Shown: one piece after another, positions 1 through 64,000 of the stretch
Layout: each line of letters opens with the position of its first letter
Numbering within the stretch: position 1 is the stretch's first letter
Source: an uncultured bacterium
GTDB taxonomy: Bacteria; Patescibacteriota; Minisyncoccia; Phycocordibacterales; UBA5272
NCBI GenBank assembly: GCA_903875555.1
Contig: CAIQWN010000045.1
Location: 1,535-65,534 of the forward strand
Direction of reading: 5' to 3'
DNA length: 64,000 nucleotides
The notes under the pieces: model-generated
What the model was told of the DNA's origin: nothing
Seen by the model: only the letters and a program-made list of their open reading frames with translations
The model's database searches: none
Position numbers and translations under genes: made by a program

Positions 1-996
1 TCTTTCTTTACTTTCTTCGTCAAAATATGAAAGATCACACCCTGAAAACTTCGAATGCTGAGAAAGATCCCAATTACCTCTTGCATGAACCCCTTCGAGC
101 TCCTTAAAACCACCTAACATCGCATAATTATATTCAATATCATAAGCATCGGTTGCATAATGTGCTAACTTTTCATGTTTAAACCAATTTAATCTACTTT
201 CTGGTATTCCATAATTTAAATAGAAAGCCCAACGATATTGATGCCATTCTTCATAAATATTTTTTGTTGCATTTCCACCATCAGTTTTTGGATTAAAAAA
301 ATATTGCATTTCCATTTGTTCAAATTCACGAGTTCTAAAAACAAATTGCTTTGCAACAATTTCATTTCTAAAAGCTTTACCAACTTGTGCAATACCAAAA
401 GGAAGCTTTGGATGAAGAGAATCAACTGTGTTTTTATATTGTAAATAAATACCACCACAAGTTTCTGGGCGAAGATACACAACGTTTTCTTCCGACAAAG
501 TATCAACTGGAGAACCAAGATTCGATTTCACCATCAATGAAAATCTTTTTGCTGGTGTTAAATCTGCACTTTTACAATTAGGACAAACCAGTTTCTTATC
601 GGCACGCAATTTATCAAGTTCTGTGTTTATCCATTCAATAGATTGCTTGTCCGCATTTATTCCAAACTCTTCAAGAACATGATCGGCGCGAAAGCGAGCC
701 TTACATTTACGACAATCAATTTGTGGATCATCAAAACCATCAACATGACCAGAGGCCTTCCAAGTTGTTGGATGCATAAAAATAGCACTATCAAGCAAAA
801 CCACATCCTCCCTCTCTTGTGCCATAGATTTTGTCCAAGCGGATTTAATATTATTTAAAAGTAATGTTCCATAATGACCGTAATCATAAATACCAGAAAG
901 GCCTCCATAAATTTCTGATGACTGATAAACAAAACCTCTACGTTTTAGTAAAGACACAATTGTTTCAAACCTTTCTTTCGGATCAATGTTATTCAT
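1..996 (-). CDS. glyQS: glycyl-tRNA synthetase (class II, alpha2 type), N-terminal ~330 aa; C-terminus lies beyond window start
   Basis: Manual minus-strand translation from the ATG at 996-994 gives MNNIDPKERFETIVSLLKRRGFVYQSSEIYGGLSGIYDYGHYG...FRNEIVAKQFVFRTREFEQMEMQYF, which matches GlyRS. It is not in the ORF track because it has no stop within the window. Confidence 0.8.
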   Translation of the reverse strand, partial: MNNIDPKERFETIVSLLKRRGFVYQSSEIYGGLSGIYDYGHYGTLLLNNIKSAWTKSMAQEREDVVLLDSAIFMHPTTWKASGHVDGFDDPQIDCRKCKARFRADHVLEEFGINADKQSIEWINTELDKLRADKKLVCPNCKSADLTPAKRFSLMVKSNLGSPVDTLSEENVVYLRPETCGGIYLQYKNTVDSLHPKLPFGIAQVGKAFRNEIVAKQFVFRTREFEQMEMQYFFNPKTDGGNATKNIYEEWHQYRWAFYLNYGIPESRLNWFKHEKLAHYATDAYDIEYNYAMLGGFKELEGVHARGNWDLSQHSKFSGCDLSYFDEESKER

Positions 997-1027
997 AAAC
1001 TTATTCTAACACAAAACTATTTATATA

Positions 1028-1363
1028 TTAATTACCAAACCATCCATCAAACATAGAATTAAGTAACTTAATAATTCCAGAAATAGAAAAAATAATAAAC
1101 AAACCTAATCCTCCCCAAAGCATGTGTGATTTCCCTTCATTTAAATCAGAATCTTTGTTTCCTTCTCTCAAACTATAAATAAAAGTAAGCATCCCCCACA
1201 AAAAATAAGTTGTTGTTATAACAATAAGTAATGTGAATATTGGATTTACTAATTGATCCATCACTCTTTCCCAAACAGTGTTGGTTGCACCAGCAATACC
1301 TTGTGCAGCCACAGAAAATATTCTTGATAAAATTAAAACGTAAAGTAAAGCAACTTTTTTCAT
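1028..1363 (-). CDS. small membrane protein: signal peptide followed by two TM helices (pilin-like topology); function unknown
   Basis: 111 aa: MKKVALLYVLILSRIFSVAAQ, then a hydrophilic segment, TM, a charged loop (REGNKDSDLNEGKSH) and a second TM. Topology only. Confidence 0.4.
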   Translation of the reverse strand: MKKVALLYVLILSRIFSVAAQGIAGATNTVWERVMDQLVNPIFTLLIVITTTYFLWGMLTFIYSLREGNKDSDLNEGKSHMLWGGLGLFIIFSISGIIKLLNSMFDGWFGN

Positions 1364-1412
1364 AAATATATTATATCAAATAAAACAAAAATTGTTGTTA
1401 ATAAAATAAAAA

Positions 1413-1440
1413 TCTCGCAACTATGCGAGATTTTTATTTT
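1413..1440 (-). terminator. intrinsic terminator hairpin downstream of rpsL
   Basis: tctcgca-acta-tgcgaga stem-loop flanked by T/A runs on both strands, immediately after the rpsL stop. Confidence 0.5.
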
Positions 1441-1876
1441 ATTTCTTCTTTGCTGCTACTGCTCCTGCCTTTGGACGCTTAGCTCCATAAAGTGATCTAC
1501 CTTGTCTACGAGCATCTACACCTGTTGCGTCTAGTCTTCCGCGAACAATGTGATAACGTACACCAGCCAAGTCCTTCACACGTCCTCCACGTAGCATAAC
1601 TACCGAGTGTTCTTGTAACTTGTGCTTTTCTCCTGGAATATAAGCTGTTACTTCAAGACCATTTGTTAAACGTACACGAGCAATTTTACGAAGAGCTGAG
1701 TTCGGCTTCTTTGGGGTTGTTGTTGTAACTTTTGTACAAACACCTCTCTTGAATGGTGAGTTATAAAAATTTGGACGATTTTGCACAGCATTAAAACCAC
1801 GACCCATAGCAATAGAGCGAGATTTTCTTCTGACTTGTGTGCGTCCTTTTTTAACTAATTGACTTACTGTTGGCAT
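1439..1876 (-). CDS. rpsL: 30S ribosomal protein S12
   Basis: 145 aa, [12 protein letters not shown]...[10 protein letters not shown]...VRYHIVRG: canonical uS12 sequence. Confidence 0.95.
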
Positions 1877-1930
1877 AATTTAATATTTGCAAACTATATC
1901 AAATAATATACATTAATGCAAGAAAACTAT

Positions 1931-2329
1931 TTAATCCTTTACTCCCATTACTTTATCCTTCATAAAATCATAAATAACAATTTTAGTTTTGTATATGATA
2001 ATATAATCCCCAATCTTTATATCCTTATAAAATTCGTTCTGATTTTTAAGTGTTATTGCATCTTGAACACGCTTCACACTTACAAGCCCATCTTGTGGTA
2101 AAATGACCTGTTTACTGACTTTATTCAAAATCTCCGACTCAGAAACGATAACGCTTTCACTAACAGTTTTATGTAAATAAAAATATAAAGACATTAAAAT
2201 TAAAACTAAAACAATACAAAAAATAAAATATTTGACTAGTTTGGGAAAAATTTTAGATAGTAAAAGATTTTTTAATACTTTCTTACCAAAATTCTTTACT
2301 TTAACTTTATAACGATAAAAAATCTTCAT
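1931..2329 (-). CDS. hypothetical membrane-anchored protein (single N-terminal TM)
   Basis: 132-aa ORF with a hydrophobic segment IFCIVLVLILMSLYFYL; no recognisable motif. Confidence 0.35.
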   Translation of the reverse strand: MKIFYRYKVKVKNFGKKVLKNLLLSKIFPKLVKYFIFCIVLVLILMSLYFYLHKTVSESVIVSESEILNKVSKQVILPQDGLVSVKRVQDAITLKNQNEFYKDIKIGDYIIIYKTKIVIYDFMKDKVMGVKD

Positions 2330-2381
2330 TCTCTTTATTATAAGCCATAAAATTAAACATGACTGTTTATAACTGAAGAAT

Positions 2382-3038
2382 TTATGACAGTATCTTCATT
2401 ACAACAGAAAACAAAAAAGGTGCCACATAAGAAAAAATAGTCGAAGCAACAATAATCGCAATAATTAAATACACTGGATTATAAACAACATTCGAAAAAC
2501 TATTTCTCAATCTTGGAAATAATGATTGTAATATAGACATTCCATCAAACGGTGGAATCGGCATCAAGTTAAACAAAGCGAGAGAAATATTTACACCTAT
2601 AATTGTAAACAAGGCACTACTTAATTTCATATCCAACATTCCATTTACAGAAAATACTTTAAAAAATATCATCGCTAATATAGCAAGTAAAATATTAGCG
2701 ATAACACCAGCAGCCGAAACAAATGTTTCTCCATACTTTCCTTCTACATTTCTTATGTTCACTGGTACGGGTTTTGCCCAACCAAGAAACATTCCAGACA
2801 TTGTAAATGAAAGTATCGGCACAAGAATTGAGCCAACAATATCAATGTGTGGAATCGGATTTAAAGTAAGTCGTCCCATTCTATAAGCAGTTTCGTCCCC
2901 TAAGATATAAGCAACGTATCCGTGCGCCACCTCGTGAATAATTATAGAAAATAAAATAACTAATATCGGAAAAATTGACTGAAAAATATTTAATGTGTCT
3001 AACATTCTTAAATAATACCACGAAATGAATTTTGTCAT
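2382..3038 (-). CDS. site-2 protease family zinc metalloprotease (peptidase M50)
   Basis: HEVAHG (HExxH) within a TM helix, polytopic membrane protein, about 218 aa. Confidence 0.75.
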   Translation of the reverse strand: MTKFISWYYLRMLDTLNIFQSIFPILVILFSIIIHEVAHGYVAYILGDETAYRMGRLTLNPIPHIDIVGSILVPILSFTMSGMFLGWAKPVPVNIRNVEGKYGETFVSAAGVIANILLAILAMIFFKVFSVNGMLDMKLSSALFTIIGVNISLALFNLMPIPPFDGMSILQSLFPRLRNSFSNVVYNPVYLIIAIIVASTIFSYVAPFLFSVVMKILS

Positions 3039-3062
3039 TCCTGCGAAAGCAGGAATCTAGTG
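3034..3062. repeat. palindromic dispersed repeat, copy 1 (GTCATTCC-TGC-GAAA-GCA-GGAATCTAGTG)
   Basis: gtcattcctgcgaaagcaggaatctagtg: 8-bp stem with a GAAA loop and conserved flanks gtc / ctagtg. Related copies lie at 5626, 23577, 49601 and 49984. Confidence 0.8.
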
Positions 3063-3162
3063 TGTTTGGTTTTCCTTACTTCGTTCTGCTTACTACACAC
3101 CACTTTTTCTATTGCATCTAAAATAAAATTGTGATAATATACCTAAACTAATCAATAAATCT

Positions 3163-3366
3163 ATGGCAAGCACATGTCCACTATGTCTAAAAGGTTCAAA
3201 AGTTGTTGGAAAATATAGCAACTCTGTTCGTGCTACAAAGTTTAATCCTTGTGGTGATCGTCGCGTATACCCAAACCTACAATGGGCTCGTATTCCAAAT
3301 GGACCTCGTGTAAAGATCTGTACTTCTTGTATGAAGCGCGGTCTACACCTACAGATTAAACTATAA
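3163..3366 (+). CDS. rpmB: probable 50S ribosomal protein L28 (bL28), zinc-ribbon form
   Basis: 67 aa, MASTCPLC...NSVRATKF...PNLQWARIPNGPRVKICTSCMKRG aligns with bL28 (C..TGK..GN.RSHA.N..KR...NLQ.VR....G..KRV.V....LKSG); four Cys. Confidence 0.5.
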   Translation: MASTCPLCLKGSKVVGKYSNSVRATKFNPCGDRRVYPNLQWARIPNGPRVKICTSCMKRGLHLQIKL

Positions 3367-3386
3367 GTTTAATCAACCAAAATTTA

Positions 3387-3413
3387 AAAGCGACACCCAA
3401 CGGTGTCGCTTTT
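3387..3413 (+). terminator. intrinsic terminator after the bL28 gene
   Basis: gcgacacc-caac-ggtgtcgc hairpin followed by ttttaaatttttt. Confidence 0.55.
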
Positions 3414-3428
3414 AAATTTTTTATATAA

Positions 3429-3932
3429 ATGTTAGGATTCCAATATTCGCTCACTTACAAGAAAGGTTGGAAAGGAAATATGAAAAAAATTATTTCTGGT
3501 ATGTTTTTGCAAGAGGTGCTGCTTCCAGCTATTGGATACGACACAGGAATTGGTGAAGTTGTTGTTATTCAACCAAAACAATTACAGCAAATGTTCACTG
3601 GGGTAATTTTCCCAAGGGAAGAGATTCATTTGTACGACGGTGTCAATGGTTATATTTTTGATGCGTATGGCGTTGCTTTTGTTTACAGTTTTGAAGAAAA
3701 CGAGACTTCACTTTCGTTCACAAAACAATATATGAACAGACAAGATTCAATCGACTACCACTTCAACAAGAAAGAAGGTAACGAGTGGATTGGCACATTT
3801 AACGGTAAAGCAACGGGAGCAGGATACTCCAGCTGTGTAATAAATGTCGTGTCGGATAAATTTCTTGATAGTAGCAGATTTGCTGACATACCACTTCCAC
3901 CAACCTCCGTAAATTATGTAAACATCACTTGA
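3429..3932 (+). CDS. hypothetical protein (likely start at MKKIIS, about 3480)
   Basis: 167-aa ORF with no recognisable motif; followed by overlapping hairpins at 3945-3990. Confidence 0.35.
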   Translation: MLGFQYSLTYKKGWKGNMKKIISGMFLQEVLLPAIGYDTGIGEVVVIQPKQLQQMFTGVIFPREEIHLYDGVNGYIFDAYGVAFVYSFEENETSLSFTKQYMNRQDSIDYHFNKKEGNEWIGTFNGKATGAGYSSCVINVVSDKFLDSSRFADIPLPPTSVNYVNIT

Positions 3933-4011
3933 ATTGTATGAGTAAAACCTCGCAACGAAACCACTTGTTGTGAGGTTTCGTTGTTTTTAACTAATTACCA
4001 ATGATCAATTA

Positions 4012-4995
4012 CTAATGACTCCCTCTCACTTCAAAACTTTTTCCATTCAAAATAAATTCAACATCTCCCAAATCAATCGTACTAAAAATTACTTTCCCAT
4101 ATTTCTTCAATCTTTCTATCGTTTCAATATTCGGATGTCCATATTTATTATCTTTTCCTGCACTTATCACCGCATAATAAGGTTTGATATAAGAAAGTAA
4201 TTGTTCACCACTAGAATTTTTACTTCCGTGATGTCCCGCTTTATAAATAGTCACATTCTCAGACAACAAATTACTCTCAATTAATTTATTTTCTCTTACA
4301 CTTGGCAAATCACCAGTAAATAAAAAAGTTTTATCTTGATAAGTGAGTAATATGCAGACCGACGCTTCATTTGTATCAGTCTTTGAAGAAAGATTTTGCA
4401 CAGGATACAAAACTTTTGCAATCACTCCATCATTAAAATCAATCTCATCACCAGTCTTTGCAATATAAACACGTGCCCCGTCGAAGCCTTTAGGCGAAGT
4501 GGGGTTCGCACCACCATTCTTTTCATTCCGTGTCCCGTCGGAGCTTTTAGCGGAGTGGGATTCAATTTCATTATCAAGCAAATTAAAAACCTCAGTCTTT
4601 CCTTTCACTGGCGACTCGATCACATTTTTCACATTATATTTTTCGAAAACCGGAATAAGTCCCGTTATATGATCCGCATCCGCATGAGTTGCCACCACTA
4701 CATCAATATCATTATCAAAAAATCCCATTTTACTATTTAACTTTTGCATCACTTTATTATTCGGACCACCATCGATTAACATTTGCTTGTGACTTGGTGT
4801 CTCGACAAAAATAGAATCCCCCTGTCCAACATCAAAAAATGTAACTGTCAGTTCTCCCTCGTTTGTTTTTATAAAAATAAAATACAAACAAACAAAAAGC
4901 ACAACAACTCCAACCGAAGCAAAAAATATTTTTCCATACTCCTCCAAAAATATCTTAACATTCTCAAACTTTTCTTTAAGCCAGTCATTAAGCAT
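4012..4995 (-). CDS. ComEC-type metallo-beta-lactamase domain protein with an N-terminal TM anchor (corresponds to the ComEC C-terminal domain)
   Basis: FFDVGQGDSIFVETPSHKQMLIDGGP...VVATHADADHITGL...YKAGHHGSKNSS is the ComEC lactamase-domain signature (LDVGQGDA...IDGG...HxDxDH...HHGS). Confidence 0.65.
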   Translation of the reverse strand: MLNDWLKEKFENVKIFLEEYGKIFFASVGVVVLFVCLYFIFIKTNEGELTVTFFDVGQGDSIFVETPSHKQMLIDGGPNNKVMQKLNSKMGFFDNDIDVVVATHADADHITGLIPVFEKYNVKNVIESPVKGKTEVFNLLDNEIESHSAKSSDGTRNEKNGGANPTSPKGFDGARVYIAKTGDEIDFNDGVIAKVLYPVQNLSSKTDTNEASVCILLTYQDKTFLFTGDLPSVRENKLIESNLLSENVTIYKAGHHGSKNSSGEQLLSYIKPYYAVISAGKDNKYGHPNIETIERLKKYGKVIFSTIDLGDVEFILNGKSFEVRGSH

Positions 4996-5049
4996 ACTTT
5001 TAGTATAACTCTCCTTGCTTCTTTATCATTAATCCGTTATCCTTTATTC

Positions 5050-5616
5050 ATGTTTGAACTTGACCTTCACTCCCTCATCTCCACATTCTCATATCTCGCC
5101 ATATTTCTTTTGCTTATCGTAAACGGTGCAGTTAACTTCCCTTCTTCACAAATTATTTATTTAATTGCCGGATATTTTATTGCAACAGGAAAACTTTCTT
5201 TTATTCCAACAATCATATCTGGCTCCATTGGTAACATAATCGGTAATCTAATAACTTATTTTCTAGTTTATAAATACGGAAAAGTTATTGTCACAAAATA
5301 TTTATATATCAAAGAAGATATTTTAAACAAAATGCATAAAGAATTCGAAGGTCGTGGGCTTATATTTTTATACATTGGCAAATTAACACCTTCACTTAAA
5401 GTTTTCATCCCAAGTGTCGCAGGACTTTCAAAAATAAAATATTCTCACGCTCTTTTTTTGTTTTCTATAACCTCAATCATCTGGTCATCAGCTATCGTTT
5501 ACATTGGTTACCTCTTCGGTGAACACATCACTTTCAAAAACTACTCAATCACCATGGGAATAGTCGGCATCGTCATCGCATTCATCGCTTATAAAAAATT
5601 CCAGAGTATAAAATAG
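5050..5616 (+). CDS. DedA/SNARE-associated (TVP38/TMEM64) family membrane protein
   Basis: Starts at the first ATG (5050), MFELDLHSL...; motifs IYLIAGYF...G..SF and ...YIGKLTPSLKVFIPSVAGLSKIKY. The 4783 start in the ORF track is an upstream extension. Confidence 0.65.
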   Translation: MFELDLHSLISTFSYLAIFLLLIVNGAVNFPSSQIIYLIAGYFIATGKLSFIPTIISGSIGNIIGNLITYFLVYKYGKVIVTKYLYIKEDILNKMHKEFEGRGLIFLYIGKLTPSLKVFIPSVAGLSKIKYSHALFLFSITSIIWSSAIVYIGYLFGEHITFKNYSITMGIVGIVIAFIAYKKFQSIK

Positions 5617-5625
5617 TCCTGTTTT

Positions 5626-5654
5626 GTCATTCCTGTGGAAACAGGAATCTAGTG
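5626..5654. repeat. palindromic dispersed repeat, copy 2
   Basis: gtcattcctgtggaaacaggaatctagtg: the stem carries compensatory changes (tgt/aca) relative to copy 1. It lies between convergent gene ends. Confidence 0.8.
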
Positions 5655-5660
5655 TCTAAA

Positions 5661-6107
5661 TTATCTATTATTTTTATAAATCACGTGAATCAGTTCGTTA
5701 TCATCACCCCTAATAATTTCTTTCATTATTTCCGGTCTTAAATCAACATCATCAATTTCCATATCATTAAATTCCTTAAAGTTTGAGCCTAAATTTAATT
5801 CATGTAGTTCCTCTGCTAAATAAACAAAGCAAATTTCATGAAAATATTTATCTGATCCTACACTAAAAAAGTTTTCAATTACAGCTCTCATTTTTACTTT
5901 CTCAAGATTAATCCCAACCTCTTCAAAAACTTCTCTTTTTGCTGCTTGTTCGGAAGACTCGTTTATTTTAACCCTTCCTCCAATAACAAAATAAAATCCT
6001 TCTGGGTTTTTCTCAAAAACATAACCATTTTTTGTTTTAATTAAAACAGCAACGCGTATGTTTAACTTTGTATCACCTAATTCAATTGTCAGATCTGTAT
6101 CTTTCAT
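5661..6107 (-). CDS. NUDIX hydrolase
   Basis: Nudix box GGRVKINESSEQAAKREVFEEVG. Confidence 0.75.
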   Translation of the reverse strand: MKDTDLTIELGDTKLNIRVAVLIKTKNGYVFEKNPEGFYFVIGGRVKINESSEQAAKREVFEEVGINLEKVKMRAVIENFFSVGSDKYFHEICFVYLAEELHELNLGSNFKEFNDMEIDDVDLRPEIMKEIIRGDDNELIHVIYKNNR

Positions 6108-6127
6108 AATACGAATAATATCACAAA

Positions 6128-7636
6128 CTAATACTTAATCACCACAAACTCTTCACCGTCCTCATCTACATATTTCTCTTCTTCCAATTTATTTTTCAAA
6201 ATAAAGTATAAAACCACAACCAAAACATAAATCAAAAACATAAACGATGAGGACAAATTACTTTGTATGTACGAAAACGGAAGTGAAGCAAAAAATGTCG
6301 CAATTAAAATAATAAATTTAAGAAGTAACGTTGTCACAAATCCAAAAATAACAGTAAGAAAAACACTTACAAATGAAAACAAAATCACCAAAGTAGAAAA
6401 TAACATTGCGACAGGAACAATCGGCACAATAATTAAATTCGTAATCAAAGAATAAATAGAAATAAATCCAAATGTGTAAATAATATATGGAAGAGTCGCA
6501 ATTGTTGCAGAAAGTGTCGTACTCAAAACCTCTTTCATAAATCTTAAATGTTTAAATCTCTCTAAAGATTTTGTAATTAATGGTGACAAATAAACAATTC
6601 CTGCTGTCGCCAAAAAAGAAAGATGAAATGAAACATTATCCAAAATAAAACTCGTATCGTAAATCACCATCACAAAAAGTGAAAGTATCAATGCTTGCTT
6701 CGAAACATATTCTCTTCCAGAATAAAGTGCAAGAAGTGAAATAAGGGCCATAACAAAAGCTCGCACAGCACTCGCTTCTGCTCCAACCATAATCACAAAC
6801 ATAAAAGTAAACAATCCGGTAAATAAAATTCTTAAAGTAAAAGGTAGTAAAGAGAACAACAAAAGCAGAAAAGAAACAACAATCGCAATATTAAAACCAG
6901 AAAGAACAACAATGTGCGATATTCCAGCAACACGAAACAAATCTTTCATCTCTTTCGAAAAATCATTACTTCCAAAAAGCATTCCGTTGGCAAGTGGCGA
7001 CACATCAGCACTTATATATTTATTTACACGAGAAATAAAATTATCTTTAACTGTGATTAATTTATAAATAAACTTGTTTGATATTTCTCCTTCCTTGTCT
7101 ATTTTTGGAAAAAACATTTCACCTTTTATTCCACGAGTTTTTAAATAATTATTATAATCAAAAGATTTTTTATTTACTTCTGTTGGAAGCAAAATATCAC
7201 TTTCTTTTATTTCTCCATCGATTGTAATTCTCTCGCCTGCTTTAAATTCTGGATATAAAGAAGTTTTTACTAATACATTAGCATAATTATTATTTTCTTT
7301 ATATAAAGTTATTTCAACTTCTTGATAATTATCTTTTTTAACTGGTGTATCAACTACTTCTCCATAAACAATACATTTGCTTTCGCAACTAAATATTTCT
7401 TTTTCAACCGCAAACTGATGACGAGCAACTCCAAGAAACAAACCAGAGCAAACCAACATTGTAATTAGTGGAACAATATAACTTTTCTCTTTTTTCTTAA
7501 AAACAAAAAATAAAATAGCCTGTACAAGCAAAACAACAAAAGAAAAAATTGCAATCTCCGTCGAGAATTGCAATTTTTCGGAAATAAAAATACCAACAAC
7601 GAAACTTAAAACAAAAATAACTGTTTTAACATGCAT
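6128..7636 (-). CDS. comEC: ComEC/Rec2 DNA-uptake channel, N-terminal DUF4131-like plus competence polytopic membrane domain (no lactamase domain in this ORF)
   Basis: 502 aa; N-terminal TMs, an OB-like region, then a multi-TM competence domain (GISHIVVLSGFNIAIV...). The lactamase domain is encoded separately at 4012-4995. Confidence 0.65.
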   Translation of the reverse strand: MHVKTVIFVLSFVVGIFISEKLQFSTEIAIFSFVVLLVQAILFFVFKKKEKSYIVPLITMLVCSGLFLGVARHQFAVEKEIFSCESKCIVYGEVVDTPVKKDNYQEVEITLYKENNNYANVLVKTSLYPEFKAGERITIDGEIKESDILLPTEVNKKSFDYNNYLKTRGIKGEMFFPKIDKEGEISNKFIYKLITVKDNFISRVNKYISADVSPLANGMLFGSNDFSKEMKDLFRVAGISHIVVLSGFNIAIVVSFLLLLFSLLPFTLRILFTGLFTFMFVIMVGAEASAVRAFVMALISLLALYSGREYVSKQALILSLFVMVIYDTSFILDNVSFHLSFLATAGIVYLSPLITKSLERFKHLRFMKEVLSTTLSATIATLPYIIYTFGFISIYSLITNLIIVPIVPVAMLFSTLVILFSFVSVFLTVIFGFVTTLLLKFIILIATFFASLPFSYIQSNLSSSFMFLIYVLVVVLYFILKNKLEEEKYVDEDGEEFVVIKY

Positions 7637-7655
7637 AAATAAATTATAACATCAA

Positions 7656-7688
7656 AAAAAGCGACTGCTTTGCGGTCGCTTTTTTATA
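7656..7688 (-). terminator. intrinsic terminator after the membrane-protein gene
   Basis: agcgac-tgctttgcg-gtcgct hairpin flanked by A/T runs. Confidence 0.45.
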
Positions 7689-7704
7689 TATGACTCTCTT
7701 TTGT

Positions 7705-8079
7705 CTATCTAATATAAAACAAACAAAGTCCAATTACAACCATTACAACACCATAAATATTAACAACCCCTATTATCTTCTTACTTACAAAATTACGTAG
7801 TATTTCTGGTATAAAAATATATCCCAAACCTTTAAGTAAAGTTAACCACGCAAAAATAGTTACGACTGTTCTCCATGAACCCTCCCAAATATTTCCTTGC
7901 TTGATAATCAAAAGTGATGACAAAAAAACTAATATAACCCCAGTAAGATAAACAATCGCCGGATGATCAAAAAAATCTTTTAATAAATTTGGAACTGTTT
8001 TTCCTCTTGAGATAAGAAACCACCCACTAATAACTAAATATATACCTAACAATTTCGCAGCGATAAGTGAAATTTCCAT
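7705..8079 (-). CDS. hypothetical polytopic membrane protein
   Basis: 124 aa, about 4 hydrophobic helices. Confidence 0.4.
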   Translation of the reverse strand: MEISLIAAKLLGIYLVISGWFLISRGKTVPNLLKDFFDHPAIVYLTGVILVFLSSLLIIKQGNIWEGSWRTVVTIFAWLTLLKGLGYIFIPEILRNFVSKKIIGVVNIYGVVMVVIGLCLFYIR

Positions 8080-8127
8080 AAAAATTTTATTAATTACTAA
8101 TAACTTTATTATATCATTGCTTTTTTA

Positions 8128-8634
8128 TTAAAAAACAATGTTATACCCAGATCTATCTCCACGATACAGTTCTACATTATGTCCATCTGCCAACATCGTA
8201 GCAATTTCGTCAGCTCTTTCATTTAATGCAATACCACAATGTGCTTTAACATACTTCCAAATAATTTTTATTCCAGAGTTTTTTAATCTATCCTCCTCTT
8301 TTTTTAAAGCTTTCCATAAATCTTGATTCATAACTGGTTTTTTTGTTGAACCTTTCCAATCTTTTGCAATCCAACCATCTATCCACTCAGTCATTCCCTT
8401 TTTTACATACTGACTATCAGTACAAACTGTGACTTCTTTTGTTTCTTTTATTATATTACCTTCAATTTCTTTAAGTCCTTCTATACTAGCCAACAATTCC
8501 ATTTTGTTATTTGTTGTCATCTTATCACTACCACCAAGTTCAATCACTTCGTCTTTTGTGATAATAATACTTCCCCATCCCCCCTTTCCAGGATTTCCCC
8601 TACTTGATCCATCTGTCCAAATTTCTATTTTCAT
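8128..8634 (-). CDS. rnhA: ribonuclease HI
   Basis: MKIEIWTDGSSRGNPGKGGWG...CTDSQYV...KAHCG..LNERADE. Confidence 0.85.
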   Translation of the reverse strand: MKIEIWTDGSSRGNPGKGGWGSIIITKDEVIELGGSDKMTTNNKMELLASIEGLKEIEGNIIKETKEVTVCTDSQYVKKGMTEWIDGWIAKDWKGSTKKPVMNQDLWKALKKEEDRLKNSGIKIIWKYVKAHCGIALNERADEIATMLADGHNVELYRGDRSGYNIVF

Positions 8635-8649
8635 AATTCAATTATAACA

Positions 8650-10407
8650 TTAAATTACACCAATAATCCTCAGCCTCAATTCCACTTTTCCTCGCCAATA
8701 ACTCTTTTCTAAATTTGCAATCAGTTTATGTTCCTTTTTTAATTTTTCTTCTAATTCATCATCAACAAAAAATTTAATTGCTTTAATTTGTTTAACTCCA
8801 TCATCACCGCGCCCCGTCGTAGCTTTATGCGAAGTGGGGTAAATCACTTCAATATGCTCACTCTTCTTTCCAAACCTCCTCACACTAATCGCTTTTACTC
8901 TTGGAAATGAAAAAATTGGTTTTGGGTTACCAACACCAAAAGGAGCAAGTACGCTCATTGCTCCATAGGTTATCTCGTTAACATCATTAAAAGAAATTTC
9001 TTCATCAATCAACACTTCTCCATTGCCAATTTCTTTTCTTTTAACACGTTCAATCGCCTCATTCAAAACTTTTAACAATTTATCTTTATTTTCTTTCAAA
9101 AAAGAAAATCCACCTGCCTGCTCATGCCCACCAACACCAATGAAAATATCTCCACACACTCTCATCAAATCAACAACATGAATATCTCCAAGTGAACGAC
9201 AAGATCCCTTCAAAATATTTTCATCTTCCCCTTGCCCCCAAACAAAAGTAGGTTTTCCAGTTTCTTCAATTATTTTTTGTGCAATGAGACCAAGAAGCCC
9301 AGGACCCCAACTAATATCACCAACCACAATTACTTTTTCTTTATAAACAGCATGATCAAAAGAAATCGTAGACAAAATATCTTTTACTCCTCCTTTCCTT
9401 TCATTATTCAAAACCTCAAGATCAAGAACAAGATGCTCAGCAAGCAAATTATCTTTTTCATAAAGCATATTATGCGCTTGCATAGGATGACCCATTCTAC
9501 TTGCTGCATTTATTCTAGGTGCAATAGTAAAAGAAATATCTTCTTCTGTTAAATTATCTTTTATTACTCCTTGATTTCTAAAAATATGATTAAGTCCATA
9601 TCTTTTTGTTTTTTGTAAAACTTTTAATCCAAAATATACGAGTGTTCTGTTTTCTTTCACAAGTGGAACCATGTCGGCCACTGTAGATATAGCAACAAGA
9701 TCAAGCCACCACTTTTCAAAACCTTCTGGAAGTTCATAGACTTTCTGTAAAACAATACTATACGCGTTTTGTTTCTTTCCTTCTTCTAATTTTTTACTTT
9801 TTACTTCCTCTTTCAATTTTACAAGAATCGCACAAGCAAGCTTCCAAACAACCGCACAACCACATAGCATATCATCATAATAATTACATTTATCTTGTTT
9901 CGAATTAAGAATACAATACGCTTCTGGTAATATTTGTTTTTTATTTTCACTCAAAGGCAAATGGTGATCTGTTACTATTACATTTATTCCAAAATCTTCT
10001 GCATATTTAACTTCATCAACATTTGTAATTCCAGAATCAATAGTAATTAACAAAGTCACTTTATCTTTTTTAAATTTATCAATCACTTTTTTGTGTAAGC
10101 CATATCCTTCATTATGACGATGAGGAATATAAATATCTACATTACCATAACCAATTGTATTAAAAAAATCTCGTAGCAAAACACCACCAGGCACACCATC
10201 GCAATCATAATCACTATAAATAACCACCTTCTCTTCATTTTTTATCGCCTTAATAATTCTTTTGACTGCTTTTTCCATTCCATAAATCAAAAATGGATCA
10301 CCAATACCTATTTCATAAGATGGATTTAAAAATTTTTCTATTTTATCACCAACAACCCCCCTATTTTCAAGAAGTTTTAAAGTTAATGGATGTAAATCTT
10401 TTATCAT
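8650..10407 (-). CDS. recJ: single-stranded-DNA-specific exonuclease RecJ
   Basis: DHH motifs (YSDYDCDGV; ITIDSGI; TDHH) plus a DHHA1-like C-terminus. Confidence 0.8.
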   Translation of the reverse strand: MIKDLHPLTLKLLENRGVVGDKIEKFLNPSYEIGIGDPFLIYGMEKAVKRIIKAIKNEEKVVIYSDYDCDGVPGGVLLRDFFNTIGYGNVDIYIPHRHNEGYGLHKKVIDKFKKDKVTLLITIDSGITNVDEVKYAEDFGINVIVTDHHLPLSENKKQILPEAYCILNSKQDKCNYYDDMLCGCAVVWKLACAILVKLKEEVKSKKLEEGKKQNAYSIVLQKVYELPEGFEKWWLDLVAISTVADMVPLVKENRTLVYFGLKVLQKTKRYGLNHIFRNQGVIKDNLTEEDISFTIAPRINAASRMGHPMQAHNMLYEKDNLLAEHLVLDLEVLNNERKGGVKDILSTISFDHAVYKEKVIVVGDISWGPGLLGLIAQKIIEETGKPTFVWGQGEDENILKGSCRSLGDIHVVDLMRVCGDIFIGVGGHEQAGGFSFLKENKDKLLKVLNEAIERVKRKEIGNGEVLIDEEISFNDVNEITYGAMSVLAPFGVGNPKPIFSFPRVKAISVRRFGKKSEHIEVIYPTSHKATTGRGDDGVKQIKAIKFFVDDELEEKLKKEHKLIANLEKSYWRGKVELRLRIIGVI

Positions 10408-10470
10408 TATTAGTAAACATTATATCATTATAAAATTTTGTCTTTTACTAAAAAAATAAAAGACACTGAT

Positions 10471-11961
10471 TTATTTCACCTTAAACTGTTTACGAATTTC
10501 TTTGACCTTTTCAATATTTTTTTCTTCCATTTCTTCTTTTCCTTTCTCCCCTAACTTCTTTAACTCTGAAATATCTAAAGAAATCAATTCTTTTGCGCGA
10601 TTATCCAAATATTCTTCTGTGTTTTTCTTTGGGTTTTCCAAAACCTCATCAAACAATGCATGTAAAACAAACCCAATTTTTGGTCCCGGTGTTTCTTGTG
10701 TAACACTCATTATTCTTTCTCCGTTTGTTTTTAGCATTTTTAACGAAATCGGATCTTGAAGTGCTTGTTCGATCATTGATTCATACATTCTTAATCTGTA
10801 CGGTTCTTCTTTTGGTCTTCCTGTCCCTATTCTATCGCATATACGAAGATTAACTAGATCCCATACCTTGTCTTTACCAACATTTACAATCAATCTGCGA
10901 ACAGCACTTATTGTTATTTGTTCTGTGTCACTAAAAAACATATGCCAACGTACCATAATTGATACAGTATCGATTAACTCCTTAGAAAACTTTAATCTTT
11001 CCATAATTACGCGCGTTACACGTGAACCAACAACCTCGTGACCATAAAACGTGTGTTGTTTTGTGTCTTTTATAAATCTACGTGTTTCTGGTTTAGAAAT
11101 ATCATGAAAAATAGCCGCTAAACGAATATGTAATGCAAGTTTTTTATCAGCAGAATGTTGCAATGTCTTTAAATTATGTTCCCAAACATCAAAACTATGT
11201 GCCTGGTTCTGTGTAACCCCTACTCCACGAAGCAACTCCGGAACAATAAATTGAAGTAAATTTAAATCTTTTAATAAAGTAATCCCTCTCATAGGAAAAT
11301 CTGTCATAATAAGTTTAGAAAATTCATCCCTGATTCTTTCACGTGAAATACTATTAAGTAAATTGGAATTCCTTTCCACACTTTCACGTGTAACAGATTC
11401 TAAATCAAAATCAAGCTGACAAACAAAACGAACAGCACGCATAAGTCTGAGAGAATCTTCTTGGAACCTCTTGTCTGGATCACCAACCGCTCTTAAAACC
11501 TTATTTTCTAAGTCCTTTTTACCACCAAACAGATCTACTGTTTCTTGTGAAATAGGATTATACGCCATTGCATTCACAGTAAAATCACGTCTTTTTAGAT
11601 CATCTTCAATATTTTGACTCCACCCTACTTGATCAGGATGTCTTTTATCTGAATATTCCCCTTCTAAACGATATGGAGTAACTTCAACTATTCTTATGGT
11701 CTCATTAGAACAAATAGTTCCTATCTCTTCTCCACAAGTAACAACACCAACTGTACCATATATATTTTCATAGAAAGTTTTTGGAAACAGGCTTATAATT
11801 TGTTCAGGTGTGGCGTTTGTGGTTACATCATAATCTTTTGGTTTTATACCCATAAACAAATCACGAACACAACCACCAACAAGAAAAGCTTCATAGTCAG
11901 CACCTTGAAGTACCGCAATAACCATACTTATCTCTTTTGGTATTTCGTTATTATTTATCAT
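10471..11961 (-). CDS. cca: CCA-adding tRNA nucleotidyltransferase / poly(A) polymerase family with HD domain
   Basis: GGCVRDLFMG..KDYDV head domain and a C-terminal HD (IFHDISKP). Confidence 0.75.
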   Translation of the reverse strand: MINNNEIPKEISMVIAVLQGADYEAFLVGGCVRDLFMGIKPKDYDVTTNATPEQIISLFPKTFYENIYGTVGVVTCGEEIGTICSNETIRIVEVTPYRLEGEYSDKRHPDQVGWSQNIEDDLKRRDFTVNAMAYNPISQETVDLFGGKKDLENKVLRAVGDPDKRFQEDSLRLMRAVRFVCQLDFDLESVTRESVERNSNLLNSISRERIRDEFSKLIMTDFPMRGITLLKDLNLLQFIVPELLRGVGVTQNQAHSFDVWEHNLKTLQHSADKKLALHIRLAAIFHDISKPETRRFIKDTKQHTFYGHEVVGSRVTRVIMERLKFSKELIDTVSIMVRWHMFFSDTEQITISAVRRLIVNVGKDKVWDLVNLRICDRIGTGRPKEEPYRLRMYESMIEQALQDPISLKMLKTNGERIMSVTQETPGPKIGFVLHALFDEVLENPKKNTEEYLDNRAKELISLDISELKKLGEKGKEEMEEKNIEKVKEIRKQFKVK

Positions 11962-11991
11962 AATTAATGTTATAATATGCTTGTAAAATAA

Positions 11992-12063
11992 GCTTTCGTG
12001 GTGAAATGGATATCACATCGGTCTTCGGAACCGTTGTTCCAGGTTCGAATCCTGGCGAAAGCA
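11992..12063 (+). tRNA. tRNA-Arg (anticodon TCG, tentative)
   Basis: Hand-folded cloverleaf: acceptor gctttcg/cgaaagc, D-stem gtga/tcac, anticodon loop cTTCGga, T-arm ccagg-ttcgaat-cctgg. The anticodon stem has a U27-U43 mismatch. No CCA is encoded. Confidence 0.55.
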
Positions 12064-12141
12064 CAAACTCTTTTTAATTTTTATCCTATTTTTTACTTTC
12101 AATTCTCGTATCTCACACAAATACATCGAATTATTCTTTTG

Positions 12142-12212
12142 TGCGGCGTACGAGAATCGAACTCGTGTCTCATCCTTGGCAAGGACGTATTCTACCACTA
12201 AACCAACACCGC
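12142..12212 (-). tRNA. tRNA-Gly (GCC)
   Basis: Minus strand reads GCGGTGTTGGTTTAGTGGTAGAATACGTCCTTGCCAAGGATGAGACACGAGTTCGATTCTCGTACGCCGCA. Confidence 0.85.
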
Positions 12213-12315
12213 GAATAATAATTATATTATCACAAATAAAAGTAAATAAAAAGCTAATATATTGCTACTGTTTATTTTAAAAACCATTAAAAATAAATAG
12301 TATACTATGAAAAAC

Positions 12316-12346
12316 TGTGGATAAACCTGTGGTAACTGTTGATAAG
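12316..12346 (+). promoter_or_regulatory. cluster of three tandem DnaA-box-like motifs (TGTGGATAA, TGTGGTAA, TGTTGATAA)
   Basis: cTGTGGATAAac cTGTGGTAAc TGTTGATAAg at about 11-bp spacing; the first is a perfect DnaA box. Confidence 0.35.
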
Positions 12347-12505
12347 AGACAGTAAAATACATATGAGGCAAACTATACAGACATTGCCCTTAATTGTGAA
12401 ATATCATTGTAAACTAAGGATATTTCACAAAAAGACTGACTCTTTTATAAAGGAAAATCTATAAACGTGTCACGTGAAACGTTTCATAAGAAACGAATAA
12501 TAAAA

Positions 12506-12892
12506 ATGGCAAAACATAATGAAATAGGTAAAATAGGAGAAAACATAGCAAAAACCTTTTTAATAAGAAGTGGTTTCATTGTGGTGACTATGAACGAAAA
12601 ATTTAAATTTGGTGAAATAGATATAATTGCTGAAAAAGACAATATTTTGCACTTTGTTGAGGTAAAAAGTGTTAAAATAAGAGACAGTTCCAATATAAAA
12701 ACTTTAAAAATAAAACCTGAAGATAATTTAACTTTTTGGAAAAAATTTAAATTCAAAAGAGCAATTAATTTATATTTAATAAACAATAGTAATCTCAAAA
12801 ATAAAAAATTACAAATCGATCTCATTTGTGTTTATATAAATCAAAAAACAAGGGAGGGGAGAGTGAAAATTTTTGAAAACATAGAATTATAA
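12506..12892 (+). CDS. YraN/UPF0102 family endonuclease
   Basis: GKIGENIAKTFL..SGF and ...GEIDIIA...HFVEVK. The first ATG is at 12506; the ORF-track start at 12467 is a GTG. Confidence 0.55.
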   Translation: MAKHNEIGKIGENIAKTFLIRSGFIVVTMNEKFKFGEIDIIAEKDNILHFVEVKSVKIRDSSNIKTLKIKPEDNLTFWKKFKFKRAINLYLINNSNLKNKKLQIDLICVYINQKTREGRVKIFENIEL

Positions 12893-12945
12893 AAAGGTAG
12901 TAATTGTAGAAAAATATGTTAGAATTAGATTTAGTTTAGATATTT

Positions 12946-13018
12946 CGGAGTGTGGTGTAACGGCTAACATTCTGGTTTTGGGTACCAGCGACTCAGGGTT
13001 CGAATCCCTGCACTCCGA
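12946..13018 (+). tRNA. tRNA-Pro (TGG)
   Basis: CGGAGTG acceptor start typical of tRNA-Pro, anticodon loop tTTGGGt, T-arm cagggttcgaatccctg. Confidence 0.8.
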
Positions 13019-13020
13019 CA

Positions 13021-13060
13021 AAATAACAAAAACCCTTCAAACGAAGGGTTTTTGTTATTT
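13021..13060 (+). terminator. 18-bp-stem intrinsic terminator after tRNA-Pro
   Basis: aaataacaaaaacccttc-aaac-gaagggtttttgttattt: a perfect 18-bp stem. Confidence 0.6.
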
Positions 13061-13111
13061 TGTCGACACTAGAAATTTTTCTATAAATAAGATATAATCT
13101 ACTGGTGATTT

Positions 13112-13182
13112 GCGGTGTTGGTTTAGTGGTAGAATGCCTGCCTTCCAAGCAGGAGACAAGAGTTCGATTCTCTTACGCCGCA
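13112..13182 (+). tRNA. tRNA-Gly (TCC)
   Basis: GCGGTGTTGGTTTAGTGGTAGAATGCCTGCCTTCCAAGCAGGAGACAAGAGTTCGATTCTCTTACGCCGCA. Confidence 0.85.
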
Positions 13183-13189
13183 CTAATTT

Positions 13190-13477
13190 ATGGACAACAA
13201 TCCAAAAACAGAATTTAATAAAACCCTTGAAGTTTTGCGTTCTGAGATATTTGAAACTGATAAAGAAATAATAGAACTACTTGCAAAAAGATTTAATTTT
13301 GTTAGAAAAGTCGGACAAATAAAAAAAGAAAACAATATTCCTCCACTTGACCAAACACAGTGGAATAAAGTTCTAAAAACAAGAAAGAGTGTCGCTAGGG
13401 AATTAAATCTAAATGAAAATTTAATAGAAAATGTCTTGGAATTAATACACAAAGAATCACTTAGATTAGAAAAATGA
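13190..13477 (+). CDS. chorismate mutase (AroQ class) domain protein
   Basis: 95 aa; LRSEIFETDKEIIELLAKRF..V.KVGQIK matches the AroQ helix-1 pattern (LR.EID.ID..LL.LL..R...V..IG..K). Confidence 0.5.
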   Translation: MDNNPKTEFNKTLEVLRSEIFETDKEIIELLAKRFNFVRKVGQIKKENNIPPLDQTQWNKVLKTRKSVARELNLNENLIENVLELIHKESLRLEK

Positions 13478-13495
13478 TTTTGTATTATTTACTTA

Positions 13496-13753
13496 TTGTT
13501 AGAAAATAAATTTATGGAATTTGGAAAAGAGGAATTATTTTTACAGACACACCAAGAAAAAATGAACGATGTTCAAATGATTGTTTTTCTTGATGATATT
13601 ATTAACAAATATACACCTGTTGTACTAGACACAAATAACGGTTTAAATACTGAAACACTGAGAAAGATAGAGGGTATTTTACAAACAGCAAGAAAAACTA
13701 AAAAAAGATTAGAGGGAAATATTTTGATTGATCAAAAAGATACTCTGCATTAA
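13496..13753 (+). CDS. hypothetical protein
   Basis: 85-aa ORF with no recognisable motif. Confidence 0.3.
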   Translation: MLENKFMEFGKEELFLQTHQEKMNDVQMIVFLDDIINKYTPVVLDTNNGLNTETLRKIEGILQTARKTKKRLEGNILIDQKDTLH

Positions 13754-13756
13754 AAA

Positions 13757-13792
13757 AACAAAATCGCCCTTAGGGCGATTTTGTTTTTTGCC
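13757..13792. terminator. bidirectional intrinsic terminator between convergent genes
   Basis: aaaatcgccc-ttag-ggcgatttt with A/T runs on both sides. Confidence 0.55.
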
Positions 13793-13803
13793 AAATAAAG
13801 TAA

Positions 13804-14076
13804 TTATGCTACTGCATCCTTAAGTGCCTTTGCGGCTGAGAACTTAGGAGCCTTCTTGGCTGCAACCCTAACAGTTGCTCCTGTTTTTGGGTTACGAGCA
13901 TCACGAGCCTTACGAAGCTTTACAGAAAACTTACCGAATCCTGCAATTGCAACTTCGTCTCCTTTTTTAAGTGTCTTAACAATTGTGTCGAAAATAGTAT
14001 CTACGATTGCTTCTGCTTGTACTTTTGTTGTACCAAGTTCTGCGTTTACCACTTCAACTAGAGCTGCTTTGTTCAT
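13804..14076 (-). CDS. hup: DNA-binding protein HU
   Basis: MNKAALVEVV...GFGKFSV..R.AR.GRNP.TG from the internal ATG; the ORF-track 14115 start is an N-terminal extension. Confidence 0.85.
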   Translation of the reverse strand: MNKAALVEVVNAELGTTKVQAEAIVDTIFDTIVKTLKKGDEVAIAGFGKFSVKLRKARDARNPKTGATVRVAAKKAPKFSAAKALKDAVA

Positions 14077-14222
14077 ATGATGAAATATTTTTAGTGATGG
14101 TTTTCCTAGGAACACACCACTGATTAGTTATTTTATAATTTCACCGCAAAGGGCAAGCCTGGGCGATGTATGTAAACAGTATATAAAATATGGGATTTTT
14201 AGCAAGGGGAGAAAAGGTTGTT

Positions 14223-14316
14223 CGACTTTTAATTAAAACTAACCGATATAATTTTCTACTGAAAATTTATCTCACCCTCAAACCGTAGTCCTGCGACAGT
14301 TAGTTTTAATTAAAAA
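14223..14316 (-). ncRNA. candidate structured leader or small RNA upstream of hup: 19-bp inverted repeat enclosing a ~55-nt loop
   Basis: acttttaattaaaactaac ... gttagttttaattaaaaat (18 of 19 complementary) in a 280-bp ORF-free region. Confidence 0.25.
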
Positions 14317-14356
14317 TCTCACTCTTAGAAATTGATACACTTCGCTCCAAAAACCT

Positions 14357-14758
14357 TTATAAAATAAGGAACTTTTCTAAAACTTCTTTCTGATTTGAAT
14401 ACATTAAATATTTCTCTAGGTCTTCTTTCTTGGAAACCAAAACGAAATCTGATATTTCGTGGTTTATTTTAATTTCTTGATCTGACACGACAGATGCAGT
14501 ATAAAAAATAAAAACTTTTGGAATTTTGTGAATGTTATGAGAAACACTGACTGAAATTAATTTTTGATCAACACAATCAACACCAAGCTCTTCTTTTATC
14601 TCGCGGATTAAACCTTCTTCGAGTTGTTCATCAACATTTAATCTTCCACCTGGAAGTATCCACTCATCTTGTCCTTTTTCTTTCACAATAACAAAAGAAT
14701 TTTTATATTTCAAAATCACCTTTTGTGTTACTTGTCCAAAAAAATGTTCTTCTTTCAT
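14357..14758 (-). CDS. NUDIX hydrolase
   Basis: Nudix box GGRLNVDEQLEEGLIREIKEELGV; probable start at the internal ATG at 14758. Confidence 0.7.
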   Translation of the reverse strand: MKEEHFFGQVTQKVILKYKNSFVIVKEKGQDEWILPGGRLNVDEQLEEGLIREIKEELGVDCVDQKLISVSVSHNIHKIPKVFIFYTASVVSDQEIKINHEISDFVLVSKKEDLEKYLMYSNQKEVLEKFLIL

Positions 14759-14762
14759 AAAT

Positions 14763-15002
14763 TTAATCTGTTTTTCTTCTACCCCAGTGAATGTGTGACC
14801 AGATTCTTTCGTGAAAATAATAAAGTATGGTACTGTAACCATTAACAACTGCAACGATTCCCGCTGAAACAACAACATTATGAGTAAAAAAATATGCAGC
14901 GATAGAATCTGCTGTAATACTTAACATGCGATAAGTAATTGACTTAACTACTGAACGATGATTATTCTCAAGTGTTTTATTTTTAATATAAATTTGTTCC
15001 AT
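14763..15002 (-). CDS. small membrane protein (DUF2061-like)
   Basis: 79 aa with two hydrophobic helices, 4 nt upstream of the NUDIX start. Confidence 0.35.
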   Translation of the reverse strand: MEQIYIKNKTLENNHRSVVKSITYRMLSITADSIAAYFFTHNVVVSAGIVAVVNGYSTILYYFHERIWSHIHWGRRKTD

Positions 15003-15068
15003 GTAAGTCTATATGATAGCAAAAGAAATAAAAATTTAAAAATTATTCAAAAATGAAATATTTTTTGA

Positions 15069-16577
15069 CTAACGAGCGAATTCAATTGAACGAGATTCAC
15101 GTATAACGTTTATTTTTATTTCACCAGGAAAATGTAATTCTTGTTCTATGCGAATTGCAATATTGCGAGCAAGGTCGCGCGCTTCTAAATCAGAAACAAG
15201 GGCAGGGGTTACAAACACGCGAATCTCACGACCTGCTTGAAGTGCATAAACTTTTTCGATTCCAGAAAATGCTAATGCTATAGCTTCTAAATCTTCTAAT
15301 CTTTTGATATATCTTTCTACTGTGTCACGTCTTGCACCAGGACGACCTCCACTTATTGCATCAGCAACTTGCACTATAACACTTTCTGTCGTTTCGTATG
15401 GATATTCTTCGTGGTGAGCCTGCATTGCTTGAATAACACGATTATCAACTCCATACTTCACTAAAATTTTTCTTCCTATTTCGACATGGGTTCCTTGTAT
15501 TTCGTGATCAACAGCCTTTCCAATATCGTGAAGCAATGCTCCTGCTTTTGCAATCTGGATATCTGCACCAAGTTCTGAAGCAAGCATTCCTGCGATATGA
15601 GTCATTTCTATTGAATGATTTAAAACATTTTGACCATACGATGTTCTAAAATATAAACGACCAATAAGTGGAATAATTGATTCTGGAATTGAAAGAAGTC
15701 CACATTCAAGGACAGCTTCTTCTCCTTTCTTCTTCATTATGTTTCCAATTTCCTTTTTTGATTTTTCTAAAAATTCTTCTATTTTTGCTGGCTGAATGCG
15801 ACCATCTTTAATCAGAGCCTGAAGTGCGTTTGTTGCAATCGCACGACGAACAGGATCAAAACAAGAAACAACAATCCCGTTTGGAATTTCATCAACGAGA
15901 AGTTCTACGCCTGAAGATTTCTCAAATGCTTTTATATTTCTTCCTTCTTTACCAATTATTTTTCCTTTTACTTCATCGTTTTCTATTTCTACTGTACTTG
16001 TAGAAAATTCTGCAAGGTCGGAATTTCCTAAACGATGAATTGAACTTATTAAAATATCACGAGCTTTTTCTTCAAGTTTGATTTCTCCGTCACGAGAAAG
16101 TTTTAAGATGCGAGAATTCAGATCTTCTTCGGATTCGAGCGAAATTTTGCGAAGCAAAATTTCGCGAGCGTCTATTTCAGATAGGTTTGCCACTCTTTCT
16201 AGTTCTTTTTCTATATTTTTTTCTTTCTCTTCTAAGATTTCTTTTACCATTTGCAAATCTTTTGCTTTTTGACGAATTGTTTCTGTGTCTTTAGAAAGAA
16301 TTTCTTCTTTTTTTGTAAGTTCTGTGTCACGACGATCAAGACGTTCTTCTTGTTTCTCTACTCTTTCTTCTGCTTTTTCTATCTCTACTCTAATTTCCTT
16401 CGCACGATTAAGTGCCTCATCTTCTATTTCTCTTGCTTTTCTTTTTGCTTCAATTATTTTTTCTTCTATATCATTTTCTATTGTGTCACGACGATACAGT
16501 GCCACATAATGACGAATAAAATAACCAGAAATAATCCCGATCAAAACAAAAATAATTATTTGTATTAATAAATTCAT
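15069..16577 (-). CDS. rny: ribonuclease Y
   Basis: N-terminal TM, long coiled coil, KH domain (GKIIGKEGRNIKAFE) and HD domain (HDIGK). Confidence 0.9.
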   Translation of the reverse strand: MNLLIQIIIFVLIGIISGYFIRHYVALYRRDTIENDIEEKIIEAKRKAREIEDEALNRAKEIRVEIEKAEERVEKQEERLDRRDTELTKKEEILSKDTETIRQKAKDLQMVKEILEEKEKNIEKELERVANLSEIDAREILLRKISLESEEDLNSRILKLSRDGEIKLEEKARDILISSIHRLGNSDLAEFSTSTVEIENDEVKGKIIGKEGRNIKAFEKSSGVELLVDEIPNGIVVSCFDPVRRAIATNALQALIKDGRIQPAKIEEFLEKSKKEIGNIMKKKGEEAVLECGLLSIPESIIPLIGRLYFRTSYGQNVLNHSIEMTHIAGMLASELGADIQIAKAGALLHDIGKAVDHEIQGTHVEIGRKILVKYGVDNRVIQAMQAHHEEYPYETTESVIVQVADAISGGRPGARRDTVERYIKRLEDLEAIALAFSGIEKVYALQAGREIRVFVTPALVSDLEARDLARNIAIRIEQELHFPGEIKINVIRESRSIEFAR

Positions 16578-16630
16578 AAATTTTAAATTTGTAGGGTGAT
16601 TTTTTTATTGTAATAAGTCACCTCTAAAGA

Positions 16631-17215
16631 TTACTTATTCTTTGGTTTCAAAATTTGATCAACAATACCGTATTTCTTTGCTTCATCTGCGGTCATCCAA
16701 TAATCACGATCTTTGTCTTTCTCTACTTTTTTATAATCTTGTCCTGTTGCATCAGAGAGCATCTTTGTAAGTTTCTCCTTTAGTCTTTGAATATGATTGG
16801 CTGTGATTTGTATATCGGAAGCCTGTCCTTCAACACCAGTTAATGGCTGATGAATCATTACTTCTGAATTTGGGAGCATAAATCTTTTTCCTTTTGTTCC
16901 TTGAGATAAAATGATTGCGCCCATAGAAGCAGCCATTCCAGTACAAACTGTAACAACGTCTGGTTTGATGTGATGCATTGTGTCGACAATCGCAAGACCT
17001 GATCCTATTTCTCCGCCAGGGGAGTTTATATAAAGAGTAATATCTTTCTTTGGGTCTTCTGATTCAAGAAATAAAAGTTGTGCAATAACAATGTTTGCAA
17101 CATTAGAATCAATTGGGCCAGCAAGAAAGACAATTCTTTCACGTAAAAGACGCGAGTAAATATCATATGCACGCTCACCAAATTGGCTTTTTTCGATAAC
17201 TGTGGGAATAAGCAT
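16631..17215 (-). CDS. clpP: ATP-dependent Clp protease proteolytic subunit
   Basis: [25 protein letters not shown]...L...I....A....AQLL.L.......I.LYINSPGG...GMAASMG. Confidence 0.95.
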
Positions 17216-17253
17216 AATAATAGATAGTTAGTATAGGGCGGTAAGTAATTCGT

Positions 17254-17280
17254 TTGAAAATTTGCTTCGCAAATTTTCAA
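17254..17280. promoter_or_regulatory. perfect 12-bp inverted repeat (ttgaaaatttgc-ttc-gcaaattttcaa) 40-65 bp upstream of clpP: operator candidate
   Basis: Perfect palindrome with no flanking T-run, so not an intrinsic terminator. It is positioned over the likely clpP promoter. Confidence 0.35.
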
Positions 17281-17323
17281 AATAAAAACAAACAACAATA
17301 CAATTTAATAAATAAAATTCAAA

Positions 17324-17414
17324 ATTCACCCTGTTAAATAAAATTTGAAACATGAAGCCAGTTTCAAATTTTAATTTTAAGATAACGTCTTAAAATTATT
17401 TAACAGGGTAAAAA
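17324..17414. repeat. stem-loop built from the 18-bp motif attcaccctgttaaataa and its inverted partner ttatttaacagggta, with a nested small palindrome
   Basis: Copy A 17324-17341, copy B 17397-17414; a third copy (C) lies at 18337-18354. Confidence 0.6.
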
Positions 17415-17497
17415 ACTTCAACAAAATCAAGTCTTTTCAAAGGTTCTGTCGTGTCCGTATATTTGCAATATATCATGAAAATATATAATTGTAACCA

Positions 17498-17526
17498 TTG
17501 ACAAACAACTATATTTATGCTATATT
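17498..17526 (+). promoter_or_regulatory. sigma70-type promoter candidate (TTGACA-17 nt-TATATT) for the membrane-protein gene
   Basis: TTGACA 17498-17503, 17-nt spacer, TATATT 17521-17526. Confidence 0.4.
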
Positions 17527-17611
17527 TATAAGCGATTACGAACATATCTAAAAGTTCGTGAAAAACACCGTTCTGTAACAACATACAACAATTTTTTCGA
17601 GGAGAATTAAA

Positions 17612-18274
17612 ATGTCTCAAACTCAACAAATAATACAAGAAGAGGGTCCGATTGATTTCTTGGTAAAGTCTTGGAAATGGATACTTTTTTGGTTTACACT
17701 TCTGTGTTTCGTTGGTATTTTTACTTTTGACAACGGAAAAATATCAACATTCTGGGGTGTGGCCACGGTGATTTCCACGATCACGGTGTCTGGATCATGG
17801 AATCGCGTCATAGACCTGATCGCAAAAATTCCTGGACTGTTTATGCTTGCATTGAAAAACTGGAAAGTCGTCTTACCGTCTGTGATGTGTACATACGCAC
17901 TGTGTGTCTGGTTAAATAACAATTTGACCACAAAACTGTTTATTGTGTCTATACTGTCGATACTAATTCCACTTTTTGTGCATTTCAAGTGGTACAACAA
18001 ATTATGGACAATACTCGGCAGCGCAATAAACGGCGGATTCAAGAAATATCCATTGGAAAGCTTTCTGGTTTTGATTGGAGTAATATCATTAGCAATAATT
18101 GTTGTCGCTTTCACATTCGGTGCAAGACCTGAAAGCTCTACTTTAATGTTTGTTGGTGGTATTGGATTATTCGGTAGTGGGTTGTTTCTTGTCTGGCTCG
18201 CTGGAAGATCTATCAAGAAAGCACTAGACCCATACGCAAACAAATATTTCGGAATAGAAGAGAAAAAGAAATAG
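17612..18274 (+). CDS. hypothetical polytopic membrane protein
   Basis: 220 aa, about 6 hydrophobic helices, bracketed by the 18-bp inverted repeats. Confidence 0.5.
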   Translation: MSQTQQIIQEEGPIDFLVKSWKWILFWFTLLCFVGIFTFDNGKISTFWGVATVISTITVSGSWNRVIDLIAKIPGLFMLALKNWKVVLPSVMCTYALCVWLNNNLTTKLFIVSILSILIPLFVHFKWYNKLWTILGSAINGGFKKYPLESFLVLIGVISLAIIVVAFTFGARPESSTLMFVGGIGLFGSGLFLVWLAGRSIKKALDPYANKYFGIEEKKK

Positions 18275-18300
18275 ACACAACAAGCAAGTTGTGTAACACG

Positions 18301-18335
18301 GCGGGATTCTAATCGAATCCCGCTGGTTTTATTTT
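18301..18335 (+). terminator. intrinsic terminator
   Basis: gcgggattc-taatc-gaatcccgc followed by tggttttattttttat. Confidence 0.55.
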
Positions 18336-18336
18336 T

Positions 18337-18354
18337 TATTTAACAGGGTGAATA
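18337..18354. repeat. 18-bp motif copy C (ttatttaacagggtgaat), exact reverse complement of copy A
   Basis: Exact reverse-complement match to 17324-17341. Confidence 0.6.
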
Positions 18355-18438
18355 TTTTATGTTAGTATTTCTTTGATTGTTGCTTATATTAGTTTTATAT
18401 TCCTTAATTTCTATATATTTTGAGAAAGGTGGTACGAA

Positions 18439-18840
18439 ATGAAAAAAATACTTACAAATAATGGTGTTTCTGGATTCGGGTTTGGTGGGCACACAGATCA
18501 CCAAATTCAATCTGACTGTTTCACTCAAGACCAAATTTCATCTGTTGTTGATAGAATCAGATACATTTTAGGAGAGTCTGAACTAAGCCACGACAAACTT
18601 AATGAACCACTTGAAAAGCTTTTTGAAATGATACACTCACAATTTTTACTCGATGTTTGCAGTGTGTGTGATGAAGAAAATTTCAAAATACTTGAGACTT
18701 CAATTGAAAAAAGTGTTGATAATTACGAGGAAACACTGGCACGTCTCGTGCCAAACCACCAAGAAATACTTGAAAGCTCGAGAAGAAAAATCATAACTGA
18801 TGAAATTTATCATTTACTGATACAAAAAGTTCAAGAATAG
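18439..18840 (+). CDS. hypothetical protein, member of a two-copy paralogous family in this window (paralog at 38277-38576)
   Basis: Shared block IHSQFLLDVCSVCDEENFKILETSIEKSVDNYEETLARLVPNHQEIL versus IHTQFLLDAYNVCGEENFKALEASVNMGNEFYETTLKHTIPNYEEIF. Confidence 0.5.
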   Translation: MKKILTNNGVSGFGFGGHTDHQIQSDCFTQDQISSVVDRIRYILGESELSHDKLNEPLEKLFEMIHSQFLLDVCSVCDEENFKILETSIEKSVDNYEETLARLVPNHQEILESSRRKIITDEIYHLLIQKVQE

Positions 18841-19202
18841 GGAGAAAATAATGAAAATAAAAAAGCCCCTGCTTTGTAAATGCGACTAATGATGTCGCAT
18901 ACACAATGCAGGGGCCTTTCGCTTTAGAGATTCTACATAAGTTTCAACAACTTAGATAATTAGTTAAGGACATCTAGGGGATTGTCCTTAAAAGAGCGAA
19001 TAATTTAGAAACAAATTATTAATTTTGGGCGGTCTTAAAAATAAACTCACTATGACCGCAAAATAAAGAACTGTTTTGGTGGAGGATTGTGCGAACTTAA
19101 TATCCCGTTACGCACGGGCGAGCGTTTTCACTACATCTCCTCTACCCTAATTTATATTATAAACGACAGGAATTTTAACACAAGTGTCTTTAATAATTTT
19201 CC

Positions 19203-19211
19203 TGTGGATAA
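19203..19211 (+). promoter_or_regulatory. perfect DnaA box TGTGGATAA inside a 490-bp structured intergenic region
   Basis: cctgtggataactgt, nearly identical to the motif at 12326-12340. Confidence 0.3.
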
Positions 19212-19329
19212 CTGTCTTTTAATAAATTTAGTGTCTTTAATATTTCCTAAAATGTCCTTATAAACAAATAACTTTTTGGCTTTTTATTTTGCTTGCAATG
19301 TCTCTTTGTAATTTATAGAGTATCACTTA

Positions 19330-20073
19330 ATGCGATTACATCGCTTCTATACAACACAACCCCTTGGTGAAGAGATTGTTAAAATAGGTGATCAGAATAT
19401 AATAAATCAATTACTTAATGTCTTTCGATTTAAAGAAGGACAGGAGGTTATTTTGTTTTCACAAGATAATTACGATTATCACTATTTGATAGACTCTTAC
19501 ACAAAAAAAGAAATTACTTTTAAATTAAAAAGTAAAGAACTTAGCATAGTTCCACAAAAGAAAGTGACTTTGTATATGTCGCTTGTGAAAAAAGATACTT
19601 TTGAGACCGTTGTTAGAACTTGCACCGAACTTGGTGTTACACAGATTGTTCCAGTTATGTCTGAAAGATGTGAGAAGAAGAATTTAAACGAGGAAAGATT
19701 AAAAATTATATCAATCGAAGCCTCTGAACAGTGTGGACGGACAAATATTCCTATCATTTCACCAATCATTTCTCTAAAAGAAGCTATCGAAGCGCAGATT
19801 GTCGCAGAACAAACGCAGAATAACGCAGAAGGAACACAAACACGCAACATTGTTGCGTCACTTTTTGGTGAGAAAATTAACAGTGAAGATGTAAAAAAGG
19901 TTATTTCCTCACCTGTACTCAATATTTTTGTAGGACCCGAAGGAGGTTTCACCGATAATGAAGAAAAAATGTTTGACGAATCATGTTTCACTAAAATAAA
20001 ACTCACTGACACCATCCTAAAAGCCGACACCGGCGCCCAGGCAATAGTAGTACTTGCGATGATACTTGGTTAG
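19330..20073 (+). CDS. rsmE: 16S rRNA (uracil1498-N3)-methyltransferase
   Basis: 247 aa, MRLHRFY..., RsmE-like length and layout with a C-terminal SPOUT-like GPEGGF motif. Confidence 0.75.
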   Translation: MRLHRFYTTQPLGEEIVKIGDQNIINQLLNVFRFKEGQEVILFSQDNYDYHYLIDSYTKKEITFKLKSKELSIVPQKKVTLYMSLVKKDTFETVVRTCTELGVTQIVPVMSERCEKKNLNEERLKIISIEASEQCGRTNIPIISPIISLKEAIEAQIVAEQTQNNAEGTQTRNIVASLFGEKINSEDVKKVISSPVLNIFVGPEGGFTDNEEKMFDESCFTKIKLTDTILKADTGAQAIVVLAMILG

Positions 20074-20076
20074 TCA

Positions 20077-20092
20077 TTAGGAAGTTATTCGT
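20077..20092. repeat. short repeat ttaggaagttattcgt (also present in both arms of the 38578-38663 hairpin)
   Basis: 16-nt exact match plus a shared downstream tagttaa. Confidence 0.5.
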
Positions 20093-20202
20093 CGATAGTT
20101 AAATAATCTTAAGAGCTATGATATAATTTAATTATGTTTAAAGAGTCAACCTTGGAATGTTGAATATGGAAGAAAAATTTCTATTGAAGATCTTGAGAAT
20201 GA

Positions 20203-20604
20203 GATGGAATAAATTATGAAATAGTTTATGATAGCGAGAAGTTAGATCATATGTTTGCTAATTTAATTGATAACTCTATTAAATATACAGAGAAAGGAGG
20301 TGTGGTTGTTAAATTATATGGAAATGAATTTTATGTTTTGATAGATGTTGTTGATACTGGGCGAGGTATGTCAAAAACTTTTATCGATACTCAACTTTAT
20401 AAAAAATTTGCTCGTGAAGAAAATGTATCTACGAATGTGGATGGTAATGGTCTTGGTATGTATTTCGTAAAAGAGGTTGTTGAATTACACAAAGGAAAGA
20501 TTTCTGTTGTGTCAGAGCAAGGTAAAGGTTCTACATTTACTGTGGCCATACCAACGAAACTTAAGGAGCAGTCTAGTGAGGTTAAAGTAGGGGAAATCAA
20601 GTAA
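20203..20604 (+). pseudogene. histidine-kinase remnant: HATPase_c domain only (N, G1 and G2 boxes), truncated by an upstream in-frame stop
   Basis: NLIDNSIKYT (N box), DTGRGM (G1) and GNGLGM (G2). The frame continues upstream (DGINYEIVYDSEKLDH) to the TGA at 20200-20202; no HisKA H-box or sensor is present. Confidence 0.5.
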
Positions 20605-20622
20605 ACTGTTTTAATACGACAA

Positions 20623-20701
20623 ACAACAAGAGCGACATCGTAAGATGTCGCTCTTGTTGTTTAGTATTCTCTGAGGAGGAATGTTTACGTCAGCCGAGGC
20701 A
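20623..20701. repeat. composite repeat copy 1: hairpin acaacaagagcgacatcgtaagatgtcgctcttgttgt followed by ggaggaatgtttacgtcagccgaggca
   Basis: Near-identical to 23511-23548 plus 23615-23641. The hairpin probably acts as the convergent-gene terminator. Confidence 0.7.
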
Positions 20702-20782
20702 AATATTAGACGATTCCTACGCTTGCTAGTTTTGTATATCTTCGATACCTCTCTAGATACGAAGCTAATTTTTATTCTTTGT

Positions 20783-21220
20783 CTATATCTTTATAGTATC
20801 TATTGTTGTTGAGAGTTCTATCCAATCAGTTTTTTTAAATCCTATACGCTCATACCAAGAAAGTGGAAAAATATTTTCTTCTGGCGACAACATACTAATA
20901 CTAAAAATATTATTTTTACGAGCTTCATTCACTGTATGTTTTAATAAAGATTTTCCTACGCCATTATTTCTATGCCTATCAATAACCTGCAACGACTCAA
21001 CAATTAATAAGTCACCGTGTTTACTTGTTCCAAGTTTACTAAAAATAGCTCCGAGAATCTCGTTATCTTTATCAACTGCCATAAAACAAAAATCTGGACT
21101 AATCAAATATGATTGCATAAGATATTTTTTAGCATTTTCAATACTCCACTCTGGAAACGAATCAACAAAAGATTCTGTTATTTTATCTAAAGCACGAGGG
21201 TCAAACTTTATTATTTTCAT
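20783..21220 (-). CDS. GNAT family N-acetyltransferase
   Basis: Acetyl-CoA motif R.NNGVGKSLL. Confidence 0.7.
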   Translation of the reverse strand: MKIIKFDPRALDKITESFVDSFPEWSIENAKKYLMQSYLISPDFCFMAVDKDNEILGAIFSKLGTSKHGDLLIVESLQVIDRHRNNGVGKSLLKHTVNEARKNNIFSISMLSPEENIFPLSWYERIGFKKTDWIELSTTIDTIKI

Positions 21221-21222
21221 AT

Positions 21223-22335
21223 TTAATTAGTTATTTTTTTAAAGACTAGTTCCATTTTAGAGGTAATCTGTCCTAGAAGTTCTTCTTGGGTTTTATTTTT
21301 ATGTTTTATAGAAAAATATTTTTTTATTTCATTAACTGTGTCAGGTCTGGCAGTGATTTCTGATTTTACACATTCAAACTTATATCCAGACTGTTTTAGT
21401 TTATCATTAGCGTGAAATAAAATCTTTTCTTTATATTTTTCTGGACTCATCGGACAGAAAGCATCTGAATCAGGATCAGGAATTAAATAACGTTCGTCTA
21501 TTTCTTTCCAATCATTAGCAAAACTAATAATTGTTCCATTTTTAAAATCAGAAACATAATTTCTATAGTGAAGCATTAACTCGGCAGCAGTACCAAATGG
21601 CATTATTACACTTGCTTGGCCTTCTGACAGAATAGGATAATCATCTTGTTTATTTCTTTTGTCTTTCATTTTTTCAACTTCATCTTTATTCCAAGTGTCA
21701 AATGTTCTAAATCTTTCTCTAAAATAACTATAAAAATCTTTTACATCTTGGTCTAAAAAAGATATTTCAATCAGGTCGTTAATCTCTGGCCCAGCAAAAT
21801 CACGCAAAAGCAAGACACCGTTATTAGATAAGGTCATAGAGGCTTCCTGAATCGCTTTTATCCAAGCTATTTTTCCATCTTCTACATAACTATATATTTC
21901 ATGCATTATTGCAGACAGAACAATACCATCCATATAATCATTGGTATATTTGAAAGGCATTTCTACGGCACTACTTTGCACTAACAAAGCCCGCACATTG
22001 TGTTCTGTTAAATATTTACGTGCTGATGATAGGGCTTTTTTAGAAAGATCAACTCCTATTATTTCTGTATGTTTTTCTTTAAACAATTCATATAAAACTC
22101 TTAATTCTAATCCTCCTCCTACACCAACAGAGGCTATCGAATGTGGATTTTTTAAAAAATTAATTATTGGTTCTAATTTTTTTACAAAATTTAAAAATTC
22201 TTCCTCAGAATATTTATTTATCGCTTCAAAGTATTGATTAGGCGCATTGTCTAAATGTTGCCTTGCTGATTCAATATCTATATGTGTTTCTTTTTGTGTC
22301 TCTACATATTCTTGAGTGGAGTTTATTTTTTCCAT
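21223..22335 (-). CDS. class I SAM-dependent methyltransferase with C-terminal extension
   Basis: Motif I VGVGGGLEL, motif II IIGVDLS. Confidence 0.55.
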   Translation of the reverse strand: MEKINSTQEYVETQKETHIDIESARQHLDNAPNQYFEAINKYSEEEFLNFVKKLEPIINFLKNPHSIASVGVGGGLELRVLYELFKEKHTEIIGVDLSKKALSSARKYLTEHNVRALLVQSSAVEMPFKYTNDYMDGIVLSAIMHEIYSYVEDGKIAWIKAIQEASMTLSNNGVLLLRDFAGPEINDLIEISFLDQDVKDFYSYFRERFRTFDTWNKDEVEKMKDKRNKQDDYPILSEGQASVIMPFGTAAELMLHYRNYVSDFKNGTIISFANDWKEIDERYLIPDPDSDAFCPMSPEKYKEKILFHANDKLKQSGYKFECVKSEITARPDTVNEIKKYFSIKHKNKTQEELLGQITSKMELVFKKITN

Positions 22336-22384
22336 TTTGTTTAAGGTTGTTTATATGATACAGTCTAACTTATATATTATAACC

Positions 22385-23032
22385 ATGACAAGAAGTCTAA
22401 AACAAGTACTCATTAAAATAGCCGAGGAGTTACAATCAAGGTCTGATCCTTCACATGATTTTCAACATGTCCTGAGAGTGCTTAACCTGTCTTTAAAATT
22501 AGCAAAAAAAACTAACGCTGATATAGATATAATTATTCCAGCTGTGCTTTTTCATGACATTGTTATCTATCCTAAAAACTCACCTGAAAGTAAAAATGAG
22601 AATACCGAAAGTTCTATTGTCGCTGAAAAAATATTAAATGGTATTAAAAAATATCCCAAAGAAAAAATACCTAGAGCGGTGTCTTGTATAAAAGAGTGTT
22701 CATTTTCTAAAGGACTTAAAGCTAGCAGTTTAGAATCAGAAATCCTTCAAGATGCTGACCGTCTTGAAGCCACTGGCGCAATATCAATTATGCGCACATT
22801 TTCTTCTGGAGGACAAATGAATAAACCTTTTTACCCATCTGAAGACCCGTTGTGTAAAAAAGGTTCTGTTAGATTTAGATCAAGTATAGATCTTTTTTAT
22901 GAGAGATTACTCGTAGTTAAAGATACAATGCACACAGAGTATGCAAAAAAAATAGCTGAACAGAGGACTAATTTTCTAAAAAAATTTTTAAAACAACTAG
23001 AAAAAGAACTGAAAGAATCAAAGGTGATGTAA
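22385..23032 (+). CDS. HD-domain phosphohydrolase
   Basis: H..QHVLRV and LFHDIV metal-binding motifs. The ORF-track start at 22316 overlaps the divergent gene, so the first non-overlapping ATG at 22385 was chosen. Confidence 0.65.
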   Translation: MTRSLKQVLIKIAEELQSRSDPSHDFQHVLRVLNLSLKLAKKTNADIDIIIPAVLFHDIVIYPKNSPESKNENTESSIVAEKILNGIKKYPKEKIPRAVSCIKECSFSKGLKASSLESEILQDADRLEATGAISIMRTFSSGGQMNKPFYPSEDPLCKKGSVRFRSSIDLFYERLLVVKDTMHTEYAKKIAEQRTNFLKKFLKQLEKELKESKVM

Positions 23033-23049
23033 GTCAATAAATAAAAATA

Positions 23050-23499
23050 GTGACGTGGTATAATTCAAATATGAGCCTAGAAATTACTCCACAATATTCG
23101 CATGTTGGTGTGTATGGTGTTTACATTAAAAATAATTCAGTGTTGTTAATCAAAAAATCACGCGGACCATACAAAGGAATGTATGATTTACCAGGAGGAA
23201 GAATTGAGCAAAGGGAGACAATTGAAGAAGGTCTAAGAAGAGAATTTATTGAAGAAGCTGGTGGAGAAATAACGAACCAAACATTTTTATCCGAGAATGA
23301 ATACACCGCCCCTGATTATAAAGGTGAACCATTTCGTCACTTTGGTACATATTTTACAGTCTCTCTTTCATTAGATAATATTAAGATTGATCCTGATGGT
23401 CACGATTCTCTTGGTGCAGAGTTTATTAGCCTTGATAAACTTGATCAAGTAGAAATCTCTCCGATAGTTAAACCAATGATATTGAAAGCAATTTCTTAA
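23050..23499 (+). CDS. NUDIX hydrolase
   Basis: Nudix box GGRIEQRETIEEGLRREFIEEAG. Confidence 0.75.
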   Translation: MTWYNSNMSLEITPQYSHVGVYGVYIKNNSVLLIKKSRGPYKGMYDLPGGRIEQRETIEEGLRREFIEEAGGEITNQTFLSENEYTAPDYKGEPFRHFGTYFTVSLSLDNIKIDPDGHDSLGAEFISLDKLDQVEISPIVKPMILKAIS

Positions 23500-23510
23500 A
23501 TTTAACACAA

Positions 23511-23641
23511 AACACAAGAGCGACATCGTTAGATGTCGCTCTTGTGTTTTATATTTTTTATTTTTAAATTCTAGACACTGGATTCCCGCTTTCGCGGGAA
23601 TGACACCCAATAACGGAGGAATGTTTACGTCAGCCAAGGCA
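23511..23641. repeat. composite repeat copy 2 (hairpin 23511-23548; ggaggaatgtttacgtcagccaaggca 23615-23641), interrupted by palindromic repeat copy 3 (23577-23605)
   Basis: Same two modules as 20623-20701, but the spacer is 66 bp instead of 14 bp and contains cactggattcccgctttcgcgggaatgac. Confidence 0.7.
23577..23605. repeat. palindromic dispersed repeat, copy 3 (reverse orientation; stem attcccgc/gcgggaat)
   Basis: cactggattcccgctttcgcgggaatgac: compensatory T>C and A>G changes keep the 8-bp stem. Confidence 0.8.
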
Positions 23642-23754
23642 GTATTTGGATGGAATTCGAAGTTGTTTTTGTAAAAATATTATGAGGTGTACAAATCGTA
23701 CAGTGAAGAATATTTTTACAAAAACAACAAGAAGTACGCCAAATAATGGCTCGG

Positions 23755-24807
23755 TTATTTATTACCCTCTAAAAATTTGAGAACCTTCTCATTTGTAAGA
23801 ACTTGAAATATATATCCACGGGCGCGTTCCTCATCTAAATCCTGAATTGTAGCAAGTAGGCGAGTTAGTTCTGTTTCAATCTCTTCGTCTGTTGGTTTGA
23901 TTTTTTCAACCAAAGAAATTTCTGCAAGAACAAGTTGTGAAAGGGTTCTCTTTTCTGCGTTTAATCTCCAGTCCTTTTTCAATTCTTCTTCTGTCTTCTT
24001 TGAGTGAGTTAAATAATCTTCCCACTTGCCACCGAAACGAGCAACATCATTTTTCATTTGACCAAGCATTCTTTCGAGTTCTTGCTCGATCATCACCTCT
24101 GGAATTTCTGCTTTACTTTCTTTGATCAAATTTTCGATTATCGCTGTACGAATTTTTTCTGTGTTCTTTTGTGACTTTTCTAATTTTAGATTTTCAGAAA
24201 TTTTCTTTTTCAAATCTTCAAGAGATTTAAATTCTTCGCCGAATGATTGTGCAAATTCGTCGTTCAATTCTGGAAGATTTTTTTCTTCGTCAGTATGTTC
24301 ACATTTTTCTCCATCTTTGTGTTCGTGATCATGATGGTGTTTTTCTGCGCGACCCTTGCGAAGTTCTTCAAGAACATCTGCGATGTCTTTATCAGTTACA
24401 GTTTCCATTGTATGTTCCTTAGATTTTTCTTCTCCAATTTTTTTGTAATTAGGAAGTGTGACCTCTGGCATAACAGGTACAGTGATAGTTAATTCCAAAT
24501 CATTTCCTTTGGCTAATTTTTTAATCACAACATTTGGATCTGCGACTGGAATTATTTTGTGTTCCTTGATTGCTTCCATATAAGCATCACGAAGTGCAAG
24601 GTTCGCCATCTCTTCTAATAGAATCATGTCTCCATAATTTTTTGTTATAGCATCTTCTGGAGCGTTGCCTTTTCTGAAGCCATCAACAGAAACAACTTCT
24701 TGAATTTTTTTAAATCCTTTGTCGTGATATTTTTCAAAATCTTTTGAAGGTATTACAATATCAAATTGAACTTCACTTTTTTCTAATTTTTTAATTTCTA
24801 TTTTCAT
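23755..24807 (-). CDS. tig: trigger factor (short form)
   Basis: GFRKGNAP ribosome-binding signature in the N-terminal domain; 350 aa. Confidence 0.75.
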   Translation of the reverse strand: MKIEIKKLEKSEVQFDIVIPSKDFEKYHDKGFKKIQEVVSVDGFRKGNAPEDAITKNYGDMILLEEMANLALRDAYMEAIKEHKIIPVADPNVVIKKLAKGNDLELTITVPVMPEVTLPNYKKIGEEKSKEHTMETVTDKDIADVLEELRKGRAEKHHHDHEHKDGEKCEHTDEEKNLPELNDEFAQSFGEEFKSLEDLKKKISENLKLEKSQKNTEKIRTAIIENLIKESKAEIPEVMIEQELERMLGQMKNDVARFGGKWEDYLTHSKKTEEELKKDWRLNAEKRTLSQLVLAEISLVEKIKPTDEEIETELTRLLATIQDLDEERARGYIFQVLTNEKVLKFLEGNK

Positions 24808-24846
24808 GAGTTAGTTAGTAGTTAATCGTTAGTAGTTTAAAAATTT

Positions 24847-25383
24847 TTATTTCTTGAACTTGCTCTTATACAACTCCATAGATTCAAGAATAACTTCTTT
24901 CGCCCTTTTCGCATTATTCACTCCGTTTATTTTCACAATTTTATTTTGAAGGTGTTTATATGTTTCGAAGAAATGAATTATTTCTTTTATTGTATGTTGA
25001 TTAACATCTGCTAAATCTTTCACATGCTCAAAACGTGGATCACCAACTGGAACAGCAATAATCTTTGCGTCACTTTCGCCATCATCTATCATATCAACAA
25101 CAGCAACAGGACGAACATCAACTAGCACGCCAGGGAACAATGGATTAGTTGTTAGAAGAACAACATCTAGCGGATCACCATCGTGCCAATTTGTTTGTGG
25201 AACAAATCCGTAATCGAACGGGTAGTCTTGTGACGTATGCATCGCGCGATCAAGTTTGATAAGACCAGTTTCTTTATCTAGTTCATATTTATTTTTTGAA
25301 CCATTATTTATTTCTACAATTGTAGTTATTATATCTGGGACATTTTTTCCTGGACTAATATCGTGAAGTAAATTTAAACTCAT
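24847..25383 (-). CDS. ppa: inorganic pyrophosphatase
   Basis: IEI..GS.NKYE.D...G....DR......YP..YGF.P.T...DGDPLDV. Confidence 0.9.
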   Translation of the reverse strand: MSLNLLHDISPGKNVPDIITTIVEINNGSKNKYELDKETGLIKLDRAMHTSQDYPFDYGFVPQTNWHDGDPLDVVLLTTNPLFPGVLVDVRPVAVVDMIDDGESDAKIIAVPVGDPRFEHVKDLADVNQHTIKEIIHFFETYKHLQNKIVKINGVNNAKRAKEVILESMELYKSKFKK

Positions 25384-25449
25384 AGTGTTTATTAGGTGTT
25401 AGATTTTAGGGACTAGGGACTAGAAAATCCAAAGCCACAAATTAATAAA

Positions 25450-26760
25450 TTATTTTGTTTCTTCTGTTACAGTTTCATCACTTGAAACTTCTGATACATT
25501 TTCTAGTTCAATATTTTTTGGAACGGTTTCTTCTGTTACATTTAATGCTTCAATTATTTCCTCTACTTCTTCATCAATCGTTTCATTGATCATCATACTG
25601 TCGATAACAGCTCCTTCTTCGGAAGCTTCTGCAAGAATTTCTCCACCTGAAACAATATCTATTTTCCAACCTGTAAGTTTTGCAGCAAGACGAACATTCT
25701 GTCCACCTTTACCAATTGCTAATGATTGTTCTTCTGGAGATACAGTAACCACTGCCTTTTTTTCTATTTCATTTGCTTCAATAGATAATGCTTTCGCTGG
25801 TGATAAAGCTGTCGCAATAAATTTACGAATATCATCACTCCACTCAATCACATCAATTTTTTCTCCAGCTAATTCATTTGTAATCGCAGTTACACGAACA
25901 CCACGTTGCCCAACACACGCTCCGATTGGATCGATTCTTTCATCGTTTGATTTTACAGCAATCTTAGAACGACTTCCTGGTTCGCGAGCAACAGAAACAA
26001 TTTCAACTATTCCTTGTGCGATTTCTGAACTTTCGTTTTTGAAAAGTTCAATTAAAAATTTTGGATGTGTGCGTGATAGACGAATAGATAAACCTCTCAT
26101 TCCTTCTTCAATAGAAAATAGATATGCGCGAATTCTTTCTCCGGCACGAAGTCTCTCTGATGGAATTTGTTCTTCGAAAGGAATAATTGCTGTTGTTCTT
26201 CCAAGATCAACAAACACAGAACCTCTTTCGATTCTTTGAACTGTTCCTTGAACAATAGTTCCTTCGCGTGATGCGAATTCTCCAACGATTGATTCTCTTT
26301 CTGCTTCGCGAAGTTTTTGAACAATAACTTGCTTTGCTGTTTGTGCTGCGATACGTCCGAAGTCATCTTGATTATCAAGAGGGAAAATAATTTCTTCTCC
26401 GAGTTCTGCATTTTTCTTAAACATTTTCGCATCTCCAAGCAACATGTGACGCTCTTCATTGAAACGAGGAAGTGCTATTTCTCCTTCCTTCACTTCTTCT
26501 GCTTTTTCAAAAATTTCTTCTTCTCCTTCTACAGGCATTCTAACTGTTGTCTCATCAACAATAACTTTCACTTGCTCAAAAGAAGTTTCACCTGTGTCAA
26601 AATTAATCTGGCAACGAACAATTTGTCCACGCTTGCCGTATTCTTTTTGGTAAGCGGCTGCGAGAGATTTTTCTACCGCATCCACAACTTTTTCGTGTGA
26701 AATTTTCTTTTCGTTTTCTAATTGCTCAAGAGCGATTTTTAAAGCTTTAATATCTAACAT
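25450..26760 (-). CDS. nusA: transcription termination/antitermination factor NusA
   Basis: N-terminal domain followed by S1 and KH domains; 436 aa. Confidence 0.9.
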   Translation of the reverse strand: MLDIKALKIALEQLENEKKISHEKVVDAVEKSLAAAYQKEYGKRGQIVRCQINFDTGETSFEQVKVIVDETTVRMPVEGEEEIFEKAEEVKEGEIALPRFNEERHMLLGDAKMFKKNAELGEEIIFPLDNQDDFGRIAAQTAKQVIVQKLREAERESIVGEFASREGTIVQGTVQRIERGSVFVDLGRTTAIIPFEEQIPSERLRAGERIRAYLFSIEEGMRGLSIRLSRTHPKFLIELFKNESSEIAQGIVEIVSVAREPGSRSKIAVKSNDERIDPIGACVGQRGVRVTAITNELAGEKIDVIEWSDDIRKFIATALSPAKALSIEANEIEKKAVVTVSPEEQSLAIGKGGQNVRLAAKLTGWKIDIVSGGEILAEASEEGAVIDSMMINETIDEEVEEIIEALNVTEETVPKNIELENVSEVSSDETVTEETK

Positions 26761-26989
26761 ATATTTATAAATCTATATTTAATTTTAGTAATTTTATCTA
26801 TTCAAAAATTTAAATGTCGGCTCCTTTCGGGCCGACACACACATCCATTTCTGAATGAACTTATTATACAACAAATAAAATAAAAAGCAAATCTAAAATT
26901 ATGTTGCGAATATTTTAAAAAAGAGTAGAATATTTTTAATTGAACAAAGAGTGTAGTTAAACTAAAACCAAACAACAAGGGGAACAATC

Positions 26990-27334
26990 TTGAATACCAC
27001 AATCACAGCTCTACAAAAAGATGACCCATCGATTTGCCAAGCAAAACTCGAACAATGGCACCTAAGGGTTGGGTCTAATTGTAACCTCATAACTGAGAGA
27101 GATTATCTTCTTTCTCAAAACAAACCCTGTAATGAAAATGGTAATTGTATGGCTGTAGAATTACTCAAACAAAAACCGTTTGACTGTCCTGTTATGGAAG
27201 AATTGCCTGCTGGCAATAAATTAAAAAAATGTGACAGAAATGGTGACAGAATCAATTTTATTTTTGGTGGAAGTGGCACCTGCCACCTAGAAGGAAAATG
27301 TCTGATAGTTGGTAAACTCTACACCAGCAAATAA
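26990..27334 (+). CDS. hypothetical Cys-rich small protein
   Basis: 114 aa with 9 Cys and no signal peptide. Confidence 0.3.
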   Translation: MNTTITALQKDDPSICQAKLEQWHLRVGSNCNLITERDYLLSQNKPCNENGNCMAVELLKQKPFDCPVMEELPAGNKLKKCDRNGDRINFIFGGSGTCHLEGKCLIVGKLYTSK

Positions 27335-27377
27335 ATATCACCAAAAAAATTTATAAATAACATTGATGAGAATAGGA

Positions 27378-27407
27378 GGGCAACCATAAGGTTGCCCGAT
27401 CTTTTTA
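27378..27407 (+). terminator. intrinsic terminator
   Basis: gggcaacc-ataa-ggttgccc followed by gatcttttt. Confidence 0.6.
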
Positions 27408-27426
27408 TAATAGATACTATAATATA

Positions 27427-27435
27427 TGATATAAT
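27427..27435 (+). promoter_or_regulatory. extended -10 element TGATATAAT ending 6 nt before the tpiA ATG (possible leaderless transcript)
   Basis: TGnTATAAT at 27427-27435; tpiA ATG at 27442. Confidence 0.3.
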
Positions 27436-27441
27436 TTTTTA

Positions 27442-28200
27442 ATGAGTAAAATTTCGAAACCTATAATTGTTGGAAATTGGAAGGCAACACCAAAGGATTT
27501 AAAAACTGCTATTTCTTTTGTGAAAGATTTAGAAAAAAAACTATCTAAAAATAAAATTAAGAAAAATTATTTATTGGCTGTACCAGACGTTTACATAAAT
27601 AGCCTATTTAATATTTCTAAGTTTGGTATTATTGGTGCAGAAAATCTAACAGGTAACGAAGAAGGTCAAACAACTGGATTAAATACTCCGTCAATAATTT
27701 CATCAGTTGGCGCAAAATTTATTATTTTAGGTCACAGTGAAGTTAGAAAAAGAGGTGAAACAAATCAAAGTATAAAAGAGAAATTAACAAATACTCTTTC
27801 AAAAAATATAAAAACTATTCTGTGTGTTGGTGAAGAAAAAAGAGAAGTAAATGTTAATTATTTAAAATTCGTCGAAGATGAACTAAAAGAATGTTTAGAA
27901 GTTTCTAAAAAAGAAGATTTTAAAAATTTAATTATTGCATATGAACCAGTGTGGGCAATAGGAGGGATTTCTCCTGCAACAACAAATGAGTGTTTCGAAA
28001 TGGTTATATCTATAAGAAGAACATTGGTTGAACTTATTGGTATGGATAATGCAAAAAAAGTTTCTATACTTTATGGTGGAACAGTCACAAAAGAAAATGC
28101 TCATAGTTTTATAGAAGAAGCTGGTGTTGATGGCTTACTTATTGGTCGTGCTTCACAAAATGTAGATGATTTTTATTCTATAATAAAATCCTGTCTCTAA
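27442..28200 (+). CDS. tpiA: triose-phosphate isomerase
   Basis: GNWK, AYEPVWAIGG and YGG.V motifs. Confidence 0.9.
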   Translation: MSKISKPIIVGNWKATPKDLKTAISFVKDLEKKLSKNKIKKNYLLAVPDVYINSLFNISKFGIIGAENLTGNEEGQTTGLNTPSIISSVGAKFIILGHSEVRKRGETNQSIKEKLTNTLSKNIKTILCVGEEKREVNVNYLKFVEDELKECLEVSKKEDFKNLIIAYEPVWAIGGISPATTNECFEMVISIRRTLVELIGMDNAKKVSILYGGTVTKENAHSFIEEAGVDGLLIGRASQNVDDFYSIIKSCL

Positions 28201-28203
28201 TTT

Positions 28204-29343
28204 ATGATAAATAATTACGAAAAATTTTTTATTAAAGATTTTCAAATATTAAAAGATAAAAGAGTAATTGTTAGACTTGATCTTAATTTGCCAATTAATA
28301 ATGATGGTGGGATTGGTGACACATCAAGACTAGATGAAATCATTCCTTTTCTTAAAGAATTATCTTTTTCTTCCGCAAAAATAATAATACTTTCACATTT
28401 TGGATCAAAAGGTGAAAGTATTGAAAGTGTCGCGAACATTTTATCTTCTCGTTTACCTTTTATTAAATTTATTAGTGGAACGGATTTTAATTTTATAAAA
28501 GGAAAAATTAATGAGATGAAAAGTGGAGATGCTTTAATATTAGAAAACGTAAGACTTTTCCCAGGAGAAACAGAAAACGTAGAAAGTGTGGCTAGAAATT
28601 TTGCATCTTTCGGTGAGGTTTATATAAATGATGCTTTTTCTGTTTCTCATCGTGAACACTCTTCTATTGTTGGTATTCCAAAATATCTCCTCTCCTTTTT
28701 TGGACCAACTTTTGAAAAAGAATTAATAAATTTATCTAAATTACTAACACCAAATAAACCAGCACTACTTATTTTAGGTGGCGCAAAAATTAGTACAAAA
28801 ATTGATTTAATAAAAAGATATTTAGATCAAGATGTTAAAGTTTTTGTTGGTGGAGCACTTGCAAATAATATTTTCAAACAAAGGGGTGTCGAGGTTGGTG
28901 ATAGCCTTGTGGACACAAAAGCAAATCTAATAGCGAGTGTTTTGTTTCATTCTAATTTGATTGTGCCAACAGATGTTGTGCTATCAAACAATGAAGAACG
29001 ACTAATTAATGAATTAAAAAAAGGTGACACTATTGTTGATTGCGGAAAAGAAACAGTAGAAGAATTAAAAAAAATAATAGAAGAATCAAATACTGTAATC
29101 ATGAATGGGCCTGTTGGTCTTTATGAAGAAGGTTTTAATTTTGGAACAGAATCAATACTTACTTTGATTGCAAACAAAAAAAATGGGACGACTTTCATTG
29201 GTGGAGGAGACACTCTTGTTGTTGCCAAAGGTCTTGATATCTTAAAAAGATTTTCCTATGTATCTCTTTCTGGTGGAGCAATGCTTAAATATTTAGCAGA
29301 AGGAACACTGGTGGGAATTGATGCAGTTACGAATGCAAAATAG
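28204..29343 (+). CDS. pgk: phosphoglycerate kinase
   Basis: RLDLNLPI and GGGDT motifs; 379 aa. Confidence 0.9.
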   Translation: MINNYEKFFIKDFQILKDKRVIVRLDLNLPINNDGGIGDTSRLDEIIPFLKELSFSSAKIIILSHFGSKGESIESVANILSSRLPFIKFISGTDFNFIKGKINEMKSGDALILENVRLFPGETENVESVARNFASFGEVYINDAFSVSHREHSSIVGIPKYLLSFFGPTFEKELINLSKLLTPNKPALLILGGAKISTKIDLIKRYLDQDVKVFVGGALANNIFKQRGVEVGDSLVDTKANLIASVLFHSNLIVPTDVVLSNNEERLINELKKGDTIVDCGKETVEELKKIIEESNTVIMNGPVGLYEEGFNFGTESILTLIANKKNGTTFIGGGDTLVVAKGLDILKRFSYVSLSGGAMLKYLAEGTLVGIDAVTNAK

Positions 29344-29370
29344 TAAAAAGAAAACTGGAAATTGCTCACA

Positions 29371-29483
29371 TTTAAAAAGTCAGAATTTGTTTTAGATGCA
29401 AGGAGCCTAGAAAATTTTTAGTGAGACGTATTTAAACATACGGCGAATTAAAAATTTTTGTAGCGACACAGCAGATGAAATAA
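29371..29483. terminator. convergent-gene terminator region: 17-bp inverted repeat (ttaaaaagtcagaattt / aaattctgactttttaa) with nested hairpins
   Basis: Read directly between pgk (+) and xth (-). Confidence 0.4.
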
Positions 29484-29494
29484 ATTCTGACTTT

Positions 29495-30250
29495 TTAAAA
29501 CTCTAGAACCACAGGACAGTGATCACTTCCAAACATATTATCTAATATATTTGCTTTCTTTATTTTCTTTTCTAAAACTTTTGAGATGAAAATATAATCA
29601 ATACGCCAGCCAACATTTCTGTCTCTTGCTCTGGTTTGCATATCCCACCATGTATATTTTATTTTATCTCCATTTATAAAACGAAATGTATCAGTAAAAT
29701 CCTTCACAAAATTTGCAAGACGAGAACGTTCGTCATCTGTACAACCAAGCTTTCCTTTATTTTCTTTTGGACGAGCAAGATCAATGTCGGCAACTGTCGC
29801 ATTTATATCTCCACAAAAAATAACTGGTTTTATTTTTTCTAATTTCTTGGCACGTTTTAAAAATTGATCATAATAATCTAGTTTATATAAAAAATGTTCA
29901 TGCGACTTTCCTCCGTTTGGAAAATAACAATTCATAAAAACAAAATCTTTGAAATATAAAGTAACAAGCCTGCCCTCCATATCCATTTTATCTTTACCTA
30001 ATCCATACTCAACCTTCTCTGGTTTTTCTTTACAATAAACTGCCACACCAGAATATCCTTTTCTAATTTTTGAACTATCGAAATAAGAAAAATATCCTTT
30101 TATGTTTATAATTTCATCAGTGAGTTGCATAGGTTCTGCCTTTGTTTCTTGAATAGCCAATATATCAGGAGACAATTTCAAAACCTCTTTCCAGTTTTCT
30201 TTTTTTGTTACAGCTCGTATTCCGTTCACATTCCAAGAAATAATTTTCAT
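29495..30250 (-). CDS. xth: exodeoxyribonuclease III (AP endonuclease)
   Basis: MKIISWNVNG..., ExoIII/APE1 family length and motifs. Confidence 0.9.
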   Translation of the reverse strand: MKIISWNVNGIRAVTKKENWKEVLKLSPDILAIQETKAEPMQLTDEIINIKGYFSYFDSSKIRKGYSGVAVYCKEKPEKVEYGLGKDKMDMEGRLVTLYFKDFVFMNCYFPNGGKSHEHFLYKLDYYDQFLKRAKKLEKIKPVIFCGDINATVADIDLARPKENKGKLGCTDDERSRLANFVKDFTDTFRFINGDKIKYTWWDMQTRARDRNVGWRIDYIFISKVLEKKIKKANILDNMFGSDHCPVVLEF

Positions 30251-30274
30251 GATTTCATTATAACAAAAAAGAAA

Positions 30275-30293
30275 GCAGGGTGGATAACCCTGC
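30275..30293 (-). terminator. intrinsic terminator for the Cys-rich gene (minus strand)
   Basis: gcagggt-ggata-accctgc; the minus-strand reading is followed by tttctttttt. Confidence 0.5.
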
Positions 30294-30307
30294 CTGAAAA
30301 CAAAAAA

Positions 30308-30683
30308 TTAACAACATAAAATAGGTGGGCGATTGTCTGACAAAAACGAACATACCTGTATTTGATTCATTTGATCTTCATCTTTATCATGATAAGGCGG
30401 ACAATTTACACATCCATCAGTCAGACAAAACATTCCATAAATCCTTGTTGTATAAAAACCACAACCACATTTTGGATTTTCCATATCACTCTCCTGCGTC
30501 AGGAAAACCACATCTTTTACGGAAACATGCTTCTTCTCTATCACAACCAGAGTCCGTACATCTTGGCTGTGTTGTAAAACAAACTGTGTCGTTCTCTATA
30601 TAAAAAAATTTTGAACATTTGTTATTGTTCACATCTTCTCCGCCAGACGTCCCAGTTTTTTCACCTGTCAAATGCCTAAACAT
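30308..30683 (-). pseudogene. Cys-rich small protein gene split by a +1 frameshift (ORFs 30486-30683 and 30308-30544 overlap)
   Basis: The two ORFs overlap on the same DNA in different frames and share an internal repeat: C.TT....C.TD.GC (CFTTQPRCTDSGC versus CGFYTTRIYGMFCLTDGC). Confidence 0.35.
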
Positions 30684-30745
30684 AAAAGAACCTTCTTTCT
30701 TATTGATTTAAGATAAGACAATATTAACATCAACTATAATAAACA

Positions 30746-31705
30746 TCAATCTTTACCTTTTTTCTTTCCATGAAACTTTTCATATTGATCACGAAGGAAT
30801 TTGTTAGTTACGTTGGTATATATTTGTGTGGTGGCAATAGAGGCGTGCCCCAACATTAATTGAACAGTTCTCAAATCAGCTCCGTTATACAAAAGATCTG
30901 TCGCAAATGAGTGACGAAGAACGTGTGGTGTACACTTTTTTGAAATACCTGCCATCACAGAATATTTTTCTACTGTTCTTTCCACACTTCTTGGAGTAAG
31001 CCTAATAGATTCTTCTTTTTGCATTCTACTAATAGCACGAGGGGAATGATCAATAAACATTGCTTCATCGATATCAACTCTTTCTTCTAAATATTTTTTT
31101 ACACATTCATTTGCTGAATGAGAAATAAAAACCACTCGAATTTTTCCACCTTTACCTCGCACAGAGATTTCTCCATTTTTAAAATCAGTATCTCTGTCTA
31201 ATGAACAAAGTTCCGAAACACGAAGACCTGTCGAAAATAAAAGCTCAAGCATTGCTTTATCTCTTTTTCCAGAGATTGTTTTTGTGTCGGGTGCGTTTAA
31301 TAATTCATTTAGTTCTCTGTCAGAAATCAAATCGAGTTCTCTTTGAACAGTTTTGGCAAGTTCGATTCTTTCTGGGTCGTAACACTGTACACCTCTTTTT
31401 CTCATATATTTAAGAAAGGCACGAAGGGCAATCAAGTGATAGTTCTGAGTTTTTTTATTTAAAGTTTCTGTTTGTTGTCCCTTCTTTGCTTCGCGAGCAG
31501 AAAGACGATTTAAATACACACGATACTCTCGCATCATTGCTTCCGTTATATCTTGAGGTGCTTCAACTTTTACAAATTCTAAAAAACGATTTAAATAGTG
31601 ATCATAATTGCGAACAGTTAAGACTGAGCGACCTTTTTCTATTTCTAAATATTGAAGATAATCAAATTTAAGTGAAGGAAGTGAGTGCATACAATAATTA
31701 TACAT
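30746..31705 (-). CDS. tyrosine recombinase XerC/XerD family
   Basis: C-terminal HVLRHSFATDLL...LGHASIATTQIYT catalytic R-H-R-Y region. Confidence 0.8.
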   Translation of the reverse strand: MYNYCMHSLPSLKFDYLQYLEIEKGRSVLTVRNYDHYLNRFLEFVKVEAPQDITEAMMREYRVYLNRLSAREAKKGQQTETLNKKTQNYHLIALRAFLKYMRKRGVQCYDPERIELAKTVQRELDLISDRELNELLNAPDTKTISGKRDKAMLELLFSTGLRVSELCSLDRDTDFKNGEISVRGKGGKIRVVFISHSANECVKKYLEERVDIDEAMFIDHSPRAISRMQKEESIRLTPRSVERTVEKYSVMAGISKKCTPHVLRHSFATDLLYNGADLRTVQLMLGHASIATTQIYTNVTNKFLRDQYEKFHGKKKGKD

Positions 31706-31759
31706 GAATGTCGTAAAATAATAGAAATATCAACACTATTTAAGGGTTATGTTTAGCTC

Positions 31760-31788
31760 TTGCAATTTCTAACAAAGTGTGATACTAT
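31760..31788 (+). promoter_or_regulatory. rpsO promoter candidate (TTGCAA-17 nt-TGaTACTAT, extended -10)
   Basis: TTGCAA 31760-31765, TACTAT 31783-31788; the ATG is 21 nt downstream. Confidence 0.45.
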
Positions 31789-31808
31789 ATGGTGATAATT
31801 AAGAAATT

Positions 31809-32072
31809 ATGTTAACTTCAAGAAAAAAGGCAACTGCAATTAAAAACGCTCAAATACATCCTACAGACACTGGATCACCTGAGGTTCAAGTTTCAGTTCT
31901 TACAAAAAAAATTACTGAACTTACAAATCATTTAAAGACTCACAAGAAAGATAATCATTCTCGTCGTGGTCTTATACAAATGGTGGCTGATCGTCGTTCT
32001 CATTTGAAATATTTAGAAACTTCAAATAAAAAACGTTTCGACGTTATCACAAAAAAGTTAGGTCTAAAATAA
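31809..32072 (+). CDS. rpsO: 30S ribosomal protein S15
   Basis: 87 aa ...HLK.HKKD.HSRRGL..MV..RR.LL.YL. Confidence 0.95.
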   Translation: MLTSRKKATAIKNAQIHPTDTGSPEVQVSVLTKKITELTNHLKTHKKDNHSRRGLIQMVADRRSHLKYLETSNKKRFDVITKKLGLK

Positions 32073-32078
32073 TTTTAT

Positions 32079-32106
32079 AAAACAATCTCTTAATGGAGAT
32101 TGTTTT
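32079..32106 (+). terminator. intrinsic terminator after rpsO
   Basis: aaaacaatctc-ttaatg-gagattgtttt. Confidence 0.6.
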
Positions 32107-32227
32107 ATCTAGTGAAACATAATACAATTAATTATACGCGAATAATCGCACAATTTTAATAATACAATTCTGGCTTAGATTTAAATAATAAAAAATACCT
32201 CTGCCTTTTAATTTTCAATACAAATAT

Positions 32228-32857
32228 ATGTCAATCATTAAACACAATGATCAACGTGTTGCTATTTTTATAGATACACAAAATCTTTATCACAGTGCAA
32301 AAAATTTATACAATTCAAAAGTAAACTTCGGTGCCATAATGGAGAAAGCTGTTGGCAAAAGAAAGCTCATTCGTGCTGTTGCTTATGTAATAACAACAGA
32401 AGCAGGAGACGAAACACAATTCTTTGAAGCATTAACAAAGATTGGAATAGAAACCAAAACAAAGGATTTAAAAATCTTTTATGGTGGAGCAAAGAAAGCA
32501 GACTGGGATGTTTGTATCGCTGTTGATGCAATTCGTTTTGCTCCAAAAGTAGATACCATTGTCTTAGCAACTGGAGATGGAGATTTTGCGCCTCTTGTTA
32601 ATTTCTTAAAACATTTAGGAGTACAGGTAGAGGTTATTTCTTTTGGACGATCAACTTCAGGGGAGCTTCGCGAAGCGTGTGAAGACTTTATCGATATGTG
32701 CGAAAATCCTGATGACTTCCTTATTAATTACAGAAAAACAAACACCCAACCTGGAAGTCAAAAAAAGAAAATTTCTAAAAAACCAAAAAATAAAATTGTA
32801 GAAAATTTTTCTTCAAATGATAACTATGGGGTATTTACTCCTGATGAAGATAATTAA
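32228..32857 (+). CDS. NYN-domain (LabA-like, PIN-fold) protein
   Basis: VAIFIDTQNL...ADWDVCIAVDAI...TIVLATGDGDFAPLV. Confidence 0.75.
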   Translation: MSIIKHNDQRVAIFIDTQNLYHSAKNLYNSKVNFGAIMEKAVGKRKLIRAVAYVITTEAGDETQFFEALTKIGIETKTKDLKIFYGGAKKADWDVCIAVDAIRFAPKVDTIVLATGDGDFAPLVNFLKHLGVQVEVISFGRSTSGELREACEDFIDMCENPDDFLINYRKTNTQPGSQKKKISKKPKNKIVENFSSNDNYGVFTPDEDN

Positions 32858-32928
32858 TTTAGTTTTTTAATAAGAAAATAAATAATACAGGTAAAATAAA
32901 TTTTACCTGTATTATTTTTATTCCTTGC

Positions 32929-33603
32929 TTGTTTCTTCTTTCTTCTTGTATACTTCTGTTTATGAGTGAAATACCAAAAATAGAAACATTTGAGCATGAT
33001 ATAGTTGCAGAGGTTGAAGGTAAAAATTCAAACATTGCGGACATTGCCTCTTATTCTGAAGAATTAAGTAATGAAAAACAGGAAAAAACAAGAAAGATTA
33101 ATTTTATTATTGTTACTGTTTCTATTATTTTAATAGTTTTAAGTATAATAATAATTATAATTTATACCATCTCATCTAATTCTAAACCTGTACAACAAGA
33201 AATTCCTATAGAAAAACTACAAGTAAACCAAGGAAGTAAAGATAAGGTTGTTTATTTGTTTCCAAATTTAAATTCAAATGTTGGTGAGTTTATTTCTAAT
33301 TTTGAAGAAACACCTTTCGGTTATATCATAACGATTTCTGATTTTAAAGAGGTTTATGCTTTTGTTATGAAAAATGAAAGTGTGTTTGCAGAGGATGTTT
33401 TAAATTCTTTTAAGATTAGTTTAGATGCCAATGTCACTAAAGATAATATTGTGTTTAAAGATGTAAATGATTCTAACCAAAATATGAGAGTGTTGGAGAT
33501 TGGTGACAAAACAGTTGTTTACAGTTGGCTCAATGATAATTATTTATTAGTATCTAAAAATATTAACGGTATTTTGTCTATGCGTAGTGCTATAATTAAG
33601 TAA
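32929..33603 (+). CDS. hypothetical membrane-anchored protein
   Basis: Single TM (IIVTVSIILIVLSIIIIIIY) with a C-terminal extracytoplasmic domain; its stop overlaps the comM start. Confidence 0.4.
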   Translation: MFLLSSCILLFMSEIPKIETFEHDIVAEVEGKNSNIADIASYSEELSNEKQEKTRKINFIIVTVSIILIVLSIIIIIIYTISSNSKPVQQEIPIEKLQVNQGSKDKVVYLFPNLNSNVGEFISNFEETPFGYIITISDFKEVYAFVMKNESVFAEDVLNSFKISLDANVTKDNIVFKDVNDSNQNMRVLEIGDKTVVYSWLNDNYLLVSKNINGILSMRSAIIK

Positions 33604-35153
33604 TGAGTGTTGCTCTTATTTTAAGCTCTCACATTGTCGGACTTGATGCGGAACTTGTTTCTGTAGAGACTGACATCTCACATGGTATTTATTCCTTTTC
33701 TATAATTGGTCTCCCAGATAAATCAATAGATGAAAGTAAAGACAGAATAATTTCTGCACTAAAAAATTCTTTTCTTAAAAATCCAAAAAGTGAAAACCAT
33801 AAAGTTATTGTTTCACTTGCACCAGCTGATGTAAAAAAGGAGGGGGCTCATTTTGATTTACCAATAGCTCTTTCTTACTTAATTTCTTCAAAACAAATAG
33901 ATGGTGATTTTAAAAATAAAATGTTTGTTGGTGAACTTTCTTTAAATGGTGAAATAAAACCAATGCAGGGAATACTAGCCATAGCAGAATGTGCTAAGAA
34001 AAATAATATTACAGAACTTTACGTACCAAACCAAAATAAAGAGGAGGCGAGTTTGATTGATGGTATAAAAATTTATGGATGTTCAAGTTTAAAAGAAATT
34101 GTTAAACATTTTGGTGGACTAGTCGAAGATGGTGATATTGATGTTTTTAAAATAAAAGAGACAACTAAAACAAATATAATTTATTCTCGTCCAGATTTCT
34201 TTCTAGATCTTAGAGATATACATGGTCAGGAAACAGCCAAAAGAGCTCTTTCTATTGCTGCTTGTGGCGGACACAACATAGCATTATTTGGACCACCAGG
34301 AACAGGAAAGACGATGCTTGCGAGAGCTTTCACTGGTATTCTTCCACCTCTTTCAAAAGAAGAAATTCTTGAAGTAACAAAAATACATTCTGTCGCTAGT
34401 AAGGAAACAAAATTAATTACACATCCACCATTTAGAAGTCCTCATCATACTTCTTCTTATGTTTCACTTGTTGGTGGTGGAGCAAATCCTAGACCTGGAG
34501 AAGTAACCTTGGCGCATCGTGGGGTTTTATTTTTAGATGAATTTCCAGAATTTGAAAAAAGAGTAATAGAAAGTTTACGACAACCACTTGAAGAAGGAAC
34601 TATTTCTGTGTCGCGTGCAAAAGGAACCTTTTTATTTCCAGCAAATTGTATAACCGTGCTCGCCATGAATCCTTGTCCTTGTGGATTTTTAGGAAGTAAA
34701 ATAAAAAGATGTAACTGTTCTGCTAGTGACATACAAAAATATGCTAAAAAAATATCTGGCCCGATAATGGACAGAATCGATATGTGGATCAAAGTAAGTC
34801 ACATAGACTACGACACACTATCACATTCAAACACTAGTATAAGTAGCGATGAAATAAAAGAAGAAATAATTAATGCTAGAAATTTTGCTAAAAAAAGATT
34901 TGAAACTCTTGGTGATAATATAAATTTAAACAAAAATATATCAGCAAAAAATATTTCTAAACATATTCCACTAAGTGATAGTGTTTACAGTTTAATGAAA
35001 AAAATATCTACAAATAATTCTCTATCTCCAAGGGCGTATCACCGCACACTTAGAGTTGCAAGAACCATTGCTGATCTGGAAGGAAAAGAAAATGTAAATG
35101 AATCACACATACTAGAAGCTTTTCAGTATCGAGGAAAGGGGTTTGAGGAATAG
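33603..35153 (+). CDS. comM: Mg-chelatase-like AAA ATPase YifB/ComM
   Basis: Lon-like N-terminal domain, Walker A GPPGTGKT, Walker B LFLDEFPEF; 516 aa. Confidence 0.85.
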   Translation: MSVALILSSHIVGLDAELVSVETDISHGIYSFSIIGLPDKSIDESKDRIISALKNSFLKNPKSENHKVIVSLAPADVKKEGAHFDLPIALSYLISSKQIDGDFKNKMFVGELSLNGEIKPMQGILAIAECAKKNNITELYVPNQNKEEASLIDGIKIYGCSSLKEIVKHFGGLVEDGDIDVFKIKETTKTNIIYSRPDFFLDLRDIHGQETAKRALSIAACGGHNIALFGPPGTGKTMLARAFTGILPPLSKEEILEVTKIHSVASKETKLITHPPFRSPHHTSSYVSLVGGGANPRPGEVTLAHRGVLFLDEFPEFEKRVIESLRQPLEEGTISVSRAKGTFLFPANCITVLAMNPCPCGFLGSKIKRCNCSASDIQKYAKKISGPIMDRIDMWIKVSHIDYDTLSHSNTSISSDEIKEEIINARNFAKKRFETLGDNINLNKNISAKNISKHIPLSDSVYSLMKKISTNNSLSPRAYHRTLRVARTIADLEGKENVNESHILEAFQYRGKGFEE

Positions 35154-35294
35154 TATTTTTTGTCTCACTTTTTATTTCAAAAATGTTTCAGGTTCAAGGC
35201 GTAAGAAATTTTTATGACTAAAATGTACATGTCGTACATTGCAGGAAGGAAAATTTCTTACAACGAAAAAGATGAAATGTTCTTGGAACAAAAA

Positions 35295-36275
35295 CTAAAA
35301 AGGATTAACGGCTCCACGCACCTCAAAGTGTAAATGAGGTCCTGTTGAATGACCAGTATTTCCTGTTGCACCAATAACCTCTCCTTGTGATACTGTTTGA
35401 CCAATTGAAACATTTACTTTACTTAAATGAGCATAAACTGTTTGTATATTATTGTCGTGAGCAATAATAATCATGTTTCCATAACCTCCATTATAACCAC
35501 TTGTTTTTGTAAGAATAATTCTTCCGTTACCAGACGCCATAACAGGTGATCCCGTAGGTATACCGATATCAATACCATTATAACCATGCAGACCTTGTGT
35601 TTTTCTTCCGCCAGTAACAGGCCTTATCAAAAATCCATCCGCAAAAGTATTAGAATAAGATTTTACTAATTTACTATAACCATTTGCTAATTTAGAACTT
35701 GATGTTTTTGGTACAGACACACTTATTTCACCTTCCGGAACAAGAATAACATCGCCAACTGTAAGTTCTGTGTCTTTTGTTATTCCGTTAAATTTGGACA
35801 CATCATTAATATCTGCTTTATACTTTTTAACAATAGATAAAAGTGTTTCTCCTTTTTTAACTGTGTGTTTAATACCAGTTATCGGCAAAATAACTATTGT
35901 GTCTCCAACAGTAAGACTGTTTGATTTCAAATCATTCGCCCACACAATTGTATTTTTAGAAACACCAAACATTTTTGCAACACTCGCAAGAGTATCTCCC
36001 TTTTTAACTTCATAAACAGAAATCTGATCTGTTGTAGGAAAATCAACATCCTCTGTAGACAATCGAAGCATGCCGGTAGTTGCAGATAAACTATTAGAAG
36101 TTGAAGCGTCTTCTATAACAGCTTCATTTAATTCTTGAGCATCAACCACGTTTGGTTTCAAAACATCCATCATTTGAGAATTTTTGTTTGAATCTTCTTC
36201 CGATCCACTACCCCCAACAATTATAAATTTAACCCTATCTACTAAATTAGAAAAAACGGAAGCCTCCGCTTGCAA
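35295..36275 (-). CDS. LysM-repeat plus M23 family metallopeptidase (cell-wall hydrolase)
   Basis: Two LysM repeats (KKGDTLASVAKMFGVS; KKGETLLSIVKKY) and M23 motifs (GIDIG...; HLHFEV). The annotated start is a TTG; a signal-peptide-like sequence continues in-frame upstream. Confidence 0.8.
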   Translation of the reverse strand: MQAEASVFSNLVDRVKFIIVGGSGSEEDSNKNSQMMDVLKPNVVDAQELNEAVIEDASTSNSLSATTGMLRLSTEDVDFPTTDQISVYEVKKGDTLASVAKMFGVSKNTIVWANDLKSNSLTVGDTIVILPITGIKHTVKKGETLLSIVKKYKADINDVSKFNGITKDTELTVGDVILVPEGEISVSVPKTSSSKLANGYSKLVKSYSNTFADGFLIRPVTGGRKTQGLHGYNGIDIGIPTGSPVMASGNGRIILTKTSGYNGGYGNMIIIAHDNNIQTVYAHLSKVNVSIGQTVSQGEVIGATGNTGHSTGPHLHFEVRGAVNPF

Positions 36276-36566
36276 AGGAAAAAGTACCAGTGATACCGGT
36301 ATTACAGAAACTATATTTCGTAAAGCTTTGCTTTTGATTATTTTTACTAAAATAGATTTGATGAAAAGATATATTTCTTCTCTTTTTTACTTGTTTTCAG
36401 AATAAAACTCTCAGGAATATCAGTATTAGTTTCCACAAACATTTCGTGTGGGGGATTAAGTAATACTAGCAAAAAATGATCACAAAAACAAATAGACAAA
36501 CACACAGAAAATTGTGTATAAGTTATGAAAAATAAATAAAATATAGGGTATAATTAAATAAATATT

Positions 36567-38258
36567 ATGGATGATGGCACAAATACAACAACAATAGACA
36601 AAAAAACTTTTCCTATTCCTGTTTTAGAAAAAGAAGACCTAGATTCTGAACTTAAAGAATTGGATACTAAACTGAAAGAACTAGGTACTTCTATTACTTC
36701 TGGTAATGCTGATTTAAAAAAAGAAACAGACGCTTTGTCTACCTTAGAAAAGAAAAGAGGTGTGTTACTTGAGGGAATGGTTTTAAAAAATGAAGAACTT
36801 AAACTTTTAGATGAGAGTAAGTCGGAAAACAAACAAAAAGTAGCCACTTTAAAACAAGAAATTATTAAAATAGAAAAAGAATCAAACGAATTACTGGAAT
36901 CTATTAATAAACTAAATCCTGAAAAAACACAAGAATCTTTAATTGTGTTAGAAAAAACCAAAGATTCTGTTTTAAAAAGATCTTCTGAAGTAGATTTTAC
37001 TTTAAAAAATGCTGAAGTCCTAAGACCTTTTCCAAAGAAACTAAAAACTAGCAGGGATTTAAAAGACCTCTCTAAATATTCACAGTCTTCAAACAAGGGC
37101 GAGAGAATAGAGTTATATAACGATGTAAAAGATGATCCTAATGCTGCAAATCTATTAAGCAACATGTTTAGAGATGATCAGCTTTCTGCCGAGAAAGAGC
37201 ATATTGAAAAAAAGATAGATGAAAAAGCAAAAAATGTTGTGGACGAAGCAAAAAAAGAAATGGAAAGAAGGGCTGAAGAAGCTAAAAAAGTTGTTAAAGA
37301 CATAATGAATGGAAAATCAGTAGGTAAGGAAATTATTTCTCTTCCTATATTAAATGATGTGGTTAATTCAGTAGAAATACCTCTACAAATTGAAAGAAGT
37401 AAAGGTTTGGTTTCTAAAATTTTAGAAGGTCTAAAAAAGAAAAGTGATTTTTTAAAAATGACTCCACACAACAGAAACATTCTTCTAGTTGGTTTACTTA
37501 TGACAATAGGGGTTGGTGTCGTTGTTCGTGCCAATAAAGACACAGAGCTTCCTAATGCTCCACAAAAAAAAGAAGCACTCGTTAAGGAACCTGAAAAATT
37601 AATTTTGCCTGTGCTAATCGAGAAAAAAGAAGCAATAAAAGATGAACCAAAAATAACACCACTTCCAGTAGAAAAGATGGTACCTGTAACTGCACCAGAA
37701 ATAAAAACTGAAAGATTCTTAACATATGACCCAAAACAAAATTGGATGCTTGCAATGGTTCTTGCTGAAAAAATACCAAAAAAGAGCCCAGAAGAGTTAA
37801 ACAGTTTAGTAAAATTTAGAGAGGAAATCAAAAATCTAAAAAATGATGACAATATTAAAAATTATATAAAAAAATATCTAGAAGAAAAAGGTTATCATGG
37901 TTTTGATGATTCAGGCTATGCTTTACTCTCATCAAAAATAAGCACAGACCACACTGACGATGTTGTAATGTATAAAAAAAATACAGTAATGGAGATAATT
38001 GATGAAAAAAAGATTCCACTAACAAAAGCAAGAGCTCTTTCAGTTCTTCAAATGTTCAGAGGTGATGTAGAAAGATCAATAAAAATAGGGGACAGTGAAG
38101 CAATTAGTTCTATAGAACTTCAACCATTGCTTGAAAAATTATATTTATTATCAATAGTAGATAAATTAAATCCCGAAAAACTTTCTGATGAAAAATTACA
38201 AGAAACTAGTTACGTGGAATTTATTAAAACAATTGCCGAAGAAGAAAGAACAAAATAA
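36567..38258 (+). CDS. hypothetical bitopic membrane protein: N-terminal coiled-coil region, one TM, C-terminal extracytoplasmic domain
   Basis: 563 aa, K/E-rich heptad-like N-terminus, TM ILLVGLLMTIGVGVVV; a TATAAT (36549-36554) lies 12 nt upstream of the ATG. Confidence 0.45.
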   Translation: MDDGTNTTTIDKKTFPIPVLEKEDLDSELKELDTKLKELGTSITSGNADLKKETDALSTLEKKRGVLLEGMVLKNEELKLLDESKSENKQKVATLKQEIIKIEKESNELLESINKLNPEKTQESLIVLEKTKDSVLKRSSEVDFTLKNAEVLRPFPKKLKTSRDLKDLSKYSQSSNKGERIELYNDVKDDPNAANLLSNMFRDDQLSAEKEHIEKKIDEKAKNVVDEAKKEMERRAEEAKKVVKDIMNGKSVGKEIISLPILNDVVNSVEIPLQIERSKGLVSKILEGLKKKSDFLKMTPHNRNILLVGLLMTIGVGVVVRANKDTELPNAPQKKEALVKEPEKLILPVLIEKKEAIKDEPKITPLPVEKMVPVTAPEIKTERFLTYDPKQNWMLAMVLAEKIPKKSPEELNSLVKFREEIKNLKNDDNIKNYIKKYLEEKGYHGFDDSGYALLSSKISTDHTDDVVMYKKNTVMEIIDEKKIPLTKARALSVLQMFRGDVERSIKIGDSEAISSIELQPLLEKLYLLSIVDKLNPEKLSDEKLQETSYVEFIKTIAEEERTK

Positions 38259-38276
38259 ATTTTTAAAATTAAAAAC

Positions 38277-38576
38277 ATGGATCAAGAAATACTATACAAA
38301 CAAATAATAGAGGAATGGGAACTAGAAAATGTACCAGAAGATGATAGAACAGAAATTCTAGAAGAAATTGCTAAAACAATACATACACAATTTTTACTTG
38401 ATGCTTATAACGTGTGTGGTGAAGAAAATTTCAAAGCACTAGAGGCTTCTGTTAATATGGGAAATGAGTTTTATGAAACAACCCTCAAACACACAATTCC
38501 AAACTACGAAGAAATTTTTCAGAGAGCAAAAGAAAAAGTGTACATCTCCTTCAAAAAACAAGCACACCTTAGTTAA
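38277..38576 (+). CDS. hypothetical protein, paralog of 18439-18840
   Basis: About 45% identity over a ~70-aa shared block (see 18439-18840). Confidence 0.5.
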   Translation: MDQEILYKQIIEEWELENVPEDDRTEILEEIAKTIHTQFLLDAYNVCGEENFKALEASVNMGNEFYETTLKHTIPNYEEIFQRAKEKVYISFKKQAHLS

Positions 38577-38577
38577 T

Positions 38578-38663
38578 CGTTAGGAAGTTATTCGTTATTA
38601 GTTAACACAAGTCCAGTTTCGCTTTGCGAAACTGGACTTACGACTAACGAATAACTTCCTAAC
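38578..38663. repeat. 86-bp perfect composite hairpin (outer 20-bp stem cgttaggaagttattcgtta, inner hairpin agtccagtttcgc-tttgc-gaaactggact); likely terminator
   Basis: The outer arms contain the ttaggaagttattcgt motif shared with 20077-20092. Confidence 0.6.
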
Positions 38664-38695
38664 GAACAACGAAACGATTATGTTAAACTCTTTTA

Positions 38696-40633
38696 ATGAC
38701 AAAATACGTAATCGGACTTAACGAAAGACAAAAAGACGCTATTAAATACACTGAAGGACCATTACTTATTTTGGCTGGGGCTGGGGCTGGGAAAACTAAA
38801 ACCATAACTGAAAGAATTGTTCAAATAATTAAAAACGGGGTAAACCCAACAAATGTTTTAGCGGTAACTTTTACAAATAAAGCCGCAAGTGAGATGCGTG
38901 AAAGAATTACTCATCGATTAATAGAAGAAAAAATTGCTGAAATTAATCAATACGTTGAAAAACCTATAATAAAAACTTTTCACTCTCTCGGACTTATGAT
39001 GTTATCTGAACAAAGTGAAAATGTGGGATTACACAAACACCCAACAATACTCGATTCGTCTGATTCTCTTTCTATAATAAAATCTGCTTGTGAAAAATTA
39101 GGAGTTGATACTAAGACACATGACCCATCAAAAATAAGAAACATTATCTCACGAGAGAAAGGTGACTTTACTTCTGTGTCTGAATACGAAAAAAAGGTAG
39201 TGAGCGCACAAATGGAAATAGTATTATCTGTGTGGCGACTTTATGAGGAGGAATTAAAAAATCAAAAAGCAGTAGATTTCGATGATTTAATTATAAAAAC
39301 TGTTTTAATGTTAGAAAAATACAAAAATATAAGAGATTACTATCAAGATAGATTTAAATATATACATATAGACGAGTATCAGGATACCAATGCTGCACAA
39401 TATGCTTTGGTTAAATTATTGGTCAACGAAAAAACAAATAATCTTTGTGTGGTGGGGGACACTGATCAAAATATTTATTCTTGGCGAGGAGCAAATCTAA
39501 AAAACATAATGAATTTCGAACATGATTTTCATAATACAAAAATTGTTTTACTTGAAGAAAATTATCGCTCTACAAAAAATATTCTTTCTCTTGCTAATAA
39601 TACAATTAAAAAAAATACTGTTCGTAAAGATAAAAATTTATTCACTTCAAAAGAAGAAGGGGACAAAATAGAAATTTGTCCTGCGTGGGATGAGGGAAGT
39701 GAGGCAGAAATGATTGCCAAAAAATGTAAAGATTTATTAGACAGGGGTGTTGATGGGAAAAATATAGCTATTTTATATAGAGCAAATTTTCAATCGCGAG
39801 TTCTTGAAGAGTTTTTTATAAAAGAAGGGGTTGAATATAACTTATTAGGAACAAAATTTTTTGAGAGAAAAGAAATTAAAGATGTAATGAGTTATTTACG
39901 TGCAGCACTCAACAGGGATTCACAGCCAGATTTAAAAAGAGTTTTTGATACACCCAAAAAGGGAATAGGTAAGACGAGTGTGTTAAAAATTTTTACAGGT
40001 GAGGAGTTACCGCCAAAAACACAAATAAAAATAAATAATGTTTATGAGTTTTTAGATAAAATAAAAACACTACTCGACACAGAAAAACTTTCTCATATCA
40101 TGCAAATGATAATTGTTGATTCTGGAATGGAAAAAGAAATGTTGGAAGGAAGTGACGAAGACAAAGAAAGACTAGAGAACGCGCGCGAACTTGTTTCTTT
40201 CACTTTAAAATATGATGAAAAGGTGGCAAGTGAAATCATTCATGAGTTTCTAGAAGAGGTAGGACTTATGAGTGACCAAGACAATGACAAAAAGGAGCAT
40301 AATGGGGTCAGACTTATGACTGTTCATTCATCTAAAGGACTCGAGTATGATTATATTTTTATTTCTGGGTTAGAACAAGATTTATTCCCACATAAAAATA
40401 TCGGTAATAAAAAAAGAGGTGTTGAGGAAGAGGAAGAAGAGAGAAGATTATTTTATGTGGCGGTTACTCGTGCTAAAAAAGTTCTGTATCTTTGTTATGC
40501 GGAATTAAGAACAATATTCGGGCAAAAACAAATTAATGCTCCGAGTGAATTTCTAGAAGATGTACCAGAAGAAATTAGAAATGACAACGATTTGTATTAT
40601 AAACAAAACGGTGGTAAGGTGGTTTACATATAA
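38696..40633 (+). CDS. UvrD/PcrA/Rep family ATP-dependent DNA helicase
   Basis: Walker A AGAGAGKT; motifs TFTNKAA, DEYQDTN, VGDTDQNIYSWRGA and VHSSKGLEYD. Confidence 0.85.
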   Translation: MTKYVIGLNERQKDAIKYTEGPLLILAGAGAGKTKTITERIVQIIKNGVNPTNVLAVTFTNKAASEMRERITHRLIEEKIAEINQYVEKPIIKTFHSLGLMMLSEQSENVGLHKHPTILDSSDSLSIIKSACEKLGVDTKTHDPSKIRNIISREKGDFTSVSEYEKKVVSAQMEIVLSVWRLYEEELKNQKAVDFDDLIIKTVLMLEKYKNIRDYYQDRFKYIHIDEYQDTNAAQYALVKLLVNEKTNNLCVVGDTDQNIYSWRGANLKNIMNFEHDFHNTKIVLLEENYRSTKNILSLANNTIKKNTVRKDKNLFTSKEEGDKIEICPAWDEGSEAEMIAKKCKDLLDRGVDGKNIAILYRANFQSRVLEEFFIKEGVEYNLLGTKFFERKEIKDVMSYLRAALNRDSQPDLKRVFDTPKKGIGKTSVLKIFTGEELPPKTQIKINNVYEFLDKIKTLLDTEKLSHIMQMIIVDSGMEKEMLEGSDEDKERLENARELVSFTLKYDEKVASEIIHEFLEEVGLMSDQDNDKKEHNGVRLMTVHSSKGLEYDYIFISGLEQDLFPHKNIGNKKRGVEEEEEERRLFYVAVTRAKKVLYLCYAELRTIFGQKQINAPSEFLEDVPEEIRNDNDLYYKQNGGKVVYI

Positions 40634-40639
40634 CTATTT

Positions 40640-41425
40640 ATGAAACCAAAAAAGTCATTTGGGCAAAACTTTTTAACATCTATTCCGGCAAGGAACGAGA
40701 TTGTAAAAGCGGGAGATTTAAAATTGGGAGATGTTGTTTTAGAAATTGGTCCAGGAAAAGGAATTCTTACAGAAAAAATGTTAGAGGAGGGAGCAACAGT
40801 TTACGCGGTTGAAAAAGACAGGGAGTTAATACCAATACTTACAGAAAAATTTGCGAAGAACATTAAGGAAAGTAAGCTAATTTTAATAAACGACGATATT
40901 TTGAATTTTAGTTTTGAAAACTTAAAATTAAAAATTATAAATTATAAATTAATTGCTAATATTCCATACAACATAACTGGTGCAATCATAGAAAAATTTT
41001 TAAGCGAGGAAAACAAACCAAATTTGATGGTTATACTTGTGCAAAAGGAAGTTGCAGAAAGGGTCGTGGCACGAGACAATAAAGAATCTATACTTTCTCT
41101 TTCGGTAAAAGTTTATGGTGAACCAAAAATTATTTATAAAGTAAACAAAGGGAGTTTTTTTCCTATTCCAAAAGTAGATAGTGCTGTTTTAAAAATTTCT
41201 AACATATCGGACAGAAATTTTGAAAATAAAAAACACAAAAAAAACTTTTTCAAAGTTGTTAAAGCCGGGTTTTCTCATAAAAGAAAGTTTTTGATTAGTA
41301 ATTTGAAAGAAAAGATTCCTGAAATAAATTGGTATGAGGCATTTACTAAAAATAATTTAAATGAAAAAACAAGAGCCGAAGATATAACTTTAAAAAACTG
41401 GCTCATGATTTCTAAAAATATTTAA
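40640..41425 (+). CDS. rsmA: 16S rRNA (adenine1518/1519-N6)-dimethyltransferase
   Basis: FGQNFL and LEIGPGKG motifs; 261 aa. Confidence 0.9.
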   Translation: MKPKKSFGQNFLTSIPARNEIVKAGDLKLGDVVLEIGPGKGILTEKMLEEGATVYAVEKDRELIPILTEKFAKNIKESKLILINDDILNFSFENLKLKIINYKLIANIPYNITGAIIEKFLSEENKPNLMVILVQKEVAERVVARDNKESILSLSVKVYGEPKIIYKVNKGSFFPIPKVDSAVLKISNISDRNFENKKHKKNFFKVVKAGFSHKRKFLISNLKEKIPEINWYEAFTKNNLNEKTRAEDITLKNWLMISKNI

Positions 41426-41450
41426 TTACAGGCCCGGCCTGTAATTTCTT
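41424..41450 (+). terminator. intrinsic terminator
   Basis: ttacaggcc-cg-ggcctgtaa followed by tttctt. Confidence 0.5.
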
Positions 41451-41486
41451 AGGACTGTGGAAAAGAAAAGGGGATTAAAGTGATCG

Positions 41487-42458
41487 GTGGTTTATAATGA
41501 GTCTATGGACATGACAAATATTAAAAATAGAATTCTTTTAGTGTGTGGATTTTTTGTAATAGTTTTAATAATTGTTTTTTTGTTTTCAAAAAACTTATTT
41601 GGTAGTAAAAAAGTGACGAACACTAATTTAGGACAACAGAATGATTTGTTGGTTATCCAAAAAATAGAGGGAGGGGATTTGAATGCCGACACCGACGGTG
41701 ACGGACTTAAAAATTGGGAAGAAGCTTTGCTGGGAACAAATCCTAATATTAAAGATAATCCAAATCAAAACATAGAAGGTTCGACTAGTCCTCAATTCAC
41801 TCCGATTGCAAAAGATGATCCATTAAATGATGTAAACAACCTAACGGCACAATTTTCAAAAAATGCATACACAATGGCTAGTTATTTAAACTCAAATGGT
41901 GTGAGTGATAATCAAACCATAGACGAAGTAAGTAAAGGTTTAATTTCTGGAGAAATAACAAAGTTGCTTATCAAAAAATACACAGTAGATGATTTAAAAA
42001 ATGTAGACAAAAACGATACAACAACCTTAAAAAATTATGGCAATCAACTAGCAAATTATGTTGATACCTCTTTCAAGATTATCTTAAACATAGACGAAGA
42101 AAAAATTCTAAACACTTACACTCAAAGTAAAGACGCAAAAGATCTTAGTAAATTAAAAACAAAAATTGATTCTTTGGAAACATTACAAAGTAATTTGAAA
42201 AATATGATCGTTCCAAAAGTTGCTGCCCAAAATCATTTGAATATTTTAAATAGCACAGCATCTTATATCGCTATTTTAAAAAATATAAACACCGTAAACA
42301 CAGACCCTATAAGAGCAGTTGTTGGATATAAAGCGCTTCCACAAATTCTTTTAAATTTCTTTAATAATTTTATTGATCTTAATAAATTCTTTAAAGAAAA
42401 TAAAGTTACTTTTTCAAATAATGAAAAATGGTTCGTGTTTATTAATAAAACAAAATAA
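41487..42458 (+). CDS. membrane-anchored secreted protein with a Ca-binding-like DTDGDGLKNWEE motif (T4SS-like locus)
   Basis: N-terminal signal anchor, D.DGDG..N.EE.L.GTNP thrombospondin-type-3-like repeat, Asn/Thr-rich. Confidence 0.4.
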   Translation: MVYNESMDMTNIKNRILLVCGFFVIVLIIVFLFSKNLFGSKKVTNTNLGQQNDLLVIQKIEGGDLNADTDGDGLKNWEEALLGTNPNIKDNPNQNIEGSTSPQFTPIAKDDPLNDVNNLTAQFSKNAYTMASYLNSNGVSDNQTIDEVSKGLISGEITKLLIKKYTVDDLKNVDKNDTTTLKNYGNQLANYVDTSFKIILNIDEEKILNTYTQSKDAKDLSKLKTKIDSLETLQSNLKNMIVPKVAAQNHLNILNSTASYIAILKNINTVNTDPIRAVVGYKALPQILLNFFNNFIDLNKFFKENKVTFSNNEKWFVFINKTK

Positions 42459-42464
42459 AATTAT

Positions 42465-44546
42465 ATGAAAAAAATTCTTCCAATTTTAATAATTACATTA
42501 TCTATGTCTGTTGGTTTTACACCAACAAAAGCACTTGGAGATATAGTTGAGTGTGTAAACTGTTCTGAGGTTGGTACACAAAATACTTCTTGGTTTGAAC
42601 AAAAACTACAATCTATTCAAGACAAAATGAACATGGGGGCTAACGTTGAAAAAAATGTAAAAAGTAGTATTACCGATCCAATAATGAACGCGCTTCTCTC
42701 TTCTGCGATAGACACAACAAAACAATCACTAAATAATTGGATACAAGGAGGTTTCCAAGGTAACCCGCTCGTAGCTATAAAACCAGAAACTTATTTAAAC
42801 AATGTTGGGAAGAATGTAATCAGAATTAAAATAGGGGAAATATCTAATTCTACAGACAAAAATAAGGGGACTGTTATAAAAAATATTGTTTATAGTGAAA
42901 GAGCAAAACAAAAAAGTATAACAGAGAGAACACAGTCTACACTCGCATCAGATATTAGACAAGACACCTGTACGGATTCAAATCTTAGTAACTACGCAAC
43001 CAAATCTATTACATCACTAGCGGATACTAATTCTCTTTTCTATAAAAACTGTATAAACAATGGAGGAAGTGCAGATACTTGTGATCAAGGTCGTGCTAAT
43101 TTAAACGCTGAAAGTGATGCAACACTTAGTAGTCGCATAGCAGCAAGAAAAAAACAGCTCTATGACAGTCTGTGTCCGCCAGATAAAGAACAAGCCCTGC
43201 TTGATTGTTACTATAATGATAGAAGTGGTCTATGTTTTTCTATGACTGCTTGGGTAGATACCAATCCAAACAACACAGTAGATGGACACACTGCCGAAGT
43301 TGCAAGACTTACAGACGAAGCTGCAGCTGCAAAAGTTGCTCTTGCTGCAAACGATACAAAAGATGGATACATTTCTCAAAAAGATTCTAACGGAAACATT
43401 ATTACACCAGCAGCCATCGTAGCAGAAACTGATAAAATAATTTCTACTGAGTCATCAAAAAGTGCTTTCTATAAAAGTGGTAGTGATTTAACTACTTCAC
43501 TTATTAATAAATTAATAAAAGGTGGACTTAGTTTTCTTAGTAAACAAACAAAGGGGACACTTGCTCAAAGTGGTATAAACAGTACTGTTTTAGATAATTT
43601 TGGTGATTTTGGTAACCTTAATGGGATAGATCTCAATAAAATATTACTATCGGGACAAACCCAAAGTACAGTAAAAGCAATTTATCCAGCAGGAAGCTGT
43701 GGTGCTGACGATCAATGTTATTCAGGATGTATACAAAGCGGACAAATTATTTATCCAGACGGAGTATGTGACACGGTGACGAGTTCTGGTGGTTATAGTT
43801 GTAAATCACAAGATTGTATAACAAAATGTTCCGGTATGATGCAACTTGTAAATAATATTTGTTCTATAAAACCAGCAAGCACCACAGGAAATGACTCTGG
43901 GTCAAACATGTTAGCAGATATGACAAACGATGAGCACGACGCTTTAATTAGTCCAATGCTTAATCGTTTAACATTAGACATCAAAACATTTTCAGCGATA
44001 GTGAATGCTTATGGCACATACACAAGTGATGTTGGTAATTATGTTAATCAAATACAAAACGCTGCTTTGGTTGGATGTTATACACAAATACAAAATGGTG
44101 CTGATACTTATAAAAACCAAGTTGATCAATATAAGAAAAAACAAGTAACCGATCATTACAACTCGCTACTATCAACTTACCAAGGAAATATAAGTGGTTG
44201 GAAATCAAATCTGGATAATCGTTTAAATTATTTAAAAAATATAAAAGCTGGTATAGACGACACAATAAATCAAAGCAATAATGGTATTTCTCGTGCAAAC
44301 AGCACTATTCAAAAATTAATCACATCACGAAACAAAGAAGAAATTAATACTACCTACTTCTCATATAATGACACAACTGGAAACTCTCCAACTGCTGGCT
44401 CTGAAGGTCTTGTTGAACCAAAAAAATTAGAATTGCAATATAATGTCTCAACTTATAACACAGACACTTTGGCACCGATGACTAATAGTTGTAATCAAAT
44501 TAAAAATACAATAGACCAAGATATGGCGAGTTTCATACAACATTAA
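42465..44546 (+). CDS. large secreted Cys-rich protein (T4SS-like locus)
   Basis: Signal peptide MKKILPILIITLSMSVGFTPTKALG; 693 aa with about 30 Cys and a Ser/Thr/Asn-rich composition. Confidence 0.45.
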   Translation: MKKILPILIITLSMSVGFTPTKALGDIVECVNCSEVGTQNTSWFEQKLQSIQDKMNMGANVEKNVKSSITDPIMNALLSSAIDTTKQSLNNWIQGGFQGNPLVAIKPETYLNNVGKNVIRIKIGEISNSTDKNKGTVIKNIVYSERAKQKSITERTQSTLASDIRQDTCTDSNLSNYATKSITSLADTNSLFYKNCINNGGSADTCDQGRANLNAESDATLSSRIAARKKQLYDSLCPPDKEQALLDCYYNDRSGLCFSMTAWVDTNPNNTVDGHTAEVARLTDEAAAAKVALAANDTKDGYISQKDSNGNIITPAAIVAETDKIISTESSKSAFYKSGSDLTTSLINKLIKGGLSFLSKQTKGTLAQSGINSTVLDNFGDFGNLNGIDLNKILLSGQTQSTVKAIYPAGSCGADDQCYSGCIQSGQIIYPDGVCDTVTSSGGYSCKSQDCITKCSGMMQLVNNICSIKPASTTGNDSGSNMLADMTNDEHDALISPMLNRLTLDIKTFSAIVNAYGTYTSDVGNYVNQIQNAALVGCYTQIQNGADTYKNQVDQYKKKQVTDHYNSLLSTYQGNISGWKSNLDNRLNYLKNIKAGIDDTINQSNNGISRANSTIQKLITSRNKEEINTTYFSYNDTTGNSPTAGSEGLVEPKKLELQYNVSTYNTDTLAPMTNSCNQIKNTIDQDMASFIQH

Positions 44547-44611
44547 ACACAAACAACGGTTCAGGGTACAGTAATTACTACAACCCTAGATAGCAACTAA
44601 GAATAAGAAAC

Positions 44612-44659
44612 AAAATAATACTAGTGGCGAAAGATTACTTTCGCCACTAGTATTATTTT
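44612..44659. terminator. perfect 22-bp-stem hairpin (aaaataatactagtggcgaaag-atta-ctttcgccactagtattatttt)
   Basis: Read directly between two operons of the T4SS-like locus. Confidence 0.55.
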
Positions 44660-44716
44660 GTTTCAACCAACCATTTCTCTAACATTTCCCTAATATTTTT
44701 ATGTTACAATAATGAA

Positions 44717-47485
44717 ATGAAAAAGGGTTTTATTTTCCTTCTTTTAGTCATATCTTTTGGTGTGTTTGGTGTGGGGAAGGTGAATGCAGATGCAACACTA
44801 GATACATTAAACGAGAAATTAGACTGGAATCGTGGTACCTATAATAGTTGTATACAAAATAGAGTCAAACTTGAAACTAACTGTGCTGCACAACTTACTG
44901 CTTTTACTACAGCATATAACAATGTTTTAAATTATGATGGTGTGTCTGCGTCTTTGAAAGACACTATGTCTATGTCTCTAAAAACTTACACTGACTGTAT
45001 GGATCGTAACAAACAAGATATCAGTAAATGCCAAAACGAACTTAACCATCTTCAAAATGTTAACACTGCTATTAATAATGTAGAAGGAACAAATAATGCG
45101 CCTAAAGATATCTATGCTGACTGTAACAATAAAACGGGAGCAGAGGCCTCGTCATGTAGAGCAAACGCTCTCGCTTTAGATTGTAGAAACAGTAATTACG
45201 GTAGTAATATTCCAAAAGCTTGCAAAACTATACTAGAAGGTCAAGACAATGCAACAAAGACACTACTCAACGAGCAATTAATAGCAAATAAAAAAAATAA
45301 TCCTTGTGGTGTAAGTTTTATTCCTGGCATAGACTCTTTTAACCTAATAGACTGTGCTGATTCTCTTGTTACTAAATTCATACAATCAACCCTAATCAAA
45401 TACGCACAAATCCTTCTTTATTTTGCCGCCATGACACTTAATGAATCTATACGTTTTGCAATTTTTGATGCTAACGGTAGTGTGTCTCATGTTATTACAG
45501 AACTATATCCTGTGTGGCAATTAATAAGACAACTGGTTGATTATTGTGTTTTGTTTGCGACTCTTTATCTTGGGGCAATGTACATTATGAATATTGAAGC
45601 AGGAAAACAATTTATAGAAAAGCATGTCCCTTGGCTTATTTTGTTCGCTTTGTTTGTTAACTTTTCATATCCAGCAACAAAGGCCATGAAAGACGTCTCT
45701 AATATTATTTCTCTAAAAATTTATGCTTCAACTGTTGGTGGGGAAGTGCTGAATGATAGATTTGGTGCGGGTAATATTATAATGAGTAGTCTTGGTTTGC
45801 CAAGCTTAGTTGGCACAGTAACAGACTCAGGAGGAACATTAGGAAGTAGTGGTGCTGATATTTTAAAAAACACAACAAGCACAATACCATCGCTACTAGT
45901 GTTTGTTATGATAATGTTTATTGCTTTTATTTTTATAATTATTGCTTTCCTAATGATTATGAGTAGTATTGTTTGTGTTTTTATAATTACAGTCTCTCCT
46001 ATTTTATTAATACAAAAAATAATACCAAAACTGGACAACCTTGCTTCAAAAATAAGAGAAGAATTTTTTAATGCTCTTGCCCTACCTGTTGTTTTTACTT
46101 TAATGTTTTTCTTAACAACACAAGTAATAACAAAACTTGCACCATCTCTTCCAAGTTCGTCAGGAGCAGGAGGGCCTACTCTTGTTGTACAAATATTTAA
46201 TGTGGTTTTGATGACTATTTCCTTATGGATAATGTTTAAGGCTACAAAATCTGTAAGCGGAACATTTGGTAAGACAGTAGAAGAATGGGGAGGGAAAGCA
46301 GCTGGTCTTGCCATGATGGCAACACCCGCCATGGCAATGAGAGCAACCGCAGGAAGACTGGGCGCAGGAATGTTAAATTCAAACACAGCTATTGGTGGAT
46401 GGATTGATAAAAACAGAGGAACAATGCTTGGAGACTCATTTCATAAACTTGGCGGAGGTCTTGCGACTAGCACTTTTGATATGAGAAATGCTAAAGGTAT
46501 GCGAGAGTTGGGAGGCATGGGAGGAATTAAAGAAATGGGAACAATGGGAAGTAAAGAAACATTTAAAAACACACTAGACACAAAAGGAAGAAAGCTCGCA
46601 AAAAATGTTGGAGAAACAAAGAGCGAAGAAGGGAAGGAGAGACTACTTAGAAATGTAGGGAAGTATTCTTTGATGTCTCACGAACAAGATTATCTTCGAG
46701 AACAATTAAATAAAAACACAAACATAGTAACTGGGGAGAAAAAACGTGCTAATTATGACAAATCTTCGGTAGGCGAACAATATAAAATATTAAGTGACGA
46801 CCAAGAAGAAGCAATGAAAATAAACAAAGGAATAAAGGATGGAAAAATTACTACAGCCGAAGCTTCAAACGGACCAAAAACAAATTCAGGTTACAAAATG
46901 GGCAATGTCGTTCTTCCGGAAGATAGAAAAAAAGAAGAAAATCAAAAAGAAAAACTAAATAAAAAAATAGAAAATATTTCAGAAGAATATAAAAAAGCAG
47001 CAGGGGAAGACAAACAAAAAATTTATGAAAAACATTCAAATTACAGCGACTCAAAAGACATCCACGAGGCCTTGCAAAACATAGATAGAAACGACACAAA
47101 AAACACTTTCGAATATGACAACAAGAACACATTCGAGGGAAATATAGGGACTGTGCACGATGAAGCAAACAAAGAACATGAAGAGAGAAGAAGAGAAGAG
47201 GTGCAAAATAAATATAACGAGCTTTCTGGTGAAAATAAACAAACATACCACGAATCTCTTTCTCCTGAGGACAAAGAGATGTTAAAATCAAATGACGAAG
47301 AAGAAGCGCATAACACTACTGATAGTTCTTGGGATATGAAGCAAGAAGCTAAACACGATTATCTTTCTCATTTACAAAAACTTCATAAAGAAAATGAATC
47401 AGTTAAAAAAGAAAGTGAAGACTTTGCAACAAAATTTGTAAAAGGAGCACCAAGCGAAAGAAACAGCTTCGAAAAAGCAGCTTAA
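44717..47485 (+). CDS. VirB6/TrbL-like (PrgH/TcpH-type) polytopic membrane protein with N-terminal secreted Cys-rich domain and C-terminal charged tail
   Basis: Signal peptide, ~180-aa Cys-rich extracytoplasmic domain, at least 6 TM helices, Gly-rich segment (GGMGGIKEMGTMG), then a K/E-rich ~300-aa tail. Confidence 0.5.
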   Translation: MKKGFIFLLLVISFGVFGVGKVNADATLDTLNEKLDWNRGTYNSCIQNRVKLETNCAAQLTAFTTAYNNVLNYDGVSASLKDTMSMSLKTYTDCMDRNKQDISKCQNELNHLQNVNTAINNVEGTNNAPKDIYADCNNKTGAEASSCRANALALDCRNSNYGSNIPKACKTILEGQDNATKTLLNEQLIANKKNNPCGVSFIPGIDSFNLIDCADSLVTKFIQSTLIKYAQILLYFAAMTLNESIRFAIFDANGSVSHVITELYPVWQLIRQLVDYCVLFATLYLGAMYIMNIEAGKQFIEKHVPWLILFALFVNFSYPATKAMKDVSNIISLKIYASTVGGEVLNDRFGAGNIIMSSLGLPSLVGTVTDSGGTLGSSGADILKNTTSTIPSLLVFVMIMFIAFIFIIIAFLMIMSSIVCVFIITVSPILLIQKIIPKLDNLASKIREEFFNALALPVVFTLMFFLTTQVITKLAPSLPSSSGAGGPTLVVQIFNVVLMTISLWIMFKATKSVSGTFGKTVEEWGGKAAGLAMMATPAMAMRATAGRLGAGMLNSNTAIGGWIDKNRGTMLGDSFHKLGGGLATSTFDMRNAKGMRELGGMGGIKEMGTMGSKETFKNTLDTKGRKLAKNVGETKSEEGKERLLRNVGKYSLMSHEQDYLREQLNKNTNIVTGEKKRANYDKSSVGEQYKILSDDQEEAMKINKGIKDGKITTAEASNGPKTNSGYKMGNVVLPEDRKKEENQKEKLNKKIENISEEYKKAAGEDKQKIYEKHSNYSDSKDIHEALQNIDRNDTKNTFEYDNKNTFEGNIGTVHDEANKEHEERRREEVQNKYNELSGENKQTYHESLSPEDKEMLKSNDEEEAHNTTDSSWDMKQEAKHDYLSHLQKLHKENESVKKESEDFATKFVKGAPSERNSFEKAA

Positions 47486-47494
47486 AAAAATAAT

Positions 47495-48220
47495 ATGAGC
47501 ACAGAAATATTAAATAAAATAAAAGACTCATTTATAAAAGCTTCTCCGGAAATAAGGGGAGTAATTTTGAGTGATGATTTAAATAATGTTGCCAAAGAAC
47601 TTGGTGAAAAATATAAAATTGGAATAAATCTTTATGTTGATCTAAAAAATATCACCATACTTGCATTGCTTGGAGAAATAAAAATGGAGGATCTTGCAAA
47701 TGAAATTAAAACAAAAATTGAAGTTGATGATAAAACAGCCGATGAAATAATTAAATACTTAGATCAAACTATTTTTGAAAAAGCTCGTATCTCTGTTGGG
47801 ACAAGTGAAGCAAAGCCAGAAACAAAACCCGTTGTTATTAAAGAAATAAAAATTGTAAATGATCCAATAAAAGCAAAACTACGCGAGCAATTAATGAATC
47901 ATCCTTTACCAAAAAATGAAAACACTGGAAAGAAAACAACTGGGGACGGCAATAGAGAGCATTTACTAGAAAAATTAAAAACTCTTTCAGAAATACCAAG
48001 CGACGAAAACATTGCTTCTAGATTAGAAAAAATTAGAGAACAAATAAAAACAATAAATTCTGAAACAAAAAAAACTGACTCTCCAGAATTAAAAGAGGAA
48101 GCTGTTGTTATGTTAGAAAAAGAAAGTGGAAGTGCTGTTGAAAATAAAATAAAAACTGCTCCATATAGTAAGCCACCAATTTCTTACAATATAGACCCCT
48201 ATAGAGAAGTTACTGAATAA
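47495..48220 (+). CDS. hypothetical cytoplasmic protein (T4SS-like locus)
   Basis: 241 aa, hydrophilic, no motif; starts 10 nt after the VirB6-like stop. Confidence 0.35.
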   Translation: MSTEILNKIKDSFIKASPEIRGVILSDDLNNVAKELGEKYKIGINLYVDLKNITILALLGEIKMEDLANEIKTKIEVDDKTADEIIKYLDQTIFEKARISVGTSEAKPETKPVVIKEIKIVNDPIKAKLREQLMNHPLPKNENTGKKTTGDGNREHLLEKLKTLSEIPSDENIASRLEKIREQIKTINSETKKTDSPELKEEAVVMLEKESGSAVENKIKTAPYSKPPISYNIDPYREVTE

Positions 48221-48325
48221 TATTTGACATTTCTATAAAAAATAGTAGTATAACGATTGGGCTTTAAATTTTAAAGACTGCTTTTTCAAATAACCCAGAT
48301 GTAAAACCAAACCGAGGGGGGTGAC

Positions 48326-49066
48326 ATGCCGAAAGACAATGTTATACCTCTCTTTGGGAGAGGTAAACCACAAGTACGTTCGACAAACAATAGAGATGAA
48401 CAAATAACTACAGCGTTAAGCAATCAACGATCTTTTAATTCTCTTGACGCTGCGTTTAGAATAGTAACCTCGAGCTCGTCACGATTAGATCTGGACGAGA
48501 CTGGACTTGGTACTGTAAAAATACTAAGCGAATCCACACTCGGGAAAATTCTTGATTTTTCATCAGAAAGGAGTAGGTTTGCTATTTTATGCGAACTTTG
48601 GAGTTTAAAAGAGTTCTTTACGATAGACGAGTCCAACAAACTTCTTGACTGTTTAAAAAGCAATGTACAACCAGACGAGAAGTTGACCAAAAAGTTTTTC
48701 GATAGTGATGTTTTTGCACAACTCTTGTGGTTAATGAAAAAACCAGGGTCTCATTTTCCTGTGGAGCGTTGTATTTCTGCAAACGAGATGAGAATTGATG
48801 TTTGCGACAAATTTGAAATAGCTTGTTACCAAACAACTCTTTATTACGAAAGAATGAACGGAGGAGTTAAAAACCCTGAAGATTTGTTTGTTAGCTCCTT
48901 GCTAGACTGGAACATTAAAAAAAGAATTCTTGCTGGCTTGGAACACAGTAGCTCTCCATTCATAGACGAAAAAACGTACCCTTCAGTGCAGTCTCAACTA
49001 AAAAACAACAAGGATGTGGTGCTGTCAGTAAGAAGCAACTACTTTATTGTTACAAAGAAACCCTGA
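48326..49066 (+). CDS. hypothetical protein with atypical (higher GC) composition
   Basis: 246 aa; a visibly GC-richer codon set (ccg, cga, ctc, gag), a strong gagggggg SD and a GC-rich terminator (cgccacctg...caggtggcg) at 49066-49100. Confidence 0.4.
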   Translation: MPKDNVIPLFGRGKPQVRSTNNRDEQITTALSNQRSFNSLDAAFRIVTSSSSRLDLDETGLGTVKILSESTLGKILDFSSERSRFAILCELWSLKEFFTIDESNKLLDCLKSNVQPDEKLTKKFFDSDVFAQLLWLMKKPGSHFPVERCISANEMRIDVCDKFEIACYQTTLYYERMNGGVKNPEDLFVSSLLDWNIKKRILAGLEHSSSPFIDEKTYPSVQSQLKNNKDVVLSVRSNYFIVTKKP

Positions 49067-49149
49067 CCGCCACCTGAATACCACAGGTGGCGATATTTTT
49101 ATGTGAACTCTCCACTTTCTAAGACTCTCTTTCTTGTTATACTATAATA

Positions 49150-49587
49150 ATGCAATTTAGGGTTCCACAATTCATTGATGTTGAAGATAAAATAATCGGC
49201 CCACTTACATTAAAACAGTTTGCTTATATTTTAGGTGCTGGTGGTTTTGCTTTTATTATTTGGACTTTTATAAGCATAAAAATTCTAGCGGTTATACTTA
49301 TAATTCCTCTTTCTGGATTATTTTTGTCGTTTGCTTTTCTAAAAGTAAACGGTAGGCCATCTATAGATGTTTTGGAACATGCTTTTAAATATTTTACTAA
49401 TGCTAAAATTTATACATGGAAACAACCAATACCAGAAACAAGAATAAAACAACCTGTTTCTCATTCAGAAAAAGCTGTTGCTGATATATCAAGAGAACTA
49501 TTAACAAAAAAAGTTGATTCTAACAAACTACACGATATATCATTTGGTCTTGATGTGTTAGACCGTAACCCACAAGAAAAAGAATAG
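49150..49587 (+). CDS. PrgI/TcpE (VirB3-like) family small membrane protein
   Basis: VPQFIDVEDKIIGPLTLKQFAYILGAGG followed by two TM helices matches the PrgI family N-terminal pattern. Confidence 0.45.
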   Translation: MQFRVPQFIDVEDKIIGPLTLKQFAYILGAGGFAFIIWTFISIKILAVILIIPLSGLFLSFAFLKVNGRPSIDVLEHAFKYFTNAKIYTWKQPIPETRIKQPVSHSEKAVADISRELLTKKVDSNKLHDISFGLDVLDRNPQEKE

Positions 49588-49600
49588 ACCGACTCCCTCT

Positions 49601-49662
49601 GTCATCCCTGCGAAGGCCGTCCACAGGTATCGACTCCTAATCAGTCGATCAGGGATCTGGTG
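49601..49662. repeat. palindromic dispersed repeat, copy 5 (long variant with internal 30-bp insert that is itself palindromic)
   Basis: gtcatccctgcgaagg...atcgactcctaatcagtcgat...cagggatctggtg. Confidence 0.65.
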
Positions 49663-49672
49663 TATTTTTGAA

Positions 49673-49957
49673 CTATAAATCAAAATATAAATCTCTCCAT
49701 TGTAAATTTGTCTTTTCAATTAATTTTACTTTCCATTCTCTTTTCCATGCTTTAAGTTGTTTTTCTTTTTTAATAGCACTTTCAATATTTTCTGTTTGTT
49801 CATACCAAACTAAATTAGTTATGTTGTATTCTTTTGTAAAACCTTCAACTACTTTTTCTTTGTGTTCATAAACCCTTCTTTTTAAATCATTGGTAACACC
49901 CACATATAAAGTTCCGTATCTTTTACTAGCTAAAATATATACACAGCATTGTTTCAT
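49673..49957 (-). CDS. small GIY-YIG nuclease family protein
   Basis: Starts at MKQCCVYILASKRYGTLYVGVTNDLKRRVYEHK...GFT (GIY-YIG core). The ORF-track N-terminal extension to 50068 runs through repeat copy 4. Confidence 0.7.
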   Translation of the reverse strand: MKQCCVYILASKRYGTLYVGVTNDLKRRVYEHKEKVVEGFTKEYNITNLVWYEQTENIESAIKKEKQLKAWKREWKVKLIEKTNLQWRDLYFDL

Positions 49958-49983
49958 TTTTATATTGTAACAAAATAATAAAC

Positions 49984-50012
49984 ACTGGATCCCTGCCTTC
50001 GCAGGAATGACA
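49984..50012. repeat. palindromic dispersed repeat, copy 4 (reverse orientation)
   Basis: cactggatccctgccttcgcaggaatgac. Confidence 0.8.
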
Positions 50013-50126
50013 AAAAGAAAAGCAGGGATAACACCCAGAGATTCCAGTAAAACACTTACGACATTCAATTCACAAGAAAAAGAATAAATGAAAAGTTTTT
50101 AAAATTAAATAGGATATAATAAAGGT

Positions 50127-50768
50127 ATGAATCCTTCATCAGCAACACAACAATTTGTTCCAATAGAAAAAATTCGTGACGGTATAATTACTTTAAAAAA
50201 TGGAGAGTTGCGTGCTATCCTTATGACCAATTCACTTAACCTGTCTTTAAAAGGTCAAGACGAGCAACTGGCGATACTTTCTCAATTTCAAAATTTCTTT
50301 AACTCACTAGAGTTTCCTGTTCAATTATTTATTCAATCAAGAAGATTAAATATTAAACCTTATATAACATTACTTGAAGAAAGAGAAAAAGAGGTTCGTG
50401 AAGATTTAATTAAATTACAAATCAGAGAGTATAATAAATTTATAAAATCATTCACGGACAACGCAAATATTATGACAAAACATTTTTTTGTTACTGTTCC
50501 ATATTTAGCACCAACAACTAGTGGCGGGGGAATGTTTCCTTTTGGAGATAAAAAAGATGTTATGTCTGAAGAAAACAGAAACTTTGAAACAGCTAGAATG
50601 CAACTAGAACAAAGACTTTCTGTTGTATCACAAGGTCTTTCACGTTTTGGTGTTCGTTCACAAAAATTAAACACTGAAGAGGTGGTAGAATTATTTTATA
50701 AAATATTTAATCCAAGCGAACAAGATCACTCGGCTCCTAAATTAACTAAGGAAATGATGGAAAAATAA
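50127..50768 (+). CDS. VirB4/TraE-family N-terminal domain, encoded as a separate ORF
   Basis: ITLKNGELRAILMTNSLNLSLKGQDEQLAILSQFQNFFNSLEFPVQLFI resembles the N-terminal domain of Gram-positive VirB4 (TraE/PrgJ). It ends at TAA 4 nt before the ATPase ORF, which is in the +1 frame. Confidence 0.5.
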   Translation: MNPSSATQQFVPIEKIRDGIITLKNGELRAILMTNSLNLSLKGQDEQLAILSQFQNFFNSLEFPVQLFIQSRRLNIKPYITLLEEREKEVREDLIKLQIREYNKFIKSFTDNANIMTKHFFVTVPYLAPTTSGGGMFPFGDKKDVMSEENRNFETARMQLEQRLSVVSQGLSRFGVRSQKLNTEEVVELFYKIFNPSEQDHSAPKLTKEMMEK

Positions 50769-50772
50769 ACAT

Positions 50773-52593
50773 ATGGGATTATTAGATTTTTTAAATACAA
50801 CAAAAAAAGAAAGTAGTATCAGGCCAATTCTTCCAGAACAGGTTTATCAAATGGCGGAAATGCAACTGAAAGACATAATCGCCCCTTCAGCTCTTGGTGT
50901 TACCCCAAAGTTACTCAACCTAGGAACAACAGTGGTTCGTAATTATTTTGTTATTTCTTATCCTCATTATTTAACAGATAACTGGTTAAGCCCAATCATT
51001 AACCTCGATAAAGTTTTTGATATTGCTATACATGTTATACCTCTCGACACAGGTAAGGTTATGCGTGAATTCCAAAGAAAAGTTGCTGAGGTGGAAAGTC
51101 AAATAATGCAAAGAGAAGAAAAAGGACTTGTTCGTGATCCACAACTTGATATTGCTTATAAAGACCTCGAAGATTTACGTGATGGACTTACTCAAGCTCA
51201 GGAAAAAATGTTTGATGTGTCTCTTTATATTTCTATTTATGGAGCAGATGAAAATGAAGTAGAAAAAGTAGAAAACGAAATAAAAACAATACTAGAAAGT
51301 GGTATGGTTTATGTAAAACCTGCACTCTTCCAACAAGAAGCTGGTTTCCTTAGTACTATCCCTCTAGGAAATGATATCTTGCAAATAAAAAATAAAATAA
51401 ACACGTCTCCTCTTTCTTCTTTCTTTCCTTTCGTTTCTTTCGATCTCTCTTCCGATAGTGGAATTCTCTATGGTATAAATCGTCACAACGGATCGCTTGT
51501 TTTATTTGATAGATTTTCACTAGAAAACTACAATTCTATTATTTTTGCTAAATCAGGTTCTGGTAAAAGTTATTCTACTAAACTCGAAATACTAAGAACT
51601 TTAATGTTCGACACCGAAGTAATTATTATAGACCCAGAAAAAGAATATGAGTATCTAGCGGAATCAGTAGGGGGAAGATATTTTAATATTTCGTTGACGT
51701 CGGATCACCACATCAATCCATTTGATCTACCTGCACCAAATGAGGATGAGTCTCATTCTGAAGTATTACGATCAAACATCATCGGTCTCGTTGGTTTGTT
51801 TCGTGTGATGCTTGGAGGATTAACACCGGAAGAAGACGCAATCATTGATCAAGCTTTAACTGAAACCTATGCTCTAAAAGACATCACAGGAGACACTGAC
51901 TTTACAAAACTCGACCCACCACTACTTTCGGATTTCGAAATGGTTTTGGGTGGAATAGATGGATCAGAAAACATTCTTTCTCGTCTTGCAAAATACACAA
52001 AAGGAACGTGGTCTGGTTTCATTAATCAAGCATCTAATGTTGATATAAACAAAAAATTAGTTTGTTTTTCTATTCGTGACATGGAAGACGAACTTAAGCC
52101 TGTGGCGATGTATTTAATTACACATTATATTTGGAACGCTGTTAGAAAAAACATTAAAAAGAGATTACTCGTGGTGGATGAAGCTTGGATTATGATGAAA
52201 AATGAAGACACTGCTTCTTTCCTATTCGGACTTGCTAAGCGTGGAAGAAAATATTTCTTAGGGCTTGCCACAATTACTCAAGACGTTGGCGACTTCCTTC
52301 GTTCTCCATATGGTTTACCAATTATCACCAACTCTTCTATACAAATCTTATTAAAACAATCTCCTTCTTCTATCGACGTGGTTCAAAAAACTTTCGGACT
52401 AACAGACGAAGAAAAATATTTACTTCTAGAGTCGAACGTCGGGGAGGGAATATTCTTTGCTGGACTTAAACACGTTGCTATAAAAATTATTGCCTCTTAC
52501 ACAGAAGATCAAATTATCACTTCTGACCCTTCACAATTACTCAAAATTAAAAAAGAAAAAGATGAACTTAGTAATATAGAAACAACAAAATGA
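50773..52593 (+). CDS. VirB4/TraE/CagE family type IV secretion ATPase (C-terminal ~600 aa)
   Basis: Walker A FAKSGSGKSYST, Walker B LLVVDEAW, TITQDV motif. Confidence 0.8.
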   Translation: MGLLDFLNTTKKESSIRPILPEQVYQMAEMQLKDIIAPSALGVTPKLLNLGTTVVRNYFVISYPHYLTDNWLSPIINLDKVFDIAIHVIPLDTGKVMREFQRKVAEVESQIMQREEKGLVRDPQLDIAYKDLEDLRDGLTQAQEKMFDVSLYISIYGADENEVEKVENEIKTILESGMVYVKPALFQQEAGFLSTIPLGNDILQIKNKINTSPLSSFFPFVSFDLSSDSGILYGINRHNGSLVLFDRFSLENYNSIIFAKSGSGKSYSTKLEILRTLMFDTEVIIIDPEKEYEYLAESVGGRYFNISLTSDHHINPFDLPAPNEDESHSEVLRSNIIGLVGLFRVMLGGLTPEEDAIIDQALTETYALKDITGDTDFTKLDPPLLSDFEMVLGGIDGSENILSRLAKYTKGTWSGFINQASNVDINKKLVCFSIRDMEDELKPVAMYLITHYIWNAVRKNIKKRLLVVDEAWIMMKNEDTASFLFGLAKRGRKYFLGLATITQDVGDFLRSPYGLPIITNSSIQILLKQSPSSIDVVQKTFGLTDEEKYLLLESNVGEGIFFAGLKHVAIKIIASYTEDQIITSDPSQLLKIKKEKDELSNIETTK

Positions 52594-53570
52594 TTAAACC
52601 AACTGGTAAAAAAATAATATTCTCACTTTTTATTTTTATATTTTTAAATAGTTTCTCTTTTGCTCAGTTAACTGACACAATTGAAGTGTCTCCAGAAAAC
52701 CCCGGAGCTTTTCAAGATGTTACTCTCACTATTAGATCTTATGCTTTTGATGTTGATACTGTCTCTATAACTTGGGACATTAATAATAAAGTTGTTTTAA
52801 GTGGTGTTGGTGAAAAAAAATTATTAACAAAAACTGGTGGTGTTGGATTACAAAAAATAGTCCATGTTATAGCAATGAAGGGCAGTCAAAAAGTTTTTGA
52901 TCAAGTAATTTCACTAAACCCTCAATCTGTCGATTTAATCTGGGAATCAAAAGAAAGTTATGTTCCTCCTTTTTATGAGGGTAAGGCTCTGCCAGGGGAA
53001 AGCTCTCTCGTTTCTGTTGTGGCACTACCAAACTTTATTTATAATGGAAAAACAGTAGATCCAAAAACTATTTCTTATGCTTGGTATTTAAACGATGAAA
53101 TAATAAAAGACGCTAGTGGTTTTAATAAGCAGAATTTAATAATGAATCTTGATTATCTTTCAGAAAAAAATATAATCAGGGTTGCGGCACGTGACCAAAA
53201 CGGAAACATTGCTGAAAAAGAAATTGTTATTGCCCCAGAACAAATAGACCCTGTTTTTTATTTAAACGATCCACTTTTTGGAATAGATTTAAATAGGGCA
53301 ATACAAGACAGATTTGAAACAAATAAAGAATTTACTTTAAACTTTGTACCATATTATTTATCAACAAAAAATATTCCTGATGACCAAATAAAATCTTCTT
53401 GGTCTCTAGACGGGCTTCCTTTAACAAACATAAAAAATAATTCTATTTCTTTAAAACCATTAGCCGACAGTTACGGTTCAAAAGTTTTAAGAATAAACAT
53501 AGAAAACACAAGTAGAATATTGCAAGAAATAAAAACTAGTTTGGAAATAATTTTTGACACAAGAAAATAA
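52590..53570 (+). CDS. secreted protein (T4SS-like locus)
   Basis: Signal peptide MIKPTGKKIIFSLFIFIFLNSFSFAQ; its ATG overlaps the VirB4 stop (ATGA). Confidence 0.45.
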   Translation: MIKPTGKKIIFSLFIFIFLNSFSFAQLTDTIEVSPENPGAFQDVTLTIRSYAFDVDTVSITWDINNKVVLSGVGEKKLLTKTGGVGLQKIVHVIAMKGSQKVFDQVISLNPQSVDLIWESKESYVPPFYEGKALPGESSLVSVVALPNFIYNGKTVDPKTISYAWYLNDEIIKDASGFNKQNLIMNLDYLSEKNIIRVAARDQNGNIAEKEIVIAPEQIDPVFYLNDPLFGIDLNRAIQDRFETNKEFTLNFVPYYLSTKNIPDDQIKSSWSLDGLPLTNIKNNSISLKPLADSYGSKVLRINIENTSRILQEIKTSLEIIFDTRK

Positions 53571-53571
53571 C

Positions 53572-54438
53572 ATGAACACAACAGGATCAAAAGAAAAATA
53601 CACATTAATGGTGCCTGAGCTAAATCAGTTTCTTGGGACAGAAACAAATAAAACACCCCTTGGTTTCAACACCACCGACCTAAGCAATACCGGTTGGATG
53701 AATTTTTTAATTTGGATGCTTTATATATCTATTTTTATATTTGCAGCATACAGATCTGTTGTTGTCGCCGGACTATTTGTAACAGGTATCCCAGAGAAAA
53801 GAAAAGAGGGTAAAGAGGCCTTAAAAAAAGTTGTTCTCGGTGTTATCTTTGTGCTAGCTATGTCACCACTTCTTAATTGGTTAAGACCGTCAATGCAATT
53901 AAATACCTTAGTTTTTCCTGGAACAAAAATATTTTCTCCGCAAATATCTACGCAAACAAACCAAGACCAAACAATAATCACTGACCCTGGGACATCACCA
54001 ACAGTAGTTATTGGTGATACAACAAACAGACAAACACTCAAAAACGCCGGAATAAACATCAAAAAAGACAACTGTACTTTTGCTCAGTGGCAAGAACTAA
54101 AACCTTCCTGTACGAGCTTAGAGGAACTTCCACAAGAAACTGTGAACATGCTTATTGATTTAAAAAATAAATGTAAATGTAGCATACAAATAACAGGAGG
54201 AACAGAGCCAGGCCACTCAACACACGGAAGAAGCAGATACCCTGTTGATTTACACTACGACACAAATTCTGATTTAAATAAATATCTTACTGGGCCAGAC
54301 CTAAACAAAAACCCTTATTTAAGTTTTTGTTATAACACTTATGGTTCAGTCGACGGCTATGTTTTTTGTGATGAAAAATCAACAGACAGACACTGGCATG
54401 TTTGTAACTGGAATAAAAACAGCTGCACAAACGGTTAA
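53572..54438 (+). CDS. membrane protein with pilin-like TM hairpin and Cys/His-rich C-terminal domain (possible cell-wall hydrolase in the PrgK/TcpG position)
   Basis: Two TM segments separated by PEKRKEGKEALKK, then a domain with 10 Cys and the motifs GHSTHGRSRYPVDLH and RHWHVC. The first ATG is at 53572; the ORF-track start at 53554 is a TTG. Confidence 0.4.
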   Translation: MNTTGSKEKYTLMVPELNQFLGTETNKTPLGFNTTDLSNTGWMNFLIWMLYISIFIFAAYRSVVVAGLFVTGIPEKRKEGKEALKKVVLGVIFVLAMSPLLNWLRPSMQLNTLVFPGTKIFSPQISTQTNQDQTIITDPGTSPTVVIGDTTNRQTLKNAGINIKKDNCTFAQWQELKPSCTSLEELPQETVNMLIDLKNKCKCSIQITGGTEPGHSTHGRSRYPVDLHYDTNSDLNKYLTGPDLNKNPYLSFCYNTYGSVDGYVFCDEKSTDRHWHVCNWNKNSCTNG

Positions 54439-54459
54439 TCTCTCTGTTATACTTAATCT

Positions 54460-55779
54460 ATGGATGAAAACTTTCGTAAAAAAATAATTATCTTTTTTAT
54501 AGTAGCGGTAATTTTTGCTGTTTCTGTTTTAATTTATTTTTTCTTTATAAAAAAACCTACGGGTGTCCCTGTGTATACAGATAAAACAAAAACTGTTTTA
54601 AACAATGAAGGAAAAACCTATAAGAAACCACAGCAGGGAAACAACCAAGACGGGAACCAAAATAATTATACAGAAATACAGCAACCTGAGGAGAAAAAAC
54701 TTTCTAAAATCTGGGACAAACCAACGGCTGGTTTTTCTTTTGTTGATCAAACAATAATTACAACAGCAACGACCAGTAAAATAATTAAAGGAACTTCGAC
54801 TGTTGTTATTGTTCAAAATAAATCAACCTCTACAAAAATTTACTTTGTAGACAGCATGACTGGTTTTATTTACTCTTATGACCTTAAAAAGAAAAACATC
54901 TATCAGATAACAAACACAACCATTCCGTCTGTTCATGATGCTTATATTTTTAATAATGGTGGAGAGGTTTTAATGAGATATGCAGATGGGGATGTAATTA
55001 AATCATTAACTGCACAAATACCAACCGTTAGTGAAGGAAATTCACCTTTGTCTTTGGTTGATATTTCTTATTTACCAAACGATGTTTCTTCTGTTTCTAC
55101 AAATTTGTTTGATAAAAATCTAAGCTATGTTTTAACAAATAAAAACGGGAGTACTATCAAAACCATTTCAAACAAAACAACAAACGGTCTCTACTCTTCT
55201 TTGTTTTCTGGTTGGAATATTTCCTACGGGGGGAACACTGTTCATTTAACAACCAAACCCTCATCTTACATATCTGGAACAAGCTTAAACTTAAATTCAG
55301 GTGAAATTCTTCTAAGAGATAAAACTGGGCTAAACATTCTTCCTTCAAAAACAGATGAAAATATTTTTGGAAGCTTCTTTTCTAGTTTGGGTATAAAAGA
55401 TTTTATAATGTCTACAAAAACTGGTGATGTTTCATACCTGACTTTTCAAACGCTGTCAGAAAAATGTGAGTGGGGGATGAAGGATAGATTTATTTTGTGT
55501 GGTGTTCCACAACTAATAGAAAACAATAACGACGGCTTACCTGACGCGTGGTACAAAGGAAAAATGACTTTTAACGATAATCTTTATATTAAGAATCTTA
55601 AAGATTCAAAAGAAAGTGTGTTTTTTAGATTTGAATACGAGACCGATGAAAAAATAGATATGATTAAACTAAAACTAAACCAAACAGAAAATTATTTAGG
55701 TTTTATAAACAAAAAAGATAAAAACTTTTGGTTAATGAAAACAGACTATTTAACAACAGTTGACAGTGTTGTTGATTAA
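54460..55779 (+). CDS. membrane-anchored extracytoplasmic protein (T4SS-like locus)
   Basis: Signal anchor IIIFFIVAVIFAVSVLIYFFFI; 439 aa, Thr/Asn-rich. Confidence 0.4.
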   Translation: MDENFRKKIIIFFIVAVIFAVSVLIYFFFIKKPTGVPVYTDKTKTVLNNEGKTYKKPQQGNNQDGNQNNYTEIQQPEEKKLSKIWDKPTAGFSFVDQTIITTATTSKIIKGTSTVVIVQNKSTSTKIYFVDSMTGFIYSYDLKKKNIYQITNTTIPSVHDAYIFNNGGEVLMRYADGDVIKSLTAQIPTVSEGNSPLSLVDISYLPNDVSSVSTNLFDKNLSYVLTNKNGSTIKTISNKTTNGLYSSLFSGWNISYGGNTVHLTTKPSSYISGTSLNLNSGEILLRDKTGLNILPSKTDENIFGSFFSSLGIKDFIMSTKTGDVSYLTFQTLSEKCEWGMKDRFILCGVPQLIENNNDGLPDAWYKGKMTFNDNLYIKNLKDSKESVFFRFEYETDEKIDMIKLKLNQTENYLGFINKKDKNFWLMKTDYLTTVDSVVD

Positions 55780-55782
55780 GAT

Positions 55783-56502
55783 TTATTTTTTCTCTTTTTT
55801 AATTCTATCTTTAATATAAACATCTTGTAAAAAAGAAAGAATGTTGTTTGTTGTCCAATAAAGACCTAGCGCCGCTGGTAAAACGTATGATGAAACACCA
55901 ATTATCACAGGCAAAACGTAAAGCATTTGGACTCGCATTGATTTCATAAAATGATCTTGAAAATTTTCTTCCTTGTTTTCTTTTTTGTTCGCCACCATAC
56001 TAGACGTCTGTCTTCTTGCAAGTATATAAGCTGTTATGCCGGTAGAGATCGCAATAAAAATATTCTTCTTTGTAACATCAAGAATACCGAAAGCTTGTGT
56101 GTGTAATATTTCTGGAAAAGAAACAAAAGAATAAATTGAACTACCGTCGAACTTCATTCCTTTTGAAAAAACAAAGTATAGGGCGATAAACACTGGTATT
56201 TGTATAAGCATAGCAATAAGCGATGACAGTGGATTTATTTTTTCTCTTTTATAAACCTCCACTAGTTTGCGAGAAAGTTCTTGCGGTTTGTCTTTGTGGT
56301 TATCCCTAATTACTTTTATTTCATCTTCAACAGCCTTCATCAAATGTTGTGTTCTTGTTGCTTTTAAATTAATAGGCAAAAGAATTGTTTTTACTGTGAC
56401 AGTAACCAAAACAATAGACGCCCCTATATCATGGAGGGGAACGATCTGTAAAAACAAAACTAATAGATTATAAACTGGTTCGTAAAAAATTATATGAAAC
56501 AT
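55783..56502 (-). CDS. yidC: membrane protein insertase YidC (short Gram-positive type)
   Basis: 239 aa, 5 TM helices with a conserved C-terminal region. Confidence 0.85.
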   Translation of the reverse strand: MFHIIFYEPVYNLLVLFLQIVPLHDIGASIVLVTVTVKTILLPINLKATRTQHLMKAVEDEIKVIRDNHKDKPQELSRKLVEVYKREKINPLSSLIAMLIQIPVFIALYFVFSKGMKFDGSSIYSFVSFPEILHTQAFGILDVTKKNIFIAISTGITAYILARRQTSSMVANKKENKEENFQDHFMKSMRVQMLYVLPVIIGVSSYVLPAALGLYWTTNNILSFLQDVYIKDRIKKEKK

Positions 56503-56504
56503 GA

Positions 56505-56819
56505 TTATTGTATTTTAACAGACATTTCTAAAATGTTTAACTTTAATTTTTCATAAGGCAAATACAAAACCTCTTTTTTTGGGTAAAAAATTATAAAACA
56601 AGAGTCTTTTAATTTTATTTCTCTGAAAATATTAAATATTTTTCTTTTGATTTTGTTTCTGTCTACCGCTCTTTTTGATATTTTTTTAGAAACAACAACA
56701 GCACACTTTGTTTTTGAAGACAAAAGATAGCCAATATCTAAATATTGACCTCTTAAGATTTTTTTATTTGAGATTGCGGAAAAATCCTTTTTAGAGAGCC
56801 TTTCCGATTTTTTTAACAT
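56505..56819 (-). CDS. rnpA: ribonuclease P protein component
   Basis: 104 aa, basic, RLSKKDF...; its position between rpmH and yidC is canonical. Confidence 0.8.
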   Translation of the reverse strand: MLKKSERLSKKDFSAISNKKILRGQYLDIGYLLSSKTKCAVVVSKKISKRAVDRNKIKRKIFNIFREIKLKDSCFIIFYPKKEVLYLPYEKLKLNILEMSVKIQ

Positions 56820-56822
56820 AAA

Positions 56823-56957
56823 TTAAACAGATAATTTCTTGCGACCAACAGCTCTACGACGAGCAAGCACCTTTCTTCCTCCTGAAGTTTTAGTACGAGC
56901 CAAAAATCCGTGGGTTGTAAATCTCTTCTTTCTTTTTGGTTGATATGTTTGTGACAT
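56823..56957 (-). CDS. rpmH: 50S ribosomal protein L34
   Basis: Manual translation gives [44 protein letters not shown] (44 aa), which is below the ORF-track size cutoff. Confidence 0.85.
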
Positions 56958-57087
56958 AACGAGTATTCTATATTAAAACCAAACATAAATCAAATCATGT
57001 GTTTTTGTCTTTAACACAAGTCAATTTGCTTAACATGTTGTCTAGTTGATTGCTTTTTTGAGAAGTGTATACTTAAAAACAATTACT

Positions 57088-58428
57088 ATGGATTATCAAC
57101 AGTTATGGAACAGTGCTTTATCTCAAGTAGAACTTGAACTATCTAGAGTTAATTTTAATACTTGGTTTAAGAACACACGTATAGTTGACTATAAAGACGG
57201 TGAAGTGATTATTGGTGTTCCGAATGAATTCGTAAAGGATTGGCTTACTCAAAAATATCATAAATTTATTTTACGCATTCTTCGTTCTATACACGAAAGT
57301 GTGCGCTCTGTTTCCTTTTCTGTTGTTAAACCCGAATCCCTACAAAAAAAAGCTCAGAGTATACAAATTTCTGGAAACAACACACTTCCTCTTAACGATC
57401 TCTATGTAAATAAGGACGACGGACTTAATCCTAGGTATAATTTTGATAATTTTGTTGTTGGTTCTTTTAATGATATTGCTTTTGCTACCTCTCAGGCGGT
57501 AATAAACAATCTTGGGGTTTTATATAATCCTTTTTTTGTGTACGGAAACACAGGGCTCGGAAAAACACACATGATGCAAGCGATTGGAAATACAATCAAA
57601 AAAAACCATCCTGAGAAAAAAATCTTTTTTACTTCTTTGGAAAAATTTTATATGGATCTTGTTAATTCAACAAACCTAAACAAAATAAACAGTTTTAAAG
57701 AAAAATACAGAAAATATGATGTTTTTATTTTAGACGACATACAGTTTATAACAGGTAAAGAAAAAACCCAGGACGAACTTTTCCATTTATTTAATTCTTT
57801 ATACGAAACAAATAAGCAGATTATATTTTCTTCTGACCGCCACCCTAATTTTATAACGGGACTAGAAGACAGACTTAAATCGAGATTCAGTCAGGGGATG
57901 ATTGTTGATGTGTCTTTACCTGATTTTGAATCACGGTTTGCAATAATTAAAACAAAAACCACTGAGTTTAAAGATAAAATCCCCCAAGAGGTGCTCGAAT
58001 ACGTTGCCGAAACAGTGCACGGAAACATAAGGGAACTTGAGGGTGTTATGAATCTCTTAATTAATTATATAAACATAAAAAAACAGGCAATTTCTTTAAA
58101 CGATGCTAAAGTTTTATTAAAAAATAGCATTCGTTCTCGAAAAAATGTTTCTGTTCCAGAAATAGTAAAAGTTATTTGTGATTATTATAATATTTCTGAT
58201 TCTTTTATCTATAATAAAACAAGAAGGAAAGATGTTGTTAAGCCTCGCCAAATAATTATGTATATACTTAGAGAGGTTTTTGATATTTCTTACCCTGTTA
58301 TAGGGGAAAGACTTGGTGGAAGAGATCACACAACAGTAATCCATTCCTATGAAAAAATTAAGACGAATATTAAAACAAATCCTGAATTAAATAAGGAAAT
58401 TGAAGATATTAAAAACCTTATAAACTAG
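57088..58428 (+). CDS. dnaA: chromosomal replication initiator DnaA
   Basis: Walker A GNTGLGKTH, AAA+ and C-terminal DNA-binding domain. The first ATG is at 57088; the ORF-track 57046 start is a TTG. Confidence 0.9.
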   Translation: MDYQQLWNSALSQVELELSRVNFNTWFKNTRIVDYKDGEVIIGVPNEFVKDWLTQKYHKFILRILRSIHESVRSVSFSVVKPESLQKKAQSIQISGNNTLPLNDLYVNKDDGLNPRYNFDNFVVGSFNDIAFATSQAVINNLGVLYNPFFVYGNTGLGKTHMMQAIGNTIKKNHPEKKIFFTSLEKFYMDLVNSTNLNKINSFKEKYRKYDVFILDDIQFITGKEKTQDELFHLFNSLYETNKQIIFSSDRHPNFITGLEDRLKSRFSQGMIVDVSLPDFESRFAIIKTKTTEFKDKIPQEVLEYVAETVHGNIRELEGVMNLLINYINIKKQAISLNDAKVLLKNSIRSRKNVSVPEIVKVICDYYNISDSFIYNKTRRKDVVKPRQIIMYILREVFDISYPVIGERLGGRDHTTVIHSYEKIKTNIKTNPELNKEIEDIKNLIN

Positions 58429-58651
58429 GGCTGTTAATAAACCTGTTAATAAGATAATAATATCTTATTAACAACCCCTCTCTTATTATAAAAATTTTTT
58501 AATTTTTATAATATATTAACAAATTAAAAAAGCTTGTTATTTTTATTTTAAAATTAAAACCTTATATTTCCTTTGTTTTGTTAGGGTTTTTAATATATAC
58601 ACATAATTAACATCACTATACTTATTATTATCTTTTATATATACTATTACT
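58429..58651. other. candidate oriC/DUE: AT-rich dnaA-dnaN intergenic region with repeated TGTTAATAA motifs and a 13-bp perfect inverted repeat
   Basis: tgttaataa x2 direct (58432, 58444) plus inverted ttattaaca (58465); IR tgttaataagata-ataa-tatcttattaaca at 58444-58473; then about 150 bp of nearly pure A/T. Confidence 0.4.
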
Positions 58652-59743
58652 ATGAAATTCGAATGTAAAAGTAGAAACCTGATTAATACCATTAATCAAA
58701 TAAGTAGAGCTCGTAGTAAAAGTTTATCCCAAGAATATCTTCAAGATATATATCTACAACTAGAAGAACACCAACTAACTTTAAGGGCCACTAACTTAGA
58801 AATTTTTTGTGAAAAAAGTATTTCTGTTAAAGGAATACAAAACGGAAAATGTGTTTTAAAAGGAGAGACTTTAATAAAAATAACAAACTTTTTACAAAAA
58901 GAAGAAATTAATTTAATTTGCGAATTAAATGAAAACATTTTTATAATAAAAAGTGAAAAAGAAAATATAGAAATAAAAACAATACCTTTTGAAGATTTTC
59001 CAGCCTTACCACAACAAGGGGAGAGTGTTGGCGAAATAAAAACTGAGAATTTAATATCTTTAATTAAAAGTGTTTCGTTTTGTTGTGCAACAACAGAAAT
59101 AAAACCAGAAATCTCATCAGTTTTTATTTATTCAAAAGAAGACAATCTTTATTCTGTTGCAACAGACTCATATCGATTAGCGGAAAAACACATAAACAAT
59201 GAATCAAAATTAAATATTTCTATTTTAATTCCTCAAAAAAACATAAGCGAAATAGTTTCTATTTTATCAGAAGAAGAGGGTGTTATTAATATTTATAAAA
59301 ACGAAGGACTATTAACATTAAATATTAACAGTTTAACTTTATGTATAAATATAATATTAGGACAATTCCCAGACTACAAACAACTTTTTCCAAAAGAATA
59401 TACAACAACTTGTTATTTAAACAAAAACGAATTACAAAAAGCTTTAACATTAACAACTTGTTTTACAGAACAATACTCACAAGTTAAATTTTTAATAGAA
59501 GATGAAAAACTAACACTACATAGTAAAAATGAACAAATAGGACAAGTGACAAATATTGTAGACATTAAAAAAGAAGGGGAAAATATAGAAGTAAACTATA
59601 ACAATAAATATTTTTTAGAAGTAATACCACACCTAGCAAAAGAAAAAATAAAACTATCTTTTACAACAGCACAAAAACCTGTGTTTTTACAAAGTGAAAG
59701 CGATATAAGTTTCGTTTATTTACTTATGCCACTAAACAGATAA
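58652..59743 (+). CDS. dnaN: DNA polymerase III beta sliding clamp
   Basis: 363 aa with a three-domain beta-clamp layout, directly downstream of dnaA. Confidence 0.9.
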   Translation: MKFECKSRNLINTINQISRARSKSLSQEYLQDIYLQLEEHQLTLRATNLEIFCEKSISVKGIQNGKCVLKGETLIKITNFLQKEEINLICELNENIFIIKSEKENIEIKTIPFEDFPALPQQGESVGEIKTENLISLIKSVSFCCATTEIKPEISSVFIYSKEDNLYSVATDSYRLAEKHINNESKLNISILIPQKNISEIVSILSEEEGVINIYKNEGLLTLNINSLTLCINIILGQFPDYKQLFPKEYTTTCYLNKNELQKALTLTTCFTEQYSQVKFLIEDEKLTLHSKNEQIGQVTNIVDIKKEGENIEVNYNNKYFLEVIPHLAKEKIKLSFTTAQKPVFLQSESDISFVYLLMPLNR

Positions 59744-59746
59744 AAT

Positions 59747-59977
59747 ATGGACAACTCACTTTTTAAAAAACATCTAAAAATTTTTAATGAAAGAGATAAA
59801 GATAAAAACACAATAATAGAACATATTAAAAACAAAACAAAAATTGTTTTAAATGAAAACGAGATAAAAATAGAAAAAAAGAAGGTGTCTTTAAATATTT
59901 CTTCAATTAAAAAAGCAGAGCTATATAAACACAAACTAGAAGAAAGACTAGAAGAAATTGGTTTTTATTATAAATAA
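59747..59977 (+). CDS. hypothetical small protein
   Basis: 76 aa, K/E-rich. Confidence 0.3.
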   Translation: MDNSLFKKHLKIFNERDKDKNTIIEHIKNKTKIVLNENEIKIEKKKVSLNISSIKKAELYKHKLEERLEEIGFYYK

Positions 59978-59978
59978 T

Positions 59979-62138
59979 TTAATCAGACAAAGATGTTTTT
60001 GTTTGTGGAGAGTGAGAACATCCACCGTTTTTGTTTAACCAGTCTTGTATAGACGTTTCCCAAGATTTGTACTGGGGGTCAGAGTCAGGGTTAGAAGGGG
60101 TCGGTCCTTGTACGTTGTCTTTGTCTACATATTTTAATATTGAATGAGCTCCGTCATCAGCACACCACACACCCCTCAAAATTGGTTTATTAGAGGTGTT
60201 TGGTAGTGGATCAGGAAAGTATTCTACTGGTTGATCTTTTAAAACAACAAGCATAGCTTTTTTCCAAACGGGCGAGAGTACTGTTCCGGCGGTTTTTTTA
60301 TTAAGAGGGGTGTTGTTGTTGTTTCCTGCCCACATGCCTAACACCGCCGACGGAGTATATCCAAGAACCCAAACATCTTTATAGTCGTTCGTTGTTCCTG
60401 TTTTTGATGCAACAGGCCTGTCTTTAAAAAAGAGAGGAGAGTTTACACCGTACACAGGAGCTTTTGCTTGGTTATCAGAAAGAACAGACGACACCAAAGA
60501 AGAAACCGTTTCAGGGAGCACATTTTTTTGGTCCTGTGTATATTTTTCAAGTAAATCTCCATTATGATCTCTGACCTCAAGTATCCCAACAGGTTTGTTG
60601 TAGTTTCCGTTATTTGCTAACACACCATAGGCATTAGTTAGTTCAAGCAAGGACACTTCTCCGCCACCAAGAACCAAAGGAAGTCCGTAGTGATCGGGGT
60701 CGTTTATTGTAGATAGTCCCATTTTTTGTGCAAGACCAACAACATTTTTTATTCCAGTCAGATAAAGTAATTTTACTGCAGGAACGTTAAGTGATTGTGC
60801 AAGAGCATTACGTAAAGACACCGGACCCCTGAATTTATCATCGTAGTTTCCTGGCATATAACAAACAGAAGTGTCTGTTCCAACAAAAGGTTTCCCGTAT
60901 GCATCACACCTTAAATCAAATTGTGTTTCTGAATCAAACAAAACAGTTTCTGGGGTAAAGCCTTTTTCAAAAGCAGCAGCATACACAACAGGTTTTATGG
61001 CGGATCCAGGCTGTCTTAAGGCTGTGGTTATATTATATTGCCCTGGTATTTTTGTATCAAAAAAATCCCTTGATCCAACCATAGAAAGTATTTGTCCTGT
61101 TTTTGGATCTATTACAACAAGCCCAGCGTTGGTTGCACCATATTTTTCCTCACTTTCTTTTGCGTTGCTTTTAATGATTTCCTCTAATTGTTTTTGAAGA
61201 TCAAAATTAAGAGTGGTTATTACTTTAAGTCCACCGTTTCGAACAACATCATCACCATATTTTTCTACTAAATATTCTTTTATATACATAACAAAATGTA
61301 AAGCCTTTCCACTGTTCGTTTCATCTCTTTCAAAATCTATTTGTTCGTTTTGGGAAGATTTTTTCACTGATTCAGATATATATCCAAGTTCAAACATTTT
61401 TTCTAACACTAGATTTTTTCTTTTTTCTAGTTCATCTCTATGTTTTCCGAAAGGAGAGAAGTATGTAGGTGATTGTGGCAGAGAAGCAAGATAGGCTGCT
61501 TCTGTTAGGCTCACATCTTTTGCCCTCTTATTAAAGTATGTGAGAGAAGCTTCTTCCACACCATAAATTGTTCCTCCGTAAGGGCTTTCGTTTAAATAAA
61601 TTTGAAGTATTGTTTTTTTGTCTAATGTTTTATCAAGTTTTATAGCAAGAAGAATTTCTTTTATTTTTCTAGAGATTGTTTTTTCACGAGTAAGTAGAGC
61701 GTTTTTAATAACCTGTTGATCAATTGTTGAACCACCTTGAGAGAAACCACCCTGTTGAATGTTTGCAAACAGTGCTCTTACGAAAGAGGTTGGACGAAAA
61801 CCATTGTGTTCGTAGAAATGAGAGTCCTCAATAGAAATGGTTGCTTCTTGTATATATGGGTTAATTTGGTCTATGCTAATAGAGGTTCTTTTTATGTTGT
61901 CGTTTAAGCTGTACAGAACAACATTTCCGGTACTGTCGTATATTTTTGTTGAATTAGAAATATTTCTATTTTCAAAATTATTAAAATCAGGTAAATCTAA
62001 ACTAGACAACCACACAGCAAGAGCCGTTACAAAAAGAACCGCCAAAGAAAAAGAAACCAAAATAAGCTCCCTAAGAGCTTTTTTTCTAAAGTTTCTTTTT
62101 TTAATATGTTCAGTCATTTTTATAATATAACACAACAC
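59979..62138 (-). CDS. class A penicillin-binding protein (glycosyltransferase GT51 plus transpeptidase)
   Basis: GT51 motifs EDSHFYEHNGF and GGSTIDQQ; transpeptidase motifs S..K (SAIKP), SLN and KTG. Confidence 0.85.
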   Translation of the reverse strand: MLCYIIKMTEHIKKRNFRKKALRELILVSFSLAVLFVTALAVWLSSLDLPDFNNFENRNISNSTKIYDSTGNVVLYSLNDNIKRTSISIDQINPYIQEATISIEDSHFYEHNGFRPTSFVRALFANIQQGGFSQGGSTIDQQVIKNALLTREKTISRKIKEILLAIKLDKTLDKKTILQIYLNESPYGGTIYGVEEASLTYFNKRAKDVSLTEAAYLASLPQSPTYFSPFGKHRDELEKRKNLVLEKMFELGYISESVKKSSQNEQIDFERDETNSGKALHFVMYIKEYLVEKYGDDVVRNGGLKVITTLNFDLQKQLEEIIKSNAKESEEKYGATNAGLVVIDPKTGQILSMVGSRDFFDTKIPGQYNITTALRQPGSAIKPVVYAAAFEKGFTPETVLFDSETQFDLRCDAYGKPFVGTDTSVCYMPGNYDDKFRGPVSLRNALAQSLNVPAVKLLYLTGIKNVVGLAQKMGLSTINDPDHYGLPLVLGGGEVSLLELTNAYGVLANNGNYNKPVGILEVRDHNGDLLEKYTQDQKNVLPETVSSLVSSVLSDNQAKAPVYGVNSPLFFKDRPVASKTGTTNDYKDVWVLGYTPSAVLGMWAGNNNNTPLNKKTAGTVLSPVWKKAMLVVLKDQPVEYFPDPLPNTSNKPILRGVWCADDGAHSILKYVDKDNVQGPTPSNPDSDPQYKSWETSIQDWLNKNGGCSHSPQTKTSLSD

Positions 62139-62174
62139 TTAATTAAAACATCTGTATATGTTAGTATAATATTT

Positions 62175-63368
62175 ATGGACAAAGTAATAACCGACGAAAA
62201 CAAAATAGACGAAATACTTTCACGAGGAGTGGAAGACATTATAGTTAAAGAAGAATTAAAAAAAGAACTAATGTCCGGTAAGGTTTTACGTATTAAACTA
62301 GGAATAGATCCAACAGGACCGAAAATTCATTTAGGTAGAGCCATACCAATTCGTAAACTTCGCGAGTTTCAAAAACTAGGACACCAAATAGTTTTTATTG
62401 TTGGAGATTTTACAGCACAAATAGGAGACGCTTCTGATAAAACAGAGAAACGCCCAATGCTTACACGTGCCACCATTGATGAAAACATTAAAGACTATAA
62501 AAATCAAATAGGAAAGATTATAGATGTTTCAAAAACAGAGTTTGTTTACAACAATGACTGGCTCGCCAAACTTACTTTTGCTGATGTTGTAAAAATGTCA
62601 GACTGTTTTTCTGTACAACAAATGCTTTCTCGTCGTAATTTTAAAGATCGCCATGAGGCAGGAACAGAAATATCTTTGCGTGAGTTTTTGTATCCAATGA
62701 TGCAAGGATATGATTCTGTTGAAGTAAAAGCAGATATAGAGATAGGGGGTTTTGATCAGTTGTTTAATTTAAAAGCAGGGAGAATAATGCAAGAGTTTTT
62801 TGGTCAACAAAAACAAAACATTATAACTTTCTCCATGCTTGAAGGAACAGACGGAAGAAAAATGTCTACGTCTTGGGGAAATGTAATAACAATAGTGGAT
62901 GAGCCTTATGATATGTTTGGAAAAATAATGTCGGTTAGAGACGATTTAATAATTAAATATATGAGTTTGTGTACGGATATAACACAAGAAGAAATAGAAG
63001 ACACTGAAAAGAAAATGAAAGAAGGGGCAAACCCAATGGAGTTTAAAATGAGACTTGGTTCGGAATTGGTTCGTATGTATCACAGTGAACAAGATGCCAC
63101 TTTTGCAAAAAATGAATGGACAAAAACTTTTCAAAAAGGAGGGGTCCCAGATGACGTAAAAGAAATAAAAACAAAAGAAAAAGAAGAAATGGGGAGCGTT
63201 TTAGTAGAAAATAAAATTGTATCTTCAAAAACAGACTGGCGTCGTTTAGTTGAAGATGGAAGTATTAGTGACAAAGATGGAAAAAAAATAACAGAAATAA
63301 AACAAAAAGTTTACTCAAACACATTTAAAATAGGAAAAAGACGCTTTGTAAAAATAATAGTTGAATAA
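62175..63368 (+). CDS. tyrS: tyrosyl-tRNA synthetase
   Basis: GIDPTGPKIHLGRAIPIRKLREFQKLGHQIVFIVGDFTAQIGD matches the TyrRS HIGH region; KMSTS motif. The first ATG at 62175 avoids overlap with the PBP start. Confidence 0.75.
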   Translation: MDKVITDENKIDEILSRGVEDIIVKEELKKELMSGKVLRIKLGIDPTGPKIHLGRAIPIRKLREFQKLGHQIVFIVGDFTAQIGDASDKTEKRPMLTRATIDENIKDYKNQIGKIIDVSKTEFVYNNDWLAKLTFADVVKMSDCFSVQQMLSRRNFKDRHEAGTEISLREFLYPMMQGYDSVEVKADIEIGGFDQLFNLKAGRIMQEFFGQQKQNIITFSMLEGTDGRKMSTSWGNVITIVDEPYDMFGKIMSVRDDLIIKYMSLCTDITQEEIEDTEKKMKEGANPMEFKMRLGSELVRMYHSEQDATFAKNEWTKTFQKGGVPDDVKEIKTKEKEEMGSVLVENKIVSSKTDWRRLVEDGSISDKDGKKITEIKQKVYSNTFKIGKRRFVKIIVE

Positions 63369-63372
63369 ATAA

Positions 63373-63400
63373 TAAATCTGCCCAACGGCAGATTTATTGT
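63373..63400. terminator. bidirectional intrinsic terminator
   Basis: ataaatctgcc-caac-ggcagatttat. Confidence 0.55.
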
Positions 63401-63410
63401 TTATTACACA

Positions 63411-63599
63411 TTACCAATACTTTTCATCGTTGGCGTGAAAAGCAATGTCTATTTCATCGTCATCATCATTAAAAGAAGTGGTTACAATAATATCATCTTC
63501 TTCTGTTAAAACAACCTCATCACCAAGAACCTCTTCTATTACGTCTAGGTTTATTTCTGTTGAAATTCCTTTTGTTTGTGATTCATCTTCGTCTTGCAT
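63411..63599 (-). CDS. hypothetical small acidic protein
   Basis: 62 aa, about 45% Asp/Glu. Confidence 0.3.
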   Translation of the reverse strand: MQDEDESQTKGISTEINLDVIEEVLGDEVVLTEEDDIIVTTSFNDDDDEIDIAFHANDEKYW

Positions 63600-63650
63600 A
63601 TTTTATTTAAGAAAGATTATCATCTTCTTTTGTTTTATGCAAGTGGTTTT

Positions 63651-64000
63651 TTATAGACTATTTTTAACTGTGGCACTGTGCGTTAGTGCAACGGCAATAG
63701 CATCGAATTCATCATCAATAATTTTTACAGCACTATTTATTTTTAATATGCGAGAAACCATTAAAGAAACAGCTTCTTTGTTAGATTTTCCATAGCCGGT
63801 AACCGCTAGTTTTATTTGTGGTGGAGAATATTCAAATATCTTTAGGTTATGTTTTTTGGCCACATATATACAAACGCCTCTAGATTCAGAAACATGCATA
63901 ACGGTCATTTGATTGTTTGTTATAAATAATTTTTCTATAGAGAGATGGTCTGGTTTGTGTTTTAAAATAATTTTTTCTAAATCTGTTCCTATTTGAAAAA
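63651..64000 (-). CDS. ruvC: crossover junction endodeoxyribonuclease RuvC, C-terminal ~115 aa (N-terminus beyond window end)
   Basis: ...FEYSPPQIKLAVTGYGKSNKEAVSLMV...DAIAVALTH is the RuvC C-terminal signature. The frame stays open upstream to position 64000. Confidence 0.75.
   Translation of the reverse strand, partial: FQIGTDLEKIILKHKPDHLSIEKLFITNNQMTVMHVSESRGVCIYVAKKHNLKIFEYSPPQIKLAVTGYGKSNKEAVSLMVSRILKINSAVKIIDDEFDAIAVALTHSATVKNSL

Follow-up and report, generated by a model that had tools for sequence, protein, structure and literature searches.

Hairpin repeats around a GIY-YIG nuclease gene in a CPR genome are probably Ssn-related motifs

Five dispersed repeats in a 64-kb stretch of DNA from a Nomurabacteria-like CPR genome (the whole stretch that was analysed, hereafter the window) are best read as NTS-type Ssn-related motifs (SRM), and the gene enclosed by two of them as the one encoding the cognate Ssn-family GIY-YIG nuclease, a reading to which we assign a probability of about 85%. 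SRM/NTS hairpin motifs recognised by the small GIY-YIG nuclease Ssn were described by Chenal et al. (Nat Commun 2025; PMC11893778), and among reduced genomes the family is known from Wolbachia and Rickettsia (PMC11893778). An earlier, sequence-only reading of the window had held that such elements are not commonly described in reduced genomes of this kind; this does not stand for those two genera, but the occurrence of Ssn/SRM in CPR bacteria does appear to have gone undescribed so far. What is new here, as supported by the sequence comparisons below, is the presence of the system in a Nomurabacteria-like CPR genome together with comparative support for movement of the cassette.

Hairpin repeats in the window

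The pattern GTCATYCCYGYGRARRCRGGRATYYRGTG had four exact 29-nt matches in the 64-kb window and none in 100 dinucleotide shuffles of it. With one long-loop copy starting at position 49601 on the plus strand, the window total is five copies where zero would be expected by chance, and the five dispersed palindromic copies of the sequence-only reading were thereby borne out. Solitary copies were located at 3034..3062 (plus strand; copy a, GTCATTCCTGCGAAAGCAGGAATCTAGTG), 5626..5654 (plus strand; copy b, with the stem ATTCCTGT/ACAGGAAT) and 23576..23604 (minus strand; copy c). The other two bound a gene, at 49983..50011 (minus strand; copy d, upstream) and 49601..49663 (plus strand; copy e, downstream, inverted relative to copy d and with both arms kept). 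The four intact copies were identified by the pattern, by a covariance model and by their predicted fold, copy c also by comparison with the NTS consensus. Coordinates given previously were correct for the plus-strand copies and off by one for the minus-strand copies (23577 and 49984 instead of 23576 and 49983).

The covariance model, which had been proposed earlier as a check, recovered just the four intact copies when run with filters off (E 1e-13 to 1e-14), with no further credible matches over the 64 kb. The motif is oriented, scoring 47-52 bits in the sense direction and about 10 bits in the antisense direction. An 8-bp hairpin was predicted as single-stranded DNA for each intact copy, and the flanks, GTC and C..G, are invariant and non-palindromic. 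The loops of the intact copies read GAAA, GGAA, GAAA and GAAG and are variable in relatives, hence not strictly the GNRA-like tetraloop first described. In copy e the arms GTCATCCCTG...CAGGGATCTGGTG are intact and the loop is 34 nt larger; the 7-bp outer stem is kept, and the insert, which had been recognised earlier at an estimated 30 bp, holds a 7-bp hairpin of its own (ATCGACT...AGTCGAT). When the long-loop inserts of copy e and of a related locus (L007) were compared, no sequence common to both was found. A relic half-motif, GTTATCCCTGC, lies 10 nt outside copy d (50022..50032, minus strand). No copy belongs to a longer duplicated segment, the possibility that had been named as counting against a repeat family.

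Only copies b and c lie between convergent gene ends, those of the VTT-domain and NUDIX genes in the case of copy b, so that the claim of a mostly convergent setting fails; an M50 peptidase gene has copy a at its 5' end, and copies d and e stand on either side of a gene. The claimed overlap with the M50 start codon is correct, as the M50 peptidase ORF has its first in-frame ATG within the opposite-strand ATGAC of copy a. The density, five copies over the 64 kb of the window, is low next to that in Neisseria or Wolbachia. The count covers the window alone, the neighbouring gene having had no match above 67% identity in the metagenome collection; ENA samples ERZ18647913 and ERZ18648719 contain the same organism. 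A replication origin lies nearby.

Compensatory changes were observed among the five window copies at stem positions 3 (T-A, T.G or C-G), 6 (T-A or C-G) and 8 (C-G or T-A), the T.G wobble at position 3 being that of copy d, which is sense-oriented with the adjoining gene. A wider set of 26 distinct copies was drawn from the window and related loci, and the three inner pairs played no part in its selection. In this set 100% of the cells are paired, double changes occur in six of the eight pairs and 34 cells are compensated, a level of covariation reached by 0 of 500 shuffles; the paired stem changes reported earlier are thus upheld. The family is dispersed and oriented, its members form hairpins, and selection maintains the pairing.

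Comparison with the NTS consensus, CGTCATTCCCGCGMAVGCGGGAATCYRG, gave identity at 27 of 28 positions for copy c, and the remaining copies depart from it at one flank base and otherwise solely through paired changes in the stem. The motif GTCATTCC-stem-loop-stem-GGAATCYRG is common to the window repeats and to the NTS/SRM motifs of the SsnA system, as are the intergenic position of copies and the presence of motifs on both sides of the gene. The published degenerate SRM search pattern matched one of the five window copies (copy c; 0.06 expected). The four others fail at S positions only, with T-A where the pattern demands G/C, and the specificity of this Ssn could therefore differ. The window system also differs from the published one in its low copy density and in its CPR (Nomurabacteria-like) host, which is absent from the account in PMC11893778.

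The ssn gene and its product

Copies e and d enclose a gene, here called ssn (49673..49957, minus strand; identified as an ORF, by Pfam and by homology), which is predicted to encode a 94-aa single-domain GIY-YIG nuclease and is single-copy within the window. GIY-YIG is the sole Pfam domain of the protein (residues 4-76, E 1.4e-14). Alignment with the N. gonorrhoeae SsnA orthologue, taken from a mislabelled chromosome in a plasmid collection, showed 60% identity over 91 aa without gaps (E 7e-45), where E < 1e-10 was the criterion for Ssn homology in PMC11893778. Residues Y7, Y18 and E65 have spacing identical to that of Y6, Y17 and E64, the catalytic residues established by mutation in N. meningitidis SsnA (PMC11893778). 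By sequence, the ssn product is closely related to SsnA of Neisseria and has the predicted catalytic residues in place; it probably belongs to the family that corresponds to CDD cd10448 (PMC11893778).

A homologue search returned 7163 relatives of Ssn, mostly of 92-98 aa, and identity between the CPR proteins and those of Proteobacteria, Nitrospirota and Chloroflexota was 54-66%. Searches of PDB, NCBIfam, PADLOC and PHROGs with the Ssn protein gave no informative match, NCBIfam containing no specific model. Three weak relatives, and no more, were found in the viral contigs searched, and carriage of ssn by phages is on that account unsupported. I-TevI-type GIY-YIG homing endonucleases resemble Ssn in their catalytic domain and in forming selfish-gene-like cassettes at varying loci, but Ssn contains no separate DNA-binding domain, lies outside any intron or intein, has no NCBIfam or PHROGs match, and belongs to a family whose targets are ssDNA hairpins.

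The SRM-ssn-SRM cassette and its insertion sites

Together, ssn and its two motifs form a 411-bp cassette (49601..50011, minus strand) between a PrgI-family gene that ends at 49587 and a TraC-like gene that starts at 50127. The unit reads SRM(+)-ssn-SRM(-), with GTCAT at both outer ends, and NTS-ssnA-NTS is the published architecture (PMC11893778). Copy d is separated from the ssn ATG by a spacer (49958..49982, minus strand) that contains TTGTTACAATAT, a sequence conserved in the window and in the related cassettes L001, L007, L170 and L171. We infer from its sequence that it is an extended -10 promoter, in which case the leader would be very short or absent.

Motifs lie on both sides of ssn in the window (copies d and e) and at L001, L007, L008, L170 and L171, and by hand count also around some 27 of 80 homologues from other phyla. 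The covariance model had 124 matches in 432 kb around the 80 ssn homologues, which span many phyla, against 11 in 432 kb of CPR loci picked by the TraC-like gene rather than by ssn; nine of these 11 are on contigs from a genome that itself carries ssn. In the layout seen most frequently, a sense copy precedes the gene and an antisense copy follows 10-20 nt past the stop codon. The layout here is strictly of this kind; Neisseria ssnA has its motifs the other way round, with the antisense copy upstream and the sense copy downstream. Head-to-head 'double SRM' units of 62 bp were also found, and one 19-kb contig carries identical solitary copies at several loci.

At 68 orthologous PrgI|TraC-like junctions in related contigs the median gap is about 35 bp, versus 540 bp in the window; ssn was found at none of the 68 junctions, and an SRM pair in L025/L026 only. 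Cassettes whose Ssn is 75-84% identical to that of the window occupy four different intergenic sites, namely PrgI|TraC (window and L169), 272aa|PrgI (L001-L006), KsgA|UvrD (L007, L008, L171 and L172) and DnaJ|DnaK (L170). UvrD and KsgA of the window are 6 bp apart. The cassettes of L001 and L171 are 92.6% identical over 378 bp and about 97% identical in their non-coding ends, compared with 76-81% for the flanking genes, and their borders are sharp, at exactly T|GTCAT and ATGAC|AA. This excess conservation relative to the neighbours could in part reflect purifying selection on Ssn, although the non-coding ends share it. Inspection of the borders of six cassettes and of the solitary copies revealed no direct repeats or target-site duplication, and no target consensus was seen at the cassette borders apart from the 5' T.

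As judged from these alignments, SRM-ssn-SRM is a discrete unit: orthologous junctions show it as an insertion, and its intergenic site varies among related CPR genomes. We infer that it is, or recently was, mobile; in PMC11893778 mobility of the cassette was put forward as a hypothesis. A stronger proposal, made tentatively and at slightly under even odds, is that SRM-ssn-SRM is an autonomous mobile element of an unrecognised kind that crosses phyla. Such an element would be about 380-410 bp long, with T|GTCAT...ATGAC|A bounds, an ssDNA-hairpin-specific nuclease as its sole gene, no target duplication, and gene-less derivatives in the form of solitary 29-nt copies and 62-bp pairs. If this is true, the CPR contigs provide the first clear filled-site/empty-site evidence for the mobility hypothesised in the 2025 paper.

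We consider it rather unlikely that the system is instead a domesticated host function, not mobile, with the differing cassette positions left by old events. An experimental role is known in Neisseria, ssn is present once in the window, and the window genes ComEC (6128-7636), RecJ and a ComM-like ATPase make imported ssDNA plausible, all of which favour a host function. Such a function does not readily account for a sharp-bordered cassette that is 92.6% identical at different loci of genomes otherwise at 76-81%, for four insertion sites among close relatives, or for the identical solitary copies on the 19-kb contig. The mobile and host-function views are compatible, in that a mobile cassette can also restrict ssDNA.

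In the related CPR contigs the cassette has clean boundaries and several insertion sites, and sites that lack it are there for comparison. Whether a hydrolytic GIY-YIG enzyme propagates its own gene along with the hairpins, and by what route, thereby becomes open to direct test. The Ssn/SRM system is now also placed in ultra-small CPR bacteria, which are reliant on imported DNA. Given that dependence and the ComEC gene of the window, a nuclease cutting marked single-stranded DNA could shape what these bacteria acquire.

Single-stranded DNA as the probable substrate

Characterised members of the family bind the hairpin as single-stranded DNA, neither as RNA nor as dsDNA (PMC11893778), and by homology the hairpin in the window is most likely read in the same form rather than as RNA. 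Inferences from the characterised homologues (PMC11893778) suggest the following mechanism. The sense strand of each motif would fold into a hairpin when single-stranded; Ssn would bind the stem together with the non-palindromic flanks and cut the ssDNA a few nucleotides 5' of GTCAT, and would leave dsDNA, RNA and the antisense strand uncut. Replication forks or DNA after uptake may supply the single strands. Each cassette carries one sense-oriented motif per strand, and the known activity therefore implies no simple excision chemistry. Repair- or recombination-mediated copying, akin to homing, would fit the movement better than cut-and-paste transposition, because a hydrolytic GIY-YIG enzyme would nick one strand at each end. 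Judging by the comparisons, lone 29-nt copies and head-to-head double units may be gene-less cassette derivatives or landing sites.

The sequence-only reading had attributed the stem covariation to selection on the hairpin as RNA or cruciform, an emphasis that appears misplaced. That the repeats act at the RNA level, as intrinsic terminators or as stabilising or regulatory 3'-end hairpins, is very improbable. The hairpin is stable, two copies do lie between convergent genes, and G.T pairs in the 26-copy set are confined to the sense strand (2 of 208 cells), as this explanation would have it. None of the copies is followed by a T-run or is otherwise terminator-like, however, the tails being CTAGTGT or CCAGTGT; copy c already adjoins a separate, strong bidirectional terminator, and copy a is at a gene start. 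A search of the window against Rfam at gathering and E-value thresholds found four tRNAs and nothing on the repeats. RNA is not bound by SsnA (PMC11893778), and an RNA role would explain neither why the non-palindromic flanks are conserved nor why a DNA nuclease is so tightly linked to the repeats.

Relation to other repeat families

The ssDNA hairpin and dedicated nuclease of the Ssn/SRM reading recall REP/BIME elements, which are likewise short, oriented, extragenic hairpins recognised as ssDNA, occur in head-to-head clusters, and have their enzyme gene between inverted copies. The REP/MITE-like label applied earlier holds to the extent that the repeats are REP-like and tied to a dedicated nuclease; it does not hold for MITEs, since the solitary units lack terminal inverted repeats with target-site duplications, nor for a REP/RAYT pairing. 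Spread of the repeats by a RAYT (an IS200/IS605-like Y1 transposase) has, despite the analogous logic, almost nothing to recommend it: the flanked gene encodes a GIY-YIG rather than a Y1/HUH enzyme, and none of the 30 window ORFs scanned with Pfam (29 of them other than ssn) matched a Y1 transposase. Ssn is a predicted hydrolytic GIY-YIG enzyme, whereas RAYTs are HUH/Y1 enzymes with a covalent intermediate. The motif heads differ as well, GTCAT here against the reportedly GTAG-type head of REPs. A search for a RAYT-like partner elsewhere in the genome had been proposed; the probable partner is ssn at 49673-49957, inside the very interval that had been described.

An origin of the repeats as MITEs of a conventional DDE insertion sequence, or as operators of a dimeric dsDNA-binding regulator, is equally remote, for despite the palindromic sequence and the MITE-like look of the 62-bp double units there are no target-site duplications, the solitary unit is just 29 nt, no transposase is associated with the repeats, and free stem covariation is the opposite of the constraint that a sequence-reading dimeric regulator would impose. 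The dRS3 repeat of Neisseria (ATTCCC-N8-GGGAAT) occurs exactly within copy c (ATTCCCGCGAAAGCGGGAAT), but the other window copies have ATTCCT or ATCCCT arms, and the definition of dRS3 is without oriented flanks.

The motifs also bear on annotation. A literature search for the spurious 'VIPAKAGIQ'/'HSRESGNP'-type peptides found nothing; motif read-through explains these peptides along with false N-terminal extensions, and translation through a window copy indeed yields VIPAKAGIQCL, as had been pointed out.

Results

An oriented hairpin repeat and its nuclease gene

A hairpin repeat described in the sequence-only reading was confirmed at five places by reading the sites. Four copies match a degenerate pattern exactly, namely copies a (3034-3062, plus strand), b (5626-5654, plus), c (23576-23604, minus) and d (49983-50011, minus), and the same pattern gave no match in 100 dinucleotide-preserving shuffles. 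The observation holds up and far exceeds chance expectation. The positions first reported were right on the plus strand and off by one on the minus strand. The fifth, copy e (49601-49663, plus), retains the arms GTCATCCCTG...CAGGGATCTGGTG around a loop that contains its own 7-bp hairpin and is longer by 34 nt, not the 30 originally assigned to this insert. A covariance model made from 26 distinct copies and run on the window with filters off matched only the four intact copies, at 47-52 bits (E ~1e-13). Since their reverse strands scored only about 10 bits, the repeat is oriented and not a plain palindrome. Folded as single-stranded DNA, copies a to c formed an 8-bp hairpin with z of -3 to -5, and the outer stem of copy d was weakened by a T.G position. 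The loops, described as GNRA-like, are not strictly GNRA, and a location between convergent gene ends, thought to be usual, applies only to b and c. The read-through peptide VIPAKAGIQCL is real. The longest M50 peptidase ORF (2382-3038, minus) does begin inside a copy, at the ATG within ATGAC; since another in-frame Met follows 11 codons later, the repeat may have given rise to a spurious annotated start. A relic half-motif, GTTATCCCTGC (50022-50032, minus), lies 10 nt outside copy d and would pair perfectly with the right arm of d, GCAGGGAT, whereas the left arm of d itself gives the T.G wobble; it may be a trace left by insertion or repair.

Copies e and d are mutually inverted and bracket an ORF (49673-49957, minus) whose link to the repeats had been missed. 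It encodes a 94-aa protein with GIY-YIG as its sole domain (E 1.4e-14). The Neisseria Transformation Sequence (NTS), CGTCATTCCCGCGMAVGCGGGAATCYRG, extends the dRS3 repeat into an oriented motif and belongs with a broader class of Ssn-related motifs (SRMs). In many phyla these motifs lie on either side of ssnA, which encodes a GIY-YIG protein of 94 aa and one domain (Chenal et al. 2025, PMC11893778). Of the 28 NTS positions, copy c matches 27. The window protein, Ssn, is 60% identical to the SsnA orthologue of N. gonorrhoeae over 91 residues with no gap (E 7e-45), and its Y7, Y18 and E65 have the same spacing as Y6, Y17 and E64, mutated in that study. The repeats are an oriented hairpin motif accompanied by its cognate nuclease gene, ssn. 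Copy c alone among the window copies matches the published degenerate SRM pattern; the others have T-A pairs where it demands G or C and by sequence appear to be near variants, not textbook members. An internal TTGTTACAATAT directly precedes the ATG in all cassettes and probably serves as an extended -10 element, leaving at most a very short leader. The N. gonorrhoeae orthologue was taken from a chromosome filed as a plasmid in PLSDB, where two such 2.17-Mb chromosomes are listed. In the strain of NZ_CP119142.1 (L177, 1880213-1883485) the ATG at the expected start of the ssnA orthologue is out of frame, and the gene may be frameshifted or use another start codon.

Covariation and the form in which the hairpin is read

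Compensatory stem changes were borne out in 26 distinct copies, each 33 nt long, taken from the window and from related loci. Pairing was complete, in 208 of 208 stem cells, with both-side changes in six of the eight pairs (34 cells), and none of 500 shuffles attained this covariation; in slid registers pairing fell to 18-50%. The scan that collected the copies demanded five outer pairs, so the fair test is the three inner pairs, which were also fully paired and held 24 double changes. Two cells were G.T, both on the sense strand. These changes had been taken as selection on RNA or a cruciform. Covariation alone cannot separate RNA from single-stranded DNA, and the enzymology of homologues favours the latter: purified SsnA bound the motif solely as single-stranded DNA, cut the sense strand only, a few nt upstream, ignored double-stranded DNA and RNA, and required both the hairpin and its sequence (PMC11893778). 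An intrinsic terminator is unlikely, as no window copy has a following T-run or terminator-like call and a strong bidirectional terminator-like hairpin of 19-20 bp (23509-23550, between the NUDIX and trigger-factor genes) already adjoins copy c; Rfam gave no match to the repeats. The RAYT-like partner that had been anticipated is unlikely, the flanked gene being GIY-YIG and no Y1 transposase occurring among 30 window ORFs scanned.

Association of motif and nuclease across phyla

The covariance model found 124 matches in 432 kb surrounding 80 ssn homologues from Alpha-, Beta- and Gammaproteobacteria, Nitrospirota, Dehalococcoidia, Bacteroidota, Omnitrophota and several CPR groups, versus 11 in 432 kb of related CPR contigs picked by neighbouring gene and not by ssn; nine of these 11 lay on two contigs of one ssn-bearing genome. 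Matches clustered in the sense orientation just upstream of ssn and antisense 10-20 nt past its stop codon, with both sides occupied at about 27 of the 80 loci by hand count. Variants with longer stems or long loops and the same outer arms were common, which places copy e within the range of the family. In one related locus (L007) the loops of both ssn-flanking SRMs hold the same 16-bp perfect palindrome, TCCGCCAGCTGGCGGA (302-317, 657-672), found once more standing alone (9904-9919); this palindrome may represent another small family, nested within that of the SRMs. Long-loop variants of 54 nt upstream of ssn in L120 (Betaproteobacteria) and L161 (Nitrospiraceae) have a common inner sequence, ATTCGAGGGCAGGCTCC.

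A bounded cassette at varying positions

Together, e, ssn and d form a 411-bp cassette (49601-50011) inside a conserved type-IV-secretion-like block (38696-49066 and 49150-52593) of UvrD, KsgA, five genes without a convincing Pfam match, PrgI, a TraC-like gene and a VirB4/TraG-like ATPase. About 70 metagenome contigs are syntenic with the block, which is probably a patescibacterial type IV secretion cluster. One of the five unassigned genes has a marginal TSP3 repeat match and another encodes 922 aa. In 68 related contigs PrgI directly neighbours the TraC-like gene (median gap ~35 bp), with ssn absent there and SRMs present only in L025/L026; in the window this junction is 540 bp, 411 bp of it cassette. 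Cassettes with Ssn 75-84% identical to that of the window occupy four different intergenic sites: PrgI|TraC (the window and L169, the same organism), 272-aa gene|PrgI (L001-L006), KsgA|UvrD (L007, L008, L171, L172; a 6-bp gap in the window) and DnaJ|DnaK (L170). The L001 and L171 cassettes, at different insertion sites, are 92.6% identical over 378 bp, with non-coding ends ~97% identical and an alignment running from T|GTCAT to ATGAC|AA; the flanking genes of these genomes are 76-81% identical. At the PrgI|TraC junction, filled in the window, the L001-type genome has a geneless 62-bp head-to-head motif pair. This same double SRM, GTCAT...CCAGTG-GA-CACTGG...ATGAC, adjoins ssn in L008 (L001:9392-9458 and L008:10370-10436, 98.5% identity over 67 bp; genes of these genomes only 67-75%), and L001:4743-4819 is a further location. 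One 19-kb contig has four identical solitary copies at separate loci. The cassette is a bounded unit whose position varies among relatives; target-site duplications were absent.

By analogy with its homologues, Ssn would bind the sense strand as single-stranded DNA and cleave 5' of GTCAT. A single sense-oriented motif stands at the 5' end of each cassette strand, so nicking by Ssn would fall just outside both ends, on opposite strands. GIY-YIG enzymes cut hydrolytically and are not known to form a covalent intermediate, so a homing-like process, in which repair or recombination copies between sites that carry the motif, would be a better fit than an HUH-style 'peel and paste'. The geneless double motifs at the PrgI|TraC junction would be suitable landing sites for it. 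Homing-like spread of cassette and solitary motifs is our hypothesis. The Ssn/SRM system was already known (2025) and the kind of element is not new; the literature searched contained no earlier description from this lineage, and the comparative evidence for mobility here exceeds the published hypothesis.

Genomic context

The window has 32% G+C and shares gene order with Candidatus Nomurabacteria contigs at 67-76% nucleotide identity, which places it in a CPR (Patescibacteria) genome. It encodes DNA-uptake and single-stranded-DNA-processing genes alongside the Ssn system: ComEC (Competence and DUF4131 domains; 6128-7636, minus; ~470 bp from copy b), RecJ (8650-10407, minus) and a ComM/YifB-like Mg-chelatase-type ATPase (33603-35153, plus). 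These make uptake of single-stranded DNA plausible in this host, and may connect to Ssn, whose substrate in Neisseria is single-stranded DNA and which there reduces transformation by NTS-bearing DNA (PMC11893778). A replication origin probably lies near 56.8-57.0 kb, where dnaA and dnaN (57046-59743, by similarity to L001) follow RNase P and YidC genes and G+C is low (27.8% over 56-60 kb). Four tRNA genes (Arg-TCG, Gly-GCC, Pro-TGG, Gly-TCC) cluster at 11992-13183.

Follow-up and report, generated by a model that had tools for sequence, protein, structure and literature searches.

The locus described here lies in a 64,000-nucleotide stretch of DNA from an uncultured bacterium (GCA_903875555.1 CAIQWN010000045.1:1535-65534), referred to below as the window. 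It encodes ComEC in two intact genes, one for the channel part (ComEC-N) and one for a membrane-anchored nuclease part (ComEC-C) with a metallo-beta-lactamase (MBL) domain. As in native ComEC, the N-terminal part (6128-7636) precedes the C-terminal part (4012-4995) on the minus strand; a NUDIX gene (-), a palindrome and a DedA gene (+) lie between them (Table 1). The initial annotation had described this gene order, the identity of both parts, including the N-terminal transmembrane (TM) helix of the MBL protein, and the positions of the NUDIX gene, the DedA gene and the repeat copies. All of this was borne out by gene order, Pfam, TIGR00361 and the hydrophobic-helix call, and the domain searches that it had recommended on both open reading frames recovered Competence, DUF4131 and Lactamase_B. 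A tblastn search of the window and Pfam scans of its other large open reading frames revealed no further Competence or ComEC-type MBL domain.

Table 1. Features of the split comEC locus, in coordinates of the window
Feature	Coordinates	Strand	Description
Palindromic repeat copy 1	3030..3063		8-bp stem, GAAA loop; flanked by the genes for M50 peptidase (-) and L28 (+)
Terminator-like hairpin	3945..3978		Where the MBL gene and the gene for a 167-aa hypothetical protein converge
ComEC-C, 327 aa	4012..4995	-	Lactamase_B (PF00753) 1.8e-15; TIGR00361 positions 419-659, 1e-29
GC-rich in-frame insertion	4472..4563	-	Variable MBL surface loop; a 57-nt unit present in two diverged copies
Divergent intergenic region, 54 nt	4996..5049		Between DedA and MBL starts
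DedA/VTT-family membrane protein, 188 aa	5050..5616	+	Pfam VTT_dom 3.3e-13
Palindromic repeat copy 2	5622..5655		8-bp stem, GGAA loop; in the 44-nt gap between convergent DedA and NUDIX ends
NUDIX hydrolase	5661..6107	-	Pfam NUDIX 1.5e-12; intact Nudix box GRVKINESSEQAAKREVFEEVGI
ComEC-N, 502 aa	6128..7636	-	Pfam Competence 1.1e-43, DUF4131 8.2e-12

ComEC-N starts with three TM helices, followed by a periplasmic OB fold (DUF4131) and the Competence channel, and ends in an acidic tail on the cytoplasmic side. The Competence profile (PF03772) matched over model positions 7-268 of 270 with 150 bits (cut-off 23), and DUF4131 (PF13567) with 45.6 bits (cut-off 31.6). Three hydrophobic helices precede residue 74, and the AF2 model (pLDDT 88) consists of helices at residues 2-74, strands at 88-185 and helices up to residue 485. 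Residues 151-447 were aligned by phmmer with residues 159-462 of the cryo-EM structure of ComEC (30bt_A, E = 3.2e-20), and Foldseek returned a weak match to the ComEC OB domain 9iew (rank 21, probability 0.96, E = 0.26). The best 120 homologues were all stand-alone proteins of 484-548 aa with the same two domains.

ComEC-C consists of a cytoplasmic N-terminal helix, one TM helix, which is the equivalent of the last TM helix in fused ComEC, and an extracytoplasmic MBL nuclease domain of the ComEC type. A single N-terminal hydrophobic helix was detected at residues 23-41; in the AF2 model (pLDDT 92) the helix spans residues 2-44. The metal-binding residues H104-x-D/E-x-D108-H109, D229, H255 and H256 are kept in 81-82 of 82 MBL sequences, the HxDxDH-type site reading HADADH in the window. 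The cytoplasmic N-terminal segment is conserved as well, with Y20-G21-K22 present in at least 90% of the sequences in a 118-sequence family alignment of close relatives. The best NCBIfam match was the C-terminal third of TIGR00361 (ComEC_Rec2) with 103.2 bits. Sequence matches in the PDB were exclusively to ComEC (30bt_A, 2.7e-25, residue 28 in the TM helix corresponding to chain residue 514). The top Foldseek match of the model was the crystal structure of the ComEC beta-lactamase-like domain (9ic4, E = 6.8e-24, TM-score 0.86), and the next match was worse by ten orders of magnitude.

It is therefore highly improbable that 4012-4995 encodes a different MBL-fold enzyme with no part in ComEC, such as a B3 beta-lactamase, an RNase Z/J-like protein or a defence nuclease of the Avs1a or 6A-MBL type. 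Weak partial NCBIfam matches to Avs1a (72 bits), the AHM B3-like family (59 bits) and 6A-MBL (31 bits) point in that direction, but they stay far under the cut-offs of 420, 590 and 220 bits, respectively, and are weaker than the match to ComEC. Furthermore, the gene has no adjacent protease or NTPase partner and sits in housekeeping synteny. Membership in subclass B3, Avs1a or 6A-MBL was rejected on the curated cut-offs. Grouping of the protein with MBL families other than ComEC, together with an intact second comEC, had been named as the outcome that would overturn the annotation; the protein groups with ComEC MBL domains, and no intact comEC was found in the window or in close relatives.

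The insertion in the MBL surface loop contains direct repeats (4472-4507 and 4529-4563) that are 80-86% alike at a spacing of 56-57 nt. It adds 26 amino acids compared to homologues and is the sole low-confidence part of the model (pLDDT <50 at residues 157-164). As the identical protein was found on seven contigs from several samples, the insertion is not an assembly error. The hairpin at 3945..3978 was called on the plus strand, where a T-run comes after its 14-pair stem; read on the opposite strand, past the MBL stop codon, it is followed by TTTTAC.

The best 120 homologues of ComEC-C were stand-alone proteins without exception (259-378 aa), and the stand-alone MBL proteins at 70 genome loci measured 275-348 aa. 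We define a Patescibacteria stand-alone ComEC-C family by a length of ~280-330 aa, one N-terminal TM helix, a ComEC-type MBL domain and the lack of a Competence domain, and the window protein belongs to it.

Taken together, the two halves amount to 829 aa, or ~803 aa without the loop insertion, compared to 801 aa for the solved ComEC. They are colinear on TIGR00361 (663 positions), where ComEC-N occupies 76-409 and ComEC-C 419-659, and on 30bt_A, where ComEC-C matches from residue 514 onward. The whole-protein equivalog cut-off of TIGR00361 (190 bits) is reached by neither half (84.0 bits for ComEC-N), and the plain sum of the two scores, 187 bits, is close to it. The modules are separated by intervening and opposite-strand genes, so the locus does not encode ComEC/Rec2 as a single polypeptide. 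When the junction was aligned with fused ComECs of Chloroflexota, both the stop of one gene and the start of the other fell inside a short basic linker that joins the last Competence helix to the helix ahead of the MBL domain. Since this linker is cytoplasmic and precedes the last helix, each piece can enter the membrane alone and no canonical residue is missing.

The initial annotation had regarded both genes between the halves as inserted. This holds for the NUDIX gene, a recent, strain-level addition, and fails for DedA, which is old and clade-wide. The VTT domain (PF09335) scored 50.6 bits (cut-off 33.9), and NCBIfam UptA/DedA matches remained under their cut-offs (UptA equivalogs 47 vs 250 bits). 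The mechanically called open reading frame, 4783-5616, is over-extended, the real gene being 5050-5616. With DedA on the opposite strand between the halves, diverging together with the MBL gene from a short shared intergenic region, the window falls into a clade with nine other species-level genome loci that is monophyletic in the MBL tree. The wedged DedA was recovered by phmmer in 9/9 of these loci (7e-46 to 5e-64). Its junctions are tight: 8/9 loci have -7 to 44 nt between DedA and the ComEC-N stop, and in 8/9 the MBL start lies 26-144 nt from DedA, with an estimated overlap in one (L010). DedA also adjoins the MBL gene in three further relatives.

As DedA stands on the opposite strand in the break, the MBL gene should have a promoter of its own and be transcribed independently of the channel gene. 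Judging from gene orientation, the two ComEC genes would thus form separate transcription units, and the 54-nt region ahead of the MBL gene would have to hold its promoter. A promoter-like site was found at 5029-5002 (-), such sites being no commoner than in shuffled sequences.

The NUDIX gene (PF00293, 48 bits, cut-off 21; the box fits Gx5Ex7REUxEExGU) reached no NCBIfam equivalog. It starts 20 nt downstream of ComEC-N and is probably co-transcribed with it. No NUDIX gene occupies this slot in the nine other loci of the DedA clade or in three additional loci (L087-L089), and the gene is a strain-specific, recent addition. It shares 28% identity with the second NUDIX protein of the window.

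The palindrome GTCATTCCTGCGAAAGCAGGAATC occurs at 3034-3057, at 5626-5649 with three mismatches, and in more copies at 23581 and 49988; these four matches compare with none in 100 shuffles. Relative to copy 1, copy 2 has both members of the closing pair altered (C-G to T-A) and still has a GNRA loop; it contains no T-run and received no terminator call. The repeat was found in none of 82 relatives' loci, including those that share the L28-M50-S12 synteny, and at least 120 unrelated contigs from metagenomes (30-72% GC) carry the same 31-mer. The palindrome is a dRS3-like element that occurs across phyla and has no connection with the ComEC split; copy 2 is specific to the window strain, and copy 1 is no part of the ComEC system. 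The proposal that copy 1 bounds the whole segment was therefore dropped, the L28-M50-S12 synteny being ancestral.

The break was then compared across 80 related genome loci, of which 70 encode a stand-alone MBL protein, nine a fused ComEC and one a truncated fused ComEC (L084). The labels of the split loci are nearly all of Patescibacteria type or plain "bacterium"; the fused loci (780-845 aa) and L084 all carry labels of Chloroflexota classes or orders. The split is present in every Patescibacteria locus examined, down to ~35% identity. Of the 70 split loci, 42 have the halves side by side or with a single gene between them; in 12 loci they are directly adjacent, on the same strand and in N-to-C order with nothing inserted. 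In one other clade a superoxide dismutase gene occupies the slot, and a relative at 50% identity shares the order RecJ-RNaseH-ComEC-N-DedA(-)-MBL-L28-M50-S12. Gene arrangement tracks the MBL tree.

These data refute one of the two scenarios offered initially, in which NUDIX and DedA entered between repeat copies, broke an intact comEC and left decaying fragments. Two unrelated genes and a palindrome between the halves, with a second palindrome copy 2.6 kb away, gave the idea its appeal; as a recent event it is extremely unlikely. Both open reading frames are of full length with conserved motifs, and the same break is found in every Patescibacteria relative, including the 12 loci without an insert. 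DedA is clade-wide, the repeats belong to a generic element that the relatives lack, and L28 and the MBL gene, which lie between the repeat copies, are in ancestral synteny. The other scenario, a lineage-specific split architecture, is strongly supported. Two-gene ComEC is the old, usual arrangement across Patescibacteria and not fresh damage. We put the probability at roughly 70% that the locus encodes a ComEC of two subunits, nuclease and channel, whose genes are transcribed separately, and that this is the standard form of ComEC in Patescibacteria (CPR bacteria).

As to how the arrangement arose, we favour fission of a fused ancestral ComEC. The opposite direction, in which Patescibacteria kept a primitive, pre-fusion state and the single chain arose by later fusion elsewhere, appears unlikely but deserves serious consideration. 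A published ancestral-state reconstruction gave a Competence-only origin with Lactamase_B gained later (PMC6299819). The 12 loci with adjacent, same-strand genes in N-to-C order also resemble a pre-fusion state, and the fused Chloroflexota sequences fall among the split ones, not outside them, in a midpoint-rooted NJ tree of the MBL domain that has neither outgroup nor support values. On the other hand, fused ComEC is reported in several phyla, including Firmicutes, Actinobacteria and Gammaproteobacteria (PMC6299819), the split is confined to Patescibacteria in the present sample, and the helix of the split MBL protein can be aligned with the one that comes before the MBL domain in fused ComEC.

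Twenty-eight of the 70 split loci contain no ComEC-N; halves were called unlinked where at least 3 kb was seen upstream of the MBL gene, with locus flanks of up to 8 kb. Tight co-expression is thus not required. The unlinked genes would also fit a functional uncoupling, with the stand-alone MBL protein acting as an autonomous membrane-anchored surface nuclease that feeds environmental DNA into nucleotide salvage and has ceased to be a stoichiometric partner of the channel. Among the 31 loci without a ComEC-N match (the 28 unlinked ones and three with short flanks), an adenylate-kinase-like gene follows 3' of the MBL gene on the same strand in 19 (median gap 18 nt), and a nucleoside diphosphate kinase gene in seven (median gap 4 nt). 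The NUDIX gene in the window slot, the in vitro activity of isolated ComEC nuclease domains (PMC12455585; PMC13539106) and the proposal that CPR bacteria, which lack nucleotide synthesis, scavenge DNA (PMC6744442) agree with this. We nevertheless consider uncoupling rather improbable. The MBL protein has retained a TM helix homologous to the last ComEC helix as well as the conserved Y20-G21-K22, and the halves are close neighbours in the larger part of the split loci. Their pairwise identities are correlated (r = 0.90 in 37 genomes, reached by 0/2000 Mantel permutations), as would also be expected for any two vertically inherited genes in the same genomes. In Saccharibacteria, the com system is dispensable for growth and required for transformation (PMC10633639). 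Moreover, salvage and a role as channel partner can coexist.

In the two-subunit reading, which we prefer, ComEC-N would provide the three N-terminal helices, an extracytoplasmic OB-fold DNA-binding domain and the Competence channel, and ComEC-C, as a single-pass protein of N-in/C-out topology, the last canonical ComEC helix and the beta-lactamase-like nuclease. The subunits may assemble in trans, pairing non-covalently in the membrane through this helix and the OB-fold/nuclease contact of the cryo-EM structure. At the mouth of the channel, the predicted nuclease would degrade one strand of the DNA, and its complement would enter the cell for recombination or nucleotide salvage. In ComEC, the OB fold and the MBL domain are periplasmic; a flexible linker holds the MBL domain, and a small conserved OB-MBL interface positions it (PMC13539106). 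The nuclease domain performs better in vitro with the OB fold on the same chain (PMC12455585), and a split ComEC could accordingly be less efficient. In a cultivated Saccharibacterium, deletion of comEC abolishes natural transformation (PMC10633639). As the two-gene form is normal and old in Patescibacteria, the organism has probably retained DNA import.

The module order is identical to that of canonical single-chain ComEC/Rec2 (Bacillus subtilis; Moorella, PDB 30bt and 9ic4; TIGR00361), that is, three TM helices, OB fold, Competence channel, last TM helix and an HxDxDH-type MBL domain. Total length is about equal, the metal-binding residues are conserved and the MBL fold is closely similar to 9ic4. 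Unlike the canonical protein, ComEC is here divided between two polypeptides, the break lying in the cytoplasmic linker ahead of the last helix, and their genes are apparently transcribed separately with an opposite-strand gene between them.

ComEC-N belongs to fam000603, the CPR ComEC family without MBL fusion (Meheust et al., 2019; PMC6744442). This family was reported in 86% of CPR genomes, and the ComEC-MBL fusion as "essentially absent in CPR" (PMC6744442). The missing fusion has thus been known since 2019; that work gives its absence, with no statement that the MBL domain lives on in a gene of its own, often a neighbour, whose product is membrane-anchored. Full-text literature searches returned no explicit account of an MBL partner retained as a separate gene in CPR. 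Taken alone, ComEC-N fits exactly the "DC" profile (DUF4131 + Competence) of Pimentel & Zhang (2018), which was scored as loss or non-gain of Lactamase_B. Their survey scored only Competence-containing proteins, whereas the "missing" domain is encoded next door here; the words "separate", "split" and "adjacent" are not used in their text.

The MAG0480-family ComEC-like proteins of Mycoplasma (NF045979) are likewise short and lack the MBL domain. The window's ComEC-N covers 27-455 of the 461 model positions and is not a member, as its 60 bits are far under the 150-bit cut-off; unlike in that family, an MBL partner encoded in trans exists here. Other ComEC variants lack the MBL domain or depend on a separate nuclease, as in Streptococcus pneumoniae, where ComEC works with EndA. 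There, too, the channel protein leaves strand degradation to a second polypeptide, and EndA is likewise membrane-bound (PMC12455585). EndA, however, is a non-homologous replacement, whereas the separate nuclease described here is the MBL domain of ComEC, which has kept a ComEC helix of its own. The separate MBL gene is a division of one protein, not a substitution.

The two pieces of ComEC lie on the minus strand, which holds most genes in the first 12 kb of the AT-rich window (GC 32%). They stand in N-to-C order with a NUDIX gene, a palindromic repeat and a DedA gene between them, a layout that the initial annotation had described correctly in every particular. The domain searches proposed there recovered DUF4131 and Competence on the upstream ORF (ComEC-N) and Lactamase_B on the downstream ORF (the metallo-beta-lactamase or MBL protein). 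No further ORF with a Competence domain or a ComEC-type MBL domain was found within the 64-kb window. Because an opposite-strand gene (DedA) separates ComEC-N from MBL, the channel gene and the nuclease gene necessarily belong to separate transcription units. A promoter scan returned 17 sites, compared to 18 ± 6.5 in shuffled sequences, and no promoter is claimed from it.

Features of the comEC locus and of other regions of the window
Feature	Position	Strand	Remarks
Palindrome, copy 1	3030-3063		
Terminator-like hairpin	3945-3978		
MBL protein, 327 aa	4012-4995	-	one N-terminal hydrophobic helix; Lactamase_B 1.8e-15
In-frame insertion in MBL gene	4472-4563	-	GC-rich; two diverged copies of a 57-nt unit
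Extended N-terminus of MBL protein	4930-4995		
Divergent spacer DedA/MBL, 54 nt	4996-5049		
DedA/VTT gene, 188 aa	5050-5616	+	mechanical ORF start at 4783 is over-extended
Gap NUDIX/DedA, 44 nt	5617-5660		contains palindrome copy 2 (5622-5655)
NUDIX hydrolase, 148 aa	5661-6107	-	1.5e-12; Nudix box intact
Gap ComEC-N/NUDIX, 20 nt	6108-6127		
ComEC-N, 502 aa	6128-7636	-	DUF4131 8.2e-12; Competence 1.1e-43
Acidic C-terminal tail of ComEC-N	6128-6200		
CCA-adding-enzyme-like ORF	10471-11961		
Four tRNA genes	11992-13182	both	clustered
Second NUDIX, exonuclease/endonuclease/phosphatase-family and tyrosine recombinase genes	14357-14878; 29495-30250; 30746-31705	-; -; -	
Palindrome, copies 3 and 4	23581-23604; 49988-50011	-; -	
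ComM/YifB-like AAA+ protein	33603-35153	+	ChlI, Mg_chelatase and Mg_chelatase_C domains
Several large ORFs near the VirB4/TraG-like gene	42465-47485		no Pfam match
VirB4/TraG-like P-loop ATPase and two T4SS-pilin-like small membrane proteins	50773-52593; 53554-54438; 1028-1363	+; +; -	TraG P-loop match 1e-27
dnaA and dnaN, adjoining yidC	57046-59743; 55783-56502	+; -	

Each of the two proteins is one half of a single ComEC, and no part is missing. On the model TIGR00361 (663 positions), ComEC-N covered positions 76-409 and the MBL protein 419-659. ComEC-N aligned by phmmer to residues 159-462 of the cryo-EM ComEC 30bt_A (801 aa; 3.2e-20), and the MBL protein aligned to the same chain from residue 514, starting inside its own TM helix (2.7e-25). 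Together, the two chains comprise 829 aa, or approximately 803 aa when a lineage-specific loop insertion of 26 aa is subtracted. Alignment of the junction with fused ComECs placed the stop and start codons in the cytoplasmic linker, short and basic, that joins the last helix of Competence to the helix preceding the nuclease domain; the MBL protein is thus an N-in/C-out single-pass protein that kept the last ComEC helix.

All PDB sequence matches of the MBL protein were ComECs. Its AlphaFold model (pLDDT 92) consists of a helix (residues 2-44) followed by the MBL fold. The best structural match found by Foldseek was the crystal structure 9ic4, ComEC's beta-lactamase-like domain (E 6.8e-24, target-normalised TM-score 0.86, rmsd 2.8 Å), and the next match was ten orders of magnitude worse. 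The possibility, raised at the outset, that this protein groups with non-ComEC families is contradicted by these matches, and a beta-lactamase or Avs1a-type identity was rejected on the agreement of the PDB sequence, Foldseek and NCBIfam searches. The metal site (H104-A-D-A-D108-H109, D229, H255-H256) is nearly invariant across 82 related sequences. All canonical ComEC modules are present, and the catalytic residues are intact and have been conserved over the long term.

The same division was found in the relatives. The MBL protein's 120 best homologues (259-378 aa) all stood alone, and the 120 best homologues of ComEC-N (484-548 aa) all contained Competence without an MBL domain, most of them together with DUF4131. 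Many homologue pairs were located on one contig (e.g., of 142,539, 254,025, 78,701, or 37,740 nt), and the taxonomic placement rests on labels among the relatives such as Nomurabacteria, Paceibacterota, and Parcubacteria. A genome scan with one genome per species, in which ORFs were called and scored with HMMs of both halves, yielded 80 loci. A stand-alone MBL of 275-348 aa was present in 70 of them, nearly all labelled Patescibacteria-type or plain 'bacterium'. Fused ComECs (780-845 aa) were found in nine loci; these, as well as L084 with a truncated one, were all labelled as Chloroflexota classes or orders. The comparison of comEC neighbourhoods suggested in the initial annotation thus bears out its idea of a lineage-specific split architecture. 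Its other reading, a comEC disrupted by insertion, did not hold, as the split is the normal state of the lineage; a recent insertional disruption was rejected since the Patescibacteria loci surveyed share the split. A frameshift or assembly error was likewise rejected, as the identical MBL protein occurs on seven contigs from several samples; gene order agreed at all four places displayed. We put the probability that the window encodes a conserved two-gene ComEC at about 0.97. The window's instance is an ordinary member of its lineage, with the full lineage ComEC tool-kit present.

Among the 70 split loci, the halves were adjacent in 12 (gap ≤60 nt, some overlapping), separated by an opposite-strand DedA gene in nine (ten with the window), by an opposite-strand Fe/Mn superoxide dismutase gene in 12 (Sod_Fe_C 7e-24), and by other cargo in seven. 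ComEC-N was absent from 28 loci (≥3 kb of sequence visible on the upstream side of MBL, and flanks of at most 8 kb), and for two the upstream sequence was too short to tell. These arrangements track the MBL tree (neighbour joining, no support values), in which the DedA group including the window forms one clade. The DedA gene is tightly wedged in this clade: the distance from the ComEC-N stop to the DedA stop was -7 to 44 nt in eight of the nine other loci, and that from the DedA start to the MBL start was 26-144 nt, likewise in eight of nine, with an estimated overlap in L010. A relative at 50% identity (775-kb contig) has the window's gene order, namely RecJ ... RNase H - ComEC-N - DedA (opposite strand) - MBL ... 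L28 - M50 - S12. A functional link between DedA and ComEC was considered and set aside, as only the position is conserved and the whole region is syntenic anyway.

The superoxide dismutase group (L015, L017, L022, L023, L031-L033, L044, L046, L056, L068, L081) is a second Patescibacteria clade with the same slot between the halves, and its inserted gene of about 190 aa mirrors the opposite-strand DedA of similar length (~190 aa) in the window's clade. In L089, no ComEC-N gene was called within the locus; a 1327-aa protein without a Pfam match (417-4400) occupies the expected site upstream of DedA and MBL.

Pairwise identities of the two halves were correlated with r = 0.90 over 37 genomes (reached by 0 of 2000 Mantel permutations), and with 0.87 when the DedA clade was left out. 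This in-step divergence shows a shared vertical history, although it would be expected of any two vertically inherited genes.

The serious rival to a joint function is an autonomous nuclease for nucleotide salvage, which could also operate alongside it. It is favoured by the 28 loci in which the genes are unlinked and by the genes 3' of MBL on the same strand: among 31 loci without a ComEC-N match, 19 have an adenylate-kinase-like gene there (ADK 4.9e-12, median gap 18 nt) and seven a nucleoside diphosphate kinase gene (NDK 2e-36, median gap 4 nt). This linkage suggests a connection to nucleotide salvage, and also that the MBL gene stayed and ComEC-N moved. The 31 loci comprise L030 (3973-5088), L085 (8821-9441), and 29 others; M50, L28, S12, and S7 lie further downstream, as in the window.

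No strain other than that of the window was found to carry NUDIX in the slot; its contigs come from several samples. The gene was rejected as a recent duplicate of the other NUDIX of the window (28% identity). In relatives closer to the window (55-59% identity), the slot is filled differently: L088 (4212-5974) has a RelB/YafQ toxin-antitoxin pair along with a GNAT acetyltransferase, L087 (839-2319) and L089 have small genes of unknown kind, and L007 (4959-7390) has a MurD-like ligase. The slot behaves as a local hotspot where genes are gained, and the DedA-MBL pair stays constant.

Within the MBL gene, the in-frame insertion lengthens a variable surface loop by approximately 26 aa; this is the sole region that the model predicts with low confidence. 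A shorter insertion occupies that loop in the closest relative (74% identity). Extension and conservation mark both facing termini in the DedA clade. The C-terminus of ComEC-N is an acidic tail (...EEKYVDEDGEEFVVIKY) whose E487 and T488 are each present in ≥90% of sequences, and the MBL protein starts with an extended helix with Y20-G21-K22, just before the TM helix, also in at least 90%. Fused ComECs and most of the aligned adjacent-gene loci have only a short linker at this place.

The palindrome GTCATTCCTGCGAAAGCAGGAATC occurs in four copies in the window (3034, 5626, 23581, 49988) and in none of 100 shuffles. It was absent from all 82 relatives' loci tested, so it is much younger than the split. 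Exact matches to a version of about 31 nt (TGTCATTCCYGCGAAAGCRGGAATCYAGTGT) were found in at least 120 metagenome contigs; the 80 contigs fetched (L090-L169) had a GC content of 30 to 72% and unrelated flanks. The element has the form ATTCCC-N8-GGGAAT, which probably corresponds to the neisserial dRS3 consensus. A Neisseria paper contains the 24-mer of copy 3 verbatim. In copy 2, the closing pair is changed on both sides (C-G to T-A), keeping the hairpin and its GNRA loop. No Rfam family was matched (best FtrB, 19.6 bits versus a gathering score of 66), and a terminator was not called, as there is no T-run. The palindrome is a generic cross-phylum element that marks no insertion boundary. Its earlier interpretation as the boundary of the segment therefore fails, and a mobile-element insertion between two palindromes was rejected on synteny, absence in relatives, and cross-phylum occurrence. 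Its sequence is exactly conserved across very different genomes.

RecJ and RNase H are encoded just upstream of ComEC-N, and a ComM/YifB-like protein is encoded elsewhere in the window. The ComM/YifB-type family is tied to the integration of transforming DNA in other bacteria. All three are compatible with the processing of imported DNA. The VirB4/TraG-like and pilin-like genes resemble the type IV secretion locus known from Patescibacteria. As dnaA and dnaN lie beside yidC, the window probably includes the replication origin region. The tRNA cluster follows just past the CCA-adding-enzyme-like ORF.

As to the direction of evolution, fission of a fused ComEC is favoured, because fused ComEC has been reported from several phyla (PMC6299819), the sample examined shows the split in Patescibacteria alone, and the split MBL protein retains the ComEC helix. 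However, the MBL tree is unrooted, and according to a published reconstruction the lactamase domain was gained late (PMC6299819). In that study (Pimentel & Zhang, 2018), only Competence-containing proteins were scored and the profiles read as domain gains and losses; its text makes no mention of split or adjacent genes (PMC6299819). Competence-only surveys record a 'loss of nuclease domain' in these bacteria, but here the domain is encoded next door. Before it is claimed which lineages degrade the non-transported strand, one therefore has to look for a partner gene at other sites. Méheust et al. (2019; PMC6744442) reported this ComEC family from 86% of CPR genomes, with the MBL fusion all but missing in CPR. 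Reviews do no more than note the presence of ComEC. The JGI pipeline names many stand-alone MBLs 'competence protein ComEC', so annotators have implicitly met them already. In the literature, of which our coverage is incomplete, we found no explicit description of a retained membrane-anchored partner, its synteny, or the recurrent wedge genes.

We consider it fairly likely that the channel and nuclease parts jointly import DNA. The subunits would probably re-associate in the membrane, and the nuclease would cut one DNA strand at the channel mouth while the other is imported. In the solved ComEC, the nuclease domain sits on a flexible linker, and a contact that it makes with a loop of the OB fold, small but conserved, sets its position (PMC13539106). 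Such a contact does not depend on covalent continuity. Speculatively, the extended termini of the DedA clade could serve as docking elements.

A further reading takes the split as an adaptive, phylum-wide re-engineering. With its own promoter for the nuclease, a nucleotide-auxotrophic cell could set the ratio of nuclease to channel and switch between 'feeding' (bulk DNA degradation at the surface, coupled to nucleotide kinases or NUDIX) and 'transformation' (a single nuclease docked to each channel). Single genes of stress or nucleotide metabolism would have landed repeatedly at the break point, and the DedA-clade tails would re-join the halves as docking elements. The genes found in the slot are DedA, superoxide dismutase, NUDIX, a toxin-antitoxin pair, and GNAT. 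Taken jointly, these propositions seem unlikely to hold.

Patescibacteria have no nucleotide synthesis, and imported DNA is believed to sustain them. The presence of an intact two-part ComEC with links to nucleotide kinases and NUDIX bears on this idea and on natural transformability, on which the sole genetic system for Patescibacteria is built.

Recent structures and biochemistry argue that OB fold and nuclease cooperate within one chain, and a phylum-wide natural split is a direct test of the importance of the covalent linkage and of which contacts suffice. A Foldseek search of the ComEC-N model against the PDB gave nothing significant (best E 0.05, to MCM OB folds; the ComEC OB domain 9iew at rank 21), in a structure set that evidently has no full-length ComEC, and the phmmer match to 30bt_A is relied on instead. 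ComEC-N starts with three hydrophobic helices; a beta-rich OB region comes next, and then a bundle of helices that reaches residue 485. The solved ComEC has eleven helices, three of which precede a periplasmic OB fold, and its nuclease domain is periplasmic too (PMC13539106); the predicted topology of ComEC-N is the same.

Follow-up and report, generated by a model that had tools for sequence, protein, structure and literature searches.

Two paralogous small helical proteins of a Patescibacteria genome as probable divergent branches of the DUF5663 superfamily, one of them encoded in a conserved gene pair

Two small proteins encoded in a 64,000-nucleotide stretch of bacterial DNA (the window) are best explained as cytoplasmic, acidic, four-helix proteins of about 100 aa that represent two divergent branches of the DUF5663 superfamily. 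The gene of the 99-aa protein directly follows that of a large coiled-coil protein, an arrangement that recurs in every related locus, while the gene of its 133-aa paralog appears to stand alone. The candidate phyla radiation (CPR, Patescibacteria) has small genomes in which much of the conserved gene content is without known function. The present analysis ties two orphan-looking proteins to an existing uncharacterised family whose Pfam model misses a whole subfamily, and it offers a first concrete lead on that subfamily, namely that its gene is strictly paired, and in some cases fused, with that of a fast-evolving coiled-coil protein whose neighbour is a peptidoglycan peptidase gene. Should the interaction prove real, it would open a way into a structural system specific to the lineage; otherwise the annotation is still improved. 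The advance is modest and holds no surprise. The window has a G+C content of 28–34% and its genes include those of RNase Y, ClpP, RsmE, KsgA and UvrD; this gene content, together with the relatives described below, places it in the Patescibacteria.

The two small proteins are encoded as follows:

38277–38576, plus strand: 99-aa protein, acidic and all-helical, of a divergent DUF5663-like subfamily, with its gene just 5´ of uvrD
18439–18840, plus strand: 133-aa paralog, of a rare and deep-branching subfamily

The initial annotation had described these reading frames as a two-member family of homologous proteins, and this description holds. BLASTP with compositional adjustment, under which the initial annotation had expected a spurious similarity to disappear, aligns the two over 79 aa with 43% identity and 63% positives (E 1e-19). 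The Smith-Waterman score is 164, compared with 30.6 ± 5.6 (maximum 56) for 2000 shuffles, which corresponds to a z of 23.9. The motif IH[ST]QFLLD..C.EENFK.LE.S..YE.TL..PN..EI, noted previously, is present in both. A family HMM applied to all six-frame ORFs of the window recovers the two proteins alone and no third copy. Both are acidic (pI 4.9 for the 133-aa and 4.6 for the 99-aa protein), and neither contains a hydrophobic segment or a signal peptide. The 133-aa protein has a non-conserved N-terminal extension of about 30 aa. The AlphaFold2 (AF2) model of the 99-aa protein consists of four helices with a pLDDT of 86.

The initial annotation could assign neither protein to a family. This remains correct for direct curated matches: Pfam, NCBIfam, PHROGs and PADLOC returned nothing above cutoff for the two small proteins or the two proteins encoded upstream of them, and neither small protein matches the Pfam model of DUF5663 (PF18908; gathering cutoff 23.7 bits) even at E ≤ 1. 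It does not hold for profile searches, which connect both proteins to PF18908. An exhaustive HMMER search of 1.84 billion representative proteins with a four-sequence profile (A1; E ≤ 1e-3) retrieved 36 representatives. The nearer relatives (P0009–P0022) match no Pfam family, PF18908 included, and 15 of the more distant representatives match PF18908, six of them above the 23.7-bit cutoff over the whole 84-position model with up to 48.9 bits. P0036, P0028, P0032, P0040, P0023 and P0027 score 24–49 bits on PF18908 and have E-values of 5.8e-6 to 7e-4 with the A1 profile (1.84e9 proteins); the best Pfam scorer, P0036, has an E-value of 4.4e-4. In hhalign, the near subfamily (A3) aligns with the DUF5663-matching set (A4) over 99 columns (probability 99.3%, E 1.3e-20), and an HMM built from the DUF5663-matching proteins alone gives the window proteins scores of 70.9 and 46.5 bits; this comparison set was picked by its likeness to the query profile, and the E-values of the A1 search refer to the entire library. 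We conclude from these profile comparisons that the 133-aa and 99-aa proteins are divergent branches of the DUF5663 superfamily, beyond the reach of the Pfam model.

The homology of the window proteins to proteins that pass the Pfam cutoff is full-length. The DUF5663 superfamily is typical of CPR bacteria, and the window proteins share its character: they are single-domain, all-helical proteins of about 100 aa (four helices in the AF2 model), and the related loci all belong to metagenome-assembled genomes (MAGs) of Patescibacteria. PF18908 members and window proteins are alike in length (about 95–105 aa) and acidity, and they show the same order of motifs, an N-terminal (L/I)..LPEE.Q..(I/L)L followed by a C-terminal (V/I)PN(Y/L).E(I/V). 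Unlike canonical DUF5663 members, the window subfamily has the core I(Q/H)(K/T)QFL.D...GEE.F.AL.AS..MG.EFY.TTLKH.VPNYEE and a fixed gene context. In ten metagenomic loci, the neighbours of canonical DUF5663 genes are mixed (infB with an S1-domain gene, pcm, a Mur ligase gene, genes for large unknown proteins and some membrane proteins); the canonical gene is found after infB, after pcm or before the Mur ligase gene, and no neighbour is common to the ten loci. Membrane proteins are thus not generally associated with canonical DUF5663 genes in these loci.

Other searches yielded little. Word-index homolog searches gave three close relatives of the 99-aa protein and, for the 133-aa protein, itself alone; a further search of this kind gave three proteins. 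A PDB sequence search with the family profile produced one match, which we took as chance, and literature searches found no papers on DUF5663 or PF18908. Both paralogs weakly match the N-terminal chaperone domain of PrsA/SurA-type peptidyl-prolyl isomerases (NCBIfam NF002824, model positions about 36–116, E 1e-3 and 1.7e-2). We rejected this as a chance helical match, given scores of 18.4 and 14.5 bits against a cutoff of 360 and the lack of an isomerase domain, a signal peptide, a lipobox and structure-search support.

The surroundings of the 99-aa gene contain the following features:

35295–36275, minus strand: LysM/M23 peptidase gene (Pfam domains), divergent neighbour of the partner gene
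36567–38258, plus strand: 563-aa partner, in which a coiled coil at the N-terminus precedes a single hydrophobic segment, a Pro/Lys/Glu linker and, at the C-terminus, a domain of about 170 aa
38572–38670, unstranded: hairpin of about 100 nt between the 99-aa gene and uvrD (−54.4 kcal/mol, z −11)
38696–40633, plus strand: UvrD/PcrA-type helicase gene (Pfam domains), conserved downstream neighbour

An earlier genome scan with narrow patterns found no loci, and a broader alignment had no stretch conserved enough for a genome scan. A scan of one genome per GTDB species then gave 34 loci with the 99-aa type, all in Patescibacteria MAGs labelled Paceibacterota, Nomurabacteria and similar. The gene order is the same in all 34: LysM/M23 peptidase on the minus strand, followed on the plus strand by the large protein, the small gene, UvrD/PcrA and KsgA. 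UvrD is 65–74% identical across the 34 loci, which makes these genomes fairly close relatives whose synteny is partly just inherited. The arrangement is also that of the closest relatives of the window (L001 and L007) and of the fusion locus L050 described below, and the peptidase gene is found in its place wherever a related locus reaches far enough upstream. The large and the small gene are separated by at most 16 nt in 33 of the 34 loci, by 4 nt in L001 and L007, and by 18 nt in the window. Additional genes separate the small gene from uvrD in L019, L034 and the P0008 contig; none separates the large partner from the small gene in the 34 loci or the P0008 contig. The two genes would be co-transcribed and probably translationally coupled. 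The 34 orthologs of the 99-aa protein have 45–60% identity, with 45–58% to the window copy in the comparison of loci, a degree of conservation that resembles that of the housekeeping neighbours and is unlike that of the large partners; the M23 peptidase is 50–67% identical.

Some minor features of this locus may be recorded here. The 99-aa gene has no obvious ribosome-binding site. The hairpin at 38572–38670 is very stable, is not followed by a U-tail and may be a palindromic repeat element; half of one of its arms recurs at 20075–20094, just after rsmE, and L007 has an ordinary short terminator at the corresponding place.

The large partners contrast with the small protein in their variability. 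The 563-aa protein is bitopic and coiled-coil, as previously described, with one strong hydrophobic segment (residues 302–324, hydropathy 2.05). It is positionally equivalent to the partners in the 34 genomes; these are hypervariable and 331–1595 aa long, and BLAST finds no similarity between them and the 563-aa protein. Iterated HMMs revealed a C-terminal domain of about 195 aa common to 22 partners, with the motifs W..., KYAPS..NNPS, GL..QR.E and T..LY..R, and most of the remaining partners show weak collinear matches to it. This domain has no match in Pfam or PDB (nothing below E 0.009 in a PDB profile search). By iterated HMMs and hhalign, the partners of the window, L001 and L007 have no detectable homology to the 22-partner domain or to the fused domain described below; these three share a common architecture and a similar extreme C-terminal motif. 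Short motifs, GTF and (V/P)GGE(L/M/I)(K/R), precede the coiled coil at the N-termini of partners L016–L048, and KKTFPIP in the 563-aa protein is a possible variant. Upstream of the 563-aa gene, a TATAAT box ends 12 nt before the ATG (36549–36569) and no Shine-Dalgarno sequence is visible; given this spacing, the transcript may be leaderless or nearly so.

The initial annotation further raised the question whether members of the family always sit beside membrane proteins. Both upstream genes in the window do encode membrane proteins, but this does not extend to the family, in which many 99-aa-type partners have no hydrophobic segment and the canonical DUF5663 contexts are varied. About ten partners reach a hydropathy of 1.6 at the equivalent position, 160–276 aa from the C-terminus, and several more are borderline. 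L025, L035 and L045 have lost the segment by deletion, and it is absent from the 325-aa partner of L050 (maximum hydropathy 0.56). Because the segment is missing in many partners, membrane anchoring is not the conserved property; the conserved partner feature in the 99-aa type is the C-terminal soluble domain.

In two lineages, the gene boundary has shifted so that the C-terminal domain of the partner is covalently joined to the small protein. In P0007 (220 aa) and P0008 (236 aa), about 130 additional residues precede a C-terminal family domain. Those of P0008 align with the C-terminal ends of the L027 (E 1.6e-5) and L048 (E 6.8e-5) partners, and a profile of the fused domains matches both clusters of partner C-terminal domains collinearly (E 3.4e-5 and 7e-6). 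Within L050, P0007 is found where the small gene would be expected, between the 325-aa protein and uvrD; its AF2 model (pLDDT 90, pTM 0.57) has no fold match. These fusions are the strongest indication that partner and small protein act jointly. Since the partners of the window, L001 and L007 have no detectable homology to the fused domain, the evidence from the fusions reaches the window by position and architecture only.

In the best-supported reading, the 99-aa protein would be a dedicated subunit, adaptor or chaperone that docks on the C-terminal domain of the upstream partner, and the 133-aa protein a stand-alone paralog. The analysis shows that the two proteins are homologous and linked to DUF5663, and it shows the order of the genes, the fused lineages and the signals for transcription; we infer the physical interaction and any cellular role. 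We give this reading an even chance. Most likely the 99-aa protein binds the upstream-encoded protein as a stoichiometric subunit, be it an adaptor or an assembly chaperone, and its docking site is proposed to be the C-terminal globular domain. Small dedicated assembly chaperones that bind the C-terminal region of their partner are known, as RbcX for RbcL and FliS for flagellin. The fusions P0007 and P0008 are indirect support for binding of this kind; the likeness is one of analogy, and no fold match to a solved member of these chaperones stands clearly above background. The flanking charges of the strong segment of the 563-aa protein favour an N-in orientation, which would make the C-terminal domain extracellular, while the 99-aa protein has no signal peptide; this topology would conflict with direct binding. 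As the pair adjoins a divergent LysM/M23 peptidoglycan peptidase gene, a role as a cell-envelope or division scaffold is a reasonable guess, and only a guess.

The 133-aa gene has a different setting:

17612–18274, plus strand: 220-aa polytopic membrane protein, 5´ of the 133-aa gene, a neighbour with no sign of functional partnership
18299–18335, plus strand: intrinsic terminator between the 220-aa and 133-aa genes (11-bp stem with 7 G-C pairs, then a T-run)
18337–18368, plus strand: promoter-like site of the 133-aa gene (TTAACA-17-TAGTAT at 18340–18368, extended TG), overlapping the 17-mer TATTTAACAGGGTGAAT
18860–18919, unstranded: G+C-rich hairpin just 3´ of the 133-aa gene, nearly identical in L049

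Both small genes had been described as immediately downstream of a membrane-protein gene. This is accurate for the 99-aa gene; the 133-aa gene starts 164 nt 3´ of the 220-aa gene, with the terminator between them. Beyond the terminator follow the promoter-like site, the ribosome-binding site GAAAGGTGG, the 133-aa gene and the second hairpin, which is probably a terminator working in both directions. With a terminator ahead of it and a promoter and ribosome-binding site of its own, the 133-aa gene is, by these predicted signals, its own transcription unit. The 220-aa protein is polytopic, as stated in the initial annotation (4–5 hydrophobic segments), and has no family match in Pfam or NCBIfam. 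The layout is repeated in L049, which carries P0010: the same terminator, promoter motif and downstream hairpin are present, and a weakly similar polytopic membrane gene (E 9e-4) takes the position of the 220-aa gene. The hairpin is near-identical in the two, whereas the proteins encoded beside it have diverged to about 40% identity. The adjacency is conserved in L049, the single relative available, but L049 is close enough to the window for their intergenic DNA to be nearly the same. Rfam contains no family for the non-coding stretches flanking the 133-aa gene, and the hairpin at 18860–18919 gives only hairpin-type chance matches. The 490 nt between the 133-aa gene and rsmE (18841–19329) hold no convincing ORF.

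Among the 1.84 billion proteins, the 133-aa subfamily has only two other representatives, P0010 and P0016. The three group together with a neighbour-joining (NJ) bootstrap of 98, outside the entire uvrD-linked clade. This deep branching means that the duplication is not recent, or that the 133-aa copy is fast-evolving. A recent duplication within the clade of the window, hinted at by the shared IHTQ and CGEENF motifs, received 0 of 100 bootstraps in the NJ tree and was rejected.

These observations do not support the recurring two-gene module suggested in the initial annotation: the two upstream proteins are unrelated (polytopic in one case, bitopic and coiled-coil in the other), the 133-aa gene is a separate transcription unit, and the contexts of canonical DUF5663 genes are varied. 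What survives is a conserved pairing with the upstream gene in the 99-aa type (34 of 34 genomes, plus the fusions), which does not extend to the 133-aa type. The 133-aa copy would be an independently transcribed, stand-alone paralog, and its position after a polytopic membrane gene would reflect inherited synteny and not a second instance of a module.

Several other explanations have to be weighed. The small proteins may act alone in a housekeeping role of DUF5663 (RNA, ribosome or stress), the link with the upstream gene being inherited gene order. This is unlikely, yet it deserves to be taken seriously. The canonical members occur in varied housekeeping contexts (infB with an S1-domain gene, pcm, Mur ligase), an rRNA methyltransferase gene lies close to each window copy (rsmE at 19330, ksgA at 40640), and the 133-aa gene is predicted to be monocistronic and has an exact 17-mer in common with the clpP upstream region. 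However, CPR genomes are dense with such genes, so that proximity means little, and the short gap in 33 of the 34 loci, the lack of insertions and the two fusion lineages point to a specific link in the 99-aa type.

The preferred reading, in which the 99-aa protein docks on its partner, could be carried further. The uvrD-linked DUF5663-like protein and the coiled-coil partner of variable length might form a CPR-specific structural apparatus (perhaps a division, envelope or host-attachment scaffold that works with the LysM/M23 peptidase) in which the small protein is an obligatory assembly factor for the C-terminal domain of the partner. We regard this proposal as quite improbable; if true, it would provide the first function for the DUF5663 superfamily.

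Both copies might instead be accessory factors of membrane proteins, each serving the one encoded upstream. Both upstream genes in the window encode membrane proteins, L049 retains a polytopic membrane gene 5´ of the 133-aa ortholog, and a common sequence motif lies 5´ of both the 220-aa and the 133-aa genes. Against this stand the unrelatedness of the two membrane proteins, the terminator and separate promoter that split the 220-aa and 133-aa genes, the loss of the hydrophobic segment in many 99-aa-type partners (L025, L035, L045 and L050) and the often soluble neighbours of canonical DUF5663 genes, and we consider the explanation very improbable.

Hardly credible, finally, is a toxin-immunity or polymorphic-effector cassette in which the large protein delivers a C-terminal toxin that the small acidic protein neutralises: a small acidic protein is encoded only a few nucleotides behind a large one of very variable length, and CPR bacteria live on host cells, but the variation is the reverse of that in polymorphic toxins (a hypervariable C-terminal toxin behind a conserved N-terminal delivery region, with a co-varying immunity protein, in a mobile or variable locus), the C-terminal domain and the small protein being conserved and the N-terminal region variable; all genomes have the locus at a fixed place among housekeeping genes, PADLOC, PHROGs and viral contigs give no match and Pfam and PDB no toxin family for the C-terminal domain, and a permanent fusion of toxin and immunity protein would make little sense. 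A phage origin was likewise rejected, as viral contigs contain no relatives.

Two further elements of the window were noted, the first of which is the following:

17324–17413, unstranded: inverted-repeat element of Y shape, located between clpP and the 220-aa gene, with the 17-mer TATTTAACAGGGTGAAT in the outer arms

The exact 17-mer occurs twice in the window, once on the minus strand facing clpP and once at 18337–18353, where it overlaps the −35 of the predicted promoter of the 133-aa gene; the sequence recurs with two mismatches at 17397–17413. The Y-shaped element is about 85 nt long (−32 kcal/mol, z −10), and its outer stem is built from the two 17-mer copies near 17.3–17.4 kb. Rfam contains no family for it. 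The element is conserved in L049, with compensatory changes in one hairpin, and it or the 17-mer may act as a shared operator or represent a small structured RNA. The second is a 117-aa ORF at 20251–20604 that consists of HATPase_c only (model positions 9–109 of 111), with neither a dimerisation nor a sensor domain, and possibly represents a kinase gene that is truncated or split.
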